Source of the DNA: Patescibacteria group bacterium
GTDB taxonomy: Bacteria; Patescibacteriota; Microgenomatia; UBA10105; UBA927
Direction: 5' to 3'
Length of the DNA: 64,000 nucleotides
Assembly (NCBI GenBank): GCA_023379025.1
Contig: JAMCTH010000005.1
Coordinates: forward strand, 20,663 to 84,662
The notes beneath the pieces were generated by a model. That model was given only the letters and a program-made list of their open reading frames with translations. It had not been told where the DNA came from and searched no databases. This document shows positions 1 to 64,000 of this stretch, piece by piece. The first letter of the stretch is position 1; every line of letters begins with the position of its first letter. The position numbers were made by a program, and so were the translations under genes.

Positions 1-815
1 TGTTCCGTATATTCTACGACTTTTATCCTCTGCCGTTGCCAATCAATGGTTTTAGCATTGTACATGGCGATATCTGCCTGATTAAAGAGATCCTGTGCAG
101 TTAAACCCGGAAGACTCTCCTGATTAAAATGAACTACTCCTACGCTTAATCCTATGGCTTCCATACCTGGTAGGTTCTTATTCAGCTCATACTGCCGTTC
201 CAATCTGCGTTGTAATTCTTCTACCGGTATATCTCCCGCTCCGAAAAATATCAGTCCGTACTCATCTCCATTTTCTGCCTTGCCGGCTACATGGGCATCG
301 ATGTTTCGACGAGTCCCGTCAAATCCAAGGCCCGCGATATCATACGGCCTCTTGATTGCGGAAACCATGTTACCCACCGTCTGAAGCACCTGATTACCAA
401 TCTCATGCCCATGTACATCGTTTACGCCTTTTTTAAAATGATCAATATCGATCACGATAACTGATACGGTTCCAGGGATGTTCTCCCGGATCATATCCAT
501 ATACCGATTAGTTATGCTAACAAGAACTGGTTTATTCGGAAGACTGGTAAGATAATCGCGTTGGGCCTTTTGGGCTTCGTAAAACGATGACACAACTCCA
601 CGCCTAAGCATACTCTCAAACACGGGTACGTCGACATTGGGTAAGGCAATAGGGAGAAGCCGGAATAACAAATCGTCATAAAGCCGTGCATATTCCTCAC
701 GAAGGTGTGCTTTAAGACCGCGGAGAAGAAGAGGGGGAGGCTTGTACCGAAGCCGATTATAAGCCTCGCGCTCGGGTAATGACAGAAGCTCCAATGCACC
801 TTCCGATGGACTCAT
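1..815 (-). CDS. GGDEF-domain (diguanylate-cyclase-like) protein, N-terminal ~270 aa; C-terminus lies beyond window start
   Basis: Minus-strand frame runs from ATG at 815..813 (ATGA overlap with the gatB stop) to position 1 without a stop; it is absent from the ORF track because no stop lies in the window. Translation includes [29 protein letters not shown], matching the GGDEF-domain DxDxFKxxND block. The expected RxGGDEF motif reads [10 protein letters not shown] and is degenerate. Confidence 0.5.
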
Positions 816-2224
816 AGCGAATAGTTTGCCAATAATTCTTTCAGTCGCGTGAGGATCAATTTTGGGTCCGCAGCAATCTGCTTCCTCACCTGTCCCATAA
901 GGAACATAAGGCTTGCTTCCTTGCCGTTTTTGTAATCGGCGGCGGCTTTGGGATTGTCCGTGATGGCCTTCTGAATTGCGGCATCCACGTCATCGTCGGA
1001 TACGGTTACCGCCTCTGACGCTTCCATAATGCGTTTCACAAGCTCGGCAGGAAGCACCGTCTCCGTATCGATGCCGCGGTTGATAAGCCAGTTCGCTATC
1101 TGTTTCGGCGTGACCGGGGCTTTTGCGCCGAGCGTACGGCCTACCCGTACGGCTTCCTCAAAGTAGTCGGCGCGCTGCCGCCTCTCCGTAATGCGTACGG
1201 CATCGGCTGCGTTGAGCCCGTAGTCCTTCGTAAACCGGGAACGCTTCGCGTCCGGCAGCTCCGGAATCCGGGATCTGAGCACTGAAATTTGGGATCGTCT
1301 CCACTGCATGGGAGGGATATCCGGCTCCGGAAAATAGCGGTAATCGTTTGCTTCTTCCTTATGGCGCTGCGGCACGGTCATGTTTTTGCCTTCGTTCCAT
1401 CCGCGCGTTTCCTGGACGGGCTCTTCCCCGCGGACCAGAACTTCGGTTTGACGGGCTATTTCATACTCGAGTGCCTTCCTGCCGAAGCGGAACGAATTGA
1501 TGTTTTTGAGCTCCACGCGATAGGGCGGCAATGCCTTTAAATCTTGGGATGTCGGGTTTTTTGGAGATTTGGTCATTGGGATTTGTGATTTACGCATCGA
1601 TATTGACGGTTCGAGCCTCATGCTGCCTTTTTCCATATCCGCATTGGAAATGCCGAGATAGCGCACGATCTCCTGGAGTTTTTTGAGATAAATGTCGACT
1701 TCGTCAACCGAGCAAAAATCCGGCTCCGTCACGATCTCGACAAGCGGCACGCCGCTCCGGTTAAAGTCGATAAGGGAGACGTGCCTGCCGTCTACGGTCT
1801 CGTGGAGGAGCTTGCCCGTATCTTCTTCCATGTGGACCCGGCGGATACGGATCGGCTTGGCGCTGCCTCCCGGCAATGCTATCGAGAGAAGTCCCCCGAT
1901 ACAGAGCGGCTGATCGTACTGACTGATCTGATAGCCCTTGGGCAGATCAGGGTAAAAATAATGTTTCCGGTCGAATTTACTCACTTCGGGGATGCTGCAG
2001 CCCAAGGCAAGCCCCAACATGATGCACCACTCGACCGCCTTCCGGTTCGGGACAGGAAGCGCTCCCGGAAGCCCCAGACATACCGGACAGCAGTCTGTAT
2101 TGGGCTTGTGGCCGAAATAGTCGGCACTGCAGCCGCAGAACATCTTGCTCCGGGTCGCAAGCTCGACATGGACTTCCAGACCGATGACCGGTTCGAATTG
2201 CTGATCCATACTCATGATACGCAC
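812..2224 (-). CDS. gatB: Asp/Glu-tRNA(Asn/Gln) amidotransferase subunit B
   Basis: 470-aa ORF with [48 protein letters not shown] and [11 protein letters not shown], all GatB hallmarks. The ORF-track start is GTG at 2224; an in-frame ATG at 2215 or 2206 is the more likely start. Confidence 0.9.
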
Positions 2225-2251
2225 ACTTCGATGTATCGATACATCGAAGTG
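2224..2251. repeat. Perfect 28-bp palindrome CACTTCGATGTATCGATACATCGAAGTG filling the gatA-gatB spacer
   Basis: Read directly: the two halves are exact reverse complements centred on ATCGAT. The 22-bp core ACTTCGATGTATCGATACATCG recurs at 5592..5613. Confidence 0.8.
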
Positions 2252-3667
2252 TTAAAACCCCTCGGGATGTACGTTGTAATATGCTGTTTCTTTCTCAAAT
2301 GCCGCACCGATTTTATATAATAATGGTTCCGAAAACTGCGGCCCGGCGAGCTGCATGCCGACCGGCAGACCCCGGGTAAATCCGGCGGGAACGGAGAGTG
2401 ACGGAACCCCCGCGATGTTCATGGGACAAAGGAATATATCGGAAAGGTACATCGTAAGCGGGTCGGCCGTCTTTTCCCCGATCCGAAACGGCGGGGTCGG
2501 CGATGAAGGAACGAGAAGTGCGTCAACCGTCCCGAAGACGTCAGCAAAATCTTTCCTTATGAGGGTACGTACTTTCGAAGCTTTACGGTAGTAGGCGTCG
2601 TAATAGCCTGCGGAAAGCGTATGCGTCCCGAGCATGATACGGCGCTTGGCCTCCGGTCCGAAGGTGTCACGACCCAGACCGAAACGCACACCGTCAAACC
2701 GTGCCAGGTTCGAGCTGATCTCGGAAGGCACGAGGATGTAATAGCAGGCCATGGCCGCTCCGGTATGCGGGAGGGACACCTGCCGTACCGCGGCACCGAG
2801 TTTCTTGAATACGAGGACCGCATCCTCAATGGTTTTCGCTACGTCCGGATCCATACCTTCGACCCCGTAGTATTCTTTCGGCAGACCGATCGTGACGCCT
2901 TTGAGCGTTCCCGTCGTTTTCGGCACATACGCCGGTACCGCAACATCCGCCGTGGTCGCGTCATACGGGTCGTGACCCGCAGTGACTCCCAAGACCATGG
3001 CATTATCGCGGACGGTCCGCGTGATATGGCCGATCGTATCAAAGGAGGACGCCATGGGGATGATGCCGTACCGGGATACCCTGCCATAGGTAGGCTTGAG
3101 TCCCACCAGGTTGCAGTACGCGGCGGGAAGCCGTACGGAGCTGCCGGTATCCGTGCCCGTGGCCATGAGGCACATACCGCTTGCGACAGCCGCGGCAGAG
3201 CCGGAACTCGAGCCGCCGGGAACGCGACCGGTGTCATACGGATTTCTCGTGGGTTCGTAGTCCGTGTTTTCTCCCGAAGACCCGTGTCCCCAGGCATCCT
3301 CATTGGTTTTTCCGACGATAACCGCACCTGCTTCTTTGAGTTTATAGACTACGGTGGCGTCAAACGGAGGAACATAGCTCCCGATGATCCGGGAACCTGC
3401 TGTCGTGCGGATACCTTTTGTCGTAAACAGGTCTTTAAGGGCGACCGGGATACCGAGAAGCGGTCCGTCCAGTCCCCCGGCAATGCGTCTGTCTGCTTCA
3501 TCTGCAGCCGACAATGCCTCATCTTCCGTGACGGTCAGAAAGGCATGGAGGGAACCGTCATATCGCCTGATACGCGCAAGGCACATCCCGGTAAGCTCAC
3601 GGGAAGAAATGGTACGGGCCCGAAGCTTTTGCCGCGCTTCTTCGATGGTCATATATGCTGTATCCAT
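2252..3667 (-). CDS. gatA: Glu-tRNA(Gln) amidotransferase subunit A (amidase family)
   Basis: 471 aa with the amidase signature GGSSSGSAAAVA and the GatA-like N-terminus MTIEEARQKL...; it sits between gatC and gatB. Confidence 0.9.
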   Translation of the reverse strand: MDTAYMTIEEARQKLRARTISSRELTGMCLARIRRYDGSLHAFLTVTEDEALSAADEADRRIAGGLDGPLLGIPVALKDLFTTKGIRTTAGSRIIGSYVPPFDATVVYKLKEAGAVIVGKTNEDAWGHGSSGENTDYEPTRNPYDTGRVPGGSSSGSAAAVASGMCLMATGTDTGSSVRLPAAYCNLVGLKPTYGRVSRYGIIPMASSFDTIGHITRTVRDNAMVLGVTAGHDPYDATTADVAVPAYVPKTTGTLKGVTIGLPKEYYGVEGMDPDVAKTIEDAVLVFKKLGAAVRQVSLPHTGAAMACYYILVPSEISSNLARFDGVRFGLGRDTFGPEAKRRIMLGTHTLSAGYYDAYYRKASKVRTLIRKDFADVFGTVDALLVPSSPTPPFRIGEKTADPLTMYLSDIFLCPMNIAGVPSLSVPAGFTRGLPVGMQLAGPQFSEPLLYKIGAAFEKETAYYNVHPEGF

Positions 3668-3668
3668 G

Positions 3669-3995
3669 CTATGATTCCCCGTCCAAAATTGCTTTCACTT
3701 TCACAAATCCGTTATAAGCATCCGGTGCGTTGGCAAGTACTGCATCCTGGGAGAGGGAACGGGAGGGATCAACGACGTCTTCACGGAACACGTTTGAACG
3801 CCCGGTGACCTGCGAAGTCTCCTCGACGCCATCTGTCGGCGTGGCCGAAAGTTCGGAAATATATCCGACGACCCGGGTGAGTTGCGGAGACAGTGTTTCT
3901 TCTTCTTTCGTCGAAAGCCTAAGATGAGCAAGTGCCGCAGCGTGCTGAATGTCATGACGCGTCAATGAGACTGCTGATCTTTTCTGTTGCCCCAT
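3669..3995 (-). CDS. gatC: Asp/Glu-tRNA amidotransferase subunit C
   Basis: 108-aa protein immediately upstream of gatA with a 1-bp spacer, giving the gatCAB order; size and charge pattern fit GatC. Confidence 0.7.
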   Translation of the reverse strand: MGQQKRSAVSLTRHDIQHAAALAHLRLSTKEEETLSPQLTRVVGYISELSATPTDGVEETSQVTGRSNVFREDVVDPSRSLSQDAVLANAPDAYNGFVKVKAILDGES

Positions 3996-4033
3996 GCACT
4001 CATTATACCGGAAAGGGCTACGTGAGGAAATAA

Positions 4034-4273
4034 TTATGGGAAATATCCCAGGGACTCGAAAAGTCCTCCGGCTCCTGAGGTGAACGCCCGGGACAAAACC
4101 GGATCGGAGCGGATAAGGGGAAGTGACCAGGCAAGGATATAAAAAAATTCCTCAACATCTGCTCTAAGACTTACTTCGGCACATGTCGACTGCTGAAGAT
4201 TCCATGCAGTCATCCGTCCAAGGGTTTCTGCCCACCCCGGCGTACCGATAATCTCCGCGGCAACGGTTTCCAT
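4034..4273 (-). CDS. Hypothetical small protein (79 aa) in the gatD-gatC gap
   Basis: The only ORF in the 306-bp same-strand gap; no recognisable motif. It could instead be an untranslated spacer or promoter region. Confidence 0.2.
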   Translation of the reverse strand: METVAAEIIGTPGWAETLGRMTAWNLQQSTCAEVSLRADVEEFFYILAWSLPLIRSDPVLSRAFTSGAGGLFESLGYFP

Positions 4274-4301
4274 CAGAATACATCCAGTATACCACCCGGC
4301 G

Positions 4302-5108
4302 TCAGATACGGTTCAAGACGGCAGTTTGAGCACGGTATTCGAGCGTGTCATCAAGCGCGGGTAACGGAATCCGTTTTCCGTATTTGGTTTCAAGCGCGCG
4401 TTGTATCAGCCAGTCCGCAAGCAGCGGATTTTTCGGGAGAAGCGGCCCGTGGAAGTAACTGCCGACGGCATGCTTATAGACGGCACCTTCAAAACCGTCT
4501 TCCCCGTTGTTCCCGAACCCTTTGATGACTTTTGCCAGGGGCTTGAGCGCCGGTCCGAGGTACGTCCTGCCGCCGTGGTTTTCAAATCCGACAATAGTAG
4601 TTCTTTTAGTCATTCTGGCGTGTCCAGAATCTGATTCTGGAGTCGCTGACGCTCCCCAGAATGACGGCAAAATCTCGGCAACCACGTTTCCTATCAAACG
4701 TTTGGCCTGATCGCCGGAGTGCTCGGTATAGAGGTCAAAAATTCCCGGACCGGGAATGCGGTCCCCCTGATAGGGCTTGTAATACCTCCCGACCGCCTGA
4801 TACGCGGCACAGACAAAGAGCGCCGGGACTCCGCGTTCCACCATGTCTCTCATAATCGGGCTTTTCCGCTCCAGAAAATCACGCCCGGCGATTTTCTGCT
4901 GCCGGTCCTGCGCCCCTCCCATGAAGATAAGGTCGGAGGATTTCAGTTCGCGGACCGCTGTACCGAGGCTAATGTCTTTGACTATAACATCAATACCCCG
5001 CCACTCGGCCCTTTTGGTAACCGCGATGATATTCCCGCGATCCCCGTACGTGGACATAAGATCCGGATAGAGCCACGCGATATTCAAATTCATTGTTATA
5101 ACAACCAA
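4302..5108 (-). CDS. gatD: Lipid II isoglutaminyl synthase, glutamine amidotransferase subunit (CobQ/CobB-type GATase)
   Basis: 268 aa, GATase1-like with a VCAAYQ cysteine region and a conserved HGP block; lies immediately downstream of murT, the canonical MurT-GatD pairing. Confidence 0.75.
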   Translation of the reverse strand: MVVITMNLNIAWLYPDLMSTYGDRGNIIAVTKRAEWRGIDVIVKDISLGTAVRELKSSDLIFMGGAQDRQQKIAGRDFLERKSPIMRDMVERGVPALFVCAAYQAVGRYYKPYQGDRIPGPGIFDLYTEHSGDQAKRLIGNVVAEILPSFWGASATPESDSGHARMTKRTTIVGFENHGGRTYLGPALKPLAKVIKGFGNNGEDGFEGAVYKHAVGSYFHGPLLPKNPLLADWLIQRALETKYGKRIPLPALDDTLEYRAQTAVLNRI

Positions 5109-5153
5109 AATGTGCCGTCAGTGTAAATGAATCGATTCATTTACACTGCGGTT

Positions 5154-6479
5154 TTACAGAATGTGTTTACCTGTAAGAATCTTTCTCACCTCTAACATCG
5201 CCGAATAGGTCGGCAGGACATACAATGTTTCGCCCGGTCGGACCCTGTCTAGCGCGCTCTCGATTGCGCGCGGTAGCTCCGGTTCTCTGTGGTATTCCGT
5301 CATACCCGAATATTTCATCCGGAGCGCCAGGTCATATACCCGGTCGCCGCTTACGACAGCCTGTACACCGGGAGGGACCGTTTCAAAATCCACATCCCAG
5401 ATCCAGGACACGTCGCGCCCGTCCGGAATCCGGTCATTAAGGACCAGGAGGACCGCTGTTGCCTTCAGTTCGATGACCGTGCGCAGTGAAGCGTTAAAGC
5501 CGGCCGGGTTTTTTGATAAGAAAAGTTTTATCTTCTTCCCGTCTTTGACGAATTCTTCCTGCCTGCCGAATGCGGGCGTAAATCCCGCGAGACTTCGATG
5601 TATCGATACATCGGTGCAACCAACGAGTTTCCCGACGCATCCTGCCGCGCGCGTGTTGTAAAGATTATAGAGCCCCGGAAGCGGAGACCGGAGCCGGGAG
5701 GCCTGCACCGGGGGCCTTGCGAAACCGCAATGCGGGCATGACCATACGCCCAAATGAGAAAAGTAAACGCCCTGGTAGAAAAGCTTCCGGCCGCAGCGCG
5801 GACAGTATGCGGAATCAGTGGCATGTTCCGCCTTTTTTAAGAAGAAAGACGGCGAGTCAATCCCGAAAAACACCGTCGGGAGAGCGCTTTTTTGGGCTAT
5901 AGAGACGATGAGCGGATCATCGGCATTGGCAATAAGCTGAATGTCAGCACATTGTCTTCCCCTCTTCCCGTCTCCCGGACTCCGTATCTTTAATGCCTTC
6001 TCCCACTTTTCGGCGATGATGTCGACTTCCCCGTACCGGTCGAGCTGATCGCGGAAAAGGTTGAGGAAAACAATGTTGACCTGACGGCCGTGCATGAAAG
6101 GTAACAGCAGCGGTAATGAATTTTCGTCTACTTCAAACACGCCCCAATCCGCATCGATACGTCCCGTCCGGGAAGCAGATTTGATGCATGCGGAAACGAT
6201 GCCGTTCAACAAATTTGCTCCGCTTGCATTATGCACAATCCGCTCACCGTTATCCTCAAGAATTTTTTTGATCATGAGGGAAGTGGTCGTTTTCCCGTTG
6301 GTTCCCGCCACAATGATGACGCCTTTCCGGAGATCCGAGGTAAAATCGTTGAGTATGTCCGGCTTAGCATAGAGTGCAAGCTCTCCCGGCCATGTCGCAC
6401 CAGCGCCAAGATTCAAAAATCTGCTTAGACGGGAAACGAGGTTATTCAGGATTACGATTACGGAAATCGGAATATTCAT
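5154..6479 (-). CDS. murT: Lipid II isoglutaminyl synthase, Mur-ligase-family subunit MurT
   Basis: 441 aa with the Mur-ligase P-loop VAGTNGKTTT, a Cys-rich segment CPRCGRK...CPHCG, and a C-terminal domain typical of MurT (DUF1727). Confidence 0.8.
   Translation of the reverse strand: MNIPISVIVILNNLVSRLSRFLNLGAGATWPGELALYAKPDILNDFTSDLRKGVIIVAGTNGKTTTSLMIKKILEDNGERIVHNASGANLLNGIVSACIKSASRTGRIDADWGVFEVDENSLPLLLPFMHGRQVNIVFLNLFRDQLDRYGEVDIIAEKWEKALKIRSPGDGKRGRQCADIQLIANADDPLIVSIAQKSALPTVFFGIDSPSFFLKKAEHATDSAYCPRCGRKLFYQGVYFSHLGVWSCPHCGFARPPVQASRLRSPLPGLYNLYNTRAAGCVGKLVGCTDVSIHRSLAGFTPAFGRQEEFVKDGKKIKLFLSKNPAGFNASLRTVIELKATAVLLVLNDRIPDGRDVSWIWDVDFETVPPGVQAVVSGDRVYDLALRMKYSGMTEYHREPELPRAIESALDRVRPGETLYVLPTYSAMLEVRKILTGKHIL
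5592..5613. repeat. Second copy of the 22-bp palindromic core, inside murT coding sequence
   Basis: Exact 22/22 match to 2225..2246; it encodes TDVSIHRS in MurT. Confidence 0.8.
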
Positions 6480-6556
6480 CCTGAAAGCAATTATCTCACA
6501 CCCGCTGTGTCATTTCGAATGAAGCGAAAGTCAGGAAGTTATTCGACAGCTGTCAT

Positions 6557-7549
6557 TTACATGGACCGGAGTATTTTTATCCTCTCCTCAATCGGCGGAT
6601 GCGTGTCAAAGAGTCCTGCAAACCATGAGCCGAAACTTTTGCCTTTGAACGGATTGACGATGAAAAGATGCGCCGTCGCATTGGTGGACTGCGCCATAAC
6701 GTGCCGGTCGGCGGCAAGCTTCTCAAGCGCCCGCGCCAGTCCTTCCGGATACCGGGTAAGGTAGGCGCCCGACGCATCGGCCAGAAGTTCGCGCCGCCGC
6801 GAAACGGCAAGCTGGATAAGGGTCGCGAGGACCGGTGAAATGATGGCAAGAACGATGCCGACGACGAGAAACAGCTGCCCGCCGGAACGGTTTTCGTCGC
6901 TCTCTCTTCTGCCGCCGCCCCACCAGAGGCTCCTCATGAAGAGATCCGTAAGGAACACGATAGTACCGACCAGGACTGCAACAACGGCAAGAAGCCGCGT
7001 GTCGTAATTTTTGACATGCGACAGTTCGTGGGCTATGACGCCCTCAAGCTCCGTACGGTCGAGCTTCCCGAGGATGCCGCTTGTGGCGCAGACCACGGCG
7101 TGCTGAGGATCCCGGCCCGTCGCAAACGCGTTCATGGCTGGGTCGTCAATGACATAGAGTTTGGGCTTGGGGAGCCCGGCTGCCATGGCGAGATTTTCTG
7201 CAACAGTATAGAAGTTAAAGTCGCGCTTACGGTCCGCGGGGCGCGCGCCCGTCATGGCCAGAACCATCTTGTCCCCCCAATAGTAACTGCCGAAGCTTGA
7301 AATGACGGCAAGAAATACCGCTATCCACATCCAGGAGTTGCCATACCCCAGAGCCTGTCCCAGGACATAGCCGATGAGGACGACAAATACGACAAACCCC
7401 ACCATAAACGCATAGGTTTTGGTTTTATTGGACGAAATCTGCGATTGTATACTCATATCTTTTACTTCCCCGACGGAACACCCCCACCAGCCACCGGATA
7501 TAGCCTCAACCGCTTCCAGTGCTTCGGGAGAAAGTCCCCTATCAGACAT
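6557..7549 (-). CDS. htpX: Zinc metalloprotease HtpX (M48 family)
   Basis: HELSHVKNYD (HExxH) zinc motif, N-terminal TM helices and a typical HtpX C-terminus; the real start is probably the internal ATG near 7456 (MSIQSQ...). Confidence 0.85.
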   Translation of the reverse strand: MSDRGLSPEALEAVEAISGGWWGCSVGEVKDMSIQSQISSNKTKTYAFMVGFVVFVVLIGYVLGQALGYGNSWMWIAVFLAVISSFGSYYWGDKMVLAMTGARPADRKRDFNFYTVAENLAMAAGLPKPKLYVIDDPAMNAFATGRDPQHAVVCATSGILGKLDRTELEGVIAHELSHVKNYDTRLLAVVAVLVGTIVFLTDLFMRSLWWGGGRRESDENRSGGQLFLVVGIVLAIISPVLATLIQLAVSRRRELLADASGAYLTRYPEGLARALEKLAADRHVMAQSTNATAHLFIVNPFKGKSFGSWFAGLFDTHPPIEERIKILRSM

Positions 7550-7555
7550 GACGCG

Positions 7556-8113
7556 TTACTCAAAAGCAACGTGTACGGGTTTTTTATCCTCATCCGACGC
7601 ACCGAAAAATTCCTTTTCCGCAAATCCCATCTGACCGGCCATGAGGTTGGTCGGGAACATACGGATTTTCGCGTTATAGTCCATGACGGTCGTGTTGTAA
7701 AATTGCCTGCTGTAGGCTACTTTGTCTTCCGTGTCCGTCAGTTCACGCTGAAGCTCCAGAAAATTTTCATTGGCTTTCAGCTGCGGATAGTTTTCCGCAA
7801 GCGCGATAAGCTTCCCCAACGCATTGGTCAGAAGGTCGCTTGCCGCAGCTTTTTTCGGGACGGATGTAGCTCCCAGCATGGCTTTATGGGCGTTCGTTAC
7901 TTCAGTGAAAACGCTTTTCTCGTGCTTAGCATACCCCTTGACGGTCGCGACAAGATTAGGGATGAGATCAGCGCGCCGCTTCAACTGCACGTCTATCTGA
8001 GCCCATGCCTCCTCGATCTGGGTCTTCATGGACACGAGACTGTTGTACATGCTCCAGAGCCAGAGCGCTATAAGGACAACAATTCCTCCGATGATAACGA
8101 GTGGTGTAGACAT
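7556..8113 (-). CDS. lemA: LemA family membrane protein
   Basis: 185 aa with an N-terminal TM helix plus the LemA core, in the classic lemA-htpX pairing. Confidence 0.8.
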   Translation of the reverse strand: MSTPLVIIGGIVVLIALWLWSMYNSLVSMKTQIEEAWAQIDVQLKRRADLIPNLVATVKGYAKHEKSVFTEVTNAHKAMLGATSVPKKAAASDLLTNALGKLIALAENYPQLKANENFLELQRELTDTEDKVAYSRQFYNTTVMDYNAKIRMFPTNLMAGQMGFAEKEFFGASDEDKKPVHVAFE

Positions 8114-8138
8114 AGGTCACCTCCTTTCTCGACAATTT

Positions 8139-9986
8139 CTATATTCGGGAAGGTGTGAGCCAGGCAGCAAGATCATTATACTCCATGGAGTTTAAAACAT
8201 CATGAGTGCCGGCCCATCCGCGGCGCGCAACGGATACGCCGTAGCGCATGACATCCATGGCAGTTGCCTCATGGGCATCCGAATCGATAATAAATTTGAG
8301 TCCCTGCCGGCGGGCATCGAAGACGATCGTGTCCGGCAGATCGAGCCTGGCGGGGTGTGCGTTTATCTCAAGCGCAATCCCGCGTGCTTTGCAGACCCGG
8401 AACATTTCCTTCCAGTCAAGGGCGATCCCTTCGCGGTCCGGAAGGAGCCGGCCCGTGGGATGACCGAATATCCGGACTTTCGGATGCGCTGTGAGACCGC
8501 GGACCACCCGTTTGGTCATGGCTCCCTCCGGCTGGGTAAAGCTCGAATGGATGGAGGCGATGACGCCGTCCACATAGGTAAACGCGCTCTCCGGAAGGGC
8601 AAGGGTGCCGTCCGTCAGGATATCCACCTCACAGAGAATAAAGATGCCGACGGCTTTGGTGTGCTTTCGTTGCCAGGCTGCGTGTGCTTTTTCGTAAAAC
8701 GCCTTCCTCCGTTTCATGATGGCCGTTATGTCCTCCGGCGTATGGTTGGTGACACTCGGATTGTGGTCGGAAAGCCCGATATACCGGTAGCCCTGCTCGA
8801 CCGCCCGGTCGAGAAGTACGGCAAGACTGTCTCGGCCGAGGTCATGGGAGGGCTCGAGGTCATAATCACTATGGATGTGGAGGTCGCCTTTTATATCGCT
8901 AAGTCCGACTAAATCAGGAAGTCCGTCGGGCTTCCCCTGAGCCTGGCGGATGGCAGCCTCAAGCTCCCCCCGGTCCTCCCGCAATTCCGGGGGGATCCAC
9001 GGCAGTCCGAGCGCGCGGTAAAAAGCTTCTTCCGTCGCGTACGCCGTCGTTTTCCCTGTTTTGACCTGTTTTATCCCGTACTCGCTGAGGGACAGTCCCT
9101 TGCCGAGAGCCCAGGTACGGAGGGCAATATTATGATTTTTCGAACCGGTGAAATACTGGAGCATGGCACCGTATGCCCTGGGATCCTGGACCCGGAGATC
9201 CGCCTGCCTGCCGTTATGGAGAAGAAGTGAAGCTCCGGTCGGCCCCTTTTCTATCATTTTCTGGTGCGGGTACGAAAGAAACCGGGATATGACGTCGGCC
9301 GGTCTGCCGGTTGCCACGGCGATGTCGATATCCCCGATTGTGGCAACCTGCCGCCGGAGGCTCCCCAGAACCGTAATCTCACGGACCGGAGCTCCCTTCT
9401 GGAGAAATGCGATGATATCCCGGGCGATAGCGTCCGCCTGCGGCAGTCCCATCCGATTTTCTTTGATCTGACCCTTCCGGTATATGGCAATCGCCGAAAG
9501 GATGTCCTGTTCGGATTTTTCTCCAAACCCTTCAAGCGGAGCAATAGCGTGTGCTTTTGCAGCAGTCTCGAGATCACTGACCGCCCGTTTTTCCGTCCGC
9601 ATGTCCAGCGCTTTGACGAGTTTGTATGCCTTTTTCGGTCCGAGGCCGGGCACGAGGAGAAGCGGAAACACCGCTTCCGGCACGCGTTTGAGTGTGGCTT
9701 CAATATGCCGCACGTGGCCCGTACGGAACAGCTCGTCCAGATGCGACCGGATCGCGGGACCGACGCCCGGTATCACACTGAGTTTATCGTCTTCCCAGAG
9801 GTCCTTCACTTCGCTCGTCAGGTGTTCGATGCTGTCGGCAGCCCGTTCGTATGCGATGGTTCTGAATCTGTTTTCACCGAGGATCTCGTAGGCCGCAGCC
9901 ATATTCCGGAGCATGCCCGCAATTGCGAGGTTCGTCATACCTATCGTCATCATACCAAACCGACGCAATCCGGGCAAAAAAGGCAA
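8139..9986 (-). CDS. polX: Family X DNA polymerase with C-terminal PHP phosphoesterase domain (PolX)
   Basis: Pol-beta-like N-terminus (YEILGENRFRTIAYERAA; GVGPAI helix-hairpin-helix; GSLRR...DIDIAV nucleotidyltransferase motif) plus a PHP domain (DLHIHSDYD...). The likely start is MTNLAIAG near 9938. Confidence 0.85.
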   Translation of the reverse strand: MPFLPGLRRFGMMTIGMTNLAIAGMLRNMAAAYEILGENRFRTIAYERAADSIEHLTSEVKDLWEDDKLSVIPGVGPAIRSHLDELFRTGHVRHIEATLKRVPEAVFPLLLVPGLGPKKAYKLVKALDMRTEKRAVSDLETAAKAHAIAPLEGFGEKSEQDILSAIAIYRKGQIKENRMGLPQADAIARDIIAFLQKGAPVREITVLGSLRRQVATIGDIDIAVATGRPADVISRFLSYPHQKMIEKGPTGASLLLHNGRQADLRVQDPRAYGAMLQYFTGSKNHNIALRTWALGKGLSLSEYGIKQVKTGKTTAYATEEAFYRALGLPWIPPELREDRGELEAAIRQAQGKPDGLPDLVGLSDIKGDLHIHSDYDLEPSHDLGRDSLAVLLDRAVEQGYRYIGLSDHNPSVTNHTPEDITAIMKRRKAFYEKAHAAWQRKHTKAVGIFILCEVDILTDGTLALPESAFTYVDGVIASIHSSFTQPEGAMTKRVVRGLTAHPKVRIFGHPTGRLLPDREGIALDWKEMFRVCKARGIALEINAHPARLDLPDTIVFDARRQGLKFIIDSDAHEATAMDVMRYGVSVARRGWAGTHDVLNSMEYNDLAAWLTPSRI

Positions 9987-10041
9987 AAAGCTTGATTGTG
10001 CGGGGTGTGCCCCTATGGTATCATGCTATAAGTCAAAAATT

Positions 10042-10116
10042 GGACTCGTGGTGTAGCCTGGTTAACACGCGTCCCTGTCAAGGACGAGATCGCCGGTTCG
10101 AATCCGGTCGGGTCCG
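10042..10116 (+). tRNA. tRNA-Asp (anticodon GTC)
   Basis: Hand-folded cloverleaf with acceptor GGACTCG/CGGGTCC, anticodon loop CTGTCAA and T-loop GGTTCGAATCC; no encoded CCA. Confidence 0.8.
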
Positions 10117-10222
10117 CTATAATGTGGTCTTATACCGGACACGTGATGATCCTGTGTCACGTCCGGATGGGACCGATATCTTCCTGCCCGCATCTATTTC
10201 TGCCCGGAATGGAGGAGATGAA

Positions 10223-10807
10223 ATGGTCAAAGAATTTTTGAAACGTTTTGAATCCACGGAGTCGCTCATCTCTTTGGCATTGGGACTTGCTGTGGTTGTG
10301 GTTGTTGCCGTTCTCGGTGTCAAATATTTCGAAAACCGGCACCCCGGCAATACCGCCGGCGTCACCGGAGGAGCCTCTACCTCGGCAGCCAGCGAGGTAC
10401 CGCCGAAAGAACCGACGAAGTATACCGTCCGCGCGGGAGATACGCTCTGGAGTATCGCGGATACGTATTACACATCCGGGTACAACTGGGTGGATATCGC
10501 CAAAGCCAATACCTTGGCCGATGCCAACCACATCGAAACCGGCGAATCACTCATTATCCCGGTCGCAACACCGATAATGCCGGAAAGCGCGGTCCAGACC
10601 GGTACGGCAGGACAGCAGATTGCCGCAAGTCACTTTGAGGTAAACACCAAAGAAACGACCTATACGGTATCGCGCGGAGACAGTCTGTGGGATATTGCGG
10701 CCAGTCATTACGGCACAGGGTACCGGTGGACGGATATCGCCAAAGCGAATACCCTCGCAAATCCGGACCTGATTTTTGCCGGCAATGTCCTGACGTTGCC
10801 GCAATAA
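10223..10807 (+). CDS. Membrane-anchored protein with two LysM peptidoglycan-binding domains
   Basis: Single N-terminal TM helix followed by two YTVRAGDTLWSIA.../YTVSRGDSLWDIA... LysM repeats. The ORF-track 5' extension from 9923 overlaps tRNA-Asp and is rejected. Confidence 0.8.
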   Translation: MVKEFLKRFESTESLISLALGLAVVVVVAVLGVKYFENRHPGNTAGVTGGASTSAASEVPPKEPTKYTVRAGDTLWSIADTYYTSGYNWVDIAKANTLADANHIETGESLIIPVATPIMPESAVQTGTAGQQIAASHFEVNTKETTYTVSRGDSLWDIAASHYGTGYRWTDIAKANTLANPDLIFAGNVLTLPQ

Positions 10808-10832
10808 AGGAAACAACGTACAATGAGTAGGA

Positions 10833-10880
10833 AAGCCTGAAGCTTCAGGCACTAAAAATTTGGCAGAGTTGCCAAATTTT
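10833..10880 (+). terminator. Two tandem hairpins downstream of the LysM gene, candidate intrinsic terminator
   Basis: GCCTGAAGCTTCAGGC is a perfect 16-bp palindrome; AAAAATTTGGCAgagTTGCCAAATTTTT is a 12-bp stem flanked by A/T runs. Confidence 0.4.
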
Positions 10881-10885
10881 TTAGG

Positions 10886-10959
10886 TGCGGGATTAGTACA
10901 CCGGTAGTATGCCACCTTCCCAAGGTGGAGAAGCGAGTTCGATTCTCGTATCCCGCTCC
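10886..10959 (+). tRNA. tRNA-Gly (anticodon CCC), CCA encoded
   Basis: Acceptor GCGGGAT/ATCCCGC, anticodon stem-loop CCACC-TTCCCAA-GGTGG and T-loop GTTCGATTC. Confidence 0.8.
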
Positions 10960-11146
10960 AGACGGGACACCTTGCCCCGAAAAGGTCTTAATGTATTGAT
11001 ATAACGGGCTAATCATGAAATTTACAACAATATAAACAAAATTGATTTACCTTCAAATAGGGTTTCGGAGAGACGGAAATCGAACTCAAAATGTTTAAAA
11101 TCAACTTGGCCTTGACAATTCTCATATTTTCTGATATTCTGAAAAT

Positions 11147-11404
11147 ATGAAAGCAGTAAGCATTATTCGAGATAGGGGCCAATTGACCATTCCTGATTCT
11201 ATTCGTCAACTCGTTAGTTGGGTGGCTCCCTTATCTGCGGTAACAATTTCAGTTAGAAAAGCAGACGAAATTGTCATAACGCCTCACCAAAATTATGTTA
11301 ACTGGGAAGGGATTTGGGAAGGCATTAAAAAATCCAGAGCTATAAAAGGCAAAGGCAGCATCAACGCAGCAAAGTTTTTAGAATTTGATCGTAACTCACA
11401 CTAA
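11147..11404 (+). CDS. vapB: AbrB/MazE/SpoVT-type antitoxin (VapB-like)
   Basis: 85 aa with an N-terminal AbrB-fold swapped-hairpin pattern (VSIIRDRGQLTIPDSIRQ); its stop overlaps the next ATG (TAATG) in an AT-rich islet. Confidence 0.6.
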   Translation: MKAVSIIRDRGQLTIPDSIRQLVSWVAPLSAVTISVRKADEIVITPHQNYVNWEGIWEGIKKSRAIKGKGSINAAKFLEFDRNSH

Positions 11405-11823
11405 TGAAAACGGTCGTCACGGATACGTCTGTATTTATTAAATGGCTTAACAAGGATAACGAACAAAGCCTTGAGAAGGCGGACAAAATTCTTCAGGAAG
11501 TAAAAAACGGCCAAACCCAAATTTTTGTTCCGGAACTGCTTAAATATGAATTAGGAAATGTGCTTCTTAAGGGTAAGCAACTGACACCAGATCAAGCTCT
11601 TATTTCTTTGGGGACAGCATATTCTTTACCTGTAACATTTATAGCTGATTCGGAGCAACAGGCAAAAGATACCTATACGCTGGCTTATAATTACGGAATA
11701 AGCTACTATGATGCCTCATTTATGTCAGTTGCAAAAAATTACAACGCGACGTTAGTTACTGATAATCTGAAACATCAAAGTAAAGCTCCAGAAATAAAGG
11801 TTGTTGCCCTTAAAGATTATTGA
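11404..11823 (+). CDS. vapC: PIN-domain ribonuclease toxin (VapC-like)
   Basis: 139 aa with the conserved acidic N-terminus (VVTDTSVFIKW) and an acidic C-terminal residue (LVTDN), typical of a VapC PIN domain. Confidence 0.7.
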   Translation: MKTVVTDTSVFIKWLNKDNEQSLEKADKILQEVKNGQTQIFVPELLKYELGNVLLKGKQLTPDQALISLGTAYSLPVTFIADSEQQAKDTYTLAYNYGISYYDASFMSVAKNYNATLVTDNLKHQSKAPEIKVVALKDY

Positions 11824-11952
11824 CGTTACGCCGTTTGATAAGTCTCCATCAACTTGTTAAAATGTATTAGTATCTCGTCGAGCAAGAGTTCAAAATAATT
11901 TGCGTATCCGGCTCAATTATAGCGAGTTCGACAGCGTCCTGAGCTTGCCGAA

Positions 11953-11972
11953 GGATTCCCCTATCCCGCTCA
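11953..11972 (+). repeat. Imperfect direct repeat of the tRNA-Gly 3' end (candidate attR)
   Basis: GGATTCCCCTATCCCGCTCA versus tRNA-Gly 3' CGATTCTCGTATCCCGCTCC (10939..10958): 15/20 identical, including the 10-nt run TATCCCGCTC; the two copies bracket the AT-rich vapBC islet. Confidence 0.45.
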
Positions 11973-12025
11973 TAACCGAATTAAATTCAAATAAAAAAAT
12001 CTGAAGTCTAATTTAAAGAACGTAT

Positions 12026-12379
12026 ATGGGCATCGTGGTTGAATACAATCCGGATTTAGCACTCCGGGATCATAGTGAATTCACAAGGGGTAGGCGCAAT
12101 CGCGAAGAGTGTGTGCCCAAACAACTCACGGCTGGCAGGGTGTATGCGTTTGCCAAGCTCGGTCAGCGGAATTATTGGCTTATGGGCGAAATACCACTCC
12201 TAGTAACCCACGGAGATCAAAAATTGGGTCTGCCGATTGCAAGTATTCAAATTCTAGAGGCAACACATCGTCTACGAGGTGGTTCAGTGTGGACCGTGGG
12301 GAAATACAAGGTAATTGAAGTGTATAAACCGGGTGACAAAACCATTCATTTTAATGGATTTGCCAAAACGCATTCGTAA
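12026..12379 (+). CDS. Hypothetical protein (117 aa)
   Basis: The ORF alone; no motif recognised. Confidence 0.3.
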   Translation: MGIVVEYNPDLALRDHSEFTRGRRNREECVPKQLTAGRVYAFAKLGQRNYWLMGEIPLLVTHGDQKLGLPIASIQILEATHRLRGGSVWTVGKYKVIEVYKPGDKTIHFNGFAKTHS

Positions 12380-12403
12380 CTCGATTTATGAGACAATATA
12401 CGT

Positions 12404-12913
12404 ATGAAGTTATACCGTTTCAGCCCTATCGGTTCGGAACCGGAGTTACTCCGCGCTATCCGGTACATCCACCGCGCCGGTCACACGCTCTGCCGGGAAA
12501 AAACCGGAAAGTTTCTGCCGGTGCGGGGCTTCATCGGTGTGTTTTGCCACTACGACCGGGAGTACGCATATCTCACGCGCCTTTGCGAAGCGATGACGAT
12601 CCGGGCCGGCAATTTCAACAACAAATATTTCCTTCTGAAAAACCCCATCACGATACGGAAAACACAGGGTATTCCGCAGGCTGTCTATACCCACCTCTAT
12701 ATCAGGAAACCCGACCCCTACCGCGCGCAGGTCGGCGACCTCGACTTTTTCATGGAGAAAAATCCCTATAGCGAGCTCAAACGCGACATAGAAAACCGGA
12801 AAGCCCCGGGTGGCGTACGGATGCTTCCGGATCACCCCGGTCATGAACTCATAGAGCTTTATCATCCCGATATTGACGCCTGCGCCTATATACAACTGCA
12901 TGAACATATCTGA
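12404..12913 (+). CDS. Hypothetical protein (169 aa)
   Basis: The plus frame has a GC-rich third codon position and an ATG tightly spaced after the previous gene; preferred over the antisense 12446..12907 ORF. No motif recognised. Confidence 0.4.
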   Translation: MKLYRFSPIGSEPELLRAIRYIHRAGHTLCREKTGKFLPVRGFIGVFCHYDREYAYLTRLCEAMTIRAGNFNNKYFLLKNPITIRKTQGIPQAVYTHLYIRKPDPYRAQVGDLDFFMEKNPYSELKRDIENRKAPGGVRMLPDHPGHELIELYHPDIDACAYIQLHEHI

Positions 12914-13793
12914 TCAGCGCATCGGAGAATTCTGTATTGTAATGGGTGTCCTTTTGTGGGGTATCTTTCCGGTCTTTACCCAGCTCTCCTACCGTTCGCT
13001 TTCCCCGCTTACATCACTGGCTGGAAGCTCACTCTGTGCCGCGACATTTTTCGGCATAGTCTTGACCGTCCGCCACCGCTGGCATGAACTCAAAAGCAAA
13101 GAAACGCTCCGGTACGCGCTCCTTTCCACAGTCTTTACCGGCATCATTTTTTATTCACTGTATTTCCTGAGCCTGAAATACTCAAGTGCGGGAAACATAA
13201 GCATTCTCGGGCTCTCAGAGGCATTTTTCAGTTTTATGCTCTTCCAGGTGTGGAAAAAAGAATTCATTCCGAAAGAGCATATCTTTGGAGCGATACTCAT
13301 ACTCCTCGGAGCAATCGTGGTGCTTCTTCCTTCCGTAGGTGTATTCCGGCTCGGGGACATCCTCATCCTCATCGCAGCAGCCATCGTCCCGTTTGGAAAT
13401 TACTACCTGCAAAAAGCCAGAAAACACGCCAACGCGGAATCCGTCCTGTTTATCCGGACCCTGGTCGGCGGAACTGCCATCCTGTTCCTGTCCTTCCTGT
13501 TCCATACCGCATCCCCGCTTACGGATATCATGCACTCGCTTTCGTTTCTTCTCGTGAACGGTCTTGTGGTTTTGGGAATTTCCAATATGCTCTGGGTGGA
13601 AGGAATTCACAGGATCCCCGTCACAAAAGCGAACGGTTTGAACGCGCTCGGTCCGCTCGTGACGCTTCTTGCCGCATGGGTCGTCTTCAAAACGGCGCCG
13701 ACCGCCTGGCAGCTTATTGCATTCATCCCCATGTTCTTCGGGATGGGGTATATCGGTAAAAAAATTAGTCTAACCGGAGCAGAACGCAAGTGA
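12900..13793 (+). CDS. EamA/DMT-family transporter
   Basis: About 10 TM helices in two EamA-like halves; the start is taken at MNISDQ (ATG 12900), overlapping the previous stop by 14 nt. Confidence 0.7.
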   Translation: MNISDQRIGEFCIVMGVLLWGIFPVFTQLSYRSLSPLTSLAGSSLCAATFFGIVLTVRHRWHELKSKETLRYALLSTVFTGIIFYSLYFLSLKYSSAGNISILGLSEAFFSFMLFQVWKKEFIPKEHIFGAILILLGAIVVLLPSVGVFRLGDILILIAAAIVPFGNYYLQKARKHANAESVLFIRTLVGGTAILFLSFLFHTASPLTDIMHSLSFLLVNGLVVLGISNMLWVEGIHRIPVTKANGLNALGPLVTLLAAWVVFKTAPTAWQLIAFIPMFFGMGYIGKKISLTGAERK

Positions 13794-13814
13794 TTCTGCT
13801 AAAATCACACTACC

Positions 13815-13885
13815 GCCTCCATAGCTCAGTGGCAGAGCAGCGGTATCGTAAACCGTCGATGTCAGTCCGATTCTGACTGGAGGCT
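13815..13885 (+). tRNA. tRNA-Thr (anticodon CGT)
   Basis: Acceptor GCCTCCA/TGGAGGC, anticodon loop ATCGTAA, T-arm GTCAG-TCCGATT-CTGAC; 71 nt with a 7-nt D-loop. Confidence 0.75.
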
Positions 13886-14373
13886 CAAAAAGCAGAATTG
13901 AGGCTCCAGATTGCCCAGTTCAGCACGCCCGCAAACGAAACCCACAGAAGATACGGTACGAGGAAATAAGCCGCACTCTTCCGGATCCGGTAAAACGCCC
14001 GGATCGTCAGGACGATCGATCCCCAGAGAATGACCAACTCCCAAAACGCAAGACCGGGGTTTCTCAGCCCGAAAAAAAGTATGGACCAGAGAGCGTTCAA
14101 TGCAAGCTGCAGGAGAAAAAGATACGTGGCACCCATGACGCGGCTTTTGGTCATGCCGCGTTCCCATACGAGGAAGAGCGCGACGCCCATAAGCGCATAG
14201 AGGGTTGTCCAGACCGGCCCGAACACCCAGTTCGGCGGACTGAACCAGGGCTTATGAAGCGTAGCGTACCAGCCGGGGATAGCCGATACGGTAAAGAAGG
14301 AGCCGATGATGCCTGCCGCTTCGGAGAGAAGGACGGCCCCCAGAAGATGAGCCACACCGGAACGCTTTCTCAT
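13885..14373 (-). CDS. tspO: TspO/MBR tryptophan-rich sensory protein
   Basis: 162 aa with five TM helices and Trp/Pro-rich loops (PWFSPPNWVFGPVWTTLY) characteristic of TspO. Confidence 0.8.
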   Translation of the reverse strand: MRKRSGVAHLLGAVLLSEAAGIIGSFFTVSAIPGWYATLHKPWFSPPNWVFGPVWTTLYALMGVALFLVWERGMTKSRVMGATYLFLLQLALNALWSILFFGLRNPGLAFWELVILWGSIVLTIRAFYRIRKSAAYFLVPYLLWVSFAGVLNWAIWSLNSAF

Positions 14374-14408
14374 ACGACTACTGTATCACAAACTGTCGGA
14401 GGAAACGA

Positions 14409-15551
14409 TCAGGTATCCCGCGGTTCCCCGTCGGGAAGGGAAAGGAGTTTGATATCCGGGAGACTTGCTCCCATGATGCCCTGGAGTTCTCCGTACATAT
14501 TGGCGATGTTTTCGAGGGTGCGGGTGATGTCCAGTTCCCGCTTTTTCCAGAGGCGCTGCACCGACCGCTTCTCCGTTTCGAGGTCCTGCTGCATGGCGAC
14601 GATCCCCTCGACATACGCCTCAAACCGGTGCCGGAAGGTATCGCTCTGGAGATAGCCGTAGAGTTTTTCGAGTTTCTCATCCTTGTTAGCGGCCGTTGAT
14701 TTGGCCGCCGCCGTCAGCATGATGCTCCTTCTCAGTATTGTGGCAAGCGGAAGCGCATAATGGATGTCCGTCACGAGCACGTTATCGATAAATCCGAAGG
14801 TATCGATATCCCTGGGGAGCGTTTCGCTGACCAGGACGGACAGGCTTGCATCCGCTTTCCGTCCGTCTTCCCGAAGCTTCGGGAGCCATGACGGGCTCCA
14901 TTTGGCGCGCTTGGTCTCCCAGAGGATTGAACCGGCCGTCTGTCCGTAGGAGTTGCGGACCGTCTCGAGGACGTCGCCGCCCTGTGCCCCTTTGGCAATC
15001 GGAGTAATTTCATCGTGGGGGAAGGCGCTACGGAGTTTGGCTTCCAGGTCGAGCTCCAGCACCTCGCCCTGGAGCTGCTGGGATTTCTGCTGTGCCTTGA
15101 GGTTTGCCTCGGCAAGCGCTTTCTGCGTGTCCGTCAGCTGTTTTTTGAGTTCAAGGATCTGAAACTCGGCTTTTTCCTGAAGGGTTTTCGTAAGTTCCGA
15201 ACGCGCTTTGTCTATCTCTTCGGACAGCCGTTTCTGGTTTTCGAGTTCCGTTTTGTCGTTTTTGTCCCTGAGTTCCCGAAGCAGTTTGTTGAGGTCAAGA
15301 AGCTGTCCGGAGAGTTCTTTATTGCGGCTCCTGAGCTCCGCCATCTCGTTTTCCTTATCTTTAAGCGTCAGTTCCGCCAGTGCTGCTGCTTTTTGTTTCG
15401 CCTGCTCTTCCGCAGCTTTCCGCGCGTCGGCAAGCTCTTTGGCGTGCTGGCCCGCAACGTCACGAAGGAGATCTTCCTTCATGTCGTGCATGAGCGCTTC
15501 CGTAATCTCGATCTCTTTGCCGCAGTACGTGCAGGTGACATGCGTCAGCAT
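14409..15551 (-). CDS. DUF2130-like coiled-coil protein with N-terminal CxxC
   Basis: N-terminal CTYCGKEI, a long Lys/Glu-rich coiled coil, and a C-terminal region with KGAQGGDVLE and WETKRAKWS blocks resembling DUF2130. Confidence 0.5.
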   Translation of the reverse strand: MLTHVTCTYCGKEIEITEALMHDMKEDLLRDVAGQHAKELADARKAAEEQAKQKAAALAELTLKDKENEMAELRSRNKELSGQLLDLNKLLRELRDKNDKTELENQKRLSEEIDKARSELTKTLQEKAEFQILELKKQLTDTQKALAEANLKAQQKSQQLQGEVLELDLEAKLRSAFPHDEITPIAKGAQGGDVLETVRNSYGQTAGSILWETKRAKWSPSWLPKLREDGRKADASLSVLVSETLPRDIDTFGFIDNVLVTDIHYALPLATILRRSIMLTAAAKSTAANKDEKLEKLYGYLQSDTFRHRFEAYVEGIVAMQQDLETEKRSVQRLWKKRELDITRTLENIANMYGELQGIMGASLPDIKLLSLPDGEPRDT

Positions 15552-15642
15552 AATGCCTCCGCCTGCATTGTATCACGGGTTGCCCAAACCGCGTTTGCGC
15601 CGGTTTGCTACAATAGAAGGACGGAAAAACTGCGGCATCGTT

Positions 15643-16359
15643 ATGGCATACTCGAGACTGTCACGATTTGAGGAAAAGCGCCAGAAACGGAGGCTCATTT
15701 ATTCGCTCCTCGGGAGCGTGGCGATCCTCGCGTTTATTTTTTTCTTCGGCTTCAAACTGCTCGTCAATTTCAGCGTCCTTCTGGAAAAATTCCAGGGAGG
15801 GTCCGGGACGAGCGCCACGCAGTCAGCCTCCGTCAACATCCTCCCTCCGGCGCTTGACCCGCTGCCGGAGGCGACCAACTCCGCCGATCTTACGGTTACC
15901 GGTAAAGGACAGCCGGGACTGACCGTCATCCTTTACGCCAACGGCACCGAGGCATCGCGGCTGCCGGTCGACAGCACCGGTTTGTTCCGCACCGTCTATA
16001 CCGCCGACGGTGACGGTGCGCAAACGATCAGCGCCAAATTAACGGACAACAAAGGCAACGTCAGCGATCTGTCGAACATCATTTCGACCACGGTAAAACG
16101 TTCCAAACCGACACTGACGATCGATCAGCCGGGAGAGAATGCCACAGTAAACGGGGACCCGAACACGACAACGGTCTCCGGGAAAACGGACCCGGAAGAC
16201 ACCGTCACCATAAACGGGCGGGTAGCGGTCGTCAGGGACGACGGCTCCTTCAGCTATACCATACAGCTCAATGAGGGAGACAACATCCTGACAGCAACGG
16301 CAACGGATACTGCCGGCAACGAAACGACGGTGGAACGCCACGTCAGCTACCATCCGTAG
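15643..16359 (+). CDS. Membrane-anchored protein with tandem bacterial Ig-like domains
   Basis: Start taken at MAYSRLSRFEEK. It has a TM helix and then repeated beta-rich modules (PTLTIDQPGENATV...GNETTVERHVSY). The ORF-track 5' extension to 15208 is antisense to the DUF2130 gene and is rejected. Confidence 0.6.
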   Translation: MAYSRLSRFEEKRQKRRLIYSLLGSVAILAFIFFFGFKLLVNFSVLLEKFQGGSGTSATQSASVNILPPALDPLPEATNSADLTVTGKGQPGLTVILYANGTEASRLPVDSTGLFRTVYTADGDGAQTISAKLTDNKGNVSDLSNIISTTVKRSKPTLTIDQPGENATVNGDPNTTTVSGKTDPEDTVTINGRVAVVRDDGSFSYTIQLNEGDNILTATATDTAGNETTVERHVSYHP

Positions 16360-17530
16360 CGCTTTTTACCACGGCTACCCCGGCCAGGATAAACAACCAG
16401 AGCACCATCCACGGATAAAACAGCGTATTCGTAAACAGGCTATGGAAGGCCGCGGCAAGGGAAGAGGCAAGATAGAGCGCCCAAAATCCCCTATGGTTCT
16501 TCCGCAGCGCAATCGCGGGCCTCAGATACTCCCGTATGAGAAAAAGAAATGCGATCCCTCCGAGAACACCCGAGGAAGCCAGGACATACAGTATGCTGTT
16601 GTCTATCCCGCCTCCCGCGCGGTTCGGGGGCGCCGGGACCGGCAGTGTTTCCGTGGTCCGGCGGGGAAGTGCTGTCATACCGAACCCTTCGCCGGTGAGC
16701 GGCGCGCGGGCCACTACCAGGGCGCTTTCCTGCCAGTTTTGGACCCGGGCTAACGCGGAAATTTCTCTGGTAAACCGCAGTGCTTCAAGCGGAGGCTTGG
16801 GAACGACGACAACGAGAAGGATGATGCCGAGAAGAAGAGCGGCAAGCTTCCACCGCTTGGTAACGACGATCATGGCCGTGATGCCGGCGGCAAAGGCGAG
16901 GTAGCTCCCCCGCGAAAACGTCAGGAGAAGCGCCGTAAACGCAAGCGCCGTGCCGGCAAGGATGAGCGCCCGCCGCTTTACCGTGCCCCGGGCAAGATAG
17001 ATACCCGTAAAAACCGTAAGGGCAAAAATGATGCCTGCAAAGTTCGGATCCAGGAAAACGGATACTACCCGGTAATAATACGGGTCCCAGCCAAGATAGG
17101 AGATATTGCGGATGTCCGGATACAGGAACAGCTGGGCCAGGCCGGCAGCGGCGGCGGCGGCGCCGAAGGCAAAAAGCCCCATAAGCCACCGCCGGGAACG
17201 GATGCCTGCCCCAACGACGACAAACACGATCCCCGCATACCAGAGCCAGCGCGCAAGATACAGGAGCCCACGGACCACGGCGGACTGATCCTGCCCCATG
17301 GCATGTATGACGATAGACCCAAAACATACCGCGGCAAACAACAAAATCGCTCGCCCGATCGCCGGCCACCGCAGGAGGGATTTGTCGCGTAGAGCTGCCG
17401 CGGCAAACCAGAGATATACGCCCCCCAGGACAAGATCATGAAGATGGAGATATGCAGACGGGAAAACCGCAAGCGTCACGAGCTGCCCCCCAAGAAGACT
17501 CGCAAAAAACAGTAGAAGAAGCACATTCAT
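16343..17530 (-). CDS. O-antigen ligase / Wzy_C-family polymerase-like membrane protein
   Basis: About 10-12 TM helices and an LTFSRGSYLA motif in a periplasmic loop. Confidence 0.65.
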   Translation of the reverse strand: MNVLLLLFFASLLGGQLVTLAVFPSAYLHLHDLVLGGVYLWFAAAALRDKSLLRWPAIGRAILLFAAVCFGSIVIHAMGQDQSAVVRGLLYLARWLWYAGIVFVVVGAGIRSRRWLMGLFAFGAAAAAAGLAQLFLYPDIRNISYLGWDPYYYRVVSVFLDPNFAGIIFALTVFTGIYLARGTVKRRALILAGTALAFTALLLTFSRGSYLAFAAGITAMIVVTKRWKLAALLLGIILLVVVVPKPPLEALRFTREISALARVQNWQESALVVARAPLTGEGFGMTALPRRTTETLPVPAPPNRAGGGIDNSILYVLASSGVLGGIAFLFLIREYLRPAIALRKNHRGFWALYLASSLAAAFHSLFTNTLFYPWMVLWLFILAGVAVVKSATDGS

Positions 17531-18297
17531 AATTCAGGCGGTTCGCCGGCCGCCCCGGAGTGCCAGAGAAGATAAAGTTTTGCCCGGGTCAGAAACGAAT
17601 GAAAGCTCATCATGAGCGCGAGCACCATACCTGCCGTTCCGTCCAGAAAGCCCATACGGAAGAGGTAGTTCCGGAGAAACTTGGCAGCGGGCTTGGCTAC
17701 GATATACCAGGACGGCTCATGGATGCCCTGTGATTTGAGATACCGCGCATACTCCGTCGTATACCGGTTTATTTCTGATATAAATTGTGCGACGTCTGAG
17801 TGGGGATAGTGCGTGAGCGGATTCCGGAACGATCCGACCTGTCCGCGGATCTTCCAGACTTCGTGTACCGGGCGCTCCCACTCCCCGAATCCCATTCTTC
17901 CGAGGCGGACCAGTCTAATGCACGCTGTTTCTCCGTGCCGGAGCCATCCCCCACCCCACCAGTCGGTTCTGTGAAAAAAATACCCGGCAGTCACCTTGTC
18001 CGCAGCTTCAAGCTCCTCCTGTATTTCACGGGCCAATTGGGGCGTCACAACCTCATCGCTGTCAACAAACAATATCCACTCCCCTTTTGCTTTTGAGAGC
18101 CCGAAATTCCGCTGCGCGGCAAAATCGTGGCCGAGCTCGTGGGTCAGGACCTGTGCGCCTTCTTCCCCGGCTATTACCCGTGTCCGGTCCTCCGAACGGT
18201 CATCGATGACGATGCGCTCGCCGCACCATGCGAGGCTTTTAAGGCAGGTCCTGATGCGCTCCTCGTCATTATGGGTGAGTACGACCGCTGAGATCAT
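17527..18297 (-). CDS. Family 2 glycosyltransferase
   Basis: GT-A N-terminus VVLTHNDEERI...VIDDRSEDRT and a DSDE motif; the ORF track extends to 18381, but the likely start is MISAVV. Confidence 0.75.
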   Translation of the reverse strand: MISAVVLTHNDEERIRTCLKSLAWCGERIVIDDRSEDRTRVIAGEEGAQVLTHELGHDFAAQRNFGLSKAKGEWILFVDSDEVVTPQLAREIQEELEAADKVTAGYFFHRTDWWGGGWLRHGETACIRLVRLGRMGFGEWERPVHEVWKIRGQVGSFRNPLTHYPHSDVAQFISEINRYTTEYARYLKSQGIHEPSWYIVAKPAAKFLRNYLFRMGFLDGTAGMVLALMMSFHSFLTRAKLYLLWHSGAAGEPPEL

Positions 18298-18318
18298 TTG
18301 GTATAATTCTAGCACACC

Positions 18319-19425
18319 ATGAGGAGCATTCCGGTTTTTTTGTGCATCTTCCTCCTGTATCTTGGCGGGTTTCTGGCCCACAGTCTGTATCTTGGTAAAA
18401 CCGTCTACGGCGACGGGATTTTTTACTTTTCATGGCTCCACGGCGTCCTCGTTCGTCACAGCATAAACTTTACTCCGGAATACGCGCATTTCGGCGTATC
18501 CCAGCCGTTAACTTCTGCGGGTCTGCCGGGCAATAAGTATTCTGTGGGTCCGGCGATGTTCTGGGCTCCCGGATATATCCCGATGCTGTCTCTCCTCGGG
18601 GGGTCGGGCTACGGGCTCCCGTATCAGATCATGATCGGGGGGGTGAGCGTCCTCTCTGCGCTCTTCGGCCTGGTGCTCCTGTACCGTTTGCTCCTCCGGT
18701 ATGTATCCGACAGGGCCGCGAAGCTTGGTATCCTGGGTATTGCCTTTGCCACGAACCTATTGTATTACGGAGCGCTTGATCCGGTGAACTCGCATGCTTT
18801 GTCGTTTTTTGCGGTGTGCCTGTTTCTCAGCTTTCTTGCCGCCGAACGGAAACAGTGGTTTTTGATCGGCATATCCCTCGGCCTCGTAGCCCTGATCCGG
18901 CCGCAGGACGCCGTGGTCGGGCTCGTTGCCCTCCCGTATCTCCGGCCGAACGCATGGGTTCGCTTTCTTGGCGGAGCATTGACGGGGTTTCTCCCGGAAC
19001 TTCTGGCGTGGCTTGCACTCTACGGGTCGTTCGTGAGTCCGTATCTCGGACGGGGTGAAGGGTTTACCTTCCTCCATCCCCATATCATCGAGGTGCTGTT
19101 TGCGCCGTGGTACGGCCTCTTTTTCTTCTCGCCGATACTCCTCGTCGGCGCCGCCGGATTGTGGCGCCACAGGGAACGGTATGTTTATCTTCTCGTACCC
19201 GCTGCCGCAGTTTACCTCATAGCATCCTGGTCCACCTGGTGGCAGGGAGCAAGTGTCGGAAGCCGCATGATGATCGGGACACTGCCGCTTTTTGCCATAG
19301 GGCTTGGTATATCCTTTGAACAACTCCTCAAACGTATGTCAACCCGGATACTCGTCCTTGTTCTTCTCGCGCCCTTGTCCGTCCTCAATGTCCTTCTTAC
19401 CGCTTCCTACCTCGCACTGCACTGA
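18319..19425 (+). CDS. Polytopic membrane protein, possibly a GT-C-type glycosyltransferase
   Basis: 368 aa, more than 10 TM helices, no soluble domain; the only plus-strand gene in the glycan cluster. Confidence 0.4.
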   Translation: MRSIPVFLCIFLLYLGGFLAHSLYLGKTVYGDGIFYFSWLHGVLVRHSINFTPEYAHFGVSQPLTSAGLPGNKYSVGPAMFWAPGYIPMLSLLGGSGYGLPYQIMIGGVSVLSALFGLVLLYRLLLRYVSDRAAKLGILGIAFATNLLYYGALDPVNSHALSFFAVCLFLSFLAAERKQWFLIGISLGLVALIRPQDAVVGLVALPYLRPNAWVRFLGGALTGFLPELLAWLALYGSFVSPYLGRGEGFTFLHPHIIEVLFAPWYGLFFFSPILLVGAAGLWRHRERYVYLLVPAAAVYLIASWSTWWQGASVGSRMMIGTLPLFAIGLGISFEQLLKRMSTRILVLVLLAPLSVLNVLLTASYLALH

Positions 19426-19448
19426 TCCGGGGAGACAAGGAGCGCGCC

Positions 19449-20672
19449 CTACTCCGACAGTATGCGCCGGTACAAATCGGTAAGCTTGCCTGCGCCGATT
19501 GCGATGTCATGGACCCGGATCGCCCTTTTTCTCGCGAGGTCCCCCAAACGGATACGGAGAGGACGGTCGGTTATAAGCCGTTTGAGCTCACGGGAAAGTG
19601 AAGCGGTATCTCCCGGAGCGATCAGGATGCCTGCTTCGCCGATATTTTCCGGTATGCCGCCGCTTTTTGTTGTGATGATAGCAAGGCCCGAAGCCTGCGC
19701 CTCAAGGAGGCTCGTGTTGTATTGCTCCTCCCAGGTGGTCAGGCGTTTCCCTATACGGGAGACCACGCGCGGCTTACTCGGAGCAACAACTATGTCAGCC
19801 CCACGGTAGACATCGGGCATATCATCGTACGCATGATGTTCGTGGATGACCAGAGAGCCGAGACCGTGGCTTTGTTCAAACGCGGTCATCCGGGCCTGCT
19901 CCGTCCCGCCCCCGACAAATACCGCGCGGATAGCAGTGCCGGAAAGGTCCGGATCGTGCCTGAGGATAGTAAGGGCTTCCAGGATATCAAAAATCCCTTT
20001 GTACTCCTCAAGCCTGCCGACGAACAGTATTGTCACTGCGCGGGGATCCCTTTTCTTCACGCCGGGCGTAAAGCGTTTGGTATCGATGAAATGGCTTATG
20101 ACCGTGATCTTTCCCGGATTGGCGCCTTCTTCAACAAGCGCGTCCTTCGCTTTTGCGGTCAGTGCGATCATGTGGTCAAGCTCCCGGCGCGCCCGCGCTT
20201 TATACTGCTTCCTGCCGTGAATGCCTTCGTTGTTGTGCGGTATGGTTTCCAGTACGGTCGCGATTACCTTGCGGACGTAGCCTTTCCGTTTGGCATCAAG
20301 ACACTGCTGGGTATAGCGGTAATACGTTTCCGCCGTATGGACGAGGTCAAAGCCCTGCCTGCCGGCAGGCGGGCCTTTAAGTTTTTCTTCAAGACCCCAA
20401 AGGTAATGAGCATCAATAAAGAGTCTGTTCAGTATGGACATTTTATACGGAAATTCCGGCAGATCCATGGGAGAAGGCAGTTTGACCACGGGGAAAGCAA
20501 ACCGATTGTGATACGGAAAAAGTGATCCGAATGCCGTCACCCGGAAATCCCGGACGAGCGGCTCGAAAAACTGCATTTCGTAGCGGTTCAGAAACTTACC
20601 ACGGACAACGGCTATACTCGGTTTCATAGGTGCTGTATTACGCGGAGAACGGACCGGGCGAATGTATCCCAC
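19449..20672 (-). CDS. Family 4 glycosyltransferase (GT-B)
   Basis: C-terminal GT4 core: FVGRLEEYKG...EAQASGLAIITTKSGGIPE. Confidence 0.8.
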   Translation of the reverse strand: MGYIRPVRSPRNTAPMKPSIAVVRGKFLNRYEMQFFEPLVRDFRVTAFGSLFPYHNRFAFPVVKLPSPMDLPEFPYKMSILNRLFIDAHYLWGLEEKLKGPPAGRQGFDLVHTAETYYRYTQQCLDAKRKGYVRKVIATVLETIPHNNEGIHGRKQYKARARRELDHMIALTAKAKDALVEEGANPGKITVISHFIDTKRFTPGVKKRDPRAVTILFVGRLEEYKGIFDILEALTILRHDPDLSGTAIRAVFVGGGTEQARMTAFEQSHGLGSLVIHEHHAYDDMPDVYRGADIVVAPSKPRVVSRIGKRLTTWEEQYNTSLLEAQASGLAIITTKSGGIPENIGEAGILIAPGDTASLSRELKRLITDRPLRIRLGDLARKRAIRVHDIAIGAGKLTDLYRRILSE

Positions 20673-21706
20673 CGGTACGCTTTCGCTTTAGCGAGCCCCG
20701 CGCGGATCATGCGCTCCCGCCGCTTTCGGTCGGAAGCCACGGCAGCAAGCGCCTGGGTAAGCGCTTCTCCGTCATCGGGGGGAACCAGTATACCTGCATC
20801 CCCCACCACTTCCGGCAGCGCGCCGGCGGTCGAGGCAATCACCGGACACCCCGAAGCCATGGCTTCTGCTGCAGGCAGGCAAAACCCTTCCCAGCGGGAC
20901 GGCGAGACCAGAGCTACGGCACCGCGGTAATAGGCCGGCAGATCCGTATCCGGTACAAACCCCAAAAGCTCCACCCGGCCAGCAAGACCGAGAAACGCTA
21001 TGGTCTTTTTAACTTCCGGATCTTCCCAGTAATCCCCGCCGGCGATCAACAGATCGCATGCCTTTCCGGTTTTCCGGAGAAACGCGGCAAAAGACCGGAG
21101 GACGAGGGGGATATTTTTCCCCCGCTTGACCGAGCCGACCGACAAAAAATACGGCCGTTTTGCGCGATACCCGGCGCCTTTGGGATGAAAGCGTTCATCG
21201 ACTCCGGGATACGCCGCAGTCACCCGGCTACCGTCGACGCCGTAGGTCCTCATGATATCATCGCGGGCGCTTTGGGAAATGGTCACGATATGCCCGGCCC
21301 GCGATATCACTTCGCGGGTCTGCCTGGTAAGCCGGTCCGATGAATCCGGATACGATTGCGGCGTATGGAGAAACCCCAGGTCATAGATAAACCCGATGCT
21401 TTTGGGGGCACCCGACGGCAGTGCCTGCGACAGACCCAAAAAACAGTCAACCGGCCGGAGCCGGAGTTCGAGGGGAAGACGGATACGGAACCAGCCGGTG
21501 GTCGGGCGAAGCACCCGCTCCTCCATACGGCTTCCGAATTCCTTTGTGATATTCCGATCCAGGGGGTCAAAAACATAGAGCCGGTAGATGTTTTCCCGGT
21601 CTAAAACGGCCAGATGTTTGAGAAGATTGACGCTGATCCGCCACACGCCGACCTTGAGCCGTGCATCGGCAATGGACAAGGCGCCTGCATCAACCCCGAT
21701 GATCAT
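20624..21706 (-). CDS. Family 4 glycosyltransferase (GT-B)
   Basis: SVGSVKRGKN...PSRWEGFCLPAAEAMASGCPVIAS, a typical GT4 E-x7-E region. Confidence 0.8.
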   Translation of the reverse strand: MIIGVDAGALSIADARLKVGVWRISVNLLKHLAVLDRENIYRLYVFDPLDRNITKEFGSRMEERVLRPTTGWFRIRLPLELRLRPVDCFLGLSQALPSGAPKSIGFIYDLGFLHTPQSYPDSSDRLTRQTREVISRAGHIVTISQSARDDIMRTYGVDGSRVTAAYPGVDERFHPKGAGYRAKRPYFLSVGSVKRGKNIPLVLRSFAAFLRKTGKACDLLIAGGDYWEDPEVKKTIAFLGLAGRVELLGFVPDTDLPAYYRGAVALVSPSRWEGFCLPAAEAMASGCPVIASTAGALPEVVGDAGILVPPDDGEALTQALAAVASDRKRRERMIRAGLAKAKAYRWDTFARSVLRVIQHL

Positions 21707-22440
21707 GAACGGCCTCCGTATGGGCCGAATTTCCGGACGGCAAAATCCTTTATCCCGTTGAGTTTCCCGATGTTCCCGCCCCAGTATGCTTCAGCAAGCG
21801 TCCTCGGCATGCGCAGGAACTCATGCAGTTTGACTCCCGTCGGCGCCAGGCGTTCGACAAACAGAAGATGGTTTCGCGCCAGATAATACTCATGGTAAAA
21901 GGATCCCGGGGAAAACGTGCCCGCATCCTGGTGCCGGATACCGGTACCGGGAATGCGGGTAAGCGGATATCCGCGCAGTCTTGCCCGGACGGAGTAATCG
22001 GCATCTTCGTAGTACATGAAGTACGGCTCGTACAAAAGTCCGATGTCGCGGATAACGTCGCGGTGCAGCGCCATGCAGGAACCGGAAATATAGTCGGGAT
22101 TGTTTTCTCCGTTCCCGAGCTTCGCCGTCCAGCGAAGCCTGTCAAACGTACCTCCGAACGGTCCGGCGATGCCCGGAGCTACGGAGCCGAGACCCGAAAC
22201 AAGATGCCGCACGGCTTTTTCCGTAACCGTAAGGTCCTGGTTCAGGACTACCACCCAGGAAGCGCCCCCGGCAAGACAACCCGGGATCGCGGCATTGGCC
22301 GCTCCTCCATACCCGCGGTTTCTTTTGTCGGAATTTTCTTCGATCGTGACCGGATACCCGGAAAGGCATTGTTTGAGGAGCCGAAGGGTCTTCAGCTCGG
22401 GTTTATACGTCACGATCACAAAACAAACATCCTGTTTCAT
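21703..22440 (-). CDS. Family 2 glycosyltransferase
   Basis: N-terminal VIVTYKPE, an YEDADYS DxD-like motif; GT-A fold. Confidence 0.75.
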   Translation of the reverse strand: MKQDVCFVIVTYKPELKTLRLLKQCLSGYPVTIEENSDKRNRGYGGAANAAIPGCLAGGASWVVVLNQDLTVTEKAVRHLVSGLGSVAPGIAGPFGGTFDRLRWTAKLGNGENNPDYISGSCMALHRDVIRDIGLLYEPYFMYYEDADYSVRARLRGYPLTRIPGTGIRHQDAGTFSPGSFYHEYYLARNHLLFVERLAPTGVKLHEFLRMPRTLAEAYWGGNIGKLNGIKDFAVRKFGPYGGRS

Positions 22441-23945
22441 AAGCCGTTCCGTTTCATGAGCCAGCCATACACCGGCAGCGGCGCGATTTCCGTATAGTGA
22501 CTCATGATGTAAGCCCCGACTATGACGGGATAGTAATCGTCATAGTAGGACCTCTCTCTATGATACGGAATATACGCAACATAAGGAACCTTTGCCCGAT
22601 CAAAAGAGCGGACGAGCGCTTCCTGGACACCGGGGATTTTGGCGTTCCAGGGAAAAAGCGGCGTCCACGGGAGGATGCGCGGCGTCTCGTTGAGGAACAT
22701 ATAGATATCGTCAAAGTTCCCGAAGACAAACAATGGCTTACCACGGGTCTCCCGCGCAAGAAACGATCCGAGCTGCCGGTATTCCGGACCGAAGAATGTA
22801 CTGGCGGATGCCTGCCGCTCCCGGAACTTTACTGCGCTATGCGCAGCGCCGATGAGGACGAGTACCATAACGGGAAGAACAAGCCGCCGCTTTCCCGAGC
22901 GGAGGAAAAAACCCGTGGCCAGGGCGGCAAACGCAAGTGAAGGCACTATACGGATCGCGCCCCACCGGGGAAGTCCTGCCATGAAAAGCGACACGGCAAA
23001 AAGCACGGTCAGGACCGCCGAAGCATCCGGGCGCTTCCTCTTTTTCACGAACCACCATGCGAGGACGGAAAGCGGTATAAAAGCCGGCGCGATAAGAGCA
23101 ACATCACCGGGGCTCGGCGGCAGGATGTAATCATAGCCGGGTCGGGTGAGAAGGAGCGGAAACCGGAATACCCAGAAAAAGAACTGCCCGCCGGCGCCCT
23201 GCACGGCAAAATAGAGCCACGTCGCAACAACGCCCATGACCGGCAGCGAGAGAAAAAGAGCCGCGCTTCCCAGTGCGCGGGGCAGATTTCGACGCTCGTT
23301 CCCTACGAGAAACAGAACGGAAAACAGAAGCGGCCAGAACGCGGTCTGCTTTATGAGGACAGCCACGGCAAACGCCGCACTCCCTGCAAGGAGAGACCGT
23401 GTTGCAAGATCTCTTCTTGCAACGCAGAGCCGGGTATACCCGTACACACCAGAGAACCCCAGAAGGTAAAACGGCAGGAGGATGGTTTCATACCAGATGC
23501 CGTTCCCGTCGAATATCGGCTGCCAGAAGATGAAAAACAAAAGCACTATACAGGCCAGGAACGTGCCTTTCAGAAGTTTTCCCGCGATAACAAAGAGCAT
23601 CGCGTCGGACAAAAGGATAAAGCCGTATGCAACTACTTTGAGTGATGCCGGTGTAAACCCCAGAAACCGATAGAGGGCATAAAGGATATAGTACGCTCCG
23701 GGTACGTACGCGAGGACCACGTCTCGGTAGTAGAGCATGCCTTTCGTGAGAAACCAGGGGTAAAAAAGCATCTCCGGCCAGTCCGTGAAATGCGTATGCA
23801 GAAGATACGCAAGGTGGAGTATCAGAAGTCCGGCAAGCAGCGCATACGGTACTATCTTTTTCTCCATAGGATTCGGAAGAGGAGAAACACATAGGTCATC
23901 TCTTCCATGTAGGCAAATGCCAGAGCCAAAACCAGACCTCTCCAC
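22437..23945 (-). CDS. GT-C-superfamily membrane glycosyltransferase-like protein (ArnT/PMT-like topology)
   Basis: 502 aa with about 11 N-terminal TM helices plus a C-terminal soluble region; the likely start is MEKKIVPY (~23867). Confidence 0.45.
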   Translation of the reverse strand: MERSGFGSGICLHGRDDLCVSPLPNPMEKKIVPYALLAGLLILHLAYLLHTHFTDWPEMLFYPWFLTKGMLYYRDVVLAYVPGAYYILYALYRFLGFTPASLKVVAYGFILLSDAMLFVIAGKLLKGTFLACIVLLFFIFWQPIFDGNGIWYETILLPFYLLGFSGVYGYTRLCVARRDLATRSLLAGSAAFAVAVLIKQTAFWPLLFSVLFLVGNERRNLPRALGSAALFLSLPVMGVVATWLYFAVQGAGGQFFFWVFRFPLLLTRPGYDYILPPSPGDVALIAPAFIPLSVLAWWFVKKRKRPDASAVLTVLFAVSLFMAGLPRWGAIRIVPSLAFAALATGFFLRSGKRRLVLPVMVLVLIGAAHSAVKFRERQASASTFFGPEYRQLGSFLARETRGKPLFVFGNFDDIYMFLNETPRILPWTPLFPWNAKIPGVQEALVRSFDRAKVPYVAYIPYHRERSYYDDYYPVIVGAYIMSHYTEIAPLPVYGWLMKRNGL

Positions 23946-24610
23946 CCGTCCCGATAACCTTTATCTTTTATAAACCGGGCATAGAACATGTGGGGAGAAT
24001 AAAGAAAAAACTTCTTGAGAGATAACCTTTCTTTTGAAATAACCATTTCACTAGCTCTTAATTTAGCGTAATAAGTAAACTTTGTGAAAACTTGTAATAG
24101 GGTTCTATACGAATAATGGAATATAACACTTTTTAGAGTGCCCAGATTTCCTTCAGCATTTATTTCTTCGTGCACTGCGGATTTTGTTGATCTGCCTCTA
24201 TCTCTTCTAAACAATCTAATCAAGGAATAACTCTCTCCGCCCCAATTTATCTTCTGTCCAAAAGCATATTTTAGATGAGGAATCCAGTATGCAACAATTC
24301 TATTTCTAACTCGATTGTTACAAACTTGTGTTAGTTCCTCTCTAAGATGAGGCGATATTCGCTCATCACTATCTAGTATCAAAATCCACTTCCCTTTTGC
24401 TTTTTCGATAAGCCACTGCTTCCTTTCACCCAAAGTTATTTTCCCCGAATGAAGTACAGTGCCGCCATATCGTGTTACGAGACTAACTGTTTCATCGGTA
24501 CTCCCGTCATCGTCTACTAACAACTCATCCCACAGACCGGTGATGCTTTTAAGTGCATCCTCAAGGACATCTCCGGCATTTTTGGTAACCATCAGGATCG
24601 AAAGTTTCAC
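23852..24610 (-). CDS. Family 2 glycosyltransferase
   Basis: SILMVTKNAGDVLEDAL...VDDDGSTDET...DSDE. The gene is a compositional mosaic: the central part (~23990-24400) is markedly AT-rich compared with both ends. Confidence 0.75.
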   Translation of the reverse strand: MKLSILMVTKNAGDVLEDALKSITGLWDELLVDDDGSTDETVSLVTRYGGTVLHSGKITLGERKQWLIEKAKGKWILILDSDERISPHLREELTQVCNNRVRNRIVAYWIPHLKYAFGQKINWGGESYSLIRLFRRDRGRSTKSAVHEEINAEGNLGTLKSVIFHYSYRTLLQVFTKFTYYAKLRASEMVISKERLSLKKFFLYSPHMFYARFIKDKGYRDGWRGLVLALAFAYMEEMTYVFLLFRILWRKR

Positions 24611-24820
24611 AGATTTGTGAGATATCTCATCGACAAAGAATTTCTCTTATGCTTTTATACATGTAATGACCATCCCTGCCCATAGGATTTTTCACAGTGT
24701 AGTCCAACCATACTGCAAACCGCAAGGTTTGTATTCTTCACATTTCCCCCTTTGTTCAACCTGTTATTTCAGTCGAAACATCGCCCGGACAAGTAAGAGA
24801 AACAAAAATCATACCCGTTC

Positions 24821-26833
24821 ATGAAAAGGTATTTAAGTATACTTATAATCCTTTTTGTTCTGTTGGGTTTTCCGCAGCCTGCCCGGGCAGCAGTAATTTT
24901 CTCTGATTCCTTTTCCGGCGGTTATAATTCCTCATGGTATATACCTGATGGTACGATTTCCCCTATCTCATCAACTCATGGTATTACAGCAGCCAATGTA
25001 ACTAACCCATGGAGCGCAATTGCCTTTCCTTTGACTAGTAACCAAACCTACGATATTAGCTTCGATCTTTGGATAAATTCAACAAATCTTAACAGCGCAT
25101 GGGGTGGCGGTATAAATGATAATAGTGGCCATTGGAAAGGTTTTGGAAACTGGGTGGGGACTGGTAACTTGGGGTATGACAATTACCTACAAATTCATGA
25201 CTCAGAACGCGCTGAAAGTATGGTTGTCTGGGACCATAGTCTAGGACTTCACCATCTCGAATTCGTTATTTCTCCAATTGGAGGTACAAATTTTATCGCG
25301 ATCGAGGATGGTAAGGAACTAACATCGCTAACCACTAACGCCAACTTTAATATTACGGCAACTACGGTCTCCTTTTTTGGTCATGGCGATTACGAAATGG
25401 CAAACTTTGTGCTCTCTACTTATGAAGAGCCGACTCCAACACCTACCCCGACCCCCACCCCGACCCCCGAACCCACGGCGACTCCCACCCCCGAACCGAC
25501 ACCGACGCCGACACCGGAACCGACCCCCACCCCCGTCCCTACGGCAACACCTACGCCGGAAGCAACTCCGACCCCCACCCCGACCCCGCCGCAGAAAATC
25601 GTTGTGATCCCCGGGCTCGGGGCGAGCTGGAATGCCGATGCAATACTCTCCTGCACATTTTCTCCCGATGAAAGCTGGACCATGAATCCGCTCGCTGAAA
25701 TCATATATACACCGCTTATGCAGAGGCTTTCCGATGCCGGCTATGACGTCATCCCGTTTTACTACGACTGGCGGAAATCCGTTCCCGAACACGCAGCCTC
25801 TCTCCAGAACCTGATCCGGAGCCGCTTATCAGCCAATGAGCTCATCGACATCGTCGGGCATAGCATGGGAGGCCTGGTCGGCCGGGCATATCTGGAAGCA
25901 TATCCCCAAACGCACGGCATCGGTAAGCTCCTGACCGTCGGAACGCCGCACCGCGGCACTGCCCTCGCCTACCCTGCCTGGTCCGGCGGCGAGGTGTGGG
26001 GAGACCTGTTATGGAAATTTTCCGCAACCGCGATACTCAAGCACTGCGGTGGGTTCGTGTCTGATCGGAGGGAGACGCTCCAAACTATCATGCCCGCTGC
26101 GGCGAACCTTCTTCCGACCACGGACTATCTCCGTGACCGTAAAACCAAAACCATGCTGCCGCTCGGGACTATGTCCGCACAAAACACCTGGCTTCCGACT
26201 GCGGGTTTTTCCCCTCCGTTTAACGGCGCTTCCGTCGGCACCATGGCCGGCACCGGCTTCTCCACACTCCGGAATATCGACGTCCAGAAACCGACGAAGC
26301 GCGATGTGCGGCTCGGCAACTGGCTCGACGGCAAACCCGCAGGCAAAGAATACGATACCGCCGGCGACGGCACCATTCTGGCAACAAGCGCCTTAGTGGA
26401 AGGTACGACCCAGATCACGATACCGCAAACGCATTCCGGCCTTATCACGTCTGCGGAAGGTAAAGAGGCAATTGTCGGATTTTTCTCGGGTCTCGCACCC
26501 GAGACACTCAGAAAACCGCTCCTGGGAGAACCTTCCTCACTGCCGCCGGAAACCGCGCTCGTCGTCATCGCCCATCCATCCATGTTCTGGCTTTTTGATG
26601 CAAACGGCGCCGCAATCCGCGACCAGGATGGTATGGCTGCTGTGGTAAACCCGAAAAACGGAACATACCGGCTCCTCATATTTCCGAAGGGAGCCAAGAC
26701 GACCCTTATCGTCGGACAGTTCCTTGCAAACGACCGGATACTCTGGAAGGAATACACCCTCAAGAACCAGCTTCCCAAATACCGCGTCATCCGCTTCAAC
26801 GACAAAACGCCCAAAGAGAACGCCGTAGAATAA
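24821..26833 (+). CDS. Secreted class-2 lipase/esterase (alpha/beta hydrolase) with N-terminal unknown domain and Thr/Pro linker
   Basis: Signal peptide [23 protein letters not shown]; an AT-rich N-terminal domain of about 190 aa; a 55-aa (T/E)P linker; and a C-terminal hydrolase with [15 protein letters not shown] (the AHSMGG lipase_2 nucleophile elbow). Confidence 0.7.
25428..25590 (+). repeat. Coding low-complexity repeat (Pro-Thr-Pro-Glu codon repeats) inside the lipase gene
   Basis: Iterated ACNCCNACNCCG-like units encode [55 protein letters not shown]; it is not a CRISPR array because the units are irregular, without unique spacers, and are translated in frame. Confidence 0.8.
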
Positions 26834-27479
26834 CGGACCTGCCCGATCGCACGATTGTCCTTGCCGGACTTCCCGACACCGGTCTCCGATAGTTCCCGGG
26901 CCTAGAGTGCGGGAGAGAAACCCCCAAAATCCAAATCTTGAGAAGTATTTCTTAGTGGTACATTCGGTTTTCCCCGGTCGGCGTTTCGTTTACCGACAAA
27001 CAGACGATCATCTCCGCGATCAGCAAAGTGATAGTACGTATGCCACGCATCATCAAAGTATATGGCAATCTTTGATCCATGATCCTCATCCTGCAATCGA
27101 TCCAGCTCACCATTCATACCAAGTGTGGGTCTCATAAATACTTAACTCGCATCGTACAGATATTTTGCAGTTCCGGATCAAATATGGCAGCGAGAGTGAT
27201 AATTCTTTTGGAAAACTGTTATGCATCCAGAGTAAGGCGTGTGCAAATCGATCAAGTTTCCGATTGTACCATATCCTATCGGTCTCTAAATGTGCATCTG
27301 TAATCCTGATCGCCGACATTTCACCGAAAATTTGACCGAATACGGAGGAATACATATATGGAGGTATTGAGTCTCCCTGAACAAACGGAGTTATCTCAAA
27401 ACCCTGACATTCCGGAAAATTTTCGAGCTCAACGTGCTCGGGCAGCTCTCGGCGATGCAGGCCGTGATCCCTGTCATGC

Positions 27480-27720
27480 GGAAACAACATTCCGGGTGAT
27501 CGTCAATGTCAGCTCCGGTACGGCACGTATGAACCTTCCGGACATGAGCGCCTACGCGGGTACCAAACGCATGGTAGCTGCCCTTTCCCTTGCCGCGCGC
27601 GAAGAACTCGAAAAACGACGGCATCACTGTCCCCGTCATGTACCCCTCCATGACCCGGACAAATTTCGAAAAAAATACCATAAAGACAGGCGTCCGGGTA
27701 GGGGTTCACTTTCCCCACAC
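27480..27720 (+). pseudogene. 3' fragment of a short-chain dehydrogenase/reductase gene, frameshifted
   Basis: One frame gives IVNVSSGTARMNLPDMSAYAGTKRMVAALSLAAREEL, the SDR NxSS and YxxxK region. After about 27620 the continuation ...DGITVPVMYPSMTRTNFEKN is in another frame, and there is no Rossmann N-terminus upstream. Confidence 0.4.
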
Positions 27721-27879
27721 AAACGAACCGAGGACACCGAGAACGGTAACGATGATGCCGACCGTTGCGCCGAGGTCATAGACGGACTTGAACACGGCGC
27801 AAATGAGAAGTCCCAACCCTATACCGGTGACGACATAGACCAGTGCATACGGTTTGGTATACTCACGAAATTTTTGCAT
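27706..27879 (-). CDS. Small membrane protein (57 aa)
   Basis: ATG preceded by GGAGGAAACAG (strong SD); a single hydrophobic helix VVTGIGLGLLICAVF.. The longer ORF-track version (to 28023) runs through tRNA-Val and is rejected. Confidence 0.45.
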   Translation of the reverse strand: MQKFREYTKPYALVYVVTGIGLGLLICAVFKSVYDLGATVGIIVTVLGVLGSFVWGK

Positions 27880-27947
27880 ACTGTTTCCTCCTCTTCCCCA
27901 GTGTAACAGACACGGAAAACGAACGGATTCGCCGAACGATCGGATAG

Positions 27948-28020
27948 TGGGCGCATCAGGACTTGAACCTGAGACCTTTTCAATGTCGATGAAACGCTCT
28001 ACCAGCTGAGCTATGCGCCC
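27948..28020 (-). tRNA. tRNA-Val (anticodon GAC)
   Basis: The reverse complement folds with acceptor GGGCGCA/TGCGCCC, D-arm GCTC-AGCTGGTA-GAGC, anticodon arm TTTCA-TCGACAT-TGAAA and T-arm TCAGG-TTCAAGT-CCTGA. Confidence 0.7.
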
Positions 28021-28085
28021 CAAACTCTCATTGACTCAGCTAATTATATCACCTACACTTATTCTAGCGGTAGAGTTTCAGAACT

Positions 28086-28652
28086 ATGGAATTGGTAAAA
28101 CGCGCAATAGCCGCGGTTTTTGATTTTCTCCAGGGTATCGTCGTCGTCATGGCGGTCGTCGTCATGATCTATCTTTTTGTCATGTCTCCGCAGGAAATCA
28201 ACGGCCAGTCCATGGAACCGAATTTCCACAACAACGAATTCATCCTCACCAATAAGCTTTCCTATCGCCTGGGCGATCCGAAGCGCGGCGACGTCGTCAT
28301 CTTCAAATCACCGGAAAACAAGGATATCGATTTTATCAAACGGGTCATCGGATTGCCCGGCGAACAGGTGACGCTCAAAGACAACGGGATCTACATCAAC
28401 GGCCAACGGCTGGATGAACCGTATCTTGCTCCGGATGTATATATTTTCGGGGAAAGTTATCTTCACGAAGGGCAGACGATTATCGTGCCGCAGGGAGACT
28501 ATTTTGTTCTCGGCGACAACCGTCCGCATAGCTCCGACTCACGGGAATTCGGCCCGATCGCGAAAACGGATTTCATCGGGAAGGCCGTCCTCCGGTACTG
28601 GCCGCTTCCGCTTCTCGGGGTGATACGGCGCCCGACCTACAATATCCCCTGA
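28086..28652 (+). CDS. lepB: Signal peptidase I (S26 family)
   Basis: TM anchor followed by GQSMEPNF (Ser nucleophile box), KRVIGLPGE (Lys box) and YFVLGDNRPHSSDSR. Confidence 0.85.
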   Translation: MELVKRAIAAVFDFLQGIVVVMAVVVMIYLFVMSPQEINGQSMEPNFHNNEFILTNKLSYRLGDPKRGDVVIFKSPENKDIDFIKRVIGLPGEQVTLKDNGIYINGQRLDEPYLAPDVYIFGESYLHEGQTIIVPQGDYFVLGDNRPHSSDSREFGPIAKTDFIGKAVLRYWPLPLLGVIRRPTYNIP

Positions 28653-28664
28653 TTCGGCTCAATT

Positions 28665-29477
28665 CTATTTTTTGCTGAGGCGCTCGTGGATGAGCTTGAG
28701 GGTCTGACTCGTCGATTCCAGGTTTCCGCGGATGACGAAGATGAGTCTCGCCTCAACTTTGGACTGCGTGATCTTCACGAGGCCGCCGATTGCCTGTGCG
28801 ATATCTTTAGAGATGTTGTCAAGCTCGTCACTGTGAATGCGCTCGACCTTATGGACCGGCGCTTTATCGTTTGCCGCTTTGAGCCTCCGCGCCAAATCCT
28901 CGGCCCGGCGCACCGATGCGTTTTCGGCCAAAATCGTCTTATATGCCTCAACCATGAGTTTCACTTCCCCGAGCCCCGCGATAGCCCGCGCATGCCCTTC
29001 GCTGATGGCTTCCGAAATAAGCCCGTCCTTGATCGCATCCGGAAGCGCGAGGAGTCGCATGGAATTGGATACATACGATTCGCTTTTGGAAACACGTTTG
29101 GCAATCTCGGAAACCGGCAGCCCGAAATCCTCGACAAGCCGCTGGAATGCCTGTGCGCGGTCTATGGGGTTTAGGTCCTCCCTCTGGACGTTTTCGACGA
29201 TGGCCATTTCAAGCATCCCGCGGGCGGTCGTCTCCCGGACGAGTACCGGTACGGTCGCAAGCCCCGCGAGCTTCGAAGCGCGCCACCGGCGCTCTCCTGC
29301 AATCAGTTGATACCCGGCCGGCGTTTTGGCTACCACGAGCGGTTCAAGCACGCCGTGTTCACGGATCGAGTTAACGAGTTCGCTGAGGGATTCCTGAGAT
29401 ATGAGTCCGCGCGGCTGCAGGGGATTGCTCTCGATGAGATTGATATCAAGCTGCAGGATTTGCTGTGTATCGGCCAT
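28665..29477 (-). CDS. parB: ParB/Spo0J-family chromosome partitioning protein (orphan, no parA nearby)
   Basis: ParB box GERRWRA, VRE..., an HTH region and a C-terminal dimerisation region. The start is taken at MADTQQIL, overlapping the rpmA stop; the ORF-track extension to 29660 overlaps rpmA. Confidence 0.75.
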   Translation of the reverse strand: MADTQQILQLDINLIESNPLQPRGLISQESLSELVNSIREHGVLEPLVVAKTPAGYQLIAGERRWRASKLAGLATVPVLVRETTARGMLEMAIVENVQREDLNPIDRAQAFQRLVEDFGLPVSEIAKRVSKSESYVSNSMRLLALPDAIKDGLISEAISEGHARAIAGLGEVKLMVEAYKTILAENASVRRAEDLARRLKAANDKAPVHKVERIHSDELDNISKDIAQAIGGLVKITQSKVEARLIFVIRGNLESTSQTLKLIHERLSKK

Positions 29478-29478
29478 A

Positions 29479-29736
29479 CTACCCATGGACCGGCAGGATG
29501 GAAACGAATTGCTGACCCCGTTTGACGGAAAAATGCACTTTCCCCTTTGCCGTCGCGTATATGGTGTGATCCTTGCCAAGGCCGACGCCGTCGCCCGGAT
29601 GGATTTTGGTGCCCCGCTGCCTGACGATGATGCCGCCGGGCGCGGCGTACTGCCCGCCATATACTTTGACGCCGAGCCGCTTGGATACGGAATCTTTATT
29701 GCCTTTCGCTACTCCGCCCGCTTTGATATGTGCCAT
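29479..29736 (-). CDS. rpmA: 50S ribosomal protein L27
   Basis: [16 protein letters not shown]...[10 protein letters not shown]; near-universal L27 sequence. Confidence 0.9.
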
Positions 29737-29751
29737 AGTGAGATACGTTTC

Positions 29752-30906
29752 CTAGTGTCTTCGTACTATATAGAACTTACGCCGGACCACCGCCTGGGGC
29801 CGACTATATTCTATAGGACCGGTTACCACAGTATAACCAAGCATTTCACACTTGTCAATTACTTTTTTCACGGAAATCGTATGTGCTCCCAGCACATATT
29901 CCGGCAGTGCGATGAGTACGGTGCCGCCGGATTTGACCACAGTCTGCCAGTCGCGGAGGCAGCCGATATATAATTTTTCAAGGCCTTTTACGATATTTTT
30001 TATCCGTCCGGCGTCGTTCTCCACAGGCGCCCCCGTACGTCCGCCGAAAGAAGTCGGACCCATGTACGGTTCCGTCACGACGGCGTCGATACTTCGGGGG
30101 GGGATCCGTTCGGAAATATGCGTCGCATCGATACGGAAAAGGTGCCAGGGGCGCCTGACCGCCCCCGTCCTGCCGGCAATGTAGGCAAGGTTCTGTTCCG
30201 AAGCAGAGACCGCCTGATCCGACGTGTCACCTCCCCAGACATCCGCTCCGAGACTGTAGGCTTCAGTAAGTATCGTGCCCATTCCGCAAAAGGGGTCAAG
30301 CAGTGTTTTCCCTTGCGGGTTGGGGCCGAGCGCGATGTTGACGATCATCCGCGCGACTTTCGGCGGCAGCATACCGCTTTTGGGATCGGCAGACGGTCTG
30401 CCGTAATCCCGTGCACTCCATGCTTCAAACGGCTGGACTTCCAGAGTCCTGCCAAAAACCACCCCGGCATCAGAGGGGATAAGTAAAAAATCCAGCGCGT
30501 GCTGTTTGGCAATAGCTACACTCGAGAGAACGGACCCGTCATGCGGGAGAAGATACCGCACGTGCCGCCCTTCCCCGGCGAGTATCTCTTTGCATTTCCG
30601 GACCAGGTCCCGGGGATAGTGCGCATCATCGCCGTACCAACTGAGGCCAAAGGCATCATATCCTGCACTACCTGAGACAACAGACGAAAGTGTTTCCGGA
30701 TCCGGTAATTTTCCCTCATCCAACAATTCACCTATCTTTACCGTCCCTCCGAGACGCGCGATCCATTGCCGTGCTTTTTCCGGGGAACTTTCCCCCGGAA
30801 GGTATGCTACGCGTTCGTGGATCCGCTTGGATGCCGGGGAAAGAGCACATAATTCGAAGAAAGAAAGATCAGGGGTTCTCCCGAAAACAAACAGCAGGCC
30901 TTTCAT
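29752..30906 (-). CDS. THUMP-domain RNA (guanine-N2/adenine-N6-type) methyltransferase
   Basis: An N-terminal THUMP-like region plus a SAM methyltransferase core with LLDPFCGMGTIL (motif I) and VVTEPYMG (motif IV, DPPY-like). It lies between rplU and rpmA, where ysxB is usually found. Confidence 0.65.
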   Translation of the reverse strand: MKGLLFVFGRTPDLSFFELCALSPASKRIHERVAYLPGESSPEKARQWIARLGGTVKIGELLDEGKLPDPETLSSVVSGSAGYDAFGLSWYGDDAHYPRDLVRKCKEILAGEGRHVRYLLPHDGSVLSSVAIAKQHALDFLLIPSDAGVVFGRTLEVQPFEAWSARDYGRPSADPKSGMLPPKVARMIVNIALGPNPQGKTLLDPFCGMGTILTEAYSLGADVWGGDTSDQAVSASEQNLAYIAGRTGAVRRPWHLFRIDATHISERIPPRSIDAVVTEPYMGPTSFGGRTGAPVENDAGRIKNIVKGLEKLYIGCLRDWQTVVKSGGTVLIALPEYVLGAHTISVKKVIDKCEMLGYTVVTGPIEYSRPQAVVRRKFYIVRRH

Positions 30907-31214
30907 GCACCTTCTATGGAGACGATTTCCAGTTTAGTGAGCATCGGGCGGAATCCGATGGATGACCGTTCCCGCACTTTCGATTTAAACCGCCGGACGT
31001 GAATTTTCTCTCCCTTGTATTGGGAGACGATTTTGGCAGTTACCGTGGCCCCCTTCACGTTCGGCGTGCCGACCTTTATTTTGCCGTCGCCCGTCAGAAG
31101 CACCTCCTCGATCTTTATCGTATCTCCCGCGTTTCCTACGACACGGTCGACCTCTATGACCTCTCCGGGAGAGACTTTATATTGCTTGGAACCGACAGAA
31201 ATCACGGCAAACAT
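30903..31214 (-). CDS. rplU: 50S ribosomal protein L21
   Basis: MFAVISVGSKQYKVSPGEVIEVD...; the start is taken at the internal ATG, although the ORF track begins 18 nt upstream. Confidence 0.85.
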   Translation of the reverse strand: MFAVISVGSKQYKVSPGEVIEVDRVVGNAGDTIKIEEVLLTGDGKIKVGTPNVKGATVTAKIVSQYKGEKIHVRRFKSKVRERSSIGFRPMLTKLEIVSIEGA

Positions 31215-31235
31215 AGCGTGGTATTGTACCAAACA

Positions 31236-32321
31236 CTACCGGGCAATTGCAATGCCGGTTCCCCGCCGTTCACTCCGCCTGAGGGACCAGAGCATCCCGA
31301 AGGAGACCGCAATGGACAAAATAGAGCTCCCTCCGTAGGATACGAGCGGCAGCGTGATACCGGTAATCGGGATGATGCCCATGTTCATACCGGCGTTGAT
31401 AAAAATCTGCGTCAGAAGCATCATAAAGAGTCCTATGGAGTAGACAAAAGGCGTGAGATGGTCAACAACGCCCCGAAGAAGCGGTGAGATCGTCCGCCAG
31501 AGGAGTACCGCATACCCCAGGAGGAGGAGTATCCCTCCGAAAAAACCGAACTCTTCCACCAGTGAGGCGAAAATGAAATCCGTATGGTATTCGGGCAGAA
31601 ACCGGAGGTGGCTTTGCGTCCCGCGCCCCAACCCCCTGCCAAAGAGCTGCCCGCTTCCGACGGCAATCATCGCCTGAAGCGCGTTGTATCCCGCGCCTTT
31701 GGGATCAAGTCCGGGATCCAGGAACGTGAGGATCCGGGCGCGCTGATACGGGTGGAGAGCCTCCCACCCAACGGGAAGGAGGATGCTTCCGAGTACCGCG
31801 CTTGCGATACATACGCCGATCGGAAATCCGGCCGCAATCATCATGCCCATCCAGGAAGACGCAAACACGAGAGCGCTCCCGAGATCCGGCTGTTTAAAGA
31901 TAAGAATGAACGGAATGGCAAACAGGATGGTGTGCATCGCGGCGTGGGGGAGATTCCGCGGCGGATAGCGGGCAAATAGCCACGAAAAAGCCAGAAGTAT
32001 GAGCGGCTTGGCGAGCTCGGAAGGCTGGAGCTGAATACCTCCGATCATGATCCATCGCGTTGCCCCGCGGATCGTCGGTCCGAGATACGCTGCCAGAAGG
32101 AGGAGAAGCGACAAGACATACCCGTACGGCGCAAACCACAGGAGTATGACGGCATCAACCTGTGCCAGGACGATCATGAGGAAAAATCCCATGACCAGGT
32201 AGAGGGCCTGCTGGGTAAAAAGACCGTGACTCACCGACAGAAGGAGAAATAATCCGAATAACCCGAGGCAGGAGATGGTCAAGAGATCTATCCAGTCGAC
32301 AGCGCGAGCGAGTCTCCCCAT
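31236..32321 (-). CDS. rodA: SEDS-family peptidoglycan glycosyltransferase (RodA-like)
   Basis: Ten-TM FtsW/RodA/SpoVE pattern with the conserved LQPSELAKP, FIFASLVEEFG and PLVSYGGSS motifs; overlaps the ileS 3' end by about 34 nt. Confidence 0.75.
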   Translation of the reverse strand: MGRLARAVDWIDLLTISCLGLFGLFLLLSVSHGLFTQQALYLVMGFFLMIVLAQVDAVILLWFAPYGYVLSLLLLLAAYLGPTIRGATRWIMIGGIQLQPSELAKPLILLAFSWLFARYPPRNLPHAAMHTILFAIPFILIFKQPDLGSALVFASSWMGMMIAAGFPIGVCIASAVLGSILLPVGWEALHPYQRARILTFLDPGLDPKGAGYNALQAMIAVGSGQLFGRGLGRGTQSHLRFLPEYHTDFIFASLVEEFGFFGGILLLLGYAVLLWRTISPLLRGVVDHLTPFVYSIGLFMMLLTQIFINAGMNMGIIPITGITLPLVSYGGSSILSIAVSFGMLWSLRRSERRGTGIAIAR

Positions 32322-35278
32322 ATGATCGTGTCTGCAAGCGTTTCCCGCTTGAGTACTTCAAGATTTTTACTGCCGAGATCCTTATACGTTTCCGGTACCT
32401 CCAGACGAATGCGTTCATCTATTTTACACCCTTTGTCCTTACGCAGTTTCTGTATTTCGCGGACAAGATCCCGGGTTTTCCCGGCCTCAATATCCTGATT
32501 GCCGACATCCGTTTGGCCGCCGGCCGAATAAACTTCTGTCGCTTCATTGTTTGCTCCTTCATACTCCAATATATTCACGTTGGCTTCTGCCGACACGACA
32601 CGGAGTATTTCCGGGTGTACCTGACGCGGCCCCCGATACCCGAGCCGGAGAAACGGCACCCGCACTTTCACGTTGGCTTGTTTGCGGAAAGCCAAAAGTG
32701 CGGATGTCACCTGTCTTCCGTCAGACATGGCGTGTTCAAGCGCTGTATCGACGAGGCCGGTATCTGCCTCCGGCCAATCCGAAAGATGGACCGAGATCTT
32801 CCCGGTAAGGTTCCGGTATATTTCATCGGACACAAACGGCACAAACGGTGCAAGAAGCGCCGTCAGTGTCGTCAACACCTCATACAGGGTCGTATAACAG
32901 GCCGCTTTATCCTCTGCGTCGGATGCAGCCGGTCCCACACGGTCACGGCTCCGGCGGACGTACCACTGTGACAGATCCGTCACGAATGCTTCTACCGCGC
33001 CTGCTGCGGTTGCCGCGTCAAAGCGTTCAAGAGAGGCTGTGACGACAGCTATCAGCCCGTTGAGTTTACTCACTATCCACCGGTCCAGAACATTGGCTGA
33101 TGGCGTTTTCGTCCCCGGATGCCACCCGTCCACCAGCGCATACGTCACGAAAAAATTGTAGACGTTCCAGAGAAGGAGATGAAACTGCCGGCGGGTCTCG
33201 TCCGCATTGCGGTAGCCGAAGAGGATATTCTGATCGGGATTGTGTCTCGCGAACATCCAGCGCATGACGTCAACGCCTATTTTGTCCGCCCCTTCCCCGA
33301 ACTCGATTGCATTCCCCCAGGATTTATGCATGGGCCGGCCGTCCTCCCCGAGCATGCTCGCATAGCCGAGGACCGTCCGGAAGCACGTCCGTTTTTCAAG
33401 CACCGTCGACATGGCAATCATCGAGTAAAACCAGTTCTTGAACTGGCCCGGGAACGACTCGGTGATAAAATCCGCAGGATACCACGATTTCCAGTAGGTT
33501 TTATCGCCGGTATAGCTGAGCGTACCGGTCGCCGGATCGACAAGCGTCGAAAACCCGACGATACCCGCATCAAGCCACACGTTGCCGACATCGGGAAGCC
33601 GTGACACAGGCTTGCCGCACTGCCCGCAGGCAATTTTGACGTCATCGATGTATGGCTTATGGGGCGAGTGGCCGTCAAATGATTTCCAACCGGCTATGGC
33701 TTTTTCCCTGAGTTCCTCGCGGCTCCCGATAACGGTAAACCATCCGCAGGACGCGCACTCGTAGATCGGGAGCGCAAGCCCCCAATAGCGGTTGGGCTTA
33801 CTGATGAGCCAGTCATGCATATTCGTGAGCCAGTCCAGTTCCCGGTCAAGTCCGAATGCCGGTTTCCAGGTGATTTGCTTTGCCGTTTCGATCATCTGCT
33901 GGCGCAGGGTTTTCCCTTTTCCTTTTTGATCACTCCTTTTGGACTTCTCCGGCTGGTCCATACTGATATACCATTCATCCGTCACTTTCCAGACAAGCTC
34001 GGTTTTACATCGCCAGCACGCCGGATACCGATGAAGATAGTTCTCCACCTTATACATCGTCAGGTGATCGGCCGTACTCCGGGATAGCAGATAGTCAAGG
34101 ACGATCTCCGGGTGTTTTTTGGCGTTCTTGCCGGTCAGAAACCCGAGCCCGTCAAGATAGGTCGCTTCATCATCGATAACCGGTATCATGGGAAGCCCGT
34201 ACTTTTTTCCGAGCCGGAAATCCTCGGCTCCGGCGGAAACGGCGGTATGGACGAGTCCCGTGCCTTCTTCCGTGGAGACCGGCAGTATGAGCGGGTCGGT
34301 CATCACGACCTTATGGAACCGATCGGCGTGGGCTTTTGCTACGGCGGCAACAGCAGGAAGAGCATCAAAGGGAGCAGTATAGGTAAGTCCGTCAAGTTCT
34401 TTCCCCTTTACGGTTTTCTGAATTTTCGCGCCGGTTCCGAATACCGCGGGAACCCGCTCCCTGACGATCCAAAACGAATCGCCGTTCTCATCCGTCACAA
34501 GGGCGTAATCAAGCGATGCATCCGCCGCGACGGCTATGTTTGCCGGTATGGTCCAGGGTGTGGTCGTCCAGATCAACAGATACTCCCGGGAACGGCCGGT
34601 GATGGGAAGCGGCAGGTACACCGATTTGTGGCTCACCTCCTTATAGTCCTCCGTCAGCATCTCGTGCTGGGATATCGCCGTCTGACACCTCGGACACCAC
34701 GGCACGGAGTCTTTGCCTTTGTAGATCCAGCCCTTCTCATGACACACCTTCAGGAAGTACCAGATCATGTAGTTGTTTTCGTCCGACATCGTATAGTACG
34801 AGTGGTCCCAGTCGACAATATACCCGAGACGCTTACTTTGCTCCGACTGGATTGAACTGTACTTTTGCACACGCTCCTTGCATAAGTCCACGAATTTCGC
34901 AATTGAGGCTTTCGGGTCCCCGGGTACGAGGTTTTCGATGTCCCGTTTGTTTTTTATCCCCAACTCCTTCTCAACTTCTACTTCCACCCAGAGCCCCTGG
35001 CAGTCAAATCCGTTCTGAAACCGCTCCTTATACCCGCGGAGTGCAAAAAACCGCTGCCAGAGGTCCTTGTAGGTCCTGCCCCATGCATGGTGGACTCCCA
35101 TAGGATTATTGGCGGTGATGGGACCGTCCAGGAACGAAAACCGTTTATCTGACTGGTCATTTCGGTGAAGATATGCCGCCACGATGCCGTCCCTGTACCA
35201 ACGGGCCAGCGTGTCCTTCTCCATTTCCGGAAAGTTTATCTCTGTCCGGACCGGTTTGAACGTATGGGATATGGTCAT
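32288..35278 (-). CDS. ileS: Isoleucyl-tRNA synthetase, type 2 (long form)
   Basis: 996 aa, collinear with long-form IleS (GPITANN..., GFDCQGLWVEVEVEKELG, WCPRCQTAISQHE, editing and anticodon-binding regions). The HIGH and KMSKS signatures are divergent (MGVHHA; PMHKS). Confidence 0.8.
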   Translation of the reverse strand: MTISHTFKPVRTEINFPEMEKDTLARWYRDGIVAAYLHRNDQSDKRFSFLDGPITANNPMGVHHAWGRTYKDLWQRFFALRGYKERFQNGFDCQGLWVEVEVEKELGIKNKRDIENLVPGDPKASIAKFVDLCKERVQKYSSIQSEQSKRLGYIVDWDHSYYTMSDENNYMIWYFLKVCHEKGWIYKGKDSVPWCPRCQTAISQHEMLTEDYKEVSHKSVYLPLPITGRSREYLLIWTTTPWTIPANIAVAADASLDYALVTDENGDSFWIVRERVPAVFGTGAKIQKTVKGKELDGLTYTAPFDALPAVAAVAKAHADRFHKVVMTDPLILPVSTEEGTGLVHTAVSAGAEDFRLGKKYGLPMIPVIDDEATYLDGLGFLTGKNAKKHPEIVLDYLLSRSTADHLTMYKVENYLHRYPACWRCKTELVWKVTDEWYISMDQPEKSKRSDQKGKGKTLRQQMIETAKQITWKPAFGLDRELDWLTNMHDWLISKPNRYWGLALPIYECASCGWFTVIGSREELREKAIAGWKSFDGHSPHKPYIDDVKIACGQCGKPVSRLPDVGNVWLDAGIVGFSTLVDPATGTLSYTGDKTYWKSWYPADFITESFPGQFKNWFYSMIAMSTVLEKRTCFRTVLGYASMLGEDGRPMHKSWGNAIEFGEGADKIGVDVMRWMFARHNPDQNILFGYRNADETRRQFHLLLWNVYNFFVTYALVDGWHPGTKTPSANVLDRWIVSKLNGLIAVVTASLERFDAATAAGAVEAFVTDLSQWYVRRSRDRVGPAASDAEDKAACYTTLYEVLTTLTALLAPFVPFVSDEIYRNLTGKISVHLSDWPEADTGLVDTALEHAMSDGRQVTSALLAFRKQANVKVRVPFLRLGYRGPRQVHPEILRVVSAEANVNILEYEGANNEATEVYSAGGQTDVGNQDIEAGKTRDLVREIQKLRKDKGCKIDERIRLEVPETYKDLGSKNLEVLKRETLADTIIWGDSLALSTG

Positions 35279-35279
35279 A

Positions 35280-35540
35280 AAAAACCCGCTCTCCTTCCAT
35301 TATATAAGGCCGAGCGGCATGCCGGGGTACCACCTTATTTTGGAGCTTCGCGATTTCGAAACTCGTTTTTGCGAACTAACGAATAACGAACTAACGCATG
35401 TGCTCCCTTCATTCCAGCTGTTACGGGCATACCCGGGATGGTCTACTACGGCCGCAAAACCGGTTCTTCATCCGGCGCCGACTCGCGCAGTAGCGCATAG
35501 TCCGTCCCCCATGGATAGTGGAAGCACGCGCCGTTATCTA
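35280..35540 (-). promoter_or_regulatory. T-box-like leader RNA upstream of ileS (probably acting by SD sequestration)
   Basis: The minus-strand leader contains AAAUAAGGUGGUACCCCGGC (T-box consensus AAnnnGGGUGGnACCGCGG, with the UGGU bulge able to pair with tRNA ACCA). A downstream hairpin CCGCUC...GAGCGG encloses the GGAAGGAG SD and ends in UUUUU at the AUG. The leader is about 260 nt. Confidence 0.55.
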
Positions 35541-35545
35541 TTGCC

Positions 35546-35574
35546 AGTATACCAAATAGCCGCCGGGAGAACAA
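35546..35574 (-). promoter_or_regulatory. Sigma70-like promoter for the ileS leader
   Basis: On the minus strand: TTGTTC, 17 nt, TATACT; the predicted transcription start is near 35540. Confidence 0.4.
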
Positions 35575-35579
35575 ATTGT

Positions 35580-35595
35580 GATATAGATCACATCC
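35580..35595. promoter_or_regulatory. CRP/FNR-family-type palindrome TGTGAtatagaTCACA
   Basis: An exact TGTGA-N6-TCACA core with A/T flanks. It lies just upstream of the ileS-leader -35, centred about -43, and 45 bp upstream of the divergent ABC-exporter ATG. Confidence 0.3.
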
Positions 35596-35639
35596 CATTT
35601 GTTGTGCGTACCGGAAAGACCTGAGATAATACGGCTGAT

Positions 35640-37451
35640 ATGAAACCGATTTTTCGTATCATCTCATTTACGCGGCGCTTTGCACTCTGGTATATCGGTA
35701 TGGGGCTTTTCGTCCTTTCGGTATCGGCGCTTTCGCTGGTCGGGCCGTTTCTGTCCAAAAGCATCGTCGACCTCATCGTCGCAAAACTTACGGGGCACCC
35801 GGGAAATATCTCCATGTTTTTGGTTTTTTTGGGTGGCATCATAGCCACGGATATCGCGATTACACTCTTTACCGCTCTCGGCCAATGGGCCGGAGATCTT
35901 TTGACCATCCGGCTTCAGACGTTTCTCTCCAAAGCGTTTTACGAGCACGTCCTTTCCCTCCATATCGGCTATTTCGACAATGAAATTACCGGACAGATCG
36001 TGAACAAAATGTACCGCGGCATTACCTCCATTACGGAGTTTATGCAGAATATGCTTAATAATTTCCTCCCCTTCTTTTTTACGGCCTTTATCACCATTGT
36101 GGTCCTCTCGTTCTATTCGCCGGTCATCAGTATCCTCCTTTTTATCCTCTTCCCGGCATATATCCTCATATCCCACGGATCAAGCAAAGCATGGATGGGC
36201 ATAGAAGACCGGAAAAACACGCTCGTTGACCAGAGCCAGGGACGGGTGTTTGAAAGTTTCGTCGGCATCCGCGTCGTCAAATCCTTTGCGGCAGAACTCG
36301 GAGAACTGGCCTCGTTCCTGAAAACCCGGCGTGAGGTTGAGGATCTCACGAAAACGCAGACACGGCAGTGGCACCTCTATGATTTCGGCAGGAGACTCGT
36401 CCTTAACATCATCCTGTTTGCGATTTTCAGCTATATCGTCTACTGGACCTATCACGGACGGTATACATTGGGAGATATGACGCTCCTTCTCCAGCTCGTC
36501 CAACAGGCGCGGTTCCCTTTGTTTGCCATGTCATTTATCCTTGGCCAGATACAGGAAGCAAGCGCCGGATCTGCCGATTATTTCCGGGTGCTGGAAACCT
36601 CGTCCCGTATTACCGACCGCCCGGGCTCCGGAAAACTGGTCATCCCGTCTCCGGCGCGGATACCGGAGTTTATTTCGTTTGACCGCGTGTCGTTTGCGTA
36701 CGACGCCGTCCGAAACGTCCTCAGCGATATATCCTTTACCGTCCGGCGGGGCGAGCGGTTTGCACTGGTCGGCGAAAGCGGACAGGGAAAATCCACACTC
36801 GTCAATCTCCTGCTTCGCTATTACGAACCGCAAAAAGGCACGATCCGTATTGCCGGACAGGATATCCTGACGGTCAGCCAGGAATCGCTCCATCGCGAGA
36901 TTGCCGTCGTCTTCCAGGAGTCGCTCCTTTTTTCCGGCACGATCATGGACAATATCCGCTATGGAAATCCTGCCGCATCGGATAGCGATGTCAGACGTGC
37001 GGCGCGCGCCGCCAATGCGGACGGCTTCATTACCGAACTTACCGACGGATATAAAAGCCTCATAGGGGAACGCGGGGTGCGGCTCAGCGGCGGGCAGAAA
37101 CAGCGCATCGCCATAGCCCGTGCGATCCTCAAAAACGCGCCGATCATCATTCTCGATGAAGCGACGAGCTCGCTCGACAGTAAGGCGGAACTCGAAGTGC
37201 AGAAGGGTCTTGCGGCACTTCTCAAAGGGCGGACAGCAATGATCATCGCACACAGACTCTCGACCATCGCCAATGCCGACCATATCCTGGTCCTCGAACA
37301 CGGGAAAGTGGCGCAGTACGGGAACCATCGGGAGCTTGTCCGGGACAAAAAGGGTCTCTACGCGCAGCTCGTTTCCCTCCAGCAAACCCTCATGGCCGCC
37401 CCGACGGAAGAACGCCAAAAACAGCTTGCGGCGTTTGATTTGGTGGGATAA
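35640..37451 (+). CDS. ABC exporter, fused permease and ATPase (MsbA/type I exporter-like)
   Basis: Six-TM N-terminal domain; Walker A GESGQGKST, signature LSGGQKQRIAIARA, Walker B IIILDEATSSLD and an H-loop AHRLST. Confidence 0.85.
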   Translation: MKPIFRIISFTRRFALWYIGMGLFVLSVSALSLVGPFLSKSIVDLIVAKLTGHPGNISMFLVFLGGIIATDIAITLFTALGQWAGDLLTIRLQTFLSKAFYEHVLSLHIGYFDNEITGQIVNKMYRGITSITEFMQNMLNNFLPFFFTAFITIVVLSFYSPVISILLFILFPAYILISHGSSKAWMGIEDRKNTLVDQSQGRVFESFVGIRVVKSFAAELGELASFLKTRREVEDLTKTQTRQWHLYDFGRRLVLNIILFAIFSYIVYWTYHGRYTLGDMTLLLQLVQQARFPLFAMSFILGQIQEASAGSADYFRVLETSSRITDRPGSGKLVIPSPARIPEFISFDRVSFAYDAVRNVLSDISFTVRRGERFALVGESGQGKSTLVNLLLRYYEPQKGTIRIAGQDILTVSQESLHREIAVVFQESLLFSGTIMDNIRYGNPAASDSDVRRAARAANADGFITELTDGYKSLIGERGVRLSGGQKQRIAIARAILKNAPIIILDEATSSLDSKAELEVQKGLAALLKGRTAMIIAHRLSTIANADHILVLEHGKVAQYGNHRELVRDKKGLYAQLVSLQQTLMAAPTEERQKQLAAFDLVG

Positions 37452-37489
37452 TGAGGCAACTCTGCTTCAGTAAAAGCGCCCATTCATGA

Positions 37490-37523
37490 TTCAACCCGTC
37501 GGGTTGAATAGGTTTAAACCTAT
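37490..37523. repeat. Copy A of a ~30-bp two-hairpin element (CAACCCGTCGGGTTGAATAGGTTTAAACCT), candidate bidirectional terminator / island boundary
   Basis: AACCCgtcGGGTT hairpin plus the perfect 18-bp palindrome AATAGGTTTAAACCTATT; it is located between the convergent ABC exporter and ORF 37573..38052. Confidence 0.6.
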
Positions 37524-37572
37524 TGGACGCCAACCACTAGCGAGGTACTCAACACTCCTCAATAGCTGCCCT

Positions 37573-38052
37573 CTATGGCAATAAATCCCATGGACTCGGT
37601 TCCTCCGGCGCAAGCCGTATACGGTCCTGATGCTCGGGGGAAAAGACGCCTGGTATCATAACAAAGGGAAGATAGCCGATGGCATTGTCCTCTTGATCAT
37701 CGATAAACAGCCAGACCCCTATGACATACTCGTCTCCGAGCTCCTGAGCCTCACGGGCATGTTGTTTCTCGTGAACAATTCGTTCCGTATATCCCTCCGC
37801 CCCGAGAAAAACCAGAAATCGCTCCAATACGTCGAACGAGCCGAACGTATACATGTCCCGGTCAAAATGGACGCGGTCCTTCCATACTTCGCACAGAGCC
37901 GTAATGCGACCTGTTAGTTCGTCTGAGGTCATGAGCCCTTGCCGTTCTTTGTGCATCAAGTCCCGTTGAAGGACGAGAAAGTCGTACAGATCGCTATATC
38001 GGGTGGTCGGTCTGATAATATGCGTATCGATTTCTTCTTTAGCGTTCGGCAT
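37573..38052 (-). CDS. Hypothetical protein with HExxH motif (possible metallopeptidase-like)
   Basis: 159 aa containing VHEKQHAREAQELGDEY (HExxH followed by acidic residues); no other recognisable domain. Confidence 0.35.
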   Translation of the reverse strand: MPNAKEEIDTHIIRPTTRYSDLYDFLVLQRDLMHKERQGLMTSDELTGRITALCEVWKDRVHFDRDMYTFGSFDVLERFLVFLGAEGYTERIVHEKQHAREAQELGDEYVIGVWLFIDDQEDNAIGYLPFVMIPGVFSPEHQDRIRLAPEEPSPWDLLP

Positions 38053-38227
38053 ATTCTTTTAAAAATCTGTATTCAAATCTTACTATAACATTCATGAGTC
38101 CGGCCGTGCAGTCTTGTATCTTTTCTGTTTTGGCTTATAATACGCTGTCAGTTCAGGACCTAAACATCAGAGCTTGTTTAGGGTGTCTTACCTGCCTGCT
38201 ATAGTCGTTGCGCCTTAACAACTCCGG

Positions 38228-38330
38228 GTGTCAATCTCGGCAGAGCCGACGGGAAGATAGTCTCTCCTGTCTTTCTCTAGGCTCTGCCGAGAGGACGGGA
38301 GAGGGTTGCATTCGGCACCCAATACGACTT
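38228..38330 (+). other. Candidate structured leader/ncRNA upstream of ORF 38346
   Basis: A 12-bp inverted repeat CTCGGCAGAGCC...GGCTCTGCCGAG closes a ~30-nt loop with repeated GACGGGAAGA/GACGGGAGAG; the GGGAGG SD follows immediately. Confidence 0.25.
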
Positions 38331-38345
38331 TATGTGTGAAGGGAG

Positions 38346-38570
38346 GTGAAACCCGTGCAATCGCCATTAAATCCAAACAGGGAAAAAGCAGCGACTCTCA
38401 TCACAAAGGCAGAAGAGATCGCTGACGAGGTGGTCGACCTGGCTAAAGAGGCTGTCGCGTTGGATCTCGACCCATTGACCGAGACCGACATTAGAGACAT
38501 CGCAAGGAAAGTGGGGAAGGCAGCCGACGCCTATCTTGAAGGATTGGGGATTCAGGTCGAAACAAAGTAG
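38346..38570 (+). CDS. Hypothetical small acidic protein (74 aa)
   Basis: GGGAGG SD upstream; GTG/ATG start ambiguous; predicted helical and highly acidic. Confidence 0.35.
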   Translation: MKPVQSPLNPNREKAATLITKAEEIADEVVDLAKEAVALDLDPLTETDIRDIARKVGKAADAYLEGLGIQVETK

Positions 38571-38693
38571 CCAGACGTCAAAAAAATCCGGAGAATCAAC
38601 CCTCTCCAAATTTTTCCGGCGAAAGGAGAAAAGCCTATCGAGAAATTCCAAATTGGTTATCAAATCGGGATCTTATGACAACGGAGGAATAAA

Positions 38694-38912
38694 ATGCACT
38701 TAACTCGCGCTCAACAGATTTTGCGCATACTCGGCTGGGCTGGGGTGGTATTCCTCTTCGGGCTCACACTGATCCTCGGCGTCCATCCGGAGGTAACCAT
38801 TGGTTTCGGACCGCTCACGATTTCCGCGGTCGTACCAATCGGCGCAACAACGGTCGTCGAGGGACTTTGTCTCTACTTTAAAAAGGGACCAGCAACCCGT
38901 CGGGTTACTTAG
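38694..38912 (+). CDS. Hypothetical small membrane protein (72 aa)
   Basis: GGAGGAATAAAATG start context and two hydrophobic helices; its stop lies inside repeat copy B. Confidence 0.4.
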   Translation: MHLTRAQQILRILGWAGVVFLFGLTLILGVHPEVTIGFGPLTISAVVPIGATTVVEGLCLYFKKGPATRRVT

Positions 38913-38922
38913 GTTCAAACCT
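38893..38922. repeat. Copy B of the two-hairpin element (CAACCCGTCGGGTTacttAGGTTCAAACCT)
   Basis: 26/30 identical to copy C; the 4 central nt differ. Confidence 0.55.
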
Positions 38923-38978
38923 CCAATGATCGATCGTTTGCTTCCCGAAAACATGTAAGAATTCCGCACTAATTCCGG

Positions 38979-39446
38979 ATGTGCTACAATCATCTCGATA
39001 TGAGTGAACCTGAACAAAACAGCACAGTTCAAAAACTCTTAAAGGATTTGTGCTCGCTCTTTCCTCTTCCTGCACTTCACATACGTCAGACAGAATATTA
39101 CATGCCGGAAGCTCATGAACTGAGGAACACGCACCCTGATTGGCCGAGTGTATACTTGGGAAATTTCACCAGGGAACAACTTCAACGAATCAGTGATGAT
39201 GAATTTTTTCCGGTGTATCTCCGGAACTGGGCTTCCATGCTGAGCGATTGTTATCTCAACGAAGACGCGGCTGCTCAAGGAATTGGTGAATTAGCGGAGT
39301 TGCGGCAGCGCGAACAAATCTACGGAAAAGAATTACGTTCCAATTGGTCTTTTCCCGTACCAGAACCCGTTAGAACGTATATGATAGAAAACGGTTTGCT
39401 TCCCGTTAATGCAGATATTGTCCCCAAGGAACTACATTTCGAGTAG
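38979..39446 (+). CDS. Hypothetical protein (155 aa)
   Basis: ORF in the AT-rich part of the island; a TGTGCTACAAT extended -10-like sequence overlaps the first ATG, so the start may be the downstream MSEPEQ codon. No motif recognised. Confidence 0.35.
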   Translation: MCYNHLDMSEPEQNSTVQKLLKDLCSLFPLPALHIRQTEYYMPEAHELRNTHPDWPSVYLGNFTREQLQRISDDEFFPVYLRNWASMLSDCYLNEDAAAQGIGELAELRQREQIYGKELRSNWSFPVPEPVRTYMIENGLLPVNADIVPKELHFE

Positions 39447-39564
39447 AGTGCTTCTTCAGCGTTAACTCCCAGTAGCAAAAATGCAGGGATGTCAAATTCG
39501 TCTTCCTTAGGTAGAAGATCATCGTATCTCGGTCATGGCCTTCTCAATTTTATGAATAGGATTG

Positions 39565-40350
39565 CTAATCTAGAACAGCAATCATACGTTCTGCCTGTAC
39601 TAAAAACGCTTCCATTGTGGAGTCGTTTTGAAGAGTGATAGTCGCAAAATTCCGAATTTCTTCCAGAAGCGCATGTTCTTGTTCCTCTCGTGATTGAAAC
39701 GATTCTACATCTCCGGATCGACTGGAATCCAATAGTGCACGTGCCTCTGCACGCCTGCGTCTCATCTCATAGTCTCTCGCACTATCATCAGGATTCAACG
39801 TGACAAAAATTACGTTTCCAACCGCCTCCTTCGGTCGTCTTGGACCGAATAAAACCAACTTAGTGTAACCCGTTTCGGCCGATTTCAAAATCGCAAGCCT
39901 CACTAAAATATCATCACCGAACATTTCCTTGAAACTAATCCCGACGTCTATTTTATCCTGGTTGTTATTACGATCCTTTCCCCACGCAGTTGCAATATCC
40001 CGCGCCATATCGGAAAACGTGATGAGGTGATAGTTGTGGGCTGCAAAAACTGGCCGTAATGCGTCTTTCCAGGAAAGTTGGTGACCGGCTACTGTCACAA
40101 CATTTACCCCATTCATTTGCGGTCCGAGGCGCTGTACCCTATCCACGACTCTCCCGAAGTGATCAGTAAGATACTCAGTTATACAGACGGTGGATAGTGT
40201 GGGTTCAAACCTCGCCACTCGATTACTTAGATCCTGCATAACCCGGATAAAAAGTTCCTCATGCCTGTCTTTAAGGGTTGACGAAGGTTGAAGTGCTAAA
40301 GCAAGACAGAAATAAAAGAAACAACAACCCGTCGGGTTGAATAGGTTCAA
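39565..40350 (-). CDS. Hypothetical protein (up to 261 aa; true start probably downstream of the ORF-track TTG start)
   Basis: Long minus-strand ORF with no recognisable motif (no P-loop, no HTH seen); its 5' end as drawn overlaps repeat copy C. Confidence 0.4.
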   Translation of the reverse strand: MNLFNPTGCCFFYFCLALALQPSSTLKDRHEELFIRVMQDLSNRVARFEPTLSTVCITEYLTDHFGRVVDRVQRLGPQMNGVNVVTVAGHQLSWKDALRPVFAAHNYHLITFSDMARDIATAWGKDRNNNQDKIDVGISFKEMFGDDILVRLAILKSAETGYTKLVLFGPRRPKEAVGNVIFVTLNPDDSARDYEMRRRRAEARALLDSSRSGDVESFQSREEQEHALLEEIRNFATITLQNDSTMEAFLVQAERMIAVLD

Positions 40351-40354
40351 ACCT
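40325..40354. repeat. Copy C of the two-hairpin element (CAACCCGTCGGGTTGAATAGGTTCAAACCT)
   Basis: 29/30 identical to copy A; it sits 8 bp beyond the ftsZ stop codon. Confidence 0.6.
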
Positions 40355-40362
40355 GTTCTCTC

Positions 40363-41562
40363 CTAACTCCTCTGCCGCAGGAATGCGGGGATGTCGAATT
40401 CGTCTTCCTCGGGCGGAAGATCATCGGAAGCAGACGGGAACGTTGAAGACTGCGCCGGCTGCACCGGAGTTTGCCGTGGCTGAAAATTCTGCGGCTGTTG
40501 CGGCTGCTGAGCCGGTTTCTGATAGACGGAAGTGTTCCCGCCCATGGCGCCGCCCGTCATCGCCCCGCCCATAGCCGGACGCCCCGATAATTCCCGGAGG
40601 CGCTTTTTGGTTTCGTCAAAGCCTGTGGCTATCACCGTGATTTTCACCTGGTCGACCAGGTGGTCGTCGATGGTTGCGCCGAAGATGATATTGGCATCGG
40701 GGTCGACAGCCGCGGCTATCTGCTTAGCCGCCTCATCCACTTCGCTCATGGTCAGGTCCGGACCGCCGGTGATGTTAAACAATACGCCTTTGGCCCCTTC
40801 TATGGAAAGCTCAAGAAGCGGCGATGCGATAGCGGTGCGTGCCGCGGTTGCCGCCCGGTTTTCCCCGACGCCGGTACCGATACCCATAAGGGATGATCCT
40901 GCCTTGGTCATGATAGTCCGGACATCGGCAAAGTCAACGTTTATAAGTCCCGGCATGGTGATAAGATCCGCTATCCCCTGCACCCCCTGACCGAGCACCG
41001 AGTCAGTCACCCTGAAGGCCTCAAGGAGGGTCATTTTTTTATCGATGACGTCAAGGAGCCGTTGGTTGGGGATAACGATGAGGGTATCTACTTTATCCTT
41101 CAGGTTCATGATCCCCTCTTCGGCGGTCACCATCCGCCGCGTTCCTTCGAAATGAAACGGCTTCGTGACGACGCCGACGGTGAGGGATCCGAGCTCGCTC
41201 GCGATCTCCGCAATGACGGGTGTTGCCCCGGTACCGGTTCCTCCGCCTTCCCCGCAGGTCAGGAACACCATATCGGTATCGCGGAGATATTCCTTGATTT
41301 TCTCCCGTGATTCTTCTGCGGCCTGTTGGCCGATGTCCGGATTGCCTCCGGCGCCCAATCCCCGCGTCAGATTTTCCCCGATCTGGATCTTCGTCGTCGC
41401 CTGACAGGTCAGAAGCGCCTGGGCATCGGTGTTGAGCCCGATGAAATCCACTCCCGCAATCTGATTGACACCGATCATGGAGTTGAGGGCGTTGGAACCC
41501 CCTCCGCCGATGCCGATAACTTTAATTTTGGCAAAATGCGCAATATCGGGTTTTATAAGCAT
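40363..41562 (-). CDS. ftsZ: Cell division GTPase FtsZ
   Basis: [14 protein letters not shown], the tubulin signature GGGTGTGA, a T7 loop and a C-terminal Q/P-rich tail ending [10 protein letters not shown]. Confidence 0.95.
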
Positions 41563-41676
41563 ACCATTTGACGTGAGAGGCAGGACCTCACCGGTCCGGG
41601 CAGAAAGCTGAAATCAGAACTTCGAGAGACTGCGGCAACGGTACGGATACCACATTCCGGATACGTTCCGCACCCA

Positions 41677-42975
41677 TTAGGGCAGAAATGACTTTACCAG
41701 ATCAACCACTCGTCCCGCAATACCCTTGACGGGAATATGCTGGCTGATTTTTCCGATATTTCCGAACATGGTCCCGCCTTCGGACTTTTCCATACGGATG
41801 CCATAGAGAAGAAGTCCCACCGAAGCCGCGTACGCAGGAGTCATAATCTCATCGATCAGTCCGCTTATCCGCGTCGGTGTTGCTATGTGGACCGGCATGG
41901 CAAGGTTTCTCCTTGCTGCTTCCGCTGCACCGACCGTCAGCGCTCCGCCTCCCGTGATGACGACCCCCGACGGCGTCATGCCGCCGAAGCCGCTGCGCTT
42001 GATTTCAAGACCCACCATGGTAAAAATTTCGTTGAGCCGCGGCTTTACGATGCCTTCCACCAATGTTTTTTTCGATACCGTTTTCATCTCTTCCGAAAGC
42101 CCGAGACCGCTCACGTCGAGCTCATCCCCGATTGCATCCTTTTTCTGTTTGGGCTTTTCCTCTTCCGGGAGTATGGGCAGCTTGGGCGCTTCGCCGAGAT
42201 GGATCTTGATTTTCTCGGCGCTTTCAAGCGACACGCGCAGCCCCGCGGCGACGTCTTTGGTGATATTGATGGCGCCGATCGGGATAACGGACGAATACGA
42301 CAGCGCGCCTTCGACAAAGATCGCAACATCCGTGGTGCCTCCGCCGATATCCACGAGTACGACACCGAGTTCTTTTTCCGTATCAGAGAGGCTGGAAAAG
42401 GCGGATGCCAGTCCGCCGAATACCGCAGAGACGACTTCTATCCCAAGCTCCTCCACACACTTGTGGAGGTTCCTTACCGCGGTAGCGCCGCCGGTCACCA
42501 GATGCGTATCAACTTCCAGGCGTACACCGGTCATCCCGACCGGATCCACGATTCCCTCCTGACTGTCTACGACATATCCCCGCGGCAACACATGAAGGAT
42601 TTCCCGTGAAGAAGGGAGTTGTATGGCTTTGGCAGCTTCGATGACCCGACGGACGTCGTTTCCTCCTATTTCCTTATCGGGTTCTGCCACCGCTACAACG
42701 CCGTGCGAGTTCATGGAAGCGATGTGATTACCCCCGACGGAAATATACGCGCGTCCGACCGTCACGCCGGCCATCCGTTCCGCCGCCTCAACGGACTGGG
42801 AGATGACGCCTGTGGCTTCTTCTATGTTGACCACCTGTCCTTTACGAAGACCCTTGCTTGGCACTGTCGACACGCCCAGGATATTTGCCGTCCCCTCTTC
42901 CGTAGCCGAGGCAATAAGCGTCGTAATTTTTGAAGTCCCGACGTCTATGCTGGATAGGACATGGTCACGTGCCAT
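41677..42975 (-). CDS. ftsA: Cell division protein FtsA (actin-like ATPase)
   Basis: SSIDVGTSKITTLIA, DIGGGTTDVAIF and an amphipathic C-terminus; the start is taken at MARDHV, although the ORF track extends to 43032. Confidence 0.9.
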   Translation of the reverse strand: MARDHVLSSIDVGTSKITTLIASATEEGTANILGVSTVPSKGLRKGQVVNIEEATGVISQSVEAAERMAGVTVGRAYISVGGNHIASMNSHGVVAVAEPDKEIGGNDVRRVIEAAKAIQLPSSREILHVLPRGYVVDSQEGIVDPVGMTGVRLEVDTHLVTGGATAVRNLHKCVEELGIEVVSAVFGGLASAFSSLSDTEKELGVVLVDIGGGTTDVAIFVEGALSYSSVIPIGAINITKDVAAGLRVSLESAEKIKIHLGEAPKLPILPEEEKPKQKKDAIGDELDVSGLGLSEEMKTVSKKTLVEGIVKPRLNEIFTMVGLEIKRSGFGGMTPSGVVITGGGALTVGAAEAARRNLAMPVHIATPTRISGLIDEIMTPAYAASVGLLLYGIRMEKSEGGTMFGNIGKISQHIPVKGIAGRVVDLVKSFLP

Positions 42976-43126
42976 AAATGGCGTACGCGGGGATACGTAT
43001 ATCTTCATCCGCCGGGTACGAAATATATACACTAGTATAAAGCGTTTCCTCTGTCCGATACAACAGGTTTATTCTGATATGGTATTCTTTGACCGGCTTC
43101 GTCGGACATAACGCTTTTTGGTGCAA

Positions 43127-43816
43127 TCAAAATGTGACTACTGGTTTGTTGAACCGGAGATCGACGTGCGAAGGCAGCTTACCTTTTATTTTAAACCCCG
43201 CCATAAGGATTTGTAAAGCAGATCCGAGTGTTTTGGTATCGGCATCCTGGGAAAAATAGATGTCCGTTTGCGGCGTTTTTGCAAGAAGCGACGTGCTCTC
43301 ATAAGACGTGATCTCACGGACATCGAGATAGGTCCGTGTTGCATCCAAAAACCCTATACCCGTGAGGACGCGACGGTCCGATACCTGAACGCCTTCAACA
43401 AGCGGCGAGACGGGAAAAATGAGGACCGGCAATCCGCTCTGGCGCACGTCATCAATGACATATCCCTTATCATCCAGGCCGACCGTCCTCCCGTTACTTC
43501 TGAGGACAACAACCGCGTTCCGCGCCAGGACGGTGATCACCAGCGTATGCGGATATTTTTTGGATACGGTTAATGCACCGATAAGCGGATTATCCTCAAG
43601 AATCTGCTTTTTCAGTTTCGATGTTGAAAGAAACAAAAGGCTCTGCGGCAGCGTTTTCTGATTGACGTCCACCTGTACATTCTGCCCGACTACTTCGATC
43701 TTTTGTATGCTGCTCACCGCAAAAAGCAACCGGTATGCAACCCAGACGGCAAGTACCGCTACAATTGCAAACGTCAGAACTCTTCCGGTCTTACGAAGCC
43801 CGCGCCCCCACCTCAT
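43127..43816 (-). CDS. ftsQ: Cell division protein FtsQ/DivIB (POTRA domain)
   Basis: N-terminal TM helix, POTRA-like IQKIEVVGNQNV... and the FtsQ beta domain; the start is taken at MRWGRG, a 4-bp overlap with the murG stop. Confidence 0.7.
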   Translation of the reverse strand: MRWGRGLRKTGRVLTFAIVAVLAVWVAYRLLFAVSSIQKIEVVGQNVQVDVNQKTLPQSLLFLSTSKLKKQILEDNPLIGALTVSKKYPHTLVITVLARNAVVVLRSNGRTVGLDDKGYVIDDVRQSGLPVLIFPVSPLVEGVQVSDRRVLTGIGFLDATRTYLDVREITSYESTSLLAKTPQTDIYFSQDADTKTLGSALQILMAGFKIKGKLPSHVDLRFNKPVVTF

Positions 43817-44967
43817 ACCCCTGCCCCGCGGCGGCGGATCACCCGGTAGCATACCGCAACAATCCGCTCCGCAGCATCGCGGGGCACCGTATATGCATAC
43901 GTTTCCGCGTTTTTCCTGTACGGCTTCATTGCAGTAAACATAGCATCAATACCGGCTGTAAGACTATCCGGCGTAAGCGTCTCCTGGGATAGCATTTCGG
44001 ACGTGCCGGCGGACACAAGGAGTTCGGCATTCTTCTCCTGCTCTCCGCCGCCGGACCACGGAAGCGGGATAAACAGTGCATTCTTGCCGAGGGCGGCGAT
44101 CTCTCCCACGGTATTTGCGCCAGATCTGCCGATCACGAGATTCGCATGATGGTAAATCCAGGCAATATCCGTTTCATCAAAATACCGTGCAACGACGTAT
44201 CTGGAAGCCAGATGCGGCGCAAGTATGTCTTTACGTTGTCGGGCCTTCGTAAGAAAGTGCTGCCCGGTCTGATGGATGATGGTGTACCGCTCTAATAACT
44301 TGGGGAGTGCCTCCGCGACGATCTCGTTGAGGCTGACGGCGCCGGTGGTCCCGCCGGTCACGTAGAGAAGCGGATGGTGGGTTTGCGGCAGGGAAAACGA
44401 CGGCATTAGCGGCGGATGGAAAAGCCCTTTGCGCAGCGGAAGTCCGACAACCATCGTTTTTGCCCCTGACGGACCGGCCTGTCCCCCAGGAAACGAAAGA
44501 AGCACGTGCGACGCCAAATTTCCGATAAGCTTGTTTGCAAGCCCCATCGCCCTCGTCTGCTCATGCGTTATGACCGGTACTCTTCCGAGCCGGGCAGCCA
44601 GGACGACCGGAAGCGCCACGTACCCGCCGAACGACAGGATACAGTCCGGACGGTAACGCCGGACATATCCGTATGCGCGAATACATGCAAACGGTACCTT
44701 GGACAATGAACGTAGTGCTGGGAACAAATTTTCCCGAGAAAATCTTCCGGTATCGAGGGGAAGAAAACGGAGGGATTTTTTCCGAATAATCCTGAATTCC
44801 TCGGAATCGAAGCTATCACCTTCAAATGCACGGGGCCGCCCGACAAAAAAAAGGTTCCAGTCCGGTTTTTCTGACCGGAGCGCATCAATAACCGCGAGAG
44901 CCGGAGACAGGTGGCCTCCGGTCAGAAACAATGTCTGTGTGTGTTCCTTTGTGCCTGTTTTATCCAT
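43813..44967 (-). CDS. murG: Undecaprenyldiphospho-muramoylpentapeptide beta-N-acetylglucosaminyltransferase MurG
   Basis: GT28 N-terminus LTGGHLSPALAV and a C-terminal UDP-GlcNAc-binding region LYVTGGTTGA..., GRSGANTVGE. Confidence 0.85.
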   Translation of the reverse strand: MDKTGTKEHTQTLFLTGGHLSPALAVIDALRSEKPDWNLFFVGRPRAFEGDSFDSEEFRIIRKKSLRFLPLDTGRFSRENLFPALRSLSKVPFACIRAYGYVRRYRPDCILSFGGYVALPVVLAARLGRVPVITHEQTRAMGLANKLIGNLASHVLLSFPGGQAGPSGAKTMVVGLPLRKGLFHPPLMPSFSLPQTHHPLLYVTGGTTGAVSLNEIVAEALPKLLERYTIIHQTGQHFLTKARQRKDILAPHLASRYVVARYFDETDIAWIYHHANLVIGRSGANTVGEIAALGKNALFIPLPWSGGGEQEKNAELLVSAGTSEMLSQETLTPDSLTAGIDAMFTAMKPYRKNAETYAYTVPRDAAERIVAVCYRVIRRRGAGV

Positions 44968-46192
44968 GATGTCTGCTGATGTTCATGAGAATCCCCATCC
45001 CGATAAGCATCATAACAAGCCCGGAGCCTCCATAGGAGATAAGCGGCAACGGCACGCCGGTCAGAGGCACGAGCGCGACCATCGCAGCCAGATTAATGCC
45101 GGACTGTATGCCAAACCACGATCCGATGCCGGCCGCCAAAAGCCTGCCGAACCGGTCCGGCGCGTGAATGGCTATATGAAATGCACGCCAGATCAGGAGG
45201 AGGATCAGAACAAGGAGGGTCGTGCCTCCGACCAGTCCCGTCTCCTCTCCGATAACGGCAAAAATCGAGTCCGTATTGGCTTCCGGCAGATACTCGTATT
45301 TCTGCCGGGATTTCCCGATGCCAAGCCCGAACCAACCGCCGGAACCCAGTCCCAGCATGACCTGGCGCATCTGGTAGGAAGCGCCGAGCGGATCGCTGTC
45401 GGGGTTGAGAAACGTCATGATCCGTCCGGCACGGTACGGGGCGATAAGAGCAACCACCAAAGCCCCGGCGGCAAGAATCGGAAAAAGAAAGAAAAAATGC
45501 CGGACCGCCGCGCCGGAAAGGAAATAGAGCGCGAGCGCTATACCGACGATAATCATCGCGGTTCCGAAATCCGGTTCGATGATAATAAGACCGAAGATCA
45601 TTCCCATGAGCAGTAAGAATGCCAGAAATCTGCCTTTTTCCGCCGTACTGAACCACGCAGACAGATAGAGGATCATGGAGAGCTTGGCCACTTCCGCGGG
45701 CTGCAGGACAAAGAGGCGGAAATTTAACCATCGGTGAGCTCCGAGCGCCCTGATGCCCAACCCCGGAATAAAAACGAGGATGAGAAGACACATCGTCACC
45801 AGAAGAAACGGCAATGCGATCCGGTACAGCCTCCGGTACTCCGTCAGGGAAAATACAGTAAGCGCGGCATACCCTACTGCCATCCACCGGAGCTGGTCCT
45901 TGACGAAGTGGTAGGGATCGGAAAAATCGCGGATAGCAATGGCAACGGAAGAGTCATACACCATAATGATGCCGATGACGGATACCATGAGTACGAGAAG
46001 GACAAGCGCTTTGTCCGGCAGTCCGGAACGGTGTGCGCTCTTCTGAATATCACGGTGATAACCGCGACTGCTTCCGGAACGCCGGCGGTTCAGGAAAGCG
46101 GAGATTTTGTTAGGAGCGCGAGCCATAGGCCGAAAATGGAAAGAATGATGGATATGACCCAAAAGCGCATAACGATTTTCGTCTCCGGCCAC
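44960..46192 (-). CDS. ftsW: SEDS-family peptidoglycan glycosyltransferase FtsW
   Basis: Ten TM helices; LQPAEVAKL, FAVIGEETGL and PLISYGGSG motifs; located between mraY and murG. Confidence 0.85.
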   Translation of the reverse strand: MAGDENRYALLGHIHHSFHFRPMARAPNKISAFLNRRRSGSSRGYHRDIQKSAHRSGLPDKALVLLVLMVSVIGIIMVYDSSVAIAIRDFSDPYHFVKDQLRWMAVGYAALTVFSLTEYRRLYRIALPFLLVTMCLLILVFIPGLGIRALGAHRWLNFRLFVLQPAEVAKLSMILYLSAWFSTAEKGRFLAFLLLMGMIFGLIIIEPDFGTAMIIVGIALALYFLSGAAVRHFFFLFPILAAGALVVALIAPYRAGRIMTFLNPDSDPLGASYQMRQVMLGLGSGGWFGLGIGKSRQKYEYLPEANTDSIFAVIGEETGLVGGTTLLVLILLLIWRAFHIAIHAPDRFGRLLAAGIGSWFGIQSGINLAAMVALVPLTGVPLPLISYGGSGLVMMLIGMGILMNISRHHG

Positions 46193-47139
46193 CCGTTATA
46201 CTGCAGCCAGAGATGGAGCGGCGCTACACTGAAGAGCTTTTTTCCGAAGAATCTCTTGGATACAAGCTGCAGGAAGGAAGACAGAACTTCGACAACAAAT
46301 ACCCCGCCGATGAGGAGAAGGACCGGCCCCTTCCCGAGTATGAGTCCGACGGTAGCAAGCGTTGCCCCGAAAGACAAGGCGCCGACATCTCCGAGAAATA
46401 TGCGCGCCGGATGCACATTGAAGTAAAGGAATGCGAGGATGGCTCCGATCCAGACCGCCAGAAACACGGAGAGCGGTGTGTCCAGGATGGAGGCAGAAAT
46501 AATCCAGAAAGAGAAAAGCGCGATCATAAGGACGCCGCTCGCAAGTCCGTCCAGCCCGTCCGTGATATTGAATGCGTTCGCAAATCCCAGAATAAACAGA
46601 ACGGCGGGAAAGATATACCACCATCCGAGCTGTATGACGCCCAAAACCGGCACGTAGATAATGTCTATCTGAAGGTCCCGCACCATCCAGAATCCGATGA
46701 TGCTCGCCAAAAGTATTTCAAGGACCAGCTTATGACGGAGCCGCAATCCGAAAAACGTCTCATGCGGGAGGACGAACGTTTTTTTTATGTCATCGACCAG
46801 TCCCAAAAGTCCGAACGATACGAAGGTAAACAGAAGTATTTTCACTTCCGCGCGCATGGGGTACACATGGGTGACGGGATACCAAAAATAATGCAAGAGG
46901 AGAAGGATAACCGGCAGAAGGGCGGTCGTAATGGCGATGATGAGGAGCCCGCCGCCGACCGGCGTACCTGCTTTATTTTTATGGAGGCGGTCGAAAATCG
47001 GCGTACGGTTGTTGAAGGCATCAAGCGTTTTTTGCCTGAGCCGCTGGAATTTCAGGTGATACAGGAGGCGGATAAACGGAATAAAGAGGATGCTCGCCAT
47101 AAACCAGGAAAACAACAGCGCTCCGAAAAGTATGATCAT
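46090..47139 (-). CDS. mraY: Phospho-N-acetylmuramoyl-pentapeptide transferase MraY
   Basis: VDDIKK, NAFNITDGLDGLASG (the DDxxD / NxxNxxDGIDGL motifs) and HH near the C-terminus; the start is taken at MIILFG. Confidence 0.9.
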   Translation of the reverse strand: MIILFGALLFSWFMASILFIPFIRLLYHLKFQRLRQKTLDAFNNRTPIFDRLHKNKAGTPVGGGLLIIAITTALLPVILLLLHYFWYPVTHVYPMRAEVKILLFTFVSFGLLGLVDDIKKTFVLPHETFFGLRLRHKLVLEILLASIIGFWMVRDLQIDIIYVPVLGVIQLGWWYIFPAVLFILGFANAFNITDGLDGLASGVLMIALFSFWIISASILDTPLSVFLAVWIGAILAFLYFNVHPARIFLGDVGALSFGATLATVGLILGKGPVLLLIGGVFVVEVLSSFLQLVSKRFFGKKLFSVAPLHLWLQYNGWPETKIVMRFWVISIILSIFGLWLALLTKSPLS

Positions 47140-47155
47140 AATATTCCCCTCGCCT

Positions 47156-47536
47156 CTAGTACCCCAAAAAACGCGGAACGATATGCGGCCAGAAGACAAT
47201 AACAGCGATAACCACCGCACCTATAGCGGTCAGAAGCATCATGCCTGCGGATACGTCTTTGGCGATCTTGGCTTCTTTTTTCCACTCCCGGGTTATAAGA
47301 TCCGTCATGGCCTCAAGTGCCGTATTGACCATCTCCGCGGAAAGACCAAGCACGACGGCAAAAATGAGAAGCACTGTTTCCGTGCGCGACAAGCCGAACC
47401 AAACGCTTCCGGCAAGCACACAGGCGGACAGGATAAGATGTATGCGGAAATTCGGTTGTGTGCGAAACGCCCAGACCATACCCTCGCATGCCGCACGGAA
47501 TGAAACATGATGTCGATGGAGCGTATCTGTAAGCAT
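47156..47536 (-). CDS. dgkA: Diacylglycerol kinase / undecaprenol kinase (DgkA family)
   Basis: 126 aa with three TM helices and SAEMVNTALEAMTD (the DgkA EcNTAIE motif). Confidence 0.7.
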   Translation of the reverse strand: MLTDTLHRHHVSFRAACEGMVWAFRTQPNFRIHLILSACVLAGSVWFGLSRTETVLLIFAVVLGLSAEMVNTALEAMTDLITREWKKEAKIAKDVSAGMMLLTAIGAVVIAVIVFWPHIVPRFLGY

Positions 47537-47620
47537 TGTCTCACATACTAGTATACCCCAAGGAAATTCTGAAATACAATGAAGCTCTCCCGGGCTTCCC
47601 GTACGGCTTCCCGGACCCTG

Positions 47621-48649
47621 CTACACATACCCTTTCCGGATTTTCCTTATCGTTTCGATAGTCTTCGGGATGACATACCACGGAGAAATCGGCAGATCCA
47701 TGGCATGCATGTACTTAACCGCATGCCCTCCGAAACCTTTTTTGAACAATGTTATTCCCCTCCATGGATGTTTCATGCTGTCTTCAGGAGCTATACCCCA
47801 AAAATTGTACACTTCCATTCCCCGTTTTTTTGCCTCACGGATGGCTTCCCACTGTACCAGCGCTGCAACGGGAGTACCGATGTTTATCGAAGCGCCGTGA
47901 TGGTATATCCCCTGCCGGCCGTAAAAGAGTATAAGAGCACCTGCAGCTATGGCGCCCTTGTACTCTCCCAAAAAAAGCATGCACTCCCCTTTTTTGGAAA
48001 ATTCACGGTATTCTTCCTCAATACCGGTATGGGGCACAAATCCATGACGCTCATAGGTAGCTTTATAAAGGCGGAGGAATTCCGCCATGTCTTTTCCGTC
48101 CGTTCCTTTGTGTATCCGTACTCCCCGTTTCTCCGCCTGGCGGATATCATAGCGCGTACTTTTTCTCATAGCGCCGAGAAGCTCCTGCTCGCTGTTCCGA
48201 AGATCCAGCACCCAGCAGTATTCGCCGTCCATCGCATGGACCGGTGCCGGCACGAGCCCCAATCCCCGAAACATGTCTCTTACCGCCGGTTCATCCGGTA
48301 TAAGCGGACTTATGCGGATGAACCAACACTTTTGCGACGCCGCATACGCCCTGAGATCCGAAAGAATCGCCGCTACAAATCGCGGATCCGGCCTCTCCCC
48401 GAGTACCGGACCGTGACGGATATGGAGAAAACGGCCCCGTTTTGCACGGACCACCATGCATTGAGCAAGCGCGAGAAGTTTCCCGTTCCGTTTCCATCCG
48501 ATACGGCGGACGTCATGCCCGAGAGCCCGTTGCACTTCTCCCCAGGCCCAGCTCTGAAAGAGCGACCGCGGAGCAAGACAGAGAAGTACGGACTCCCACT
48601 CTTCCTCATCGGTAATTTCACCCATCGGATAAGACATATGAGACAGCAC
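47621..48649 (-). CDS. FemAB-family peptidoglycan aminoacyltransferase (FemX-like)
   Basis: 342 aa, FemAB/GNAT-like with YKATYERHGF and a GASINIG block; its position inside a dcw cluster fits interpeptide-bridge formation. Confidence 0.65.
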   Translation of the reverse strand: MLSHMSYPMGEITDEEEWESVLLCLAPRSLFQSWAWGEVQRALGHDVRRIGWKRNGKLLALAQCMVVRAKRGRFLHIRHGPVLGERPDPRFVAAILSDLRAYAASQKCWFIRISPLIPDEPAVRDMFRGLGLVPAPVHAMDGEYCWVLDLRNSEQELLGAMRKSTRYDIRQAEKRGVRIHKGTDGKDMAEFLRLYKATYERHGFVPHTGIEEEYREFSKKGECMLFLGEYKGAIAAGALILFYGRQGIYHHGASINIGTPVAALVQWEAIREAKKRGMEVYNFWGIAPEDSMKHPWRGITLFKKGFGGHAVKYMHAMDLPISPWYVIPKTIETIRKIRKGYV

Positions 48650-48751
48650 TACACCCCTATCCTAACCCCTTCTGCACGGAAAATCCCGGTGTCACAGAAC
48701 CGGCGAGAAAGAGAAGAAGCGCGTTGATCATCCAGCGTATGATAAGCGGCG

Positions 48752-49432
48752 TCATATGATGACTATGTCTTCGTCTCCCTGGCTTCCAGTCTCGGAAGAA
48801 GTCCGAATCGTATGGTACTCTGCGAGAGAAAAGCTCGCTCCGTGCCCGGGATAGACGGTGACATCACCGGAAAAGCGTCCGAGGACAGTAAGTGACGACC
48901 GCAGTACGCCGCGGTCGGAATAGGGGAAATCCGTACGCCCCGTCAAGCCGTCCGCGAAAACGAGATCGCCGGAAAATAGGCTGCGGCTTTCCCGTTCGTA
49001 AAGAAGTATGCTGCCGGGTGTATGTCCGGGAGCGTGCATAACCTTCAGTGTTAGAGTACCAAGGTTCATGAGATCGCCGTCTTTCACCGGCCTGTCAACG
49101 GGGGGATGCGGATCAACCTCCCCAATCTTCAGGTACTTTTCTGCCGAACGATTCATTGTCTTCACGAGAAACAGGTCAGCCGGGTGAAGACAAAACGGCA
49201 CGCCGAACGTCCGTGATACGGCAAATGCCGCCATGATGTGATCAAGGTGCCCGTGCGTCGCGACCACGGCAACCGGCTCAATAGCAAGCGCCGCAACATG
49301 GCTGATGATATAGTCGGCATCATCACCCGGATCAATGATAACACTCTTTCCGGAACCGGCATCGGATACGATATAACAGTTTGCCGCCATGCTGCCGACC
49401 ACGAGTGTCTGTATCTGAAAACCGTGCGGCAT
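48752..49432 (-). CDS. MBL-fold metallo-hydrolase
   Basis: VVATHGHLDH (HxHxDH), HAPGHTPGS and a downstream His/Asp. Confidence 0.7.
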   Translation of the reverse strand: MPHGFQIQTLVVGSMAANCYIVSDAGSGKSVIIDPGDDADYIISHVAALAIEPVAVVATHGHLDHIMAAFAVSRTFGVPFCLHPADLFLVKTMNRSAEKYLKIGEVDPHPPVDRPVKDGDLMNLGTLTLKVMHAPGHTPGSILLYERESRSLFSGDLVFADGLTGRTDFPYSDRGVLRSSLTVLGRFSGDVTVYPGHGASFSLAEYHTIRTSSETGSQGDEDIVII

Positions 49433-49441
49433 AGAATGCTG

Positions 49442-50404
49442 TCAGTTGGTAAACTCCTGCGTAAACATTTCTCCGTATATTCCGCCGCTGATGATTCCGA
49501 TTCCGACCCGGTGAAATGCCGGGTCCAGAATATTTCTCCGGTGACCGGGGCTGTTCATCAGTCCCTGGTGGGCTATCTGAACATCCGGAGCATACGCGAG
49601 GTTTTCCCCGATGACGGAAAATGAAATACCGGCGGCCTCTGCCCGGTACGCCACATCATGACCGTCCGGATCAATATGCGAGAAATAGTGCCGTACAAAC
49701 ATGTCGCGGCTTTTTGCCCGCGCCAACGACGCGAGAGCGGGATCGCTCACCAATGCCCCAACCCCTGCTTTAGCGCGTTCGGCATTGACCAGTGAGAGCA
49801 TTTCCCGTTCCGCCGCTTCATCTGTGGTAAGGGACGACGGCGTTACGTCAATGGGGATACTTTCGTTTGATTTTGGTTCGACGGTCAGAAATTTTGTCGC
49901 TTCACGTCCGACGGTCTGAACCGTTCCGGTAATTGTCCCCCCGTACTGCTCCCCAAGCCGGACAAGGCGCGAACCGAGGAACGAACCGGTGATATCCTGC
50001 CGTATCGTACCCCGAAGAGGCAGCGATGTCGCAAGGATCAGGAAAAAAGCGAGGATAATCAGTCCGTTCACGACCGATACGAAGGATCCCAGTACTCGAT
50101 TGGTACGCGACACATGTACGGCATCCGGAAACCGTGATACGATACGGGACAATAACTCGGACAGCACAAATTCCGAAAGAAGTGCCACTCCGACATATCC
50201 CAGAATGTTTGCCCAGGCCGACGGCACTCCGAATTTTAGTGCGATGAATGCCGCCGCAGCACTGTAATACCGCAGCGCCAGCCAGAGCGCCGCAAGAAGA
50301 GACAGAAAGCTTGCAATAAGGGATAATAACCCTGCCTCCCACCCCTCGATAAAAAAATAAAAAGCGACAACAGCTATGATGATATCGACCCAGTTGAACT
50401 GCAT
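49442..50404 (-). CDS. CvpA-family membrane protein fused to a C-terminal CAP/SCP (PR-1-like) domain
   Basis: Four-TM CvpA-like N-terminus; C-terminal LVNAERAKAG...GHRRNIL...GENL CAP-domain motifs; the start is taken at MQFNWVD. Confidence 0.6.
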   Translation of the reverse strand: MQFNWVDIIIAVVAFYFFIEGWEAGLLSLIASFLSLLAALWLALRYYSAAAAFIALKFGVPSAWANILGYVGVALLSEFVLSELLSRIVSRFPDAVHVSRTNRVLGSFVSVVNGLIILAFFLILATSLPLRGTIRQDITGSFLGSRLVRLGEQYGGTITGTVQTVGREATKFLTVEPKSNESIPIDVTPSSLTTDEAAEREMLSLVNAERAKAGVGALVSDPALASLARAKSRDMFVRHYFSHIDPDGHDVAYRAEAAGISFSVIGENLAYAPDVQIAHQGLMNSPGHRRNILDPAFHRVGIGIISGGIYGEMFTQEFTN

Positions 50405-50435
50405 GCTACCTGCAAGTATACCTCCCTTCGGGTAT

Positions 50436-51674
50436 TCAGGCAAAACTGCCGGCGAGACGCTCTTCGAGAACCGCGCGTGCGCGGGCAAGCGGCAGTGTCG
50501 TCGGGAGATTTATGATGCTAAGCGCCGCCTTCTCTGCCTCGGGACAACTGCCCTTCCGGTATCCGACCGCCGTAAAGTTTACCCCTCCGGGATCGATGAT
50601 ATTGTGGTACCAATTTCCGAGCAGTACCCCCCGGGCCTGAGCGGTTTTTCTTACCTTCTCCGGGTCGCGGACAAGGATGGGGTACCGCAGAAATCCTGCA
50701 TCTCGAAGCCGTTCTCCGGAAACCCCGGCTCCGAAACCCCGTAGCTGAGCTTCATAGTAGGTTGCCGCGGTCTGACGGAGGCGAATAAGTGCCCCGAGTT
50801 TCCCAAGCTGCGGGAGCAGCAATCCTGCGAGCGCGTTGGGATAGCGCTCGGGAAATATCCCCGGACGTTTTCCCTGTTTTTCCGAAGGATACACCGGGAA
50901 GGATAATACGTGCAGCCGCTGCAGCACAACTAACAGAAGCTTTCCGATACCCAACGTATAGAGAGGAAGAATCACGGCAAATGCGATCGGGTGGAGCAGC
51001 TGTTGGACGATAAAAAACCACGACGGGAACGGCAGCGACTCTTGAAACGCAAGAAGCTTCCGCTGCGCATCCCTATGCGTGTCCCGCACGATCGCCATGC
51101 CGCCGAATACACTGGAAACGGCTTTATCCCGTCCGAAACTGAAAACTGCCGCGTCTCCCATACTCCCCAGAAGCTTCCCTTTCCATTTTGCTCCGAGCGC
51201 ATGGGCGCAGTCTTCGATGAGCATGATAGTATTGTCGTCACAAAGCGTCCGGAACGCATCCATATCCGCGGGGATACCGAATGTATGCTGTACGATGATT
51301 GCCTTCGTCCGTGGCGAAATCTTCTTCTTTGCATCCTCCGGATCCATATTGTAGTACCGGTCGATATCGGCATACACGGGCGTTGCGCCGGTCCATAAAA
51401 CGCTGTTGGGTACCGCAACACAGGTAAAAGCCTGTACGATGACTTCATCACCCGGACCTATTCCGAACGACCGGAGCACCGCCATGAGCGCGCTCCTGCC
51501 GCTATTGAACGATACGGCGCTGTACCCCCGAAAGCGCATACGGAACCAGGATTCCGTCCGTCCGATATCCGGGCCCCGTTGCCAAAGCCGCGGACGGAAA
51601 AGAAGCGAAACCGCCTTTTTAACATCGGATCCACCGGTATTCGGAGAAAGCGATGCGGAGATTATGGTGTTCAT
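50436..51674 (-). CDS. DegT/DnrJ/EryC1/StrS-family PLP-dependent sugar aminotransferase
   Basis: IVQHTFGIPADMD...LIEDCAHALGA and a SFGRDK active-site lysine region. Confidence 0.8.
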   Translation of the reverse strand: MNTIISASLSPNTGGSDVKKAVSLLFRPRLWQRGPDIGRTESWFRMRFRGYSAVSFNSGRSALMAVLRSFGIGPGDEVIVQAFTCVAVPNSVLWTGATPVYADIDRYYNMDPEDAKKKISPRTKAIIVQHTFGIPADMDAFRTLCDDNTIMLIEDCAHALGAKWKGKLLGSMGDAAVFSFGRDKAVSSVFGGMAIVRDTHRDAQRKLLAFQESLPFPSWFFIVQQLLHPIAFAVILPLYTLGIGKLLLVVLQRLHVLSFPVYPSEKQGKRPGIFPERYPNALAGLLLPQLGKLGALIRLRQTAATYYEAQLRGFGAGVSGERLRDAGFLRYPILVRDPEKVRKTAQARGVLLGNWYHNIIDPGGVNFTAVGYRKGSCPEAEKAALSIINLPTTLPLARARAVLEERLAGSFA

Positions 51675-53158
51675 GGTTTTGTTGCAGCTGCAAGCTCCAT
51701 AAAGCGTCGAAGCATCGTCTCCGATTCCTTTCCCTTAAACAGCACCGTATCGCCCGACGTAACGGCAGAGTACAGCCGGCGCGCTCCTTCCCGCGCCGTC
51801 AGGACGCTGACTGTTGCAGCTCCTCCGGATCCCCTGACGCCGGACAGAAATTCTTTTTCATGGTCACTGTTGGTGAGTATGATCCCGTCGCAGACGCGGC
51901 CCGCCGCTTCCCCCACGCGCCGGTGACTTTCCGCGGCAAAAGAACCGAGCTCTATCATCGGCTGAAATACCAAAAACCGTCCGTGCGGTCGGGATGCAAG
52001 ATAGGCAATCGCTGCAAGCGCCGCATCCGGGTTATTATTGAATGTATCATTGATCACCAGAGCGCCGCCCGACGTCTTGAAGGGTTCCATGGTTTTTCTG
52101 TACGGCCGGATCATTTCTGCAGCCCGGACGGCGTCAGAAAACTTCATGCCGGCAGCACACGCGGCGGCAATTGCCAGAGCTATATTGGTCGCCTGATGAA
52201 GACCCAGAACGTGGGCGGTAACCGTTGCCCGTTTACCGCGATATTGCACCTCAAATGTTACGCCGTCCGGCGTGTCCTTTACCGACCCGAACGTTATGGC
52301 CTCTTCCGCCGCATCTCCGGTTTGCTTTCCGCGGCCTACTGCCCACACGTGAACTCCGTCCTTTCGGGCGTCCCGGGCCATATGGCATACATAGGAATTG
52401 TCCGTATTCATGACGCCGATACGCATACCCGATAACCCGCCTAAGAGCTCATATTTTGCCCGGACCGTTCCCTCAACCGAACCAAAAAGATCCTGATGCT
52501 GGGCATTTATAGCGGTGACAATACCGATCTCAGGCCGTACCATATCGGCCATGAACCGTATTTCTCCCGGTTTGTATGCGCCCATTTCCACGATGAAATA
52601 CCCGTGTTCCGGTTGAAGGCGCCGGATAATCACTTCCGCGATACCGATCGGTGCGTTTTTACTGGCTTCCGTTGTCAGTACACGGTATTGGCTGCCGAGT
52701 ATGGTCCCAAGATATTCCTTAACGGATGTTTTGCCATAGCTTCCGGTAATACCGATAACCACCATCGGCCGGTGGTGCCGGAGCAGTGATACGGCGCGGG
52801 CAATGATTACGCGGTGATACACCCACGTCGGCATCCTGAGACATCCGACGATGAGGGCAGTGACCGGAAAGGAAAGAATATCAACAAGAACAAGGCGAAG
52901 AATAAGCGGCAAGGGAATCACCAGAAAAAAAGCTCCCAAAACGACAAGCGTCCCTCCGATAAGACTGACCGATTTAGGCGAAACCGGAGGTCTTCTCCAG
53001 GGGGGAACATACAGCCGTCTGCCCTCTGGCGTACCAAGGTGGATGCGCATGCGGTCAAACCGGTATTCTTTGATGTACCAAAGCCGTGCAAATGAACAGA
53101 CATTACCGAAGATCCGCAGAAACCACACCGCGGTCAGAAACTGGAGAAAAATATTCAT
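51671..53158 (-). CDS. murF: Mur ligase, MurF-like (UDP-MurNAc-tripeptide--D-Ala-D-Ala ligase) with N-terminal membrane extension
   Basis: IGITGSYGKTS P-loop, VEMGAYKPGEI, NAQHQD; about 130 aa of hydrophobic N-terminal sequence replaces the usual MurF N-domain. Confidence 0.7.
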   Translation of the reverse strand: MNIFLQFLTAVWFLRIFGNVCSFARLWYIKEYRFDRMRIHLGTPEGRRLYVPPWRRPPVSPKSVSLIGGTLVVLGAFFLVIPLPLILRLVLVDILSFPVTALIVGCLRMPTWVYHRVIIARAVSLLRHHRPMVVIGITGSYGKTSVKEYLGTILGSQYRVLTTEASKNAPIGIAEVIIRRLQPEHGYFIVEMGAYKPGEIRFMADMVRPEIGIVTAINAQHQDLFGSVEGTVRAKYELLGGLSGMRIGVMNTDNSYVCHMARDARKDGVHVWAVGRGKQTGDAAEEAITFGSVKDTPDGVTFEVQYRGKRATVTAHVLGLHQATNIALAIAAACAAGMKFSDAVRAAEMIRPYRKTMEPFKTSGGALVINDTFNNNPDAALAAIAYLASRPHGRFLVFQPMIELGSFAAESHRRVGEAAGRVCDGIILTNSDHEKEFLSGVRGSGGAATVSVLTAREGARRLYSAVTSGDTVLFKGKESETMLRRFMELAAATKP

Positions 53159-53883
53159 ACCCGGGACAAAAATGCCTCAACGGTTTTTGCAAAAAGGGCA
53201 GGCTGACGGAACGGTACGGAATGATTTGCGTGTTCAAGAATGATAAGCTCGGATCCGCGGATTACCCGCTGCATCCGGCGTGCTATGGCAACCGGACAGA
53301 TCGTATCTTCCTCGCCCCAGATGAGCGCCGCGGGTACACGGACCGCCCGCATACATTCTTCCAGTTCCTCCTGCACAATAACCTTGAAGGTATCCCGCAT
53401 GACGCCTTCCGCACGGTAAAAATCACGGGCTCCCACGAGGTAGTAATACCAGAGCCGGAGCTGATTCTGTACGACGGAAAGCATGGGAAGGGAAAAAATA
53501 AATTTACCGACTTTGGCAATAAAGATGAAAATCTGGAGTTTCTTTCTGGGTACGGGCGTGTACCCGGGCGCGCCGCTCAGGATCAGGGCGGAAAGTCCGC
53601 CGGCAAACATCTCCTGATACCGGAGGGCAACGCGTCCCCCGAACGAATGGCCTATGACAACCGGTTTTGCAACATGTTTTTCCCTCAGAAACAGGTGTAC
53701 GTATTCCGCATATTCACCGAGCGTCAGAGGATGCTCGGGCATCGGGGACCTGCCGAATCCCGGAAGATCCGGAGCCAAGACGGTATACCCTGCGGTTTCC
53801 AGCGTCCGTCCAAGCGGCGCAAACACTGCTCCGGACAACCCCCATCCGTGAAGAATGAGTATGGTCTTCGCCTTCGTTTTCAT
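53155..53883 (-). CDS. Alpha/beta-fold hydrolase
   Basis: ILILHGWG, the nucleophile elbow GHSFGG and a C-terminal His; the start is taken at MKTKAKT. Confidence 0.7.
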   Translation of the reverse strand: MKTKAKTILILHGWGLSGAVFAPLGRTLETAGYTVLAPDLPGFGRSPMPEHPLTLGEYAEYVHLFLREKHVAKPVVIGHSFGGRVALRYQEMFAGGLSALILSGAPGYTPVPRKKLQIFIFIAKVGKFIFSLPMLSVVQNQLRLWYYYLVGARDFYRAEGVMRDTFKVIVQEELEECMRAVRVPAALIWGEEDTICPVAIARRMQRVIRGSELIILEHANHSVPFRQPALFAKTVEAFLSRV

Positions 53884-53887
53884 ACCG

Positions 53888-55195
53888 TCAAAGTTTCCGG
53901 CGGAATGCGTCGCGGTCTTCCCCGACATGCTTCCTATTGGCGCTCACGCGGGTTTCCACGATAGTACGGACAAAACTTCCGTCCGGAACGTCCCGGTCGA
54001 CAAGGCTACCGGCGCCGATAAAACTGTTCCCGCCGATCTTCACTCCGGGCATAGTGCTCGCATTTACCCCGATCCGTACGTTTTTGCCGATAATCGCCCC
54101 GAGCTTGTTCCTGCCCGTTGGGATCCGTTCCTGTTTTACGGCGGAAACAATCTCTTCCTCATCCAGCCGTAAGTTGGCAAGGACCGTTCCCGAACCCATG
54201 CTGATGTTTTCCTCAAGGACACTGTCCCCGACGTAATTATTATGGAACCAGCAGTTTTTTCCGACGTAGCTTCTCGTGATATCGCTGCTGAAGCCGGTTA
54301 CCGTCCCCTCACCGATGTGACTCGCCCGTATCATGGTGTTGGTGCCGACTATCGCGTTATCGCCGATATAGGCCGGTCCGACTATCTTTACGTTTTCCAG
54401 TATCCGGACGTTATCGCCTATCCATACCGGCACCGGGTATCGCGCGGATTTATTAATTTCCGTATGGTTCCCCCTGTGGGAAGAAAGACGGGTCAGGAGA
54501 ATTTCCATGACATCCAAAATTTGCCAGGGATACTTAAGCGACGCAAAAGGCCCTTTGTACGGTTCCATGGAAAAGTTCTCTTCTGACATGAGAGACGTCA
54601 GCGCACGTTCGTATACATCATCCCGGTCGCTTGTCGTCGACCTGAGCTTCCTGAGAAATGCATCGCCGTGGATAATGAAATGGCCGGTGATATCTGCGTA
54701 GGGACTGGGTTCATTCCCTGCCCCGGGCTTTTCCCTGATTGCCCGGATCCTGTCGTTCACGATCTCGAAATATCCGATCGGCAGATACTGACCGGTTTTT
54801 AATCCGGGCAATACTCCTCCTTTAGCAAGACCTCCTCCGCGCTTCAGAACCTTAGCGTAAAGTGACGGATCGGTCACATCGTCTGCAATGACAACCAGAA
54901 GCGAAGCGCCGCCGATCTGACTTTCCGCGGACAATATGGCATCGGCCATGCCGAGCGGGCGCTCCTGTACGACCGTGACGTGCGGCACGGGAAGCCTGAG
55001 CGCATCCAGGACATCGTGATTGACCGTGTTGGTGATTATGACGGCACGTGTAACCCCCTTGGGAAGTACATCCCTCACCGTATAGGAAAAAAACGGCTTC
55101 CCCATAAAAGGAAAGAGGATCTTATTTTCCGTAATGGGCCAGAAACGGCTTCCTGAGCCTCCGGCGCAAACGACGGCAACAATTTCATGTTTCAC
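53888..55195 (-). CDS. GlmU-like bifunctional sugar-1-phosphate nucleotidyltransferase / left-handed beta-helix acyltransferase
   Basis: N-terminal VVCAGGSGSRFWP NTP-transferase motif and C-terminal hexapeptide repeats (NVRIGVNASTMPGVKIGGNSFIGAGSLV); the size (435 aa) and architecture match GlmU. Confidence 0.6.
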   Translation of the reverse strand: MKHEIVAVVCAGGSGSRFWPITENKILFPFMGKPFFSYTVRDVLPKGVTRAVIITNTVNHDVLDALRLPVPHVTVVQERPLGMADAILSAESQIGGASLLVVIADDVTDPSLYAKVLKRGGGLAKGGVLPGLKTGQYLPIGYFEIVNDRIRAIREKPGAGNEPSPYADITGHFIIHGDAFLRKLRSTTSDRDDVYERALTSLMSEENFSMEPYKGPFASLKYPWQILDVMEILLTRLSSHRGNHTEINKSARYPVPVWIGDNVRILENVKIVGPAYIGDNAIVGTNTMIRASHIGEGTVTGFSSDITRSYVGKNCWFHNNYVGDSVLEENISMGSGTVLANLRLDEEEIVSAVKQERIPTGRNKLGAIIGKNVRIGVNASTMPGVKIGGNSFIGAGSLVDRDVPDGSFVRTIVETRVSANRKHVGEDRDAFRRKL

Positions 55196-56526
55196 ACATC
55201 CTCCTTCCGTCGGGTGATACCCGCCCCGAGTTTCCGTAACCGTATTTCGATGTGTTCATAACCGCGGTCTATCTGTTCAACGCCGCGCACCATACTTTCA
55301 CCCTCCGCGGCAAGGGCGGCAAGAACAACGGTTGCCCCCGCACGCAGATCCTGAATCTCCAGTATGCCGTTGTGAAGCCTGGTCGGACCGCTGATCCGTA
55401 TGCCCTGATGGTACCCCTGTATCCGGTCGGCCCAGTTAAAATTATAAAACCGTTCCGGATCCCGGACCGGAGGATCAAAAAAAGATATATCCGCACCAAG
55501 TTTTTTGAGTTCCGCGACATATGAAAACCTGCTTTCAAACACGGTCTCATGGATGGTGGATACCCCGTGTGCCTGTGTCATGAGAACCGCCCAGGGAGCC
55601 TGCCAATCGGTCATAAATCCGGGATACGGCGCTGTGGTGATATGGCTCGGGCGATACCCGGTGCCGGCGGCATACCGTGTCGTCTCAGGGCCCACGCGTT
55701 CAACCTTTCCGCCGCACTCCCCGAGAAGCTTCGTGAAGACGTCCAGATGTCTGGCACAACTATTCCGGACGACGATATCCCCGCCCGTAACGCACGCGGC
55801 CAATGCAAACGTCACTTCTTCATTTCTGTCAGACATGATCGAGTGCGTGGCACCGTTTAGGGATGGTACTCCGTGAATAACGATCTCCCGCGTCTTTGTC
55901 CTGCGGATCTTTGCACCCATATGATTAAGAAACGCAATCAGATCATCTATCTCCACTTCGGCAGCCGCGTTCTCGAGGACTGTTTCTCCTTCGGCCAGCA
56001 CTGCGGCAAGCAGAAGCGTTTCCGTACCGGTGTGCGTATTTTTATCGAAGCGGTATCGCACGCCGTGCAGTCGGGACGCCTCTGCATGAAAATATCCGTC
56101 ATGGGGATCATATCGCACTGCCGCGCCCATCTTCGTCAATCCCAGAATATGCCGGTCTATGGGACGCGCTCCGATCCTGCAGCCGCCCGGATTCGGAATC
56201 ACTGCCTCGCCGTAGCGCGCGAGAAGCGGCCCCAATACCATGGACGATGTCCGAAGCCGCGCGCCAAGAGAAAGCGGCACTTCTTTTTTCCCTTCATGGG
56301 TGCGCCGTATCCGGAGAACCTTCCCCCGCTCGGTCACTGTCATGCCGAGCGTCCGGATGACATCACACATGATGCGTACATCGGCAATATCCGGAATATT
56401 ACGAAGCTCCACCTCCTTGTCCGTCAAAAGCGTTGCGGCCAGGGCTTTGAGAGCGGCATTTTTTGCGCCGCTCACCGCTACTTCCCCGGATAACGGCCTA
56501 CCGCCGTGTATTAAAAACGTTTCCAT
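55192..56526 (-). CDS. murA: UDP-N-acetylglucosamine 1-carboxyvinyltransferase
   Basis: GGRPLSGEVAVSGAKNAALK..., an EPT-family fold, active-site Cys region CRIGARPID. Confidence 0.9.
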   Translation of the reverse strand: METFLIHGGRPLSGEVAVSGAKNAALKALAATLLTDKEVELRNIPDIADVRIMCDVIRTLGMTVTERGKVLRIRRTHEGKKEVPLSLGARLRTSSMVLGPLLARYGEAVIPNPGGCRIGARPIDRHILGLTKMGAAVRYDPHDGYFHAEASRLHGVRYRFDKNTHTGTETLLLAAVLAEGETVLENAAAEVEIDDLIAFLNHMGAKIRRTKTREIVIHGVPSLNGATHSIMSDRNEEVTFALAACVTGGDIVVRNSCARHLDVFTKLLGECGGKVERVGPETTRYAAGTGYRPSHITTAPYPGFMTDWQAPWAVLMTQAHGVSTIHETVFESRFSYVAELKKLGADISFFDPPVRDPERFYNFNWADRIQGYHQGIRISGPTRLHNGILEIQDLRAGATVVLAALAAEGESMVRGVEQIDRGYEHIEIRLRKLGAGITRRKEDV

Positions 56527-57509
56527 CAGAAATCCCCCATACGCCGTATTTCTTCCTCAAGCGTCACGCCGTACTGATCATGAACGCGCCGGCGCATTTC
56601 CTCTATCAATTGTACAACATCTGAAGCCTTCGCATGCCCCAGATTGATGATAAAATTCGCATGGACCGGAGACACCTGTGCATCTCCGACGCGATATCCT
56701 TTAAGCCCGGCGTGATCGATCAGAAACCCTGCTGATGTGGTGTGATTCGGGGTCGGAATGGAAATGGCCTCCGATACCGTCAGATTACGGAACGTGCACC
56801 CCGGGGAGGAAACCCCCTGAGGCTGCGTCTTCCTGCGGTATCCGATACTTTCATTGGCTGTCTTCCATAACAGCTCCTTGTCGCCCGGAGTGAGGGCAAA
56901 CACAACCCGGAGCACGATATCCGCCGTCTTCTGCATATGGCTTGTGTCATAGGAAAAACGGAAATATGCCCTGGGAACGGTTTGCACCTCATTGTCCCCG
57001 TTCAGAATCGTCGCCTGATAGACCGCGTCTCCGACAGCACCCTCCGGATGGGTCCATTTTGAATTCATAAAGACAGCGCCTCCTACCGTTCCGGGAAGAC
57101 CGAGATGCATTTCCAGTCCCCCGAGCCCCTCCTCAATCGTGGTCCTCACGAGCTGGTTCATCCCGAGGCCGCTGTCCGCTTCCACGTATACCTTTCCGGA
57201 CTGTTTTTTCCCTTTCTGTATGACTCCCGTAGCACCGCGTATGGAAACGGAGGAGGTAAGGTTCCGTATGACCAACCCCTTCATGCCCCGATCTCCTATC
57301 AGGATATTTGACCCGCCTCCCAGTACGGTAACGGACAGGGAGAGCGATCTTCCGAGACAGACGGCGCGGGCCAGTTCCTCCGCAGACCGGATTTCGATAA
57401 AGTATTCAGCGGGCCCCCCGATTTTAAAGGTGGTATACGGAGCAAGCGGCACATCTCTTCCGACCGTATCGCCGAATTCTTTTTTGAGTTCAGAGAATGG
57501 ATTATTCAT
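56526..57509 (-). CDS. murB: UDP-N-acetylenolpyruvoylglucosamine reductase
   Basis: PLAPYTTFKIGGPAEYF FAD-binding motif, GGGSNIL; the start is taken at MNNPFSEL, abutting the murC stop. Confidence 0.85.
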   Translation of the reverse strand: MNNPFSELKKEFGDTVGRDVPLAPYTTFKIGGPAEYFIEIRSAEELARAVCLGRSLSLSVTVLGGGSNILIGDRGMKGLVIRNLTSSVSIRGATGVIQKGKKQSGKVYVEADSGLGMNQLVRTTIEEGLGGLEMHLGLPGTVGGAVFMNSKWTHPEGAVGDAVYQATILNGDNEVQTVPRAYFRFSYDTSHMQKTADIVLRVVFALTPGDKELLWKTANESIGYRRKTQPQGVSSPGCTFRNLTVSEAISIPTPNHTTSAGFLIDHAGLKGYRVGDAQVSPVHANFIINLGHAKASDVVQLIEEMRRRVHDQYGVTLEEEIRRMGDF

Positions 57510-58954
57510 AGTATACCGCGTTTTACCCGTTTCTGCCCGTATACCAGCCTGGATGCGATGGCGCGGCTCCAGACATAGATGTCGCCTGCTCCCATGCATA
57601 TGACGACCGTATGATGAAGATCTGTTGAAAATAAATAGTTCTCCACATCTTCGGGCGCTTCGCCATACCGGACTCTGTGGTGATAAAGAGCGGTTTGACG
57701 GTACAATTGCCGGCCGGAAACGCCGCGCTGTTTTTTTTCCCGTGCCGAAGCATAGATATCGGTTATGATCACCTCGTCCGCATCTTTGAATGACCGGGCG
57801 AACCCGTCAAGGAGTGCGGCGGTCCGCGAGTAAGTATGAGGCTGGAATACCGCAATAATGTGCTGACCGGGAAACCAGTTCCTTGCGCCTCTCAGCGTAG
57901 CGGCTATTTCCCTCGGGTGATGGGCATAATCGTCATACATCCAAAAGCTCCCTCTGTGCGCAAGAAGTTCAAAACGGCGAAGCGTCCCGCCGAAACGTCC
58001 GAGACCCTCACGGATTTTGCGTTTCCCGACGCCGCAACGCTCGGTAGCGACAGCCGCAAGCGCCGCATTGGTTACATTATGCATGCCGGGAACCGCGATA
58101 CGGTAGCGACCTGCAGCTTTACCCTTTCCCAAGAGACGGAATGACGTTTTTCCGCGGGAAAACCTGACCTCCTGTATCCGGTAGGTGGCGCCCGGCTTTT
58201 TCCCTACCGAAACGGCGGAAATGGTTTTCCCGCCGAGTGAGGCAGACCAGCGGTCATCCGCCGATACGATGAGCGTTCCGTCCTTCGGCATGCGGTCGCG
58301 GAGCTTTCTGAATGCACGGATCACGTCGTGTACCGAACCGTACGCATCCGGGTGGTCATAATCGATATTGGTCACGACCAAAACATCCGGGCGCTGCCAT
58401 AAAAACCGGGGTGTCCGGTCATGACCGGGATCCGTCACGTATTCGTCCGCTTCCGCGACAAAGCATACCCCTTTGCCGTAATGACCGGCGGCTCCGATCG
58501 GCCGGATATTGCCGCATCCGATCGCATAGGACGGGTCGAGTCCTGCACCGACCAAAATTGTGGCGATCATTGCCGAGGTTGTGGTCTTCCCGTGACTGCC
58601 GGCAACCGAGATTTGTGTCGCCCCGCTCATATACTGTCCCAGTGCTTGGGCGTGGGAAAGAACCGGAATACCCTCCGCTATTGCCTCATTTACTTCGGGG
58701 TTAGAACGACCGCCATGGGCCCCGGTGTAGATGACGAGATCGGGGTGTTCTTCGGAAATATGCTTCCGGTCAAAGCCCCTCCGCCATAAAATACCGTGAT
58801 CCGACAGTTCCTGATCCGACGGAAACACTTCGTCCCGGTCACTGCCGGAAACACGGTTGCCGCGCTCTTTACAATAGACGGCAAGGGCAGCCATAGCTAT
58901 CCCCTTGATGCCCGTAAAATAAATTTTCAATCGTTTATGCGCCCACTCTGTCAT
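57506..58954 (-). CDS. murC: UDP-N-acetylmuramate--L-alanine ligase
   Basis: IYFTGIKGIAMAALA, AGSHGKTTTSAM and a MurC-type C-terminal domain. Confidence 0.85.
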   Translation of the reverse strand: MTEWAHKRLKIYFTGIKGIAMAALAVYCKERGNRVSGSDRDEVFPSDQELSDHGILWRRGFDRKHISEEHPDLVIYTGAHGGRSNPEVNEAIAEGIPVLSHAQALGQYMSGATQISVAGSHGKTTTSAMIATILVGAGLDPSYAIGCGNIRPIGAAGHYGKGVCFVAEADEYVTDPGHDRTPRFLWQRPDVLVVTNIDYDHPDAYGSVHDVIRAFRKLRDRMPKDGTLIVSADDRWSASLGGKTISAVSVGKKPGATYRIQEVRFSRGKTSFRLLGKGKAAGRYRIAVPGMHNVTNAALAAVATERCGVGKRKIREGLGRFGGTLRRFELLAHRGSFWMYDDYAHHPREIAATLRGARNWFPGQHIIAVFQPHTYSRTAALLDGFARSFKDADEVIITDIYASAREKKQRGVSGRQLYRQTALYHHRVRYGEAPEDVENYLFSTDLHHTVVICMGAGDIYVWSRAIASRLVYGQKRVKRGIL

Positions 58955-58957
58955 AGG

Positions 58958-59710
58958 TCACTCTGATTCCCCCGCACGCATCCCGATGATATTCAGCTGT
59001 TCACCGAACTTCTCATGGCCATCTCTTCGGAACGAATAAAAGCCCCGGTCGCATGCCGTACATCCCGGATATCGCTCTATTGCTTCAGCAGCCACCCCTT
59101 CCTCGTTAAGCTGCCGCATGATAACCGTTTCGAGGGAAAGACAGTGTTTGCCGTCTCCTGCATGCGATACGGCATCTCCGTACCCCGCATCACGGAAAGC
59201 ATCCGACCGGTCTTTTGGGATATGGTAACAACACCGCCGGATGTGCGGACCTATAACCACCCTGATGTCGCCGGCAGGAGCGCCGAGATCGTTCATGCGG
59301 CTGATAAGCTTCCCTGCGATGTTTCCGAGCGTTCCGCGCCATCCGGCATGGGCTGCGCCGATGATACCGGCAGATGCATAGGAAAGAATCGGCACGCAAT
59401 CTGCCGTCCGGATCCCCAAAAATATCCCGTGGCTCGCGCGTTGTGAACGGTCAGCGACCATACCGTCAACACGGTCTAAATCCGATTGCCCGGGTATCCC
59501 GTTTCCGGAAAATACTGCAACCGCCGTGCCGTGCGGCTGACCGGCCGTATAGCATATATCCCCGGCATCCATACACATACGATAAAATTTCCGTCTGGCG
59601 GCATCAGCGCGCATGTCCCCCAAAGCACGAACGGAAAACGCATGGGTAAGACCCGGTATGCCGGACAGCAAACGCGACGTAAGATACCCGGATGGGTGCG
59701 TCATAAACAT
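58958..59710 (-). CDS. pgeF: Peptidoglycan editing factor PgeF / YfiH-family (DUF152, laccase-domain) protein
   Basis: TADCVPIL, AHAGWRG and HIRRCCY motifs of the YfiH family. Confidence 0.7.
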   Translation of the reverse strand: MFMTHPSGYLTSRLLSGIPGLTHAFSVRALGDMRADAARRKFYRMCMDAGDICYTAGQPHGTAVAVFSGNGIPGQSDLDRVDGMVADRSQRASHGIFLGIRTADCVPILSYASAGIIGAAHAGWRGTLGNIAGKLISRMNDLGAPAGDIRVVIGPHIRRCCYHIPKDRSDAFRDAGYGDAVSHAGDGKHCLSLETVIMRQLNEEGVAAEAIERYPGCTACDRGFYSFRRDGHEKFGEQLNIIGMRAGESE

Positions 59711-59714
59711 GCGG

Positions 59715-60941
59715 TTACCTCTTTTTCCGGAGCGCCTTCCCGGCTTCCTCAACATCACTCCAGGGTATTTCCCTCCTGCCCCGGCAGAGACTTTGTTCGT
59801 GTCCCTTTCCCGTTATAAGCACGAGATCGCCCGGTCTGGCCGACCCGATGGCAAACACCACGGCATCCCTGCGCTGTCCCAACCTGTATACCGTTTTTCC
59901 TTCCGGTATACCGCCCGCGATCTCGTTCATAATGGTCTCGACGTTTTCTGTCCGGTAATCCTCTTCCGTCAGCACGATGATATCGGAAAAACGCGCGGAC
60001 GCCTGCCCCATAAGCGGCCGTTTGCTCCGGTCCCGAAGACCCGCGCTTCCGAAGACATGGATAAGCCGTTTCTTCGTCAATGTTCGCACGGTACGCAGTA
60101 CCTGCAACAGTGCATTCGGTGTGTGGGCAAAATCGACAATAACCCAAAACGGTTTTTTCTGCACGACCTCGAGCCTTCCCTTTACTCCTTCAAAAGACGC
60201 AATTGCTTTTCTGGCGATACCCATGTCAATACCAAGGGCCCCGGCCGCCGCAAGCGCCGCAAGACAATTGTATCTGTTAAACTCACCGGGTAGTTCCGTC
60301 GTAAACGGTACCGTTTCGGGGTTTATTTTTGCTTCCCTTCTGATTCCGTACGAAAAAAAGCGTTTATTGCGGAGAAAGGGGGCCGCGCGGGTATATGTTT
60401 CCGCATCATCCCGGTTGATAACGGCAATAGCCGCGCGCCGGAGCAACGACAGCTTGGCGGCCCGGTAGTGTTCCATGGTTTTATGCCAGTCAAGATGCTC
60501 GTGCGTGACGTTTGTCAGTACACCCACGGCAAACGGAATACCGAACACCCTATGCTGTGAGAGTCCGTGAGACGTCACCTCAAGGACAACATGCGTATCG
60601 CCGTGATCGACCGCCTTACGCAGATACCGCTGTACCGCAAAAGAATCGGGTGTCGTGACATGGAAGCCGGTGTCGTATACGCGGCCGCCTACGACCGCAT
60701 GGACCGAGGTGATCATGGATGCCCGGATCCCGGCCGCTTTCAGAATCGTGTAGATGAGCGTTGCGGTTGTTGTTTTACCGTCGGTCCCCGTGACGCCGAT
60801 GACCGTCAATCGCCGGCCCGGAAACCGGAACCAGAGGACGGCAAAGAGCGCAATGAAGAAATGATACAGCCCTTTTAGGCTCCGGAGCATACGGTCAATT
60901 ATAGCACGCATAAACGCCCCAAGTCGAACCCGTACCTGCAA
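59715..60941 (-). CDS. murE: Mur ligase, MurE-like (UDP-MurNAc-L-Ala-D-Glu--diamino acid ligase)
   Basis: VIGVTGTDGKTTT, EVTSHGL, VIVDFAHTP; its position next to ftsI fits murE. Which amino acid is added (mDAP or Lys) cannot be read by eye. Confidence 0.7.
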   Translation of the reverse strand: MQVRVRLGAFMRAIIDRMLRSLKGLYHFFIALFAVLWFRFPGRRLTVIGVTGTDGKTTTATLIYTILKAAGIRASMITSVHAVVGGRVYDTGFHVTTPDSFAVQRYLRKAVDHGDTHVVLEVTSHGLSQHRVFGIPFAVGVLTNVTHEHLDWHKTMEHYRAAKLSLLRRAAIAVINRDDAETYTRAAPFLRNKRFFSYGIRREAKINPETVPFTTELPGEFNRYNCLAALAAAGALGIDMGIARKAIASFEGVKGRLEVVQKKPFWVIVDFAHTPNALLQVLRTVRTLTKKRLIHVFGSAGLRDRSKRPLMGQASARFSDIIVLTEEDYRTENVETIMNEIAGGIPEGKTVYRLGQRRDAVVFAIGSARPGDLVLITGKGHEQSLCRGRREIPWSDVEEAGKALRKKR

Positions 60942-60952
60942 TCTTTCGTCGG

Positions 60953-62626
60953 TTACTGTGGCGGGATACCGTAGTAGGAAAAGAGATCATCGGCGATCCT
61001 GAAAAATACCGGTGCTGCGGTTTCCGACCCCCAGATCGATGCCGTCGGCTCCGAAAGGGTAACCAGCATCACAAACTTCGGATCGTCCGCAGGGGCAAAT
61101 CCCACAAACGATGCTATGGTCTTTTGCGCATCGTAGTGCCCTGCAACAGGAACCTGGGCGGTTCCGGTTTTCCCTGCGATTCTGTATCCGGCGGGTTTGG
61201 CCCATTTAGCTTCTCCCTTGTCAACGGCCGCGATCATCATCTCCGTCATGATATGGGCCGCTGATGTGCTTATCACCTGACGTATGCGTTTGGGGGGTAT
61301 CGGGATGACTTTTCCGCGGCTGTCCGTAATCGTTTTGACGACATGCGGCTCCATAAGCCAGCCGCCGTTGGCAAGAGCGGCAACAGCGCGCACCATCTGA
61401 AGCGGGGTCACGGCAATTCCCTGACCGAAGGACGCCGTGGCAAGATCGATATCCGCCCATGCATTGTCCGGCCGGAGTTCCGGTGAAGCCTCATCCTCGA
61501 GATCTACTCCCGTCGGCACTCCGAATCCGAACGCGTGAATAAGCGAAAGCATCCGGTCCCGTCCGAGGAGACGCTCTATGGCTACCATGCCGACGTTTGA
61601 TGAGTATTCGAGGACCTGCGTCGTTGTGATCTGGCCATGGTATTGATTATTCCATGTCCTGATGAAATATCCCGCAACAGGAACCGGGCCCGTTTCCGGA
61701 ACCTTCGTATCCGGCGTGACGAGTTTTGCATTTATGGCCGTGCCCATAACCAGCACCTTAAACGTAGAGCCGGGTTCGTAGGAACCTGCAACGATCGGAT
61801 TTTTATACACATCCCTGCTGTACTCCCCGAAATTACCGGGGTCATAATTAGGAAACGATGCCATAGCTAAGACCCCGCCGGTTTTCGGATCGAGTATGGT
61901 TACGGTACCGGATTTGGCACCGTACTGTTCGATCCCCTCTTTGAGCCGTTTCTCTGCAATATACTGAACCGTTCGGTCAAGCCATAGCGTAAGATCACGG
62001 CCGTCCTGGGGCTCAATGCGCTCGCTGTCTCCGATAAGGATCGGTGCTCCGCGGACATCCTTTTCCATTCTGAGCTCCCCGTCCTTGCCGCGGAGTTCGC
62101 GGTCATAATACCCTTCCAGTCCGAAATATCCTTTATCCTTGCCGTCCGTATCCGAGCCGACAAACCCCAAAAGCTGCGCGGCCATCGAGCTTTCCGGATA
62201 ATATCTTCTCGACTCGTTTTCAAACCCAAGGCCGTCCAGATGAAGCGCCTTCAGGGTTGCTGCGGTTGCGTCGTCCACTTTATGGGCCAGGGGAATCCAG
62301 ACTCTTCCCGGCTGGCTCAACTCACGCGCAAGGTTCGTCTCGTCTCTTCCGAAAATTCCGGACACCCCGCGGGAAAACAAAGGAATATTGTTGATCTTTC
62401 CTGGTTCGGCATAGACCAGATGTCCGATTTCATTCATGGCTAGGGGGTTGCCGTCTGAAGCAAAGATACTGCCTCTTAACGCCGGAAGCGTAAGTTCCGC
62501 ATAGTACTGAGCCTCAGCCGCGAGGCGCAGACTATCGGCGGCAACAACCTGCCAGTAAAAGAGCCTGAGAAAGATGACGGCATAAACGATAAGAATGATC
62601 GTAAACAGTATCCGGATTCTCCACAT
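60953..62626 (-). CDS. ftsI: Class B penicillin-binding protein (FtsI/PBP2-type transpeptidase)
   Basis: N-terminal TM helix and dimerisation domain; SxxK (STFK), SSN and KTGTA transpeptidase motifs. Confidence 0.85.
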   Translation of the reverse strand: MWRIRILFTIILIVYAVIFLRLFYWQVVAADSLRLAAEAQYYAELTLPALRGSIFASDGNPLAMNEIGHLVYAEPGKINNIPLFSRGVSGIFGRDETNLARELSQPGRVWIPLAHKVDDATAATLKALHLDGLGFENESRRYYPESSMAAQLLGFVGSDTDGKDKGYFGLEGYYDRELRGKDGELRMEKDVRGAPILIGDSERIEPQDGRDLTLWLDRTVQYIAEKRLKEGIEQYGAKSGTVTILDPKTGGVLAMASFPNYDPGNFGEYSRDVYKNPIVAGSYEPGSTFKVLVMGTAINAKLVTPDTKVPETGPVPVAGYFIRTWNNQYHGQITTTQVLEYSSNVGMVAIERLLGRDRMLSLIHAFGFGVPTGVDLEDEASPELRPDNAWADIDLATASFGQGIAVTPLQMVRAVAALANGGWLMEPHVVKTITDSRGKVIPIPPKRIRQVISTSAAHIMTEMMIAAVDKGEAKWAKPAGYRIAGKTGTAQVPVAGHYDAQKTIASFVGFAPADDPKFVMLVTLSEPTASIWGSETAAPVFFRIADDLFSYYGIPPQ

Positions 62627-62659
62627 AGGCTGGTATCCGTACAGTGTAACACGAAGACA

Positions 62660-62953
62660 TTAGCGGATGTTCTGAAGTGCCACCTGCTCCTCGCCGAGAG
62701 AGAGGTATGTGGGTGTTGCCGTAAAACCCATTGCCGCGGCTTTTGCTTCAATTGTCAGAAGAGAGCTTGCAGATGCTACTTTTTGGCTTAACAGCTCGTT
62801 TTCCGTCCGGAGCGTTTCGATATCGCTATCAAGCTGCATGGCGTTCCGGCTCATGCCGGCAAATTCGTTACTCAAACCGATCTCAACAACGACCAGCACC
62901 GCCGCAATGAGCGGCATGACACTGAATATGATTTTTATGCCCTTTTGTATCAT
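62660..62953 (-). CDS. ftsL: Cell division protein FtsL-like
   Basis: 97 aa, a single TM helix followed by a coiled coil (DSDIETLRTENELLSQKVA), between rsmH and ftsI. Confidence 0.6.
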   Translation of the reverse strand: MIQKGIKIIFSVMPLIAAVLVVVEIGLSNEFAGMSRNAMQLDSDIETLRTENELLSQKVASASSLLTIEAKAAAMGFTATPTYLSLGEEQVALQNIR

Positions 62954-63834
62954 AGTTTTTCCGCAACGCGCAGTTTTGCGCTTCTTGCACGTCTATTCTG
63001 AGACAGTTCCCGGGCATTTGGTGTCAGCGGTTTTTTCGTTACCATGTGCCACGGACCGGTGCGCATTTCCTGTTTGACCATACGGTCTTCCAGCGAATGA
63101 AAACTCAAAACGACCAGTCTTCCGCCACGCTTTACGAGTACCCGCGATCCCTCAAGACCTTCCCTGAGCGCTCCCATTTCGTCGTTTACCGCGATCCTGA
63201 GCGCCTGATAAACCCTCGCGGCAATCCCGGGAATTTCCGCAATGTGGTGACCCGCATCCTTCACTATTGCCATGAGTCCGTCTGCCGTTTTCACCGGTCT
63301 TACCGAACGGGCGCGCACAATACCATGAGCAATGCGCCGAGCAGACTGTTCTTCACCATATGTTGCCAGAATTTCATACAAGTCATCCTCCGACAGACGG
63401 CGTAGTAGTGATTCCCCTGTTTCACCGCTCGTTCTGTCAAACCGAAGATCAATAGGTGCATCAGGAAACCGATAACTGAATCCCCGCTCTTTGGTATCGA
63501 GCTCAAAGCTCGATACCCCGAGATCAAACAGCATTCCTTCCACGTTCTCCCATCCGGTATCTTTGGCTATGGTCACCACATTGCGGAAATTCCCTTTTAC
63601 GATAATCCAGTCTTTCCCTTCCTCCGCTTCGGGTCGTACCCTGCGTAGGTTCCTCCGCGCTTCCGCAACCGCATCGGCATCCGCGTCGATCCCCAGCACT
63701 ATGCCACCCTGTTCCACAATACCCAGAGCGTGTCCTCCACCCCCTGCCGTTGCATCTATATACCGCTTCCCTCTCCGAATACCTAGGGCGTCAATAACTT
63801 CTTTTGCCAGTACCGGCGTATGAAATGTGCTCAT
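62950..63834 (-). CDS. rsmH: 16S rRNA (cytosine1402-N4)-methyltransferase RsmH (MraW)
   Basis: HTPVLAKEVIDAL, DATAGGGGH, SFHSLEDRMVK. Confidence 0.9.
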   Translation of the reverse strand: MSTFHTPVLAKEVIDALGIRRGKRYIDATAGGGGHALGIVEQGGIVLGIDADADAVAEARRNLRRVRPEAEEGKDWIIVKGNFRNVVTIAKDTGWENVEGMLFDLGVSSFELDTKERGFSYRFPDAPIDLRFDRTSGETGESLLRRLSEDDLYEILATYGEEQSARRIAHGIVRARSVRPVKTADGLMAIVKDAGHHIAEIPGIAARVYQALRIAVNDEMGALREGLEGSRVLVKRGGRLVVLSFHSLEDRMVKQEMRTGPWHMVTKKPLTPNARELSQNRRARSAKLRVAEKL

Positions 63835-64000
63835 ACGACCTCAAGTTTTGCCGAGTACTCGCTCCACTGCACCTTATCCCACAGTTCGAAATGATCTCCG
63901 GCCCCCACTACAACTACCTCTTTCCGGATACATGCGTATTCCTTGAGCTGGGCAGGCAAGAGAATACGGCCAAGCTTGTCTATTTCAACCTTTTCGGCTC
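63831..64000 (-). CDS. mraZ: Transcriptional regulator MraZ, C-terminal part (N-terminus beyond window end)
   Basis: The reverse complement translates ...IDKLGRILLPAQLKEYA...VVVVGAGDHFELWDKVQWSEY*, the second MraZ/SpoVT-AbrB repeat; its stop overlaps the rsmH ATG (ATGA). Confidence 0.7.
   Translation of the reverse strand, partial: AEKVEIDKLGRILLPAQLKEYACIRKEVVVVGAGDHFELWDKVQWSEYSAKLEVV

Follow-up and report, generated by a model that had tools for sequence, protein, structure and literature searches.

In the window, a 64-kb stretch of DNA, the 24 genes that run from mraZ to ftsZ (40363-64000, all on the minus strand) probably constitute the extended dcw operon that is standard in Gottesmanbacteria (a group of Microgenomates within the candidate phyla radiation or CPR), with murD located elsewhere in the genome. 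Gottesmanbacteria are ultra-small candidate-phyla bacteria. Nearly the whole peptidoglycan precursor pathway is gathered on one strand, between mraZ-rsmH and ftsQAZ; the steps encoded are archaeal-type GlmU, MurA, MurB, MurC, MurE, a membrane-anchored MurF, MraY, MurG, FtsW/FtsI, a DgkA-family lipid kinase and a FemX branch enzyme. A single feature sets the window apart from its nearest relatives: between mraY and ftsW the D-Glu module is missing.

Gene order and its conservation

ORF, Pfam and NCBIfam data reproduce the gene order read in the initial annotation, mraZ-rsmH-ftsL-ftsI-murE-pgeF-murC-murB-murA-GlmU-like-alpha/beta hydrolase-MurF-like-DegT-CvpA+CAP-MBL-FemAB-dgkA-mraY-ftsW-murG-ftsQ-ftsA-ftsZ (Table 1). 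Several starts did not hold, as ORFs had been over-extended; refined lengths are 398 aa for murE, 327 aa for murB, 349 aa for mraY, 388 aa for ftsW and 320 aa for CvpA-CAP. Two independently assembled Logan contigs from run SRR10278331 carry the identical order, with 9-10 mismatches relative to the window, and thus the cluster is not an assembly artefact. Inspection of junctions bears out the tight packing with many 4-bp overlaps: ATGA is found at mraZ/rsmH, murC/murB, abH/MurF, MurF/DegT, MBL/orf32 and murG/ftsQ, GTGA at murA/GlmU and TGATG at murB/murA. Promoter and terminator scans of the region speak neither for nor against one single operon, and the mraZ-ftsZ run is a putative one.

Table 1. 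Genes of the cluster and associated loci, with the basis of each assignment
Feature	Position	Strand	Basis
mraZ, 3' part, runs off window	63831..64000	-	translation reads MraZ; Logan contig: 133-aa PF02381
rsmH, 16S rRNA m4C methyltransferase	62950..63834	-	PF01795 on identical Logan gene; overlaps mraZ
ftsL-like small membrane protein	62660..62917	-	position and size; no Pfam match; kept in relatives
ftsI, class B PBP	60953..62626	-	PBP_dimer + Transpeptidase
murE, short, N-terminal domain 1 absent	59715..60911	-	TIGR01085 379 bits vs cutoff 257
pgeF, Cu-oxidase_4/YfiH family	58958..59710	-	PF02578 151 bits; TIGR00726 117 bits, below cutoff 141
murC	57506..58954	-	TIGR01082 387 bits vs cutoff 335; 3/3 Mur ligase domains
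murB	56526..57509	-	FAD_binding_4 + MurB_C
murA	55192..56526	-	EPSP_synthase 277 bits
archaeal-type GlmU, sugar-1-P nucleotidylyltransferase/acetyltransferase	53888..55195	-	TIGR03992 219 bits, below cutoff 292; ST0452 match
alpha/beta hydrolase (abH)	53155..53928	-	Abhydrolase_1/6; best NCBIfam EstV family lipase, sub-threshold
membrane-anchored MurF, TM N-domain 1-~130, then central and C-terminal ligase domains	51671..53158	-	TIGR01143 213 bits, below cutoff 288.6, residues 124-482
DegT-like PLP enzyme with hydrophobic insertion	50436..51674	-	PF01041 202 bits, only residues 19-207 match well
CvpA (Colicin_V) membrane domain fused to CAP/YkwD	49442..50404	-	PF02674 + PF00188; TIGR02909 YkwD 115 bits
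MBL-fold hydrolase, glyoxalase II-like	48752..49432	-	Lactamase_B 94 bits; GloB 65 bits, well under cutoff
orf32, candidate 32-aa ORF between MBL and FemX	48657..48755	-	only Logan gene call (L001) and overlap with MBL
FemX-type aminoacyl-tRNA-dependent transferase	47621..48625	-	FemAB 126 bits; PDB 6snr, 1ne9
DgkA-family lipid kinase	47156..47536	-	DAGK_prokar 105 bits
mraY	46090..47139	-	Glycos_transf_4; 66-73% identity to relatives
ftsW (SEDS), abuts mraY (empty murI-murD slot)	44960..46126	-	FTSW_RODA_SPOVE 320 bits
murG	43813..44967	-	Glyco_transf_28 N + C
ftsQ	43127..43816	-	POTRA_1
ftsA	41677..43008	-	FtsA + SHS2_FTSA
ftsZ	40363..41562	-	GGGTGTG tubulin signature in translation; 63-83% identity to relatives' FtsZ
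murT, outside cluster, same pathway	5154..6479	-	MurT_C + Mur_ligase_M
gatD, outside cluster, same pathway	4302..5108	-	GATase_3

Is the cluster atypical, as first thought? Most of its content proves to be ordinary for the lineage. The window comes from a Patescibacteria contig and its best named relatives are Gottesmanbacteria, where the order recurs in at least 12 contigs, and comparison of relatives shows the arrangement to be conserved lineage-wide (loci L003, L004, L005, L007, L009 and L087 to L092 share it). In Paceibacterota (locus L008) the order is largely the same, and a core of alpha/beta hydrolase, membrane-anchored MurF, DegT-like protein and FemX occurs across the CPR. The CvpA-CAP fusion is limited to a sub-clade (the window, L003, L004, L005, L007 and L091). 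Functions of the hydrolase and of the DegT-like, MBL and CvpA-CAP proteins are putative.

The gene content fits the Gram-positive-style pathway that had been proposed, with MurT/GatD for D-iGlu amidation and a FemX-type branch; the solved structures nearest to the latter protein are FemX of S. aureus (6snr) and of Weissella (1ne9). The lipid kinase is probably an undecaprenol kinase, by analogy with the Gram-positive DgkA family. MurE aligns from approximately E. coli residue 90, and its DNPR motif reads EDYR.

A further suggestion was that the GlmU-like and DegT proteins may make a modified nucleotide sugar, which the glycan strand would then contain. The N-domain of the DegT protein is indeed nearest to perosamine synthetase, WbpE and ArnB, and a nucleotidyltransferase/acetyltransferase is present in the same operon. 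The GlmU-like protein, however, matches Sulfolobus ST0452 (PDB 5z09/2ggo) over its full length (residues 7-412), and its gene directly adjoins murA-murB-murC. GlmU with MurA-MurB-MurC represents the ordinary UDP-GlcNAc route, and by its sequence the enzyme is an archaeal-type GlmU feeding MurA. In addition, Pfam scans of the cluster and the window reveal no 4,6-dehydratase or dehydrogenase to provide a keto-sugar substrate, and the GlmU-like and DegT genes are separated by those of the hydrolase and MurF. A modified sugar is thus extremely improbable.

The membrane-anchored MurF and its neighbours

MurF models match the MurF-like protein from residue ~120 onwards only, and the sequence up to residue ~130 is hydrophobic, as noted at the outset. 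The assignment of the two Mur ligases as E and F stands, with the MurE score above its cutoff and MurF the best match of the other ligase by HMM, PDB sequence and fold. In the AF2 model (pLDDT 90) the N-domain consists of helices 2-29, 61-80 and 85-128, and the top nine Foldseek matches are all MurF. Could the extension stem from a mis-called start? Approximately 20 residues of the N-domain are invariant in 25 homologues, which rules this out; the extension is genuine. The domain is found almost only at the N-terminus of proteins of 480-545 aa. MurFs from outside the CPR have a homologous N-domain (hhalign probability 97.7%, E 2e-12), among them proteins from Clostridia, Bacteroidales, Chloroflexota, Poribacteria and NC10. 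The anchored MurF lies within or beside the dcw cluster in Poribacteria, NC10 and locus L047, where a second murF is not seen nearby, and a housekeeping role may be envisaged. The ligase set is evidently plastic in relatives, as two loci (L083 and L084) have no membrane-anchored MurF in the cluster, yet keep the hydrolase and DegT-like gene.

The protein is thus a predicted MurF, but its substrate is only putative because the score falls below the curated cutoff and domain 1 is missing. It represents an old, multi-phylum variant with a polytopic membrane anchor instead of the UDP-binding domain 1. Such an anchor would place the last cytoplasmic step beside MraY, and substrate channelling might follow. 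Of 80 loci, nearly all have an alpha/beta hydrolase within a few bp upstream of the anchored MurF; its Ser-Asp-His triad motifs (LHGW, GHSFGG, WG..D, H) are conserved across phyla and the active site is intact.

Downstream of the pair there is a marked difference between groups. In 44 non-CPR loci ddl is directly 3' of the anchored MurF, but in no CPR locus; in ~25 CPR loci DegT(-FemX) follows the hydrolase-MurF pair, and ddl and DegT never occur together. Did DegT-like protein and FemX functionally replace Ddl in the CPR, by supplying or installing the C-terminal residues for MurF or transpeptidases, e.g. through synthesis of a D-amino acid or a change to the stem while it is carried on a membrane-bound intermediate? 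Besides the strictly complementary positions, the DegT-like gene overlaps murF by 4 bp, the protein retains the PLP lysine motif FSFGRDK and core motifs, and a hydrophobic insertion conserved across the CPR (W..QQ..HP...P.Y...GK) suggests membrane association. The argument, however, is wholly one of synteny, and L083 and L084 retain the DegT-like gene with no MurF in the cluster. Only the N-terminal PLP domain resembles sugar aminotransferases, and the DegT family is known for keto-sugar aminotransferases or dehydratases and not for amino-acid ligases. The supplementary tables for Southlakia epibionticum, a complete cultivated CPR genome, list MurD, MurE, MurF and FemA/B as essential, as well as MurT/GatD, but not ddl (K01921), alr (K01775) or murI (K01776). 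With essential MurF and no ddl, this organism has no such DegT-like gene beside MurF or FemX, and its only annotated DegT is canonical and non-essential. Replacement of Ddl is therefore highly unlikely. The absence of ddl from the cluster would reflect a lineage that, like at least this one cultivated genome, is without annotated ddl.

The empty mraY-ftsW slot

The reported absence of murD and ddl from the window was confirmed. The 64 kb were searched by tblastn with MurD of E. coli and of the CPR, MurI of the CPR, MurL, MurD2 and four Ddl proteins, which gave no match and no remnant of murD, murI, murL/murD2 or ddl. A Pfam scan of 30 further ORFs upstream in the window found MurT and GatD, but no murD or ddl, and the 8.4 kb beyond mraZ also have no D-Glu ligase of either kind. 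The absence of the two-gene D-Glu module is a clean one, as mraY overlaps ftsW by 37 nt. In six relatives the slot is occupied by murI-murD (L004, L083, L084, L087, L088 and L089) and in one by murL-murD2 (L090); in the window and in L003, L005, L009 and L091 there is no gene in it. The empty-slot loci (the window, L003 with L005, L009, and L091) are not each other's closest relatives.

Where, then, does D-Glu come from? MurE and MurT/GatD need D-Glu at position 2 of the stem peptide. Since both are kept, the D-Glu-adding ligase is most likely encoded elsewhere in the genome, but this stays an assumption, given that neither the 64 kb nor the 8.4 kb past mraZ contain one. Alternatively, the Gottesmanbacteria with an empty slot, including the one studied here, may truly have lost MurI/MurD, MurL/MurD2 and Ddl, and build their stem from host-derived peptides containing D-amino acids, or rely on broadened specificity of MurC, MurE and the anchored MurF. 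The clean absence of the module and the empty slot in at least four separate lineages are in keeping with this, and repeated true loss and repeated relocation account for the recurrence equally well. There is also a precedent for reliance on D-amino acids from outside, as the complete Southlakia genome is without ddl, alr and murI, and amino-acid biosynthesis is missing from CPR bacteria (PMC7143001). Yet the retained MurE and MurT/GatD, the essential MurD of cultivated Southlakia and the exchange of murI-murD for murL-murD2 in the same slot of L090, which argues for selection keeping a D-Glu route, make true loss rather unlikely.

Comparison with known systems

The canonical E. coli cluster is mraZ-rsmH-ftsL-ftsI-murE-murF-mraY-murD-ftsW-murG-murC-ddlB-ftsQAZ; the longest form has 17 genes, with murA and murB. 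The window shares the ends mraZ-rsmH-ftsL-ftsI and ftsQ-ftsA-ftsZ, the single strand, the mraY/ftsW/murG core, and murA, murB, murC, murE and murF. It differs in that murC-murB-murA come before murF, ddl and murD are absent, MurE and MurF both are without domain 1, and eight genes are added (pgeF, GlmU, alpha/beta hydrolase, DegT-like, CvpA-CAP, MBL, FemX and dgkA).

The MurT_C and GATase_3 pair resembles that of Gram-positive lipid II tailoring (S. aureus, S. pneumoniae, Weissella), and the 334-aa FemAB-family protein, which has no coiled-coil insertion, resembles FemX/FemAB branching enzymes, but scores far below curated equivalog cutoffs (NF047883, 31 bits vs 500). GlmU aligns with S. tokodaii ST0452, an archaeal GlmU-type bifunctional enzyme, in its nucleotidyltransferase domain as well as in its left-handed beta-helix domain; differences are the sub-cutoff TIGR03992 score, the bacterial host and the location inside a dcw operon. 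In the MurL/MurD2 route of Xanthomonas, MurD2 adds L-Glu, which MurL epimerises once it is part of the nucleotide precursor. L090 has a full-length MurL homologue and a MurD-family ligase in the slot; the window has neither gene.

The neighbours of H. pylori murF are presumably the EstV lipase gene HP0739 and ddlA HP0738. H. pylori MurF is described in PMC9448923 (citing Blair 2018) as an inner-membrane protein with four N-terminal transmembrane domains. By that description, both proteins have a polytopic N-terminal membrane domain where domain 1 would otherwise lie, with three predicted helices in Gottesmanbacteria as opposed to four to five in other phyla. The EstV family is likewise the best NCBIfam match of the partner hydrolase in the window, Clostridia and Bacteroidales, but in the CPR DegT-FemX takes the position of ddl as partner.

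Gene order and conservation of the cluster

Twenty-four genes were found on the minus strand by ORF listing, and the gene content and order given in the initial annotation are confirmed by this listing and by Pfam and NCBIfam. From a partial mraZ the order is rsmH, an ftsL-like gene, ftsI, murE, pgeF, murC, murB, murA, a GlmU-like nucleotidyltransferase/acetyltransferase, an alpha/beta hydrolase, a MurF-like ligase, a DegT-family PLP enzyme, a CvpA+CAP fusion, an MBL-fold hydrolase, a FemAB-family transferase (FemX), dgkA, mraY, ftsW, murG, ftsQ, ftsA and ftsZ. A 32-aa ORF between the MBL hydrolase and FemX is a gene call in the Logan assembly. The hallmarks of a dcw cluster are present on one strand: it opens (5') with mraZ-rsmH-ftsL-ftsI, closes (3') with ftsQ-ftsA-ftsZ and has mur genes, mraY and ftsW in its interior. 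ATGA overlaps occur at six gene junctions, with GTGA and TGATG at one each; promoter and terminator scans of the cluster gave counts not above those of shuffled sequence. Two independently assembled Logan contigs (run SRR10278331) have the identical order, with 9-10 mismatches. MurC has three domains and scores 387 with TIGR01082 (cutoff 335) vs 197 with the Mpl model (cutoff 389). The cluster shows a minimal host-dependent bacterium packing nearly the whole wall-precursor pathway in one putative operon.

Features of the window and of relatives' loci (coordinates without a locus name are those of the window)
Feature	Position	Strand	Remarks
murT-gatD	4302-6479		outside the cluster
PolX	8139-9986		family X DNA polymerase with PHP domain; adjoins LemA and M48 peptidase
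LysM protein ORF	9923-10807
tRNA-Asp	10042-10117		in 5' end of the LysM ORF
tRNA-Gly	10887
tRNA-Thr	13815
tRNA-Val	27947
Glycan-assembly cluster	16343-24610		Wzy_C, two GT2, two GT4, PMT_2-like protein
ORF, 245 aa	21703-22440		in glycan cluster; no Pfam match
ORF, 502 aa	22437-23945		in glycan cluster; no Pfam match
ORF, 670 aa	24821-26833	+	PARP-like acidic repeat and lipase/PGAP1-like alpha/beta domain
Second SEDS protein	31236-32321		RodA-like; FTSW_RODA_SPOVE 276 bits
Three ORFs, 159, 155 and 261 aa	37573-40350		no Pfam match; directly downstream of ftsZ
dcw cluster	40363-64000	-	24 genes
FemX	47621-48625	-
ORF, 382 aa	47579-48727	+	antisense to entire FemX gene
DegT-like enzyme	50436-51674	-
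MurF-like ligase	51671-53158	-	membrane-anchored
Alpha/beta hydrolase	53155-53928	-
GlmU-like enzyme	53888-55195	-
MurE	59715-60911	-
MurL and MurD-family genes	L090:16192-18818		at the mraY/ftsW junction
Cluster without membrane-anchored MurF	L083:4352-6243		Gottesmanbacteria, ~1-Mb contig
Cluster without membrane-anchored MurF	L084:4170-5925		Gottesmanbacteria, ~1-Mb contig

Is this cluster atypical, as had been proposed? Homologues of the MurF-like protein (~50% identity over 98% of its length) are mostly annotated as Candidatus Gottesmanbacteria, and a locus scan with one genome per species yielded 80 loci. The window order occurs in eleven other Gottesmanbacteria loci and is largely retained in one of Paceibacterota (see the table of loci); the window is roughly equidistant from all of these, e.g. 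in identity of MraY (66-73%) and FtsA (72-79%). A four-gene core of the hydrolase, the MurF-like ligase, the DegT-like enzyme and FemX is also present in loci of Saccharibacteria and of Yanofsky-, Staskawicz-, Nealson-, Wildermuth- and Woesebacteria. As core and order recur across relatives, the 'inserted' genes represent a conserved feature of the candidate phyla radiation (CPR). The arrangement is lineage-wide, an outcome that the initial annotation had itself named as counting against its view, and the description as atypical is not upheld: most of the cluster's strangeness is ordinary for the Gottesmanbacteria lineage. The CvpA-CAP fusion is confined to one sub-clade of the relatives.

The D-glutamate slot at the mraY/ftsW junction

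Relatives carry murI-murD or murL-murD2 in a slot between mraY and ftsW. In the window these two genes overlap by 37 nt, with nothing between them. The absence of murD and ddl from the window, noted initially, is borne out by Pfam scans of the window remainder, which found neither gene, and by tblastn of the 64 kb with E. coli and CPR MurD, CPR MurI, four Ddl, MurL and MurD2 queries, which gave no match and no remnant. In the Logan assembly the 8.4 kb beyond mraZ code for a hypothetical protein, a class II tRNA synthetase, RecO, DUF4012 and sugar transferases; neither murD nor ddl is among these genes.

Relatives' loci by gene arrangement
Arrangement	Loci
Window order, Gottesmanbacteria	L003 (1.218-Mb contig), L004, L005, L007, L009, L087, L088, L089, L090, L091, L092
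Window order largely retained, Paceibacterota	L008
Slot with murI-murD	L004, L083, L084, L087, L088, L089
Slot with MurD alone	L008
Slot with MurL and MurD-family ligase	L090
Slot empty, mraY abutting or overlapping ftsW	window, L003, L005, L009, L091
Hydrolase, membrane-anchored MurF and Ddl module	L012, L016, L020, L024-L026, L028, L031, L033, L034, L037, L038, L040, L041, L044, L046, L048, L049, L051, L052, L054-L056, L058-L068, L070-L074, L076, L078, L080-L082

Among close relatives the slot flips between murI-murD, murL-murD2 and empty. Six loci have a glutamate racemase and MurD (in L004, TIGR00067 198 bits and TIGR01087 340 bits). In L090 the slot holds a full-length homologue of the MurL epimerase (NF041275, 371 bits) and a 409-aa MurD-family ligase (TIGR01087, 233 vs 212). 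This pair represents the MurL/MurD2 L-glutamate route of Xanthomonas, which is thereby placed inside CPR; both genes are absent from the window.

An assembly artefact at the junction was considered and rejected, as the junction is present in the independent assembly and the empty slot in four other genomes. Among these, L003 and L005 form a sister pair, and the window, L009 and L091 each stand apart, which indicates that the module was lost from the cluster several times. The empty D-Glu slot is the one real difference of the window from its close relatives.

Where, then, is murD? MurE and MurT/GatD both require D-Glu at position 2. These D-Glu-requiring enzymes are retained, and the exchange of murI-murD for murL-murD2 at one and the same site points to a D-Glu route being under selection; on both counts murD has probably been relocated elsewhere in the genome rather than truly lost, and the finding would then be ordinary lineage biology. 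True loss of the D-Glu ligase, with which the searches of the 64 kb and of the adjoining 8.4 kb are also consistent, is unlikely in view of the same retained enzymes; were the slot's emptiness true genome-wide, it would imply a wall pathway that runs without a D-Glu ligase. It is likewise unlikely that some Gottesmanbacteria, the window organism included, make peptidoglycan without MurI/MurD, MurL/MurD2 or Ddl; in such a pathway host-derived peptides would stand in for the missing steps, or the conserved membrane-associated set of hydrolase, membrane-anchored MurF, DegT-like enzyme and FemX would have a new activity.

Precursor enzymes and the remainder of the window

The initial annotation suggested a modified nucleotide sugar, which the data do not support. 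The GlmU-like protein aligns full-length with an archaeal GlmU-type enzyme, Sulfolobus ST0452 (PDB 5z09/2ggo), residues 3-402 of ST0452 pairing with 7-412 of the query over both domains; its TIGR03992 score is 219 vs a cutoff of 292. From this match and its position directly upstream of murA-murB-murC, it would most simply make UDP-GlcNAc. The DegT-like enzyme matches PF01041 above gathering (202 bits), and its FSFGRDK aligns with the PLP lysine of perosamine synthetase; the core motifs are conserved as well. The match to sugar aminotransferases is limited to residues ~19-222, the N-terminal domain, the C-terminal domain being unmatched, and all equivalog scores are below one third of their cutoffs. 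A hydrophobic insertion of ~50 residues is kept across CPR. No dehydratase that could serve as its keto-sugar-forming partner was detected in the window with Pfam or NCBIfam.

The assignment of the two Mur ligases as E and F, put forward for checking, stands. MurE scores 379.5 with TIGR01085 (cutoff 257.3); the evidence for MurF is given in the next section. DNPR is the MurE motif for meso-DAP specificity; the window enzyme has EDYR, with Arg retained and Asn and Pro altered. The entire N-terminal UDP-binding domain of MurE is missing, and the first residues of the protein are hydrophobic or amphipathic in character (LKGLYHFFIALFAVLWF). This short form is also present in relatives and in the cultivated Southlakia (403 aa). 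FemX is a short form, like FemX of Weissella and S. aureus, with 126 bits to Pfam FemAB (gathering 24) and 31 vs 500 for the FemX equivalog. The plus-strand ORF that lies antisense to it is likely to be spurious, a shadow of the FemX gene.

Outside the cluster, Pfam shows murT-gatD, gatA/gatB, a second SEDS protein, glycosyltransferases and housekeeping genes. The SEDS gene is directly downstream of isoleucyl-tRNA synthetase and has no adjacent class B PBP. The region of the 670-aa ORF has a lower G+C (0.465) and a strongly negative GC skew (-0.17), and the three ORFs beyond ftsZ also lie in a low-G+C stretch (0.464). As tRNA-Asp falls inside the ORF of the LysM protein, the true start of that gene must lie further downstream.

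The membrane-anchored MurF and its partners

The MurF-like ligase scores 213 bits with TIGR01143 (cutoff 288.6); residues 124-482 alone match, and the score falls below the cutoff because the N-terminal third is unmatched. MurF is nonetheless the top Mur ligase family in the NCBIfam ranking. The first seven PDB hits by phmmer are all MurF (best, E. coli 1gg4, residues 88-439), and with an AlphaFold model (25 homologues; pLDDT 90, pTM 0.85) Foldseek places MurF at ranks 1-9, followed by MurE, MurC and MurD. An accessory ligase of the CapB/PgsB or cyanophycin type was rejected, since all three approaches rank MurF as the best family and, in Poribacteria and NC10, the gene stands at the position of murF.

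UDP-binding domain 1 is not detected in this protein (no PF01225 match). In its place the model predicts helices at 2-29, 34-41, 61-80 and 85-128. Could the start be mis-called? This was rejected, as ~20 positions within the first ~130 residues are invariant, those of the motif LW.VKEYR.DRM.IH..T..G among them, and a search of 1.84 billion representatives found the domain almost solely at the N-terminus of 480-545-aa proteins. Non-CPR members of the scan belong to Clostridia, Bacteroidales, Chloroflexota, Poribacteria and NC10; their MurFs, of 507-573 aa, have four to five hydrophobic helices and carry the related motifs HM.QLEGYK and KKPLVFT.RAKRL. CPR and non-CPR N-domains are homologous, aligning by hhalign profile-profile comparison with a probability of 97.7% (E 2e-12, 182 columns). 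In Poribacteria, NC10 and locus L047 the membrane-anchored MurF is located within or next to the dcw cluster and is the only murF in the vicinity; it thus seems to serve as the housekeeping MurF of these organisms. In the two Gottesmanbacteria loci L083 and L084 it is gone from the cluster; there the hydrolase directly adjoins the DegT-like gene, and murI-murD is retained.

The hydrolase gene is within a few bases upstream of the membrane-anchored MurF in nearly all 80 loci, and in the window the two join by an ATGA overlap. Its Ser-Asp-His triad is intact, and the motifs LHGW (oxyanion), GHSFGG (nucleophile), WG..D..P (acid) and H are kept from CPR to Bacteroidales. In 44 non-CPR loci ddl directly follows the membrane-anchored MurF (NF002528, 333-366 bits vs a cutoff of 262). 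Clostridia, Bacteroidales, Chloroflexota, Poribacteria and NC10 all conserve the resulting three-gene module of hydrolase, MurF and Ddl.

None of the CPR loci, the window included, has ddl within 10 kb; they carry the DegT-like gene at that position, in most cases with FemX next to it on the downstream side. Might the DegT-like enzyme substitute for Ddl in CPR? A PLP enzyme found CPR-wide at the usual position of ddl would fit this idea. It is weakened by Southlakia epibionticum, a cultivated Saccharibacterium with a complete genome, in which, as far as the supplementary gene tables indicate, the DegT-like gene is lacking along with ddl (PMC10633639). These tables list MurD, MurE, MurF and FemA/B as essential, together with MurT/GatD, and contain no K01921 (ddl), K01775 (alr) or K01776 (murI) and no 'racemase' (PMC10633639). 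Taken with the CPR loci that lack ddl, they indicate that its absence is not peculiar to the window. Literature searches on murD or ddl status in CPR found nothing specific.

The best NCBIfam match of the hydrolase in three phyla, sub-threshold, is the EstV family lipase. EstV is H. pylori HP0739, which presumably lies between ddlA (HP0738) and murF (HP0740). Literature searches for a hydrolase-MurF link found no proposed function for the pairing, a pairing of membrane-anchored MurF with a catalytically intact serine hydrolase that extends over at least six phyla. One report (PMC9448923, citing Blair et al., 2018) places H. pylori MurF in the inner membrane and gives it four transmembrane domains at the N-terminus; the membrane-anchored MurF is of this already known kind and is not restricted to CPR.
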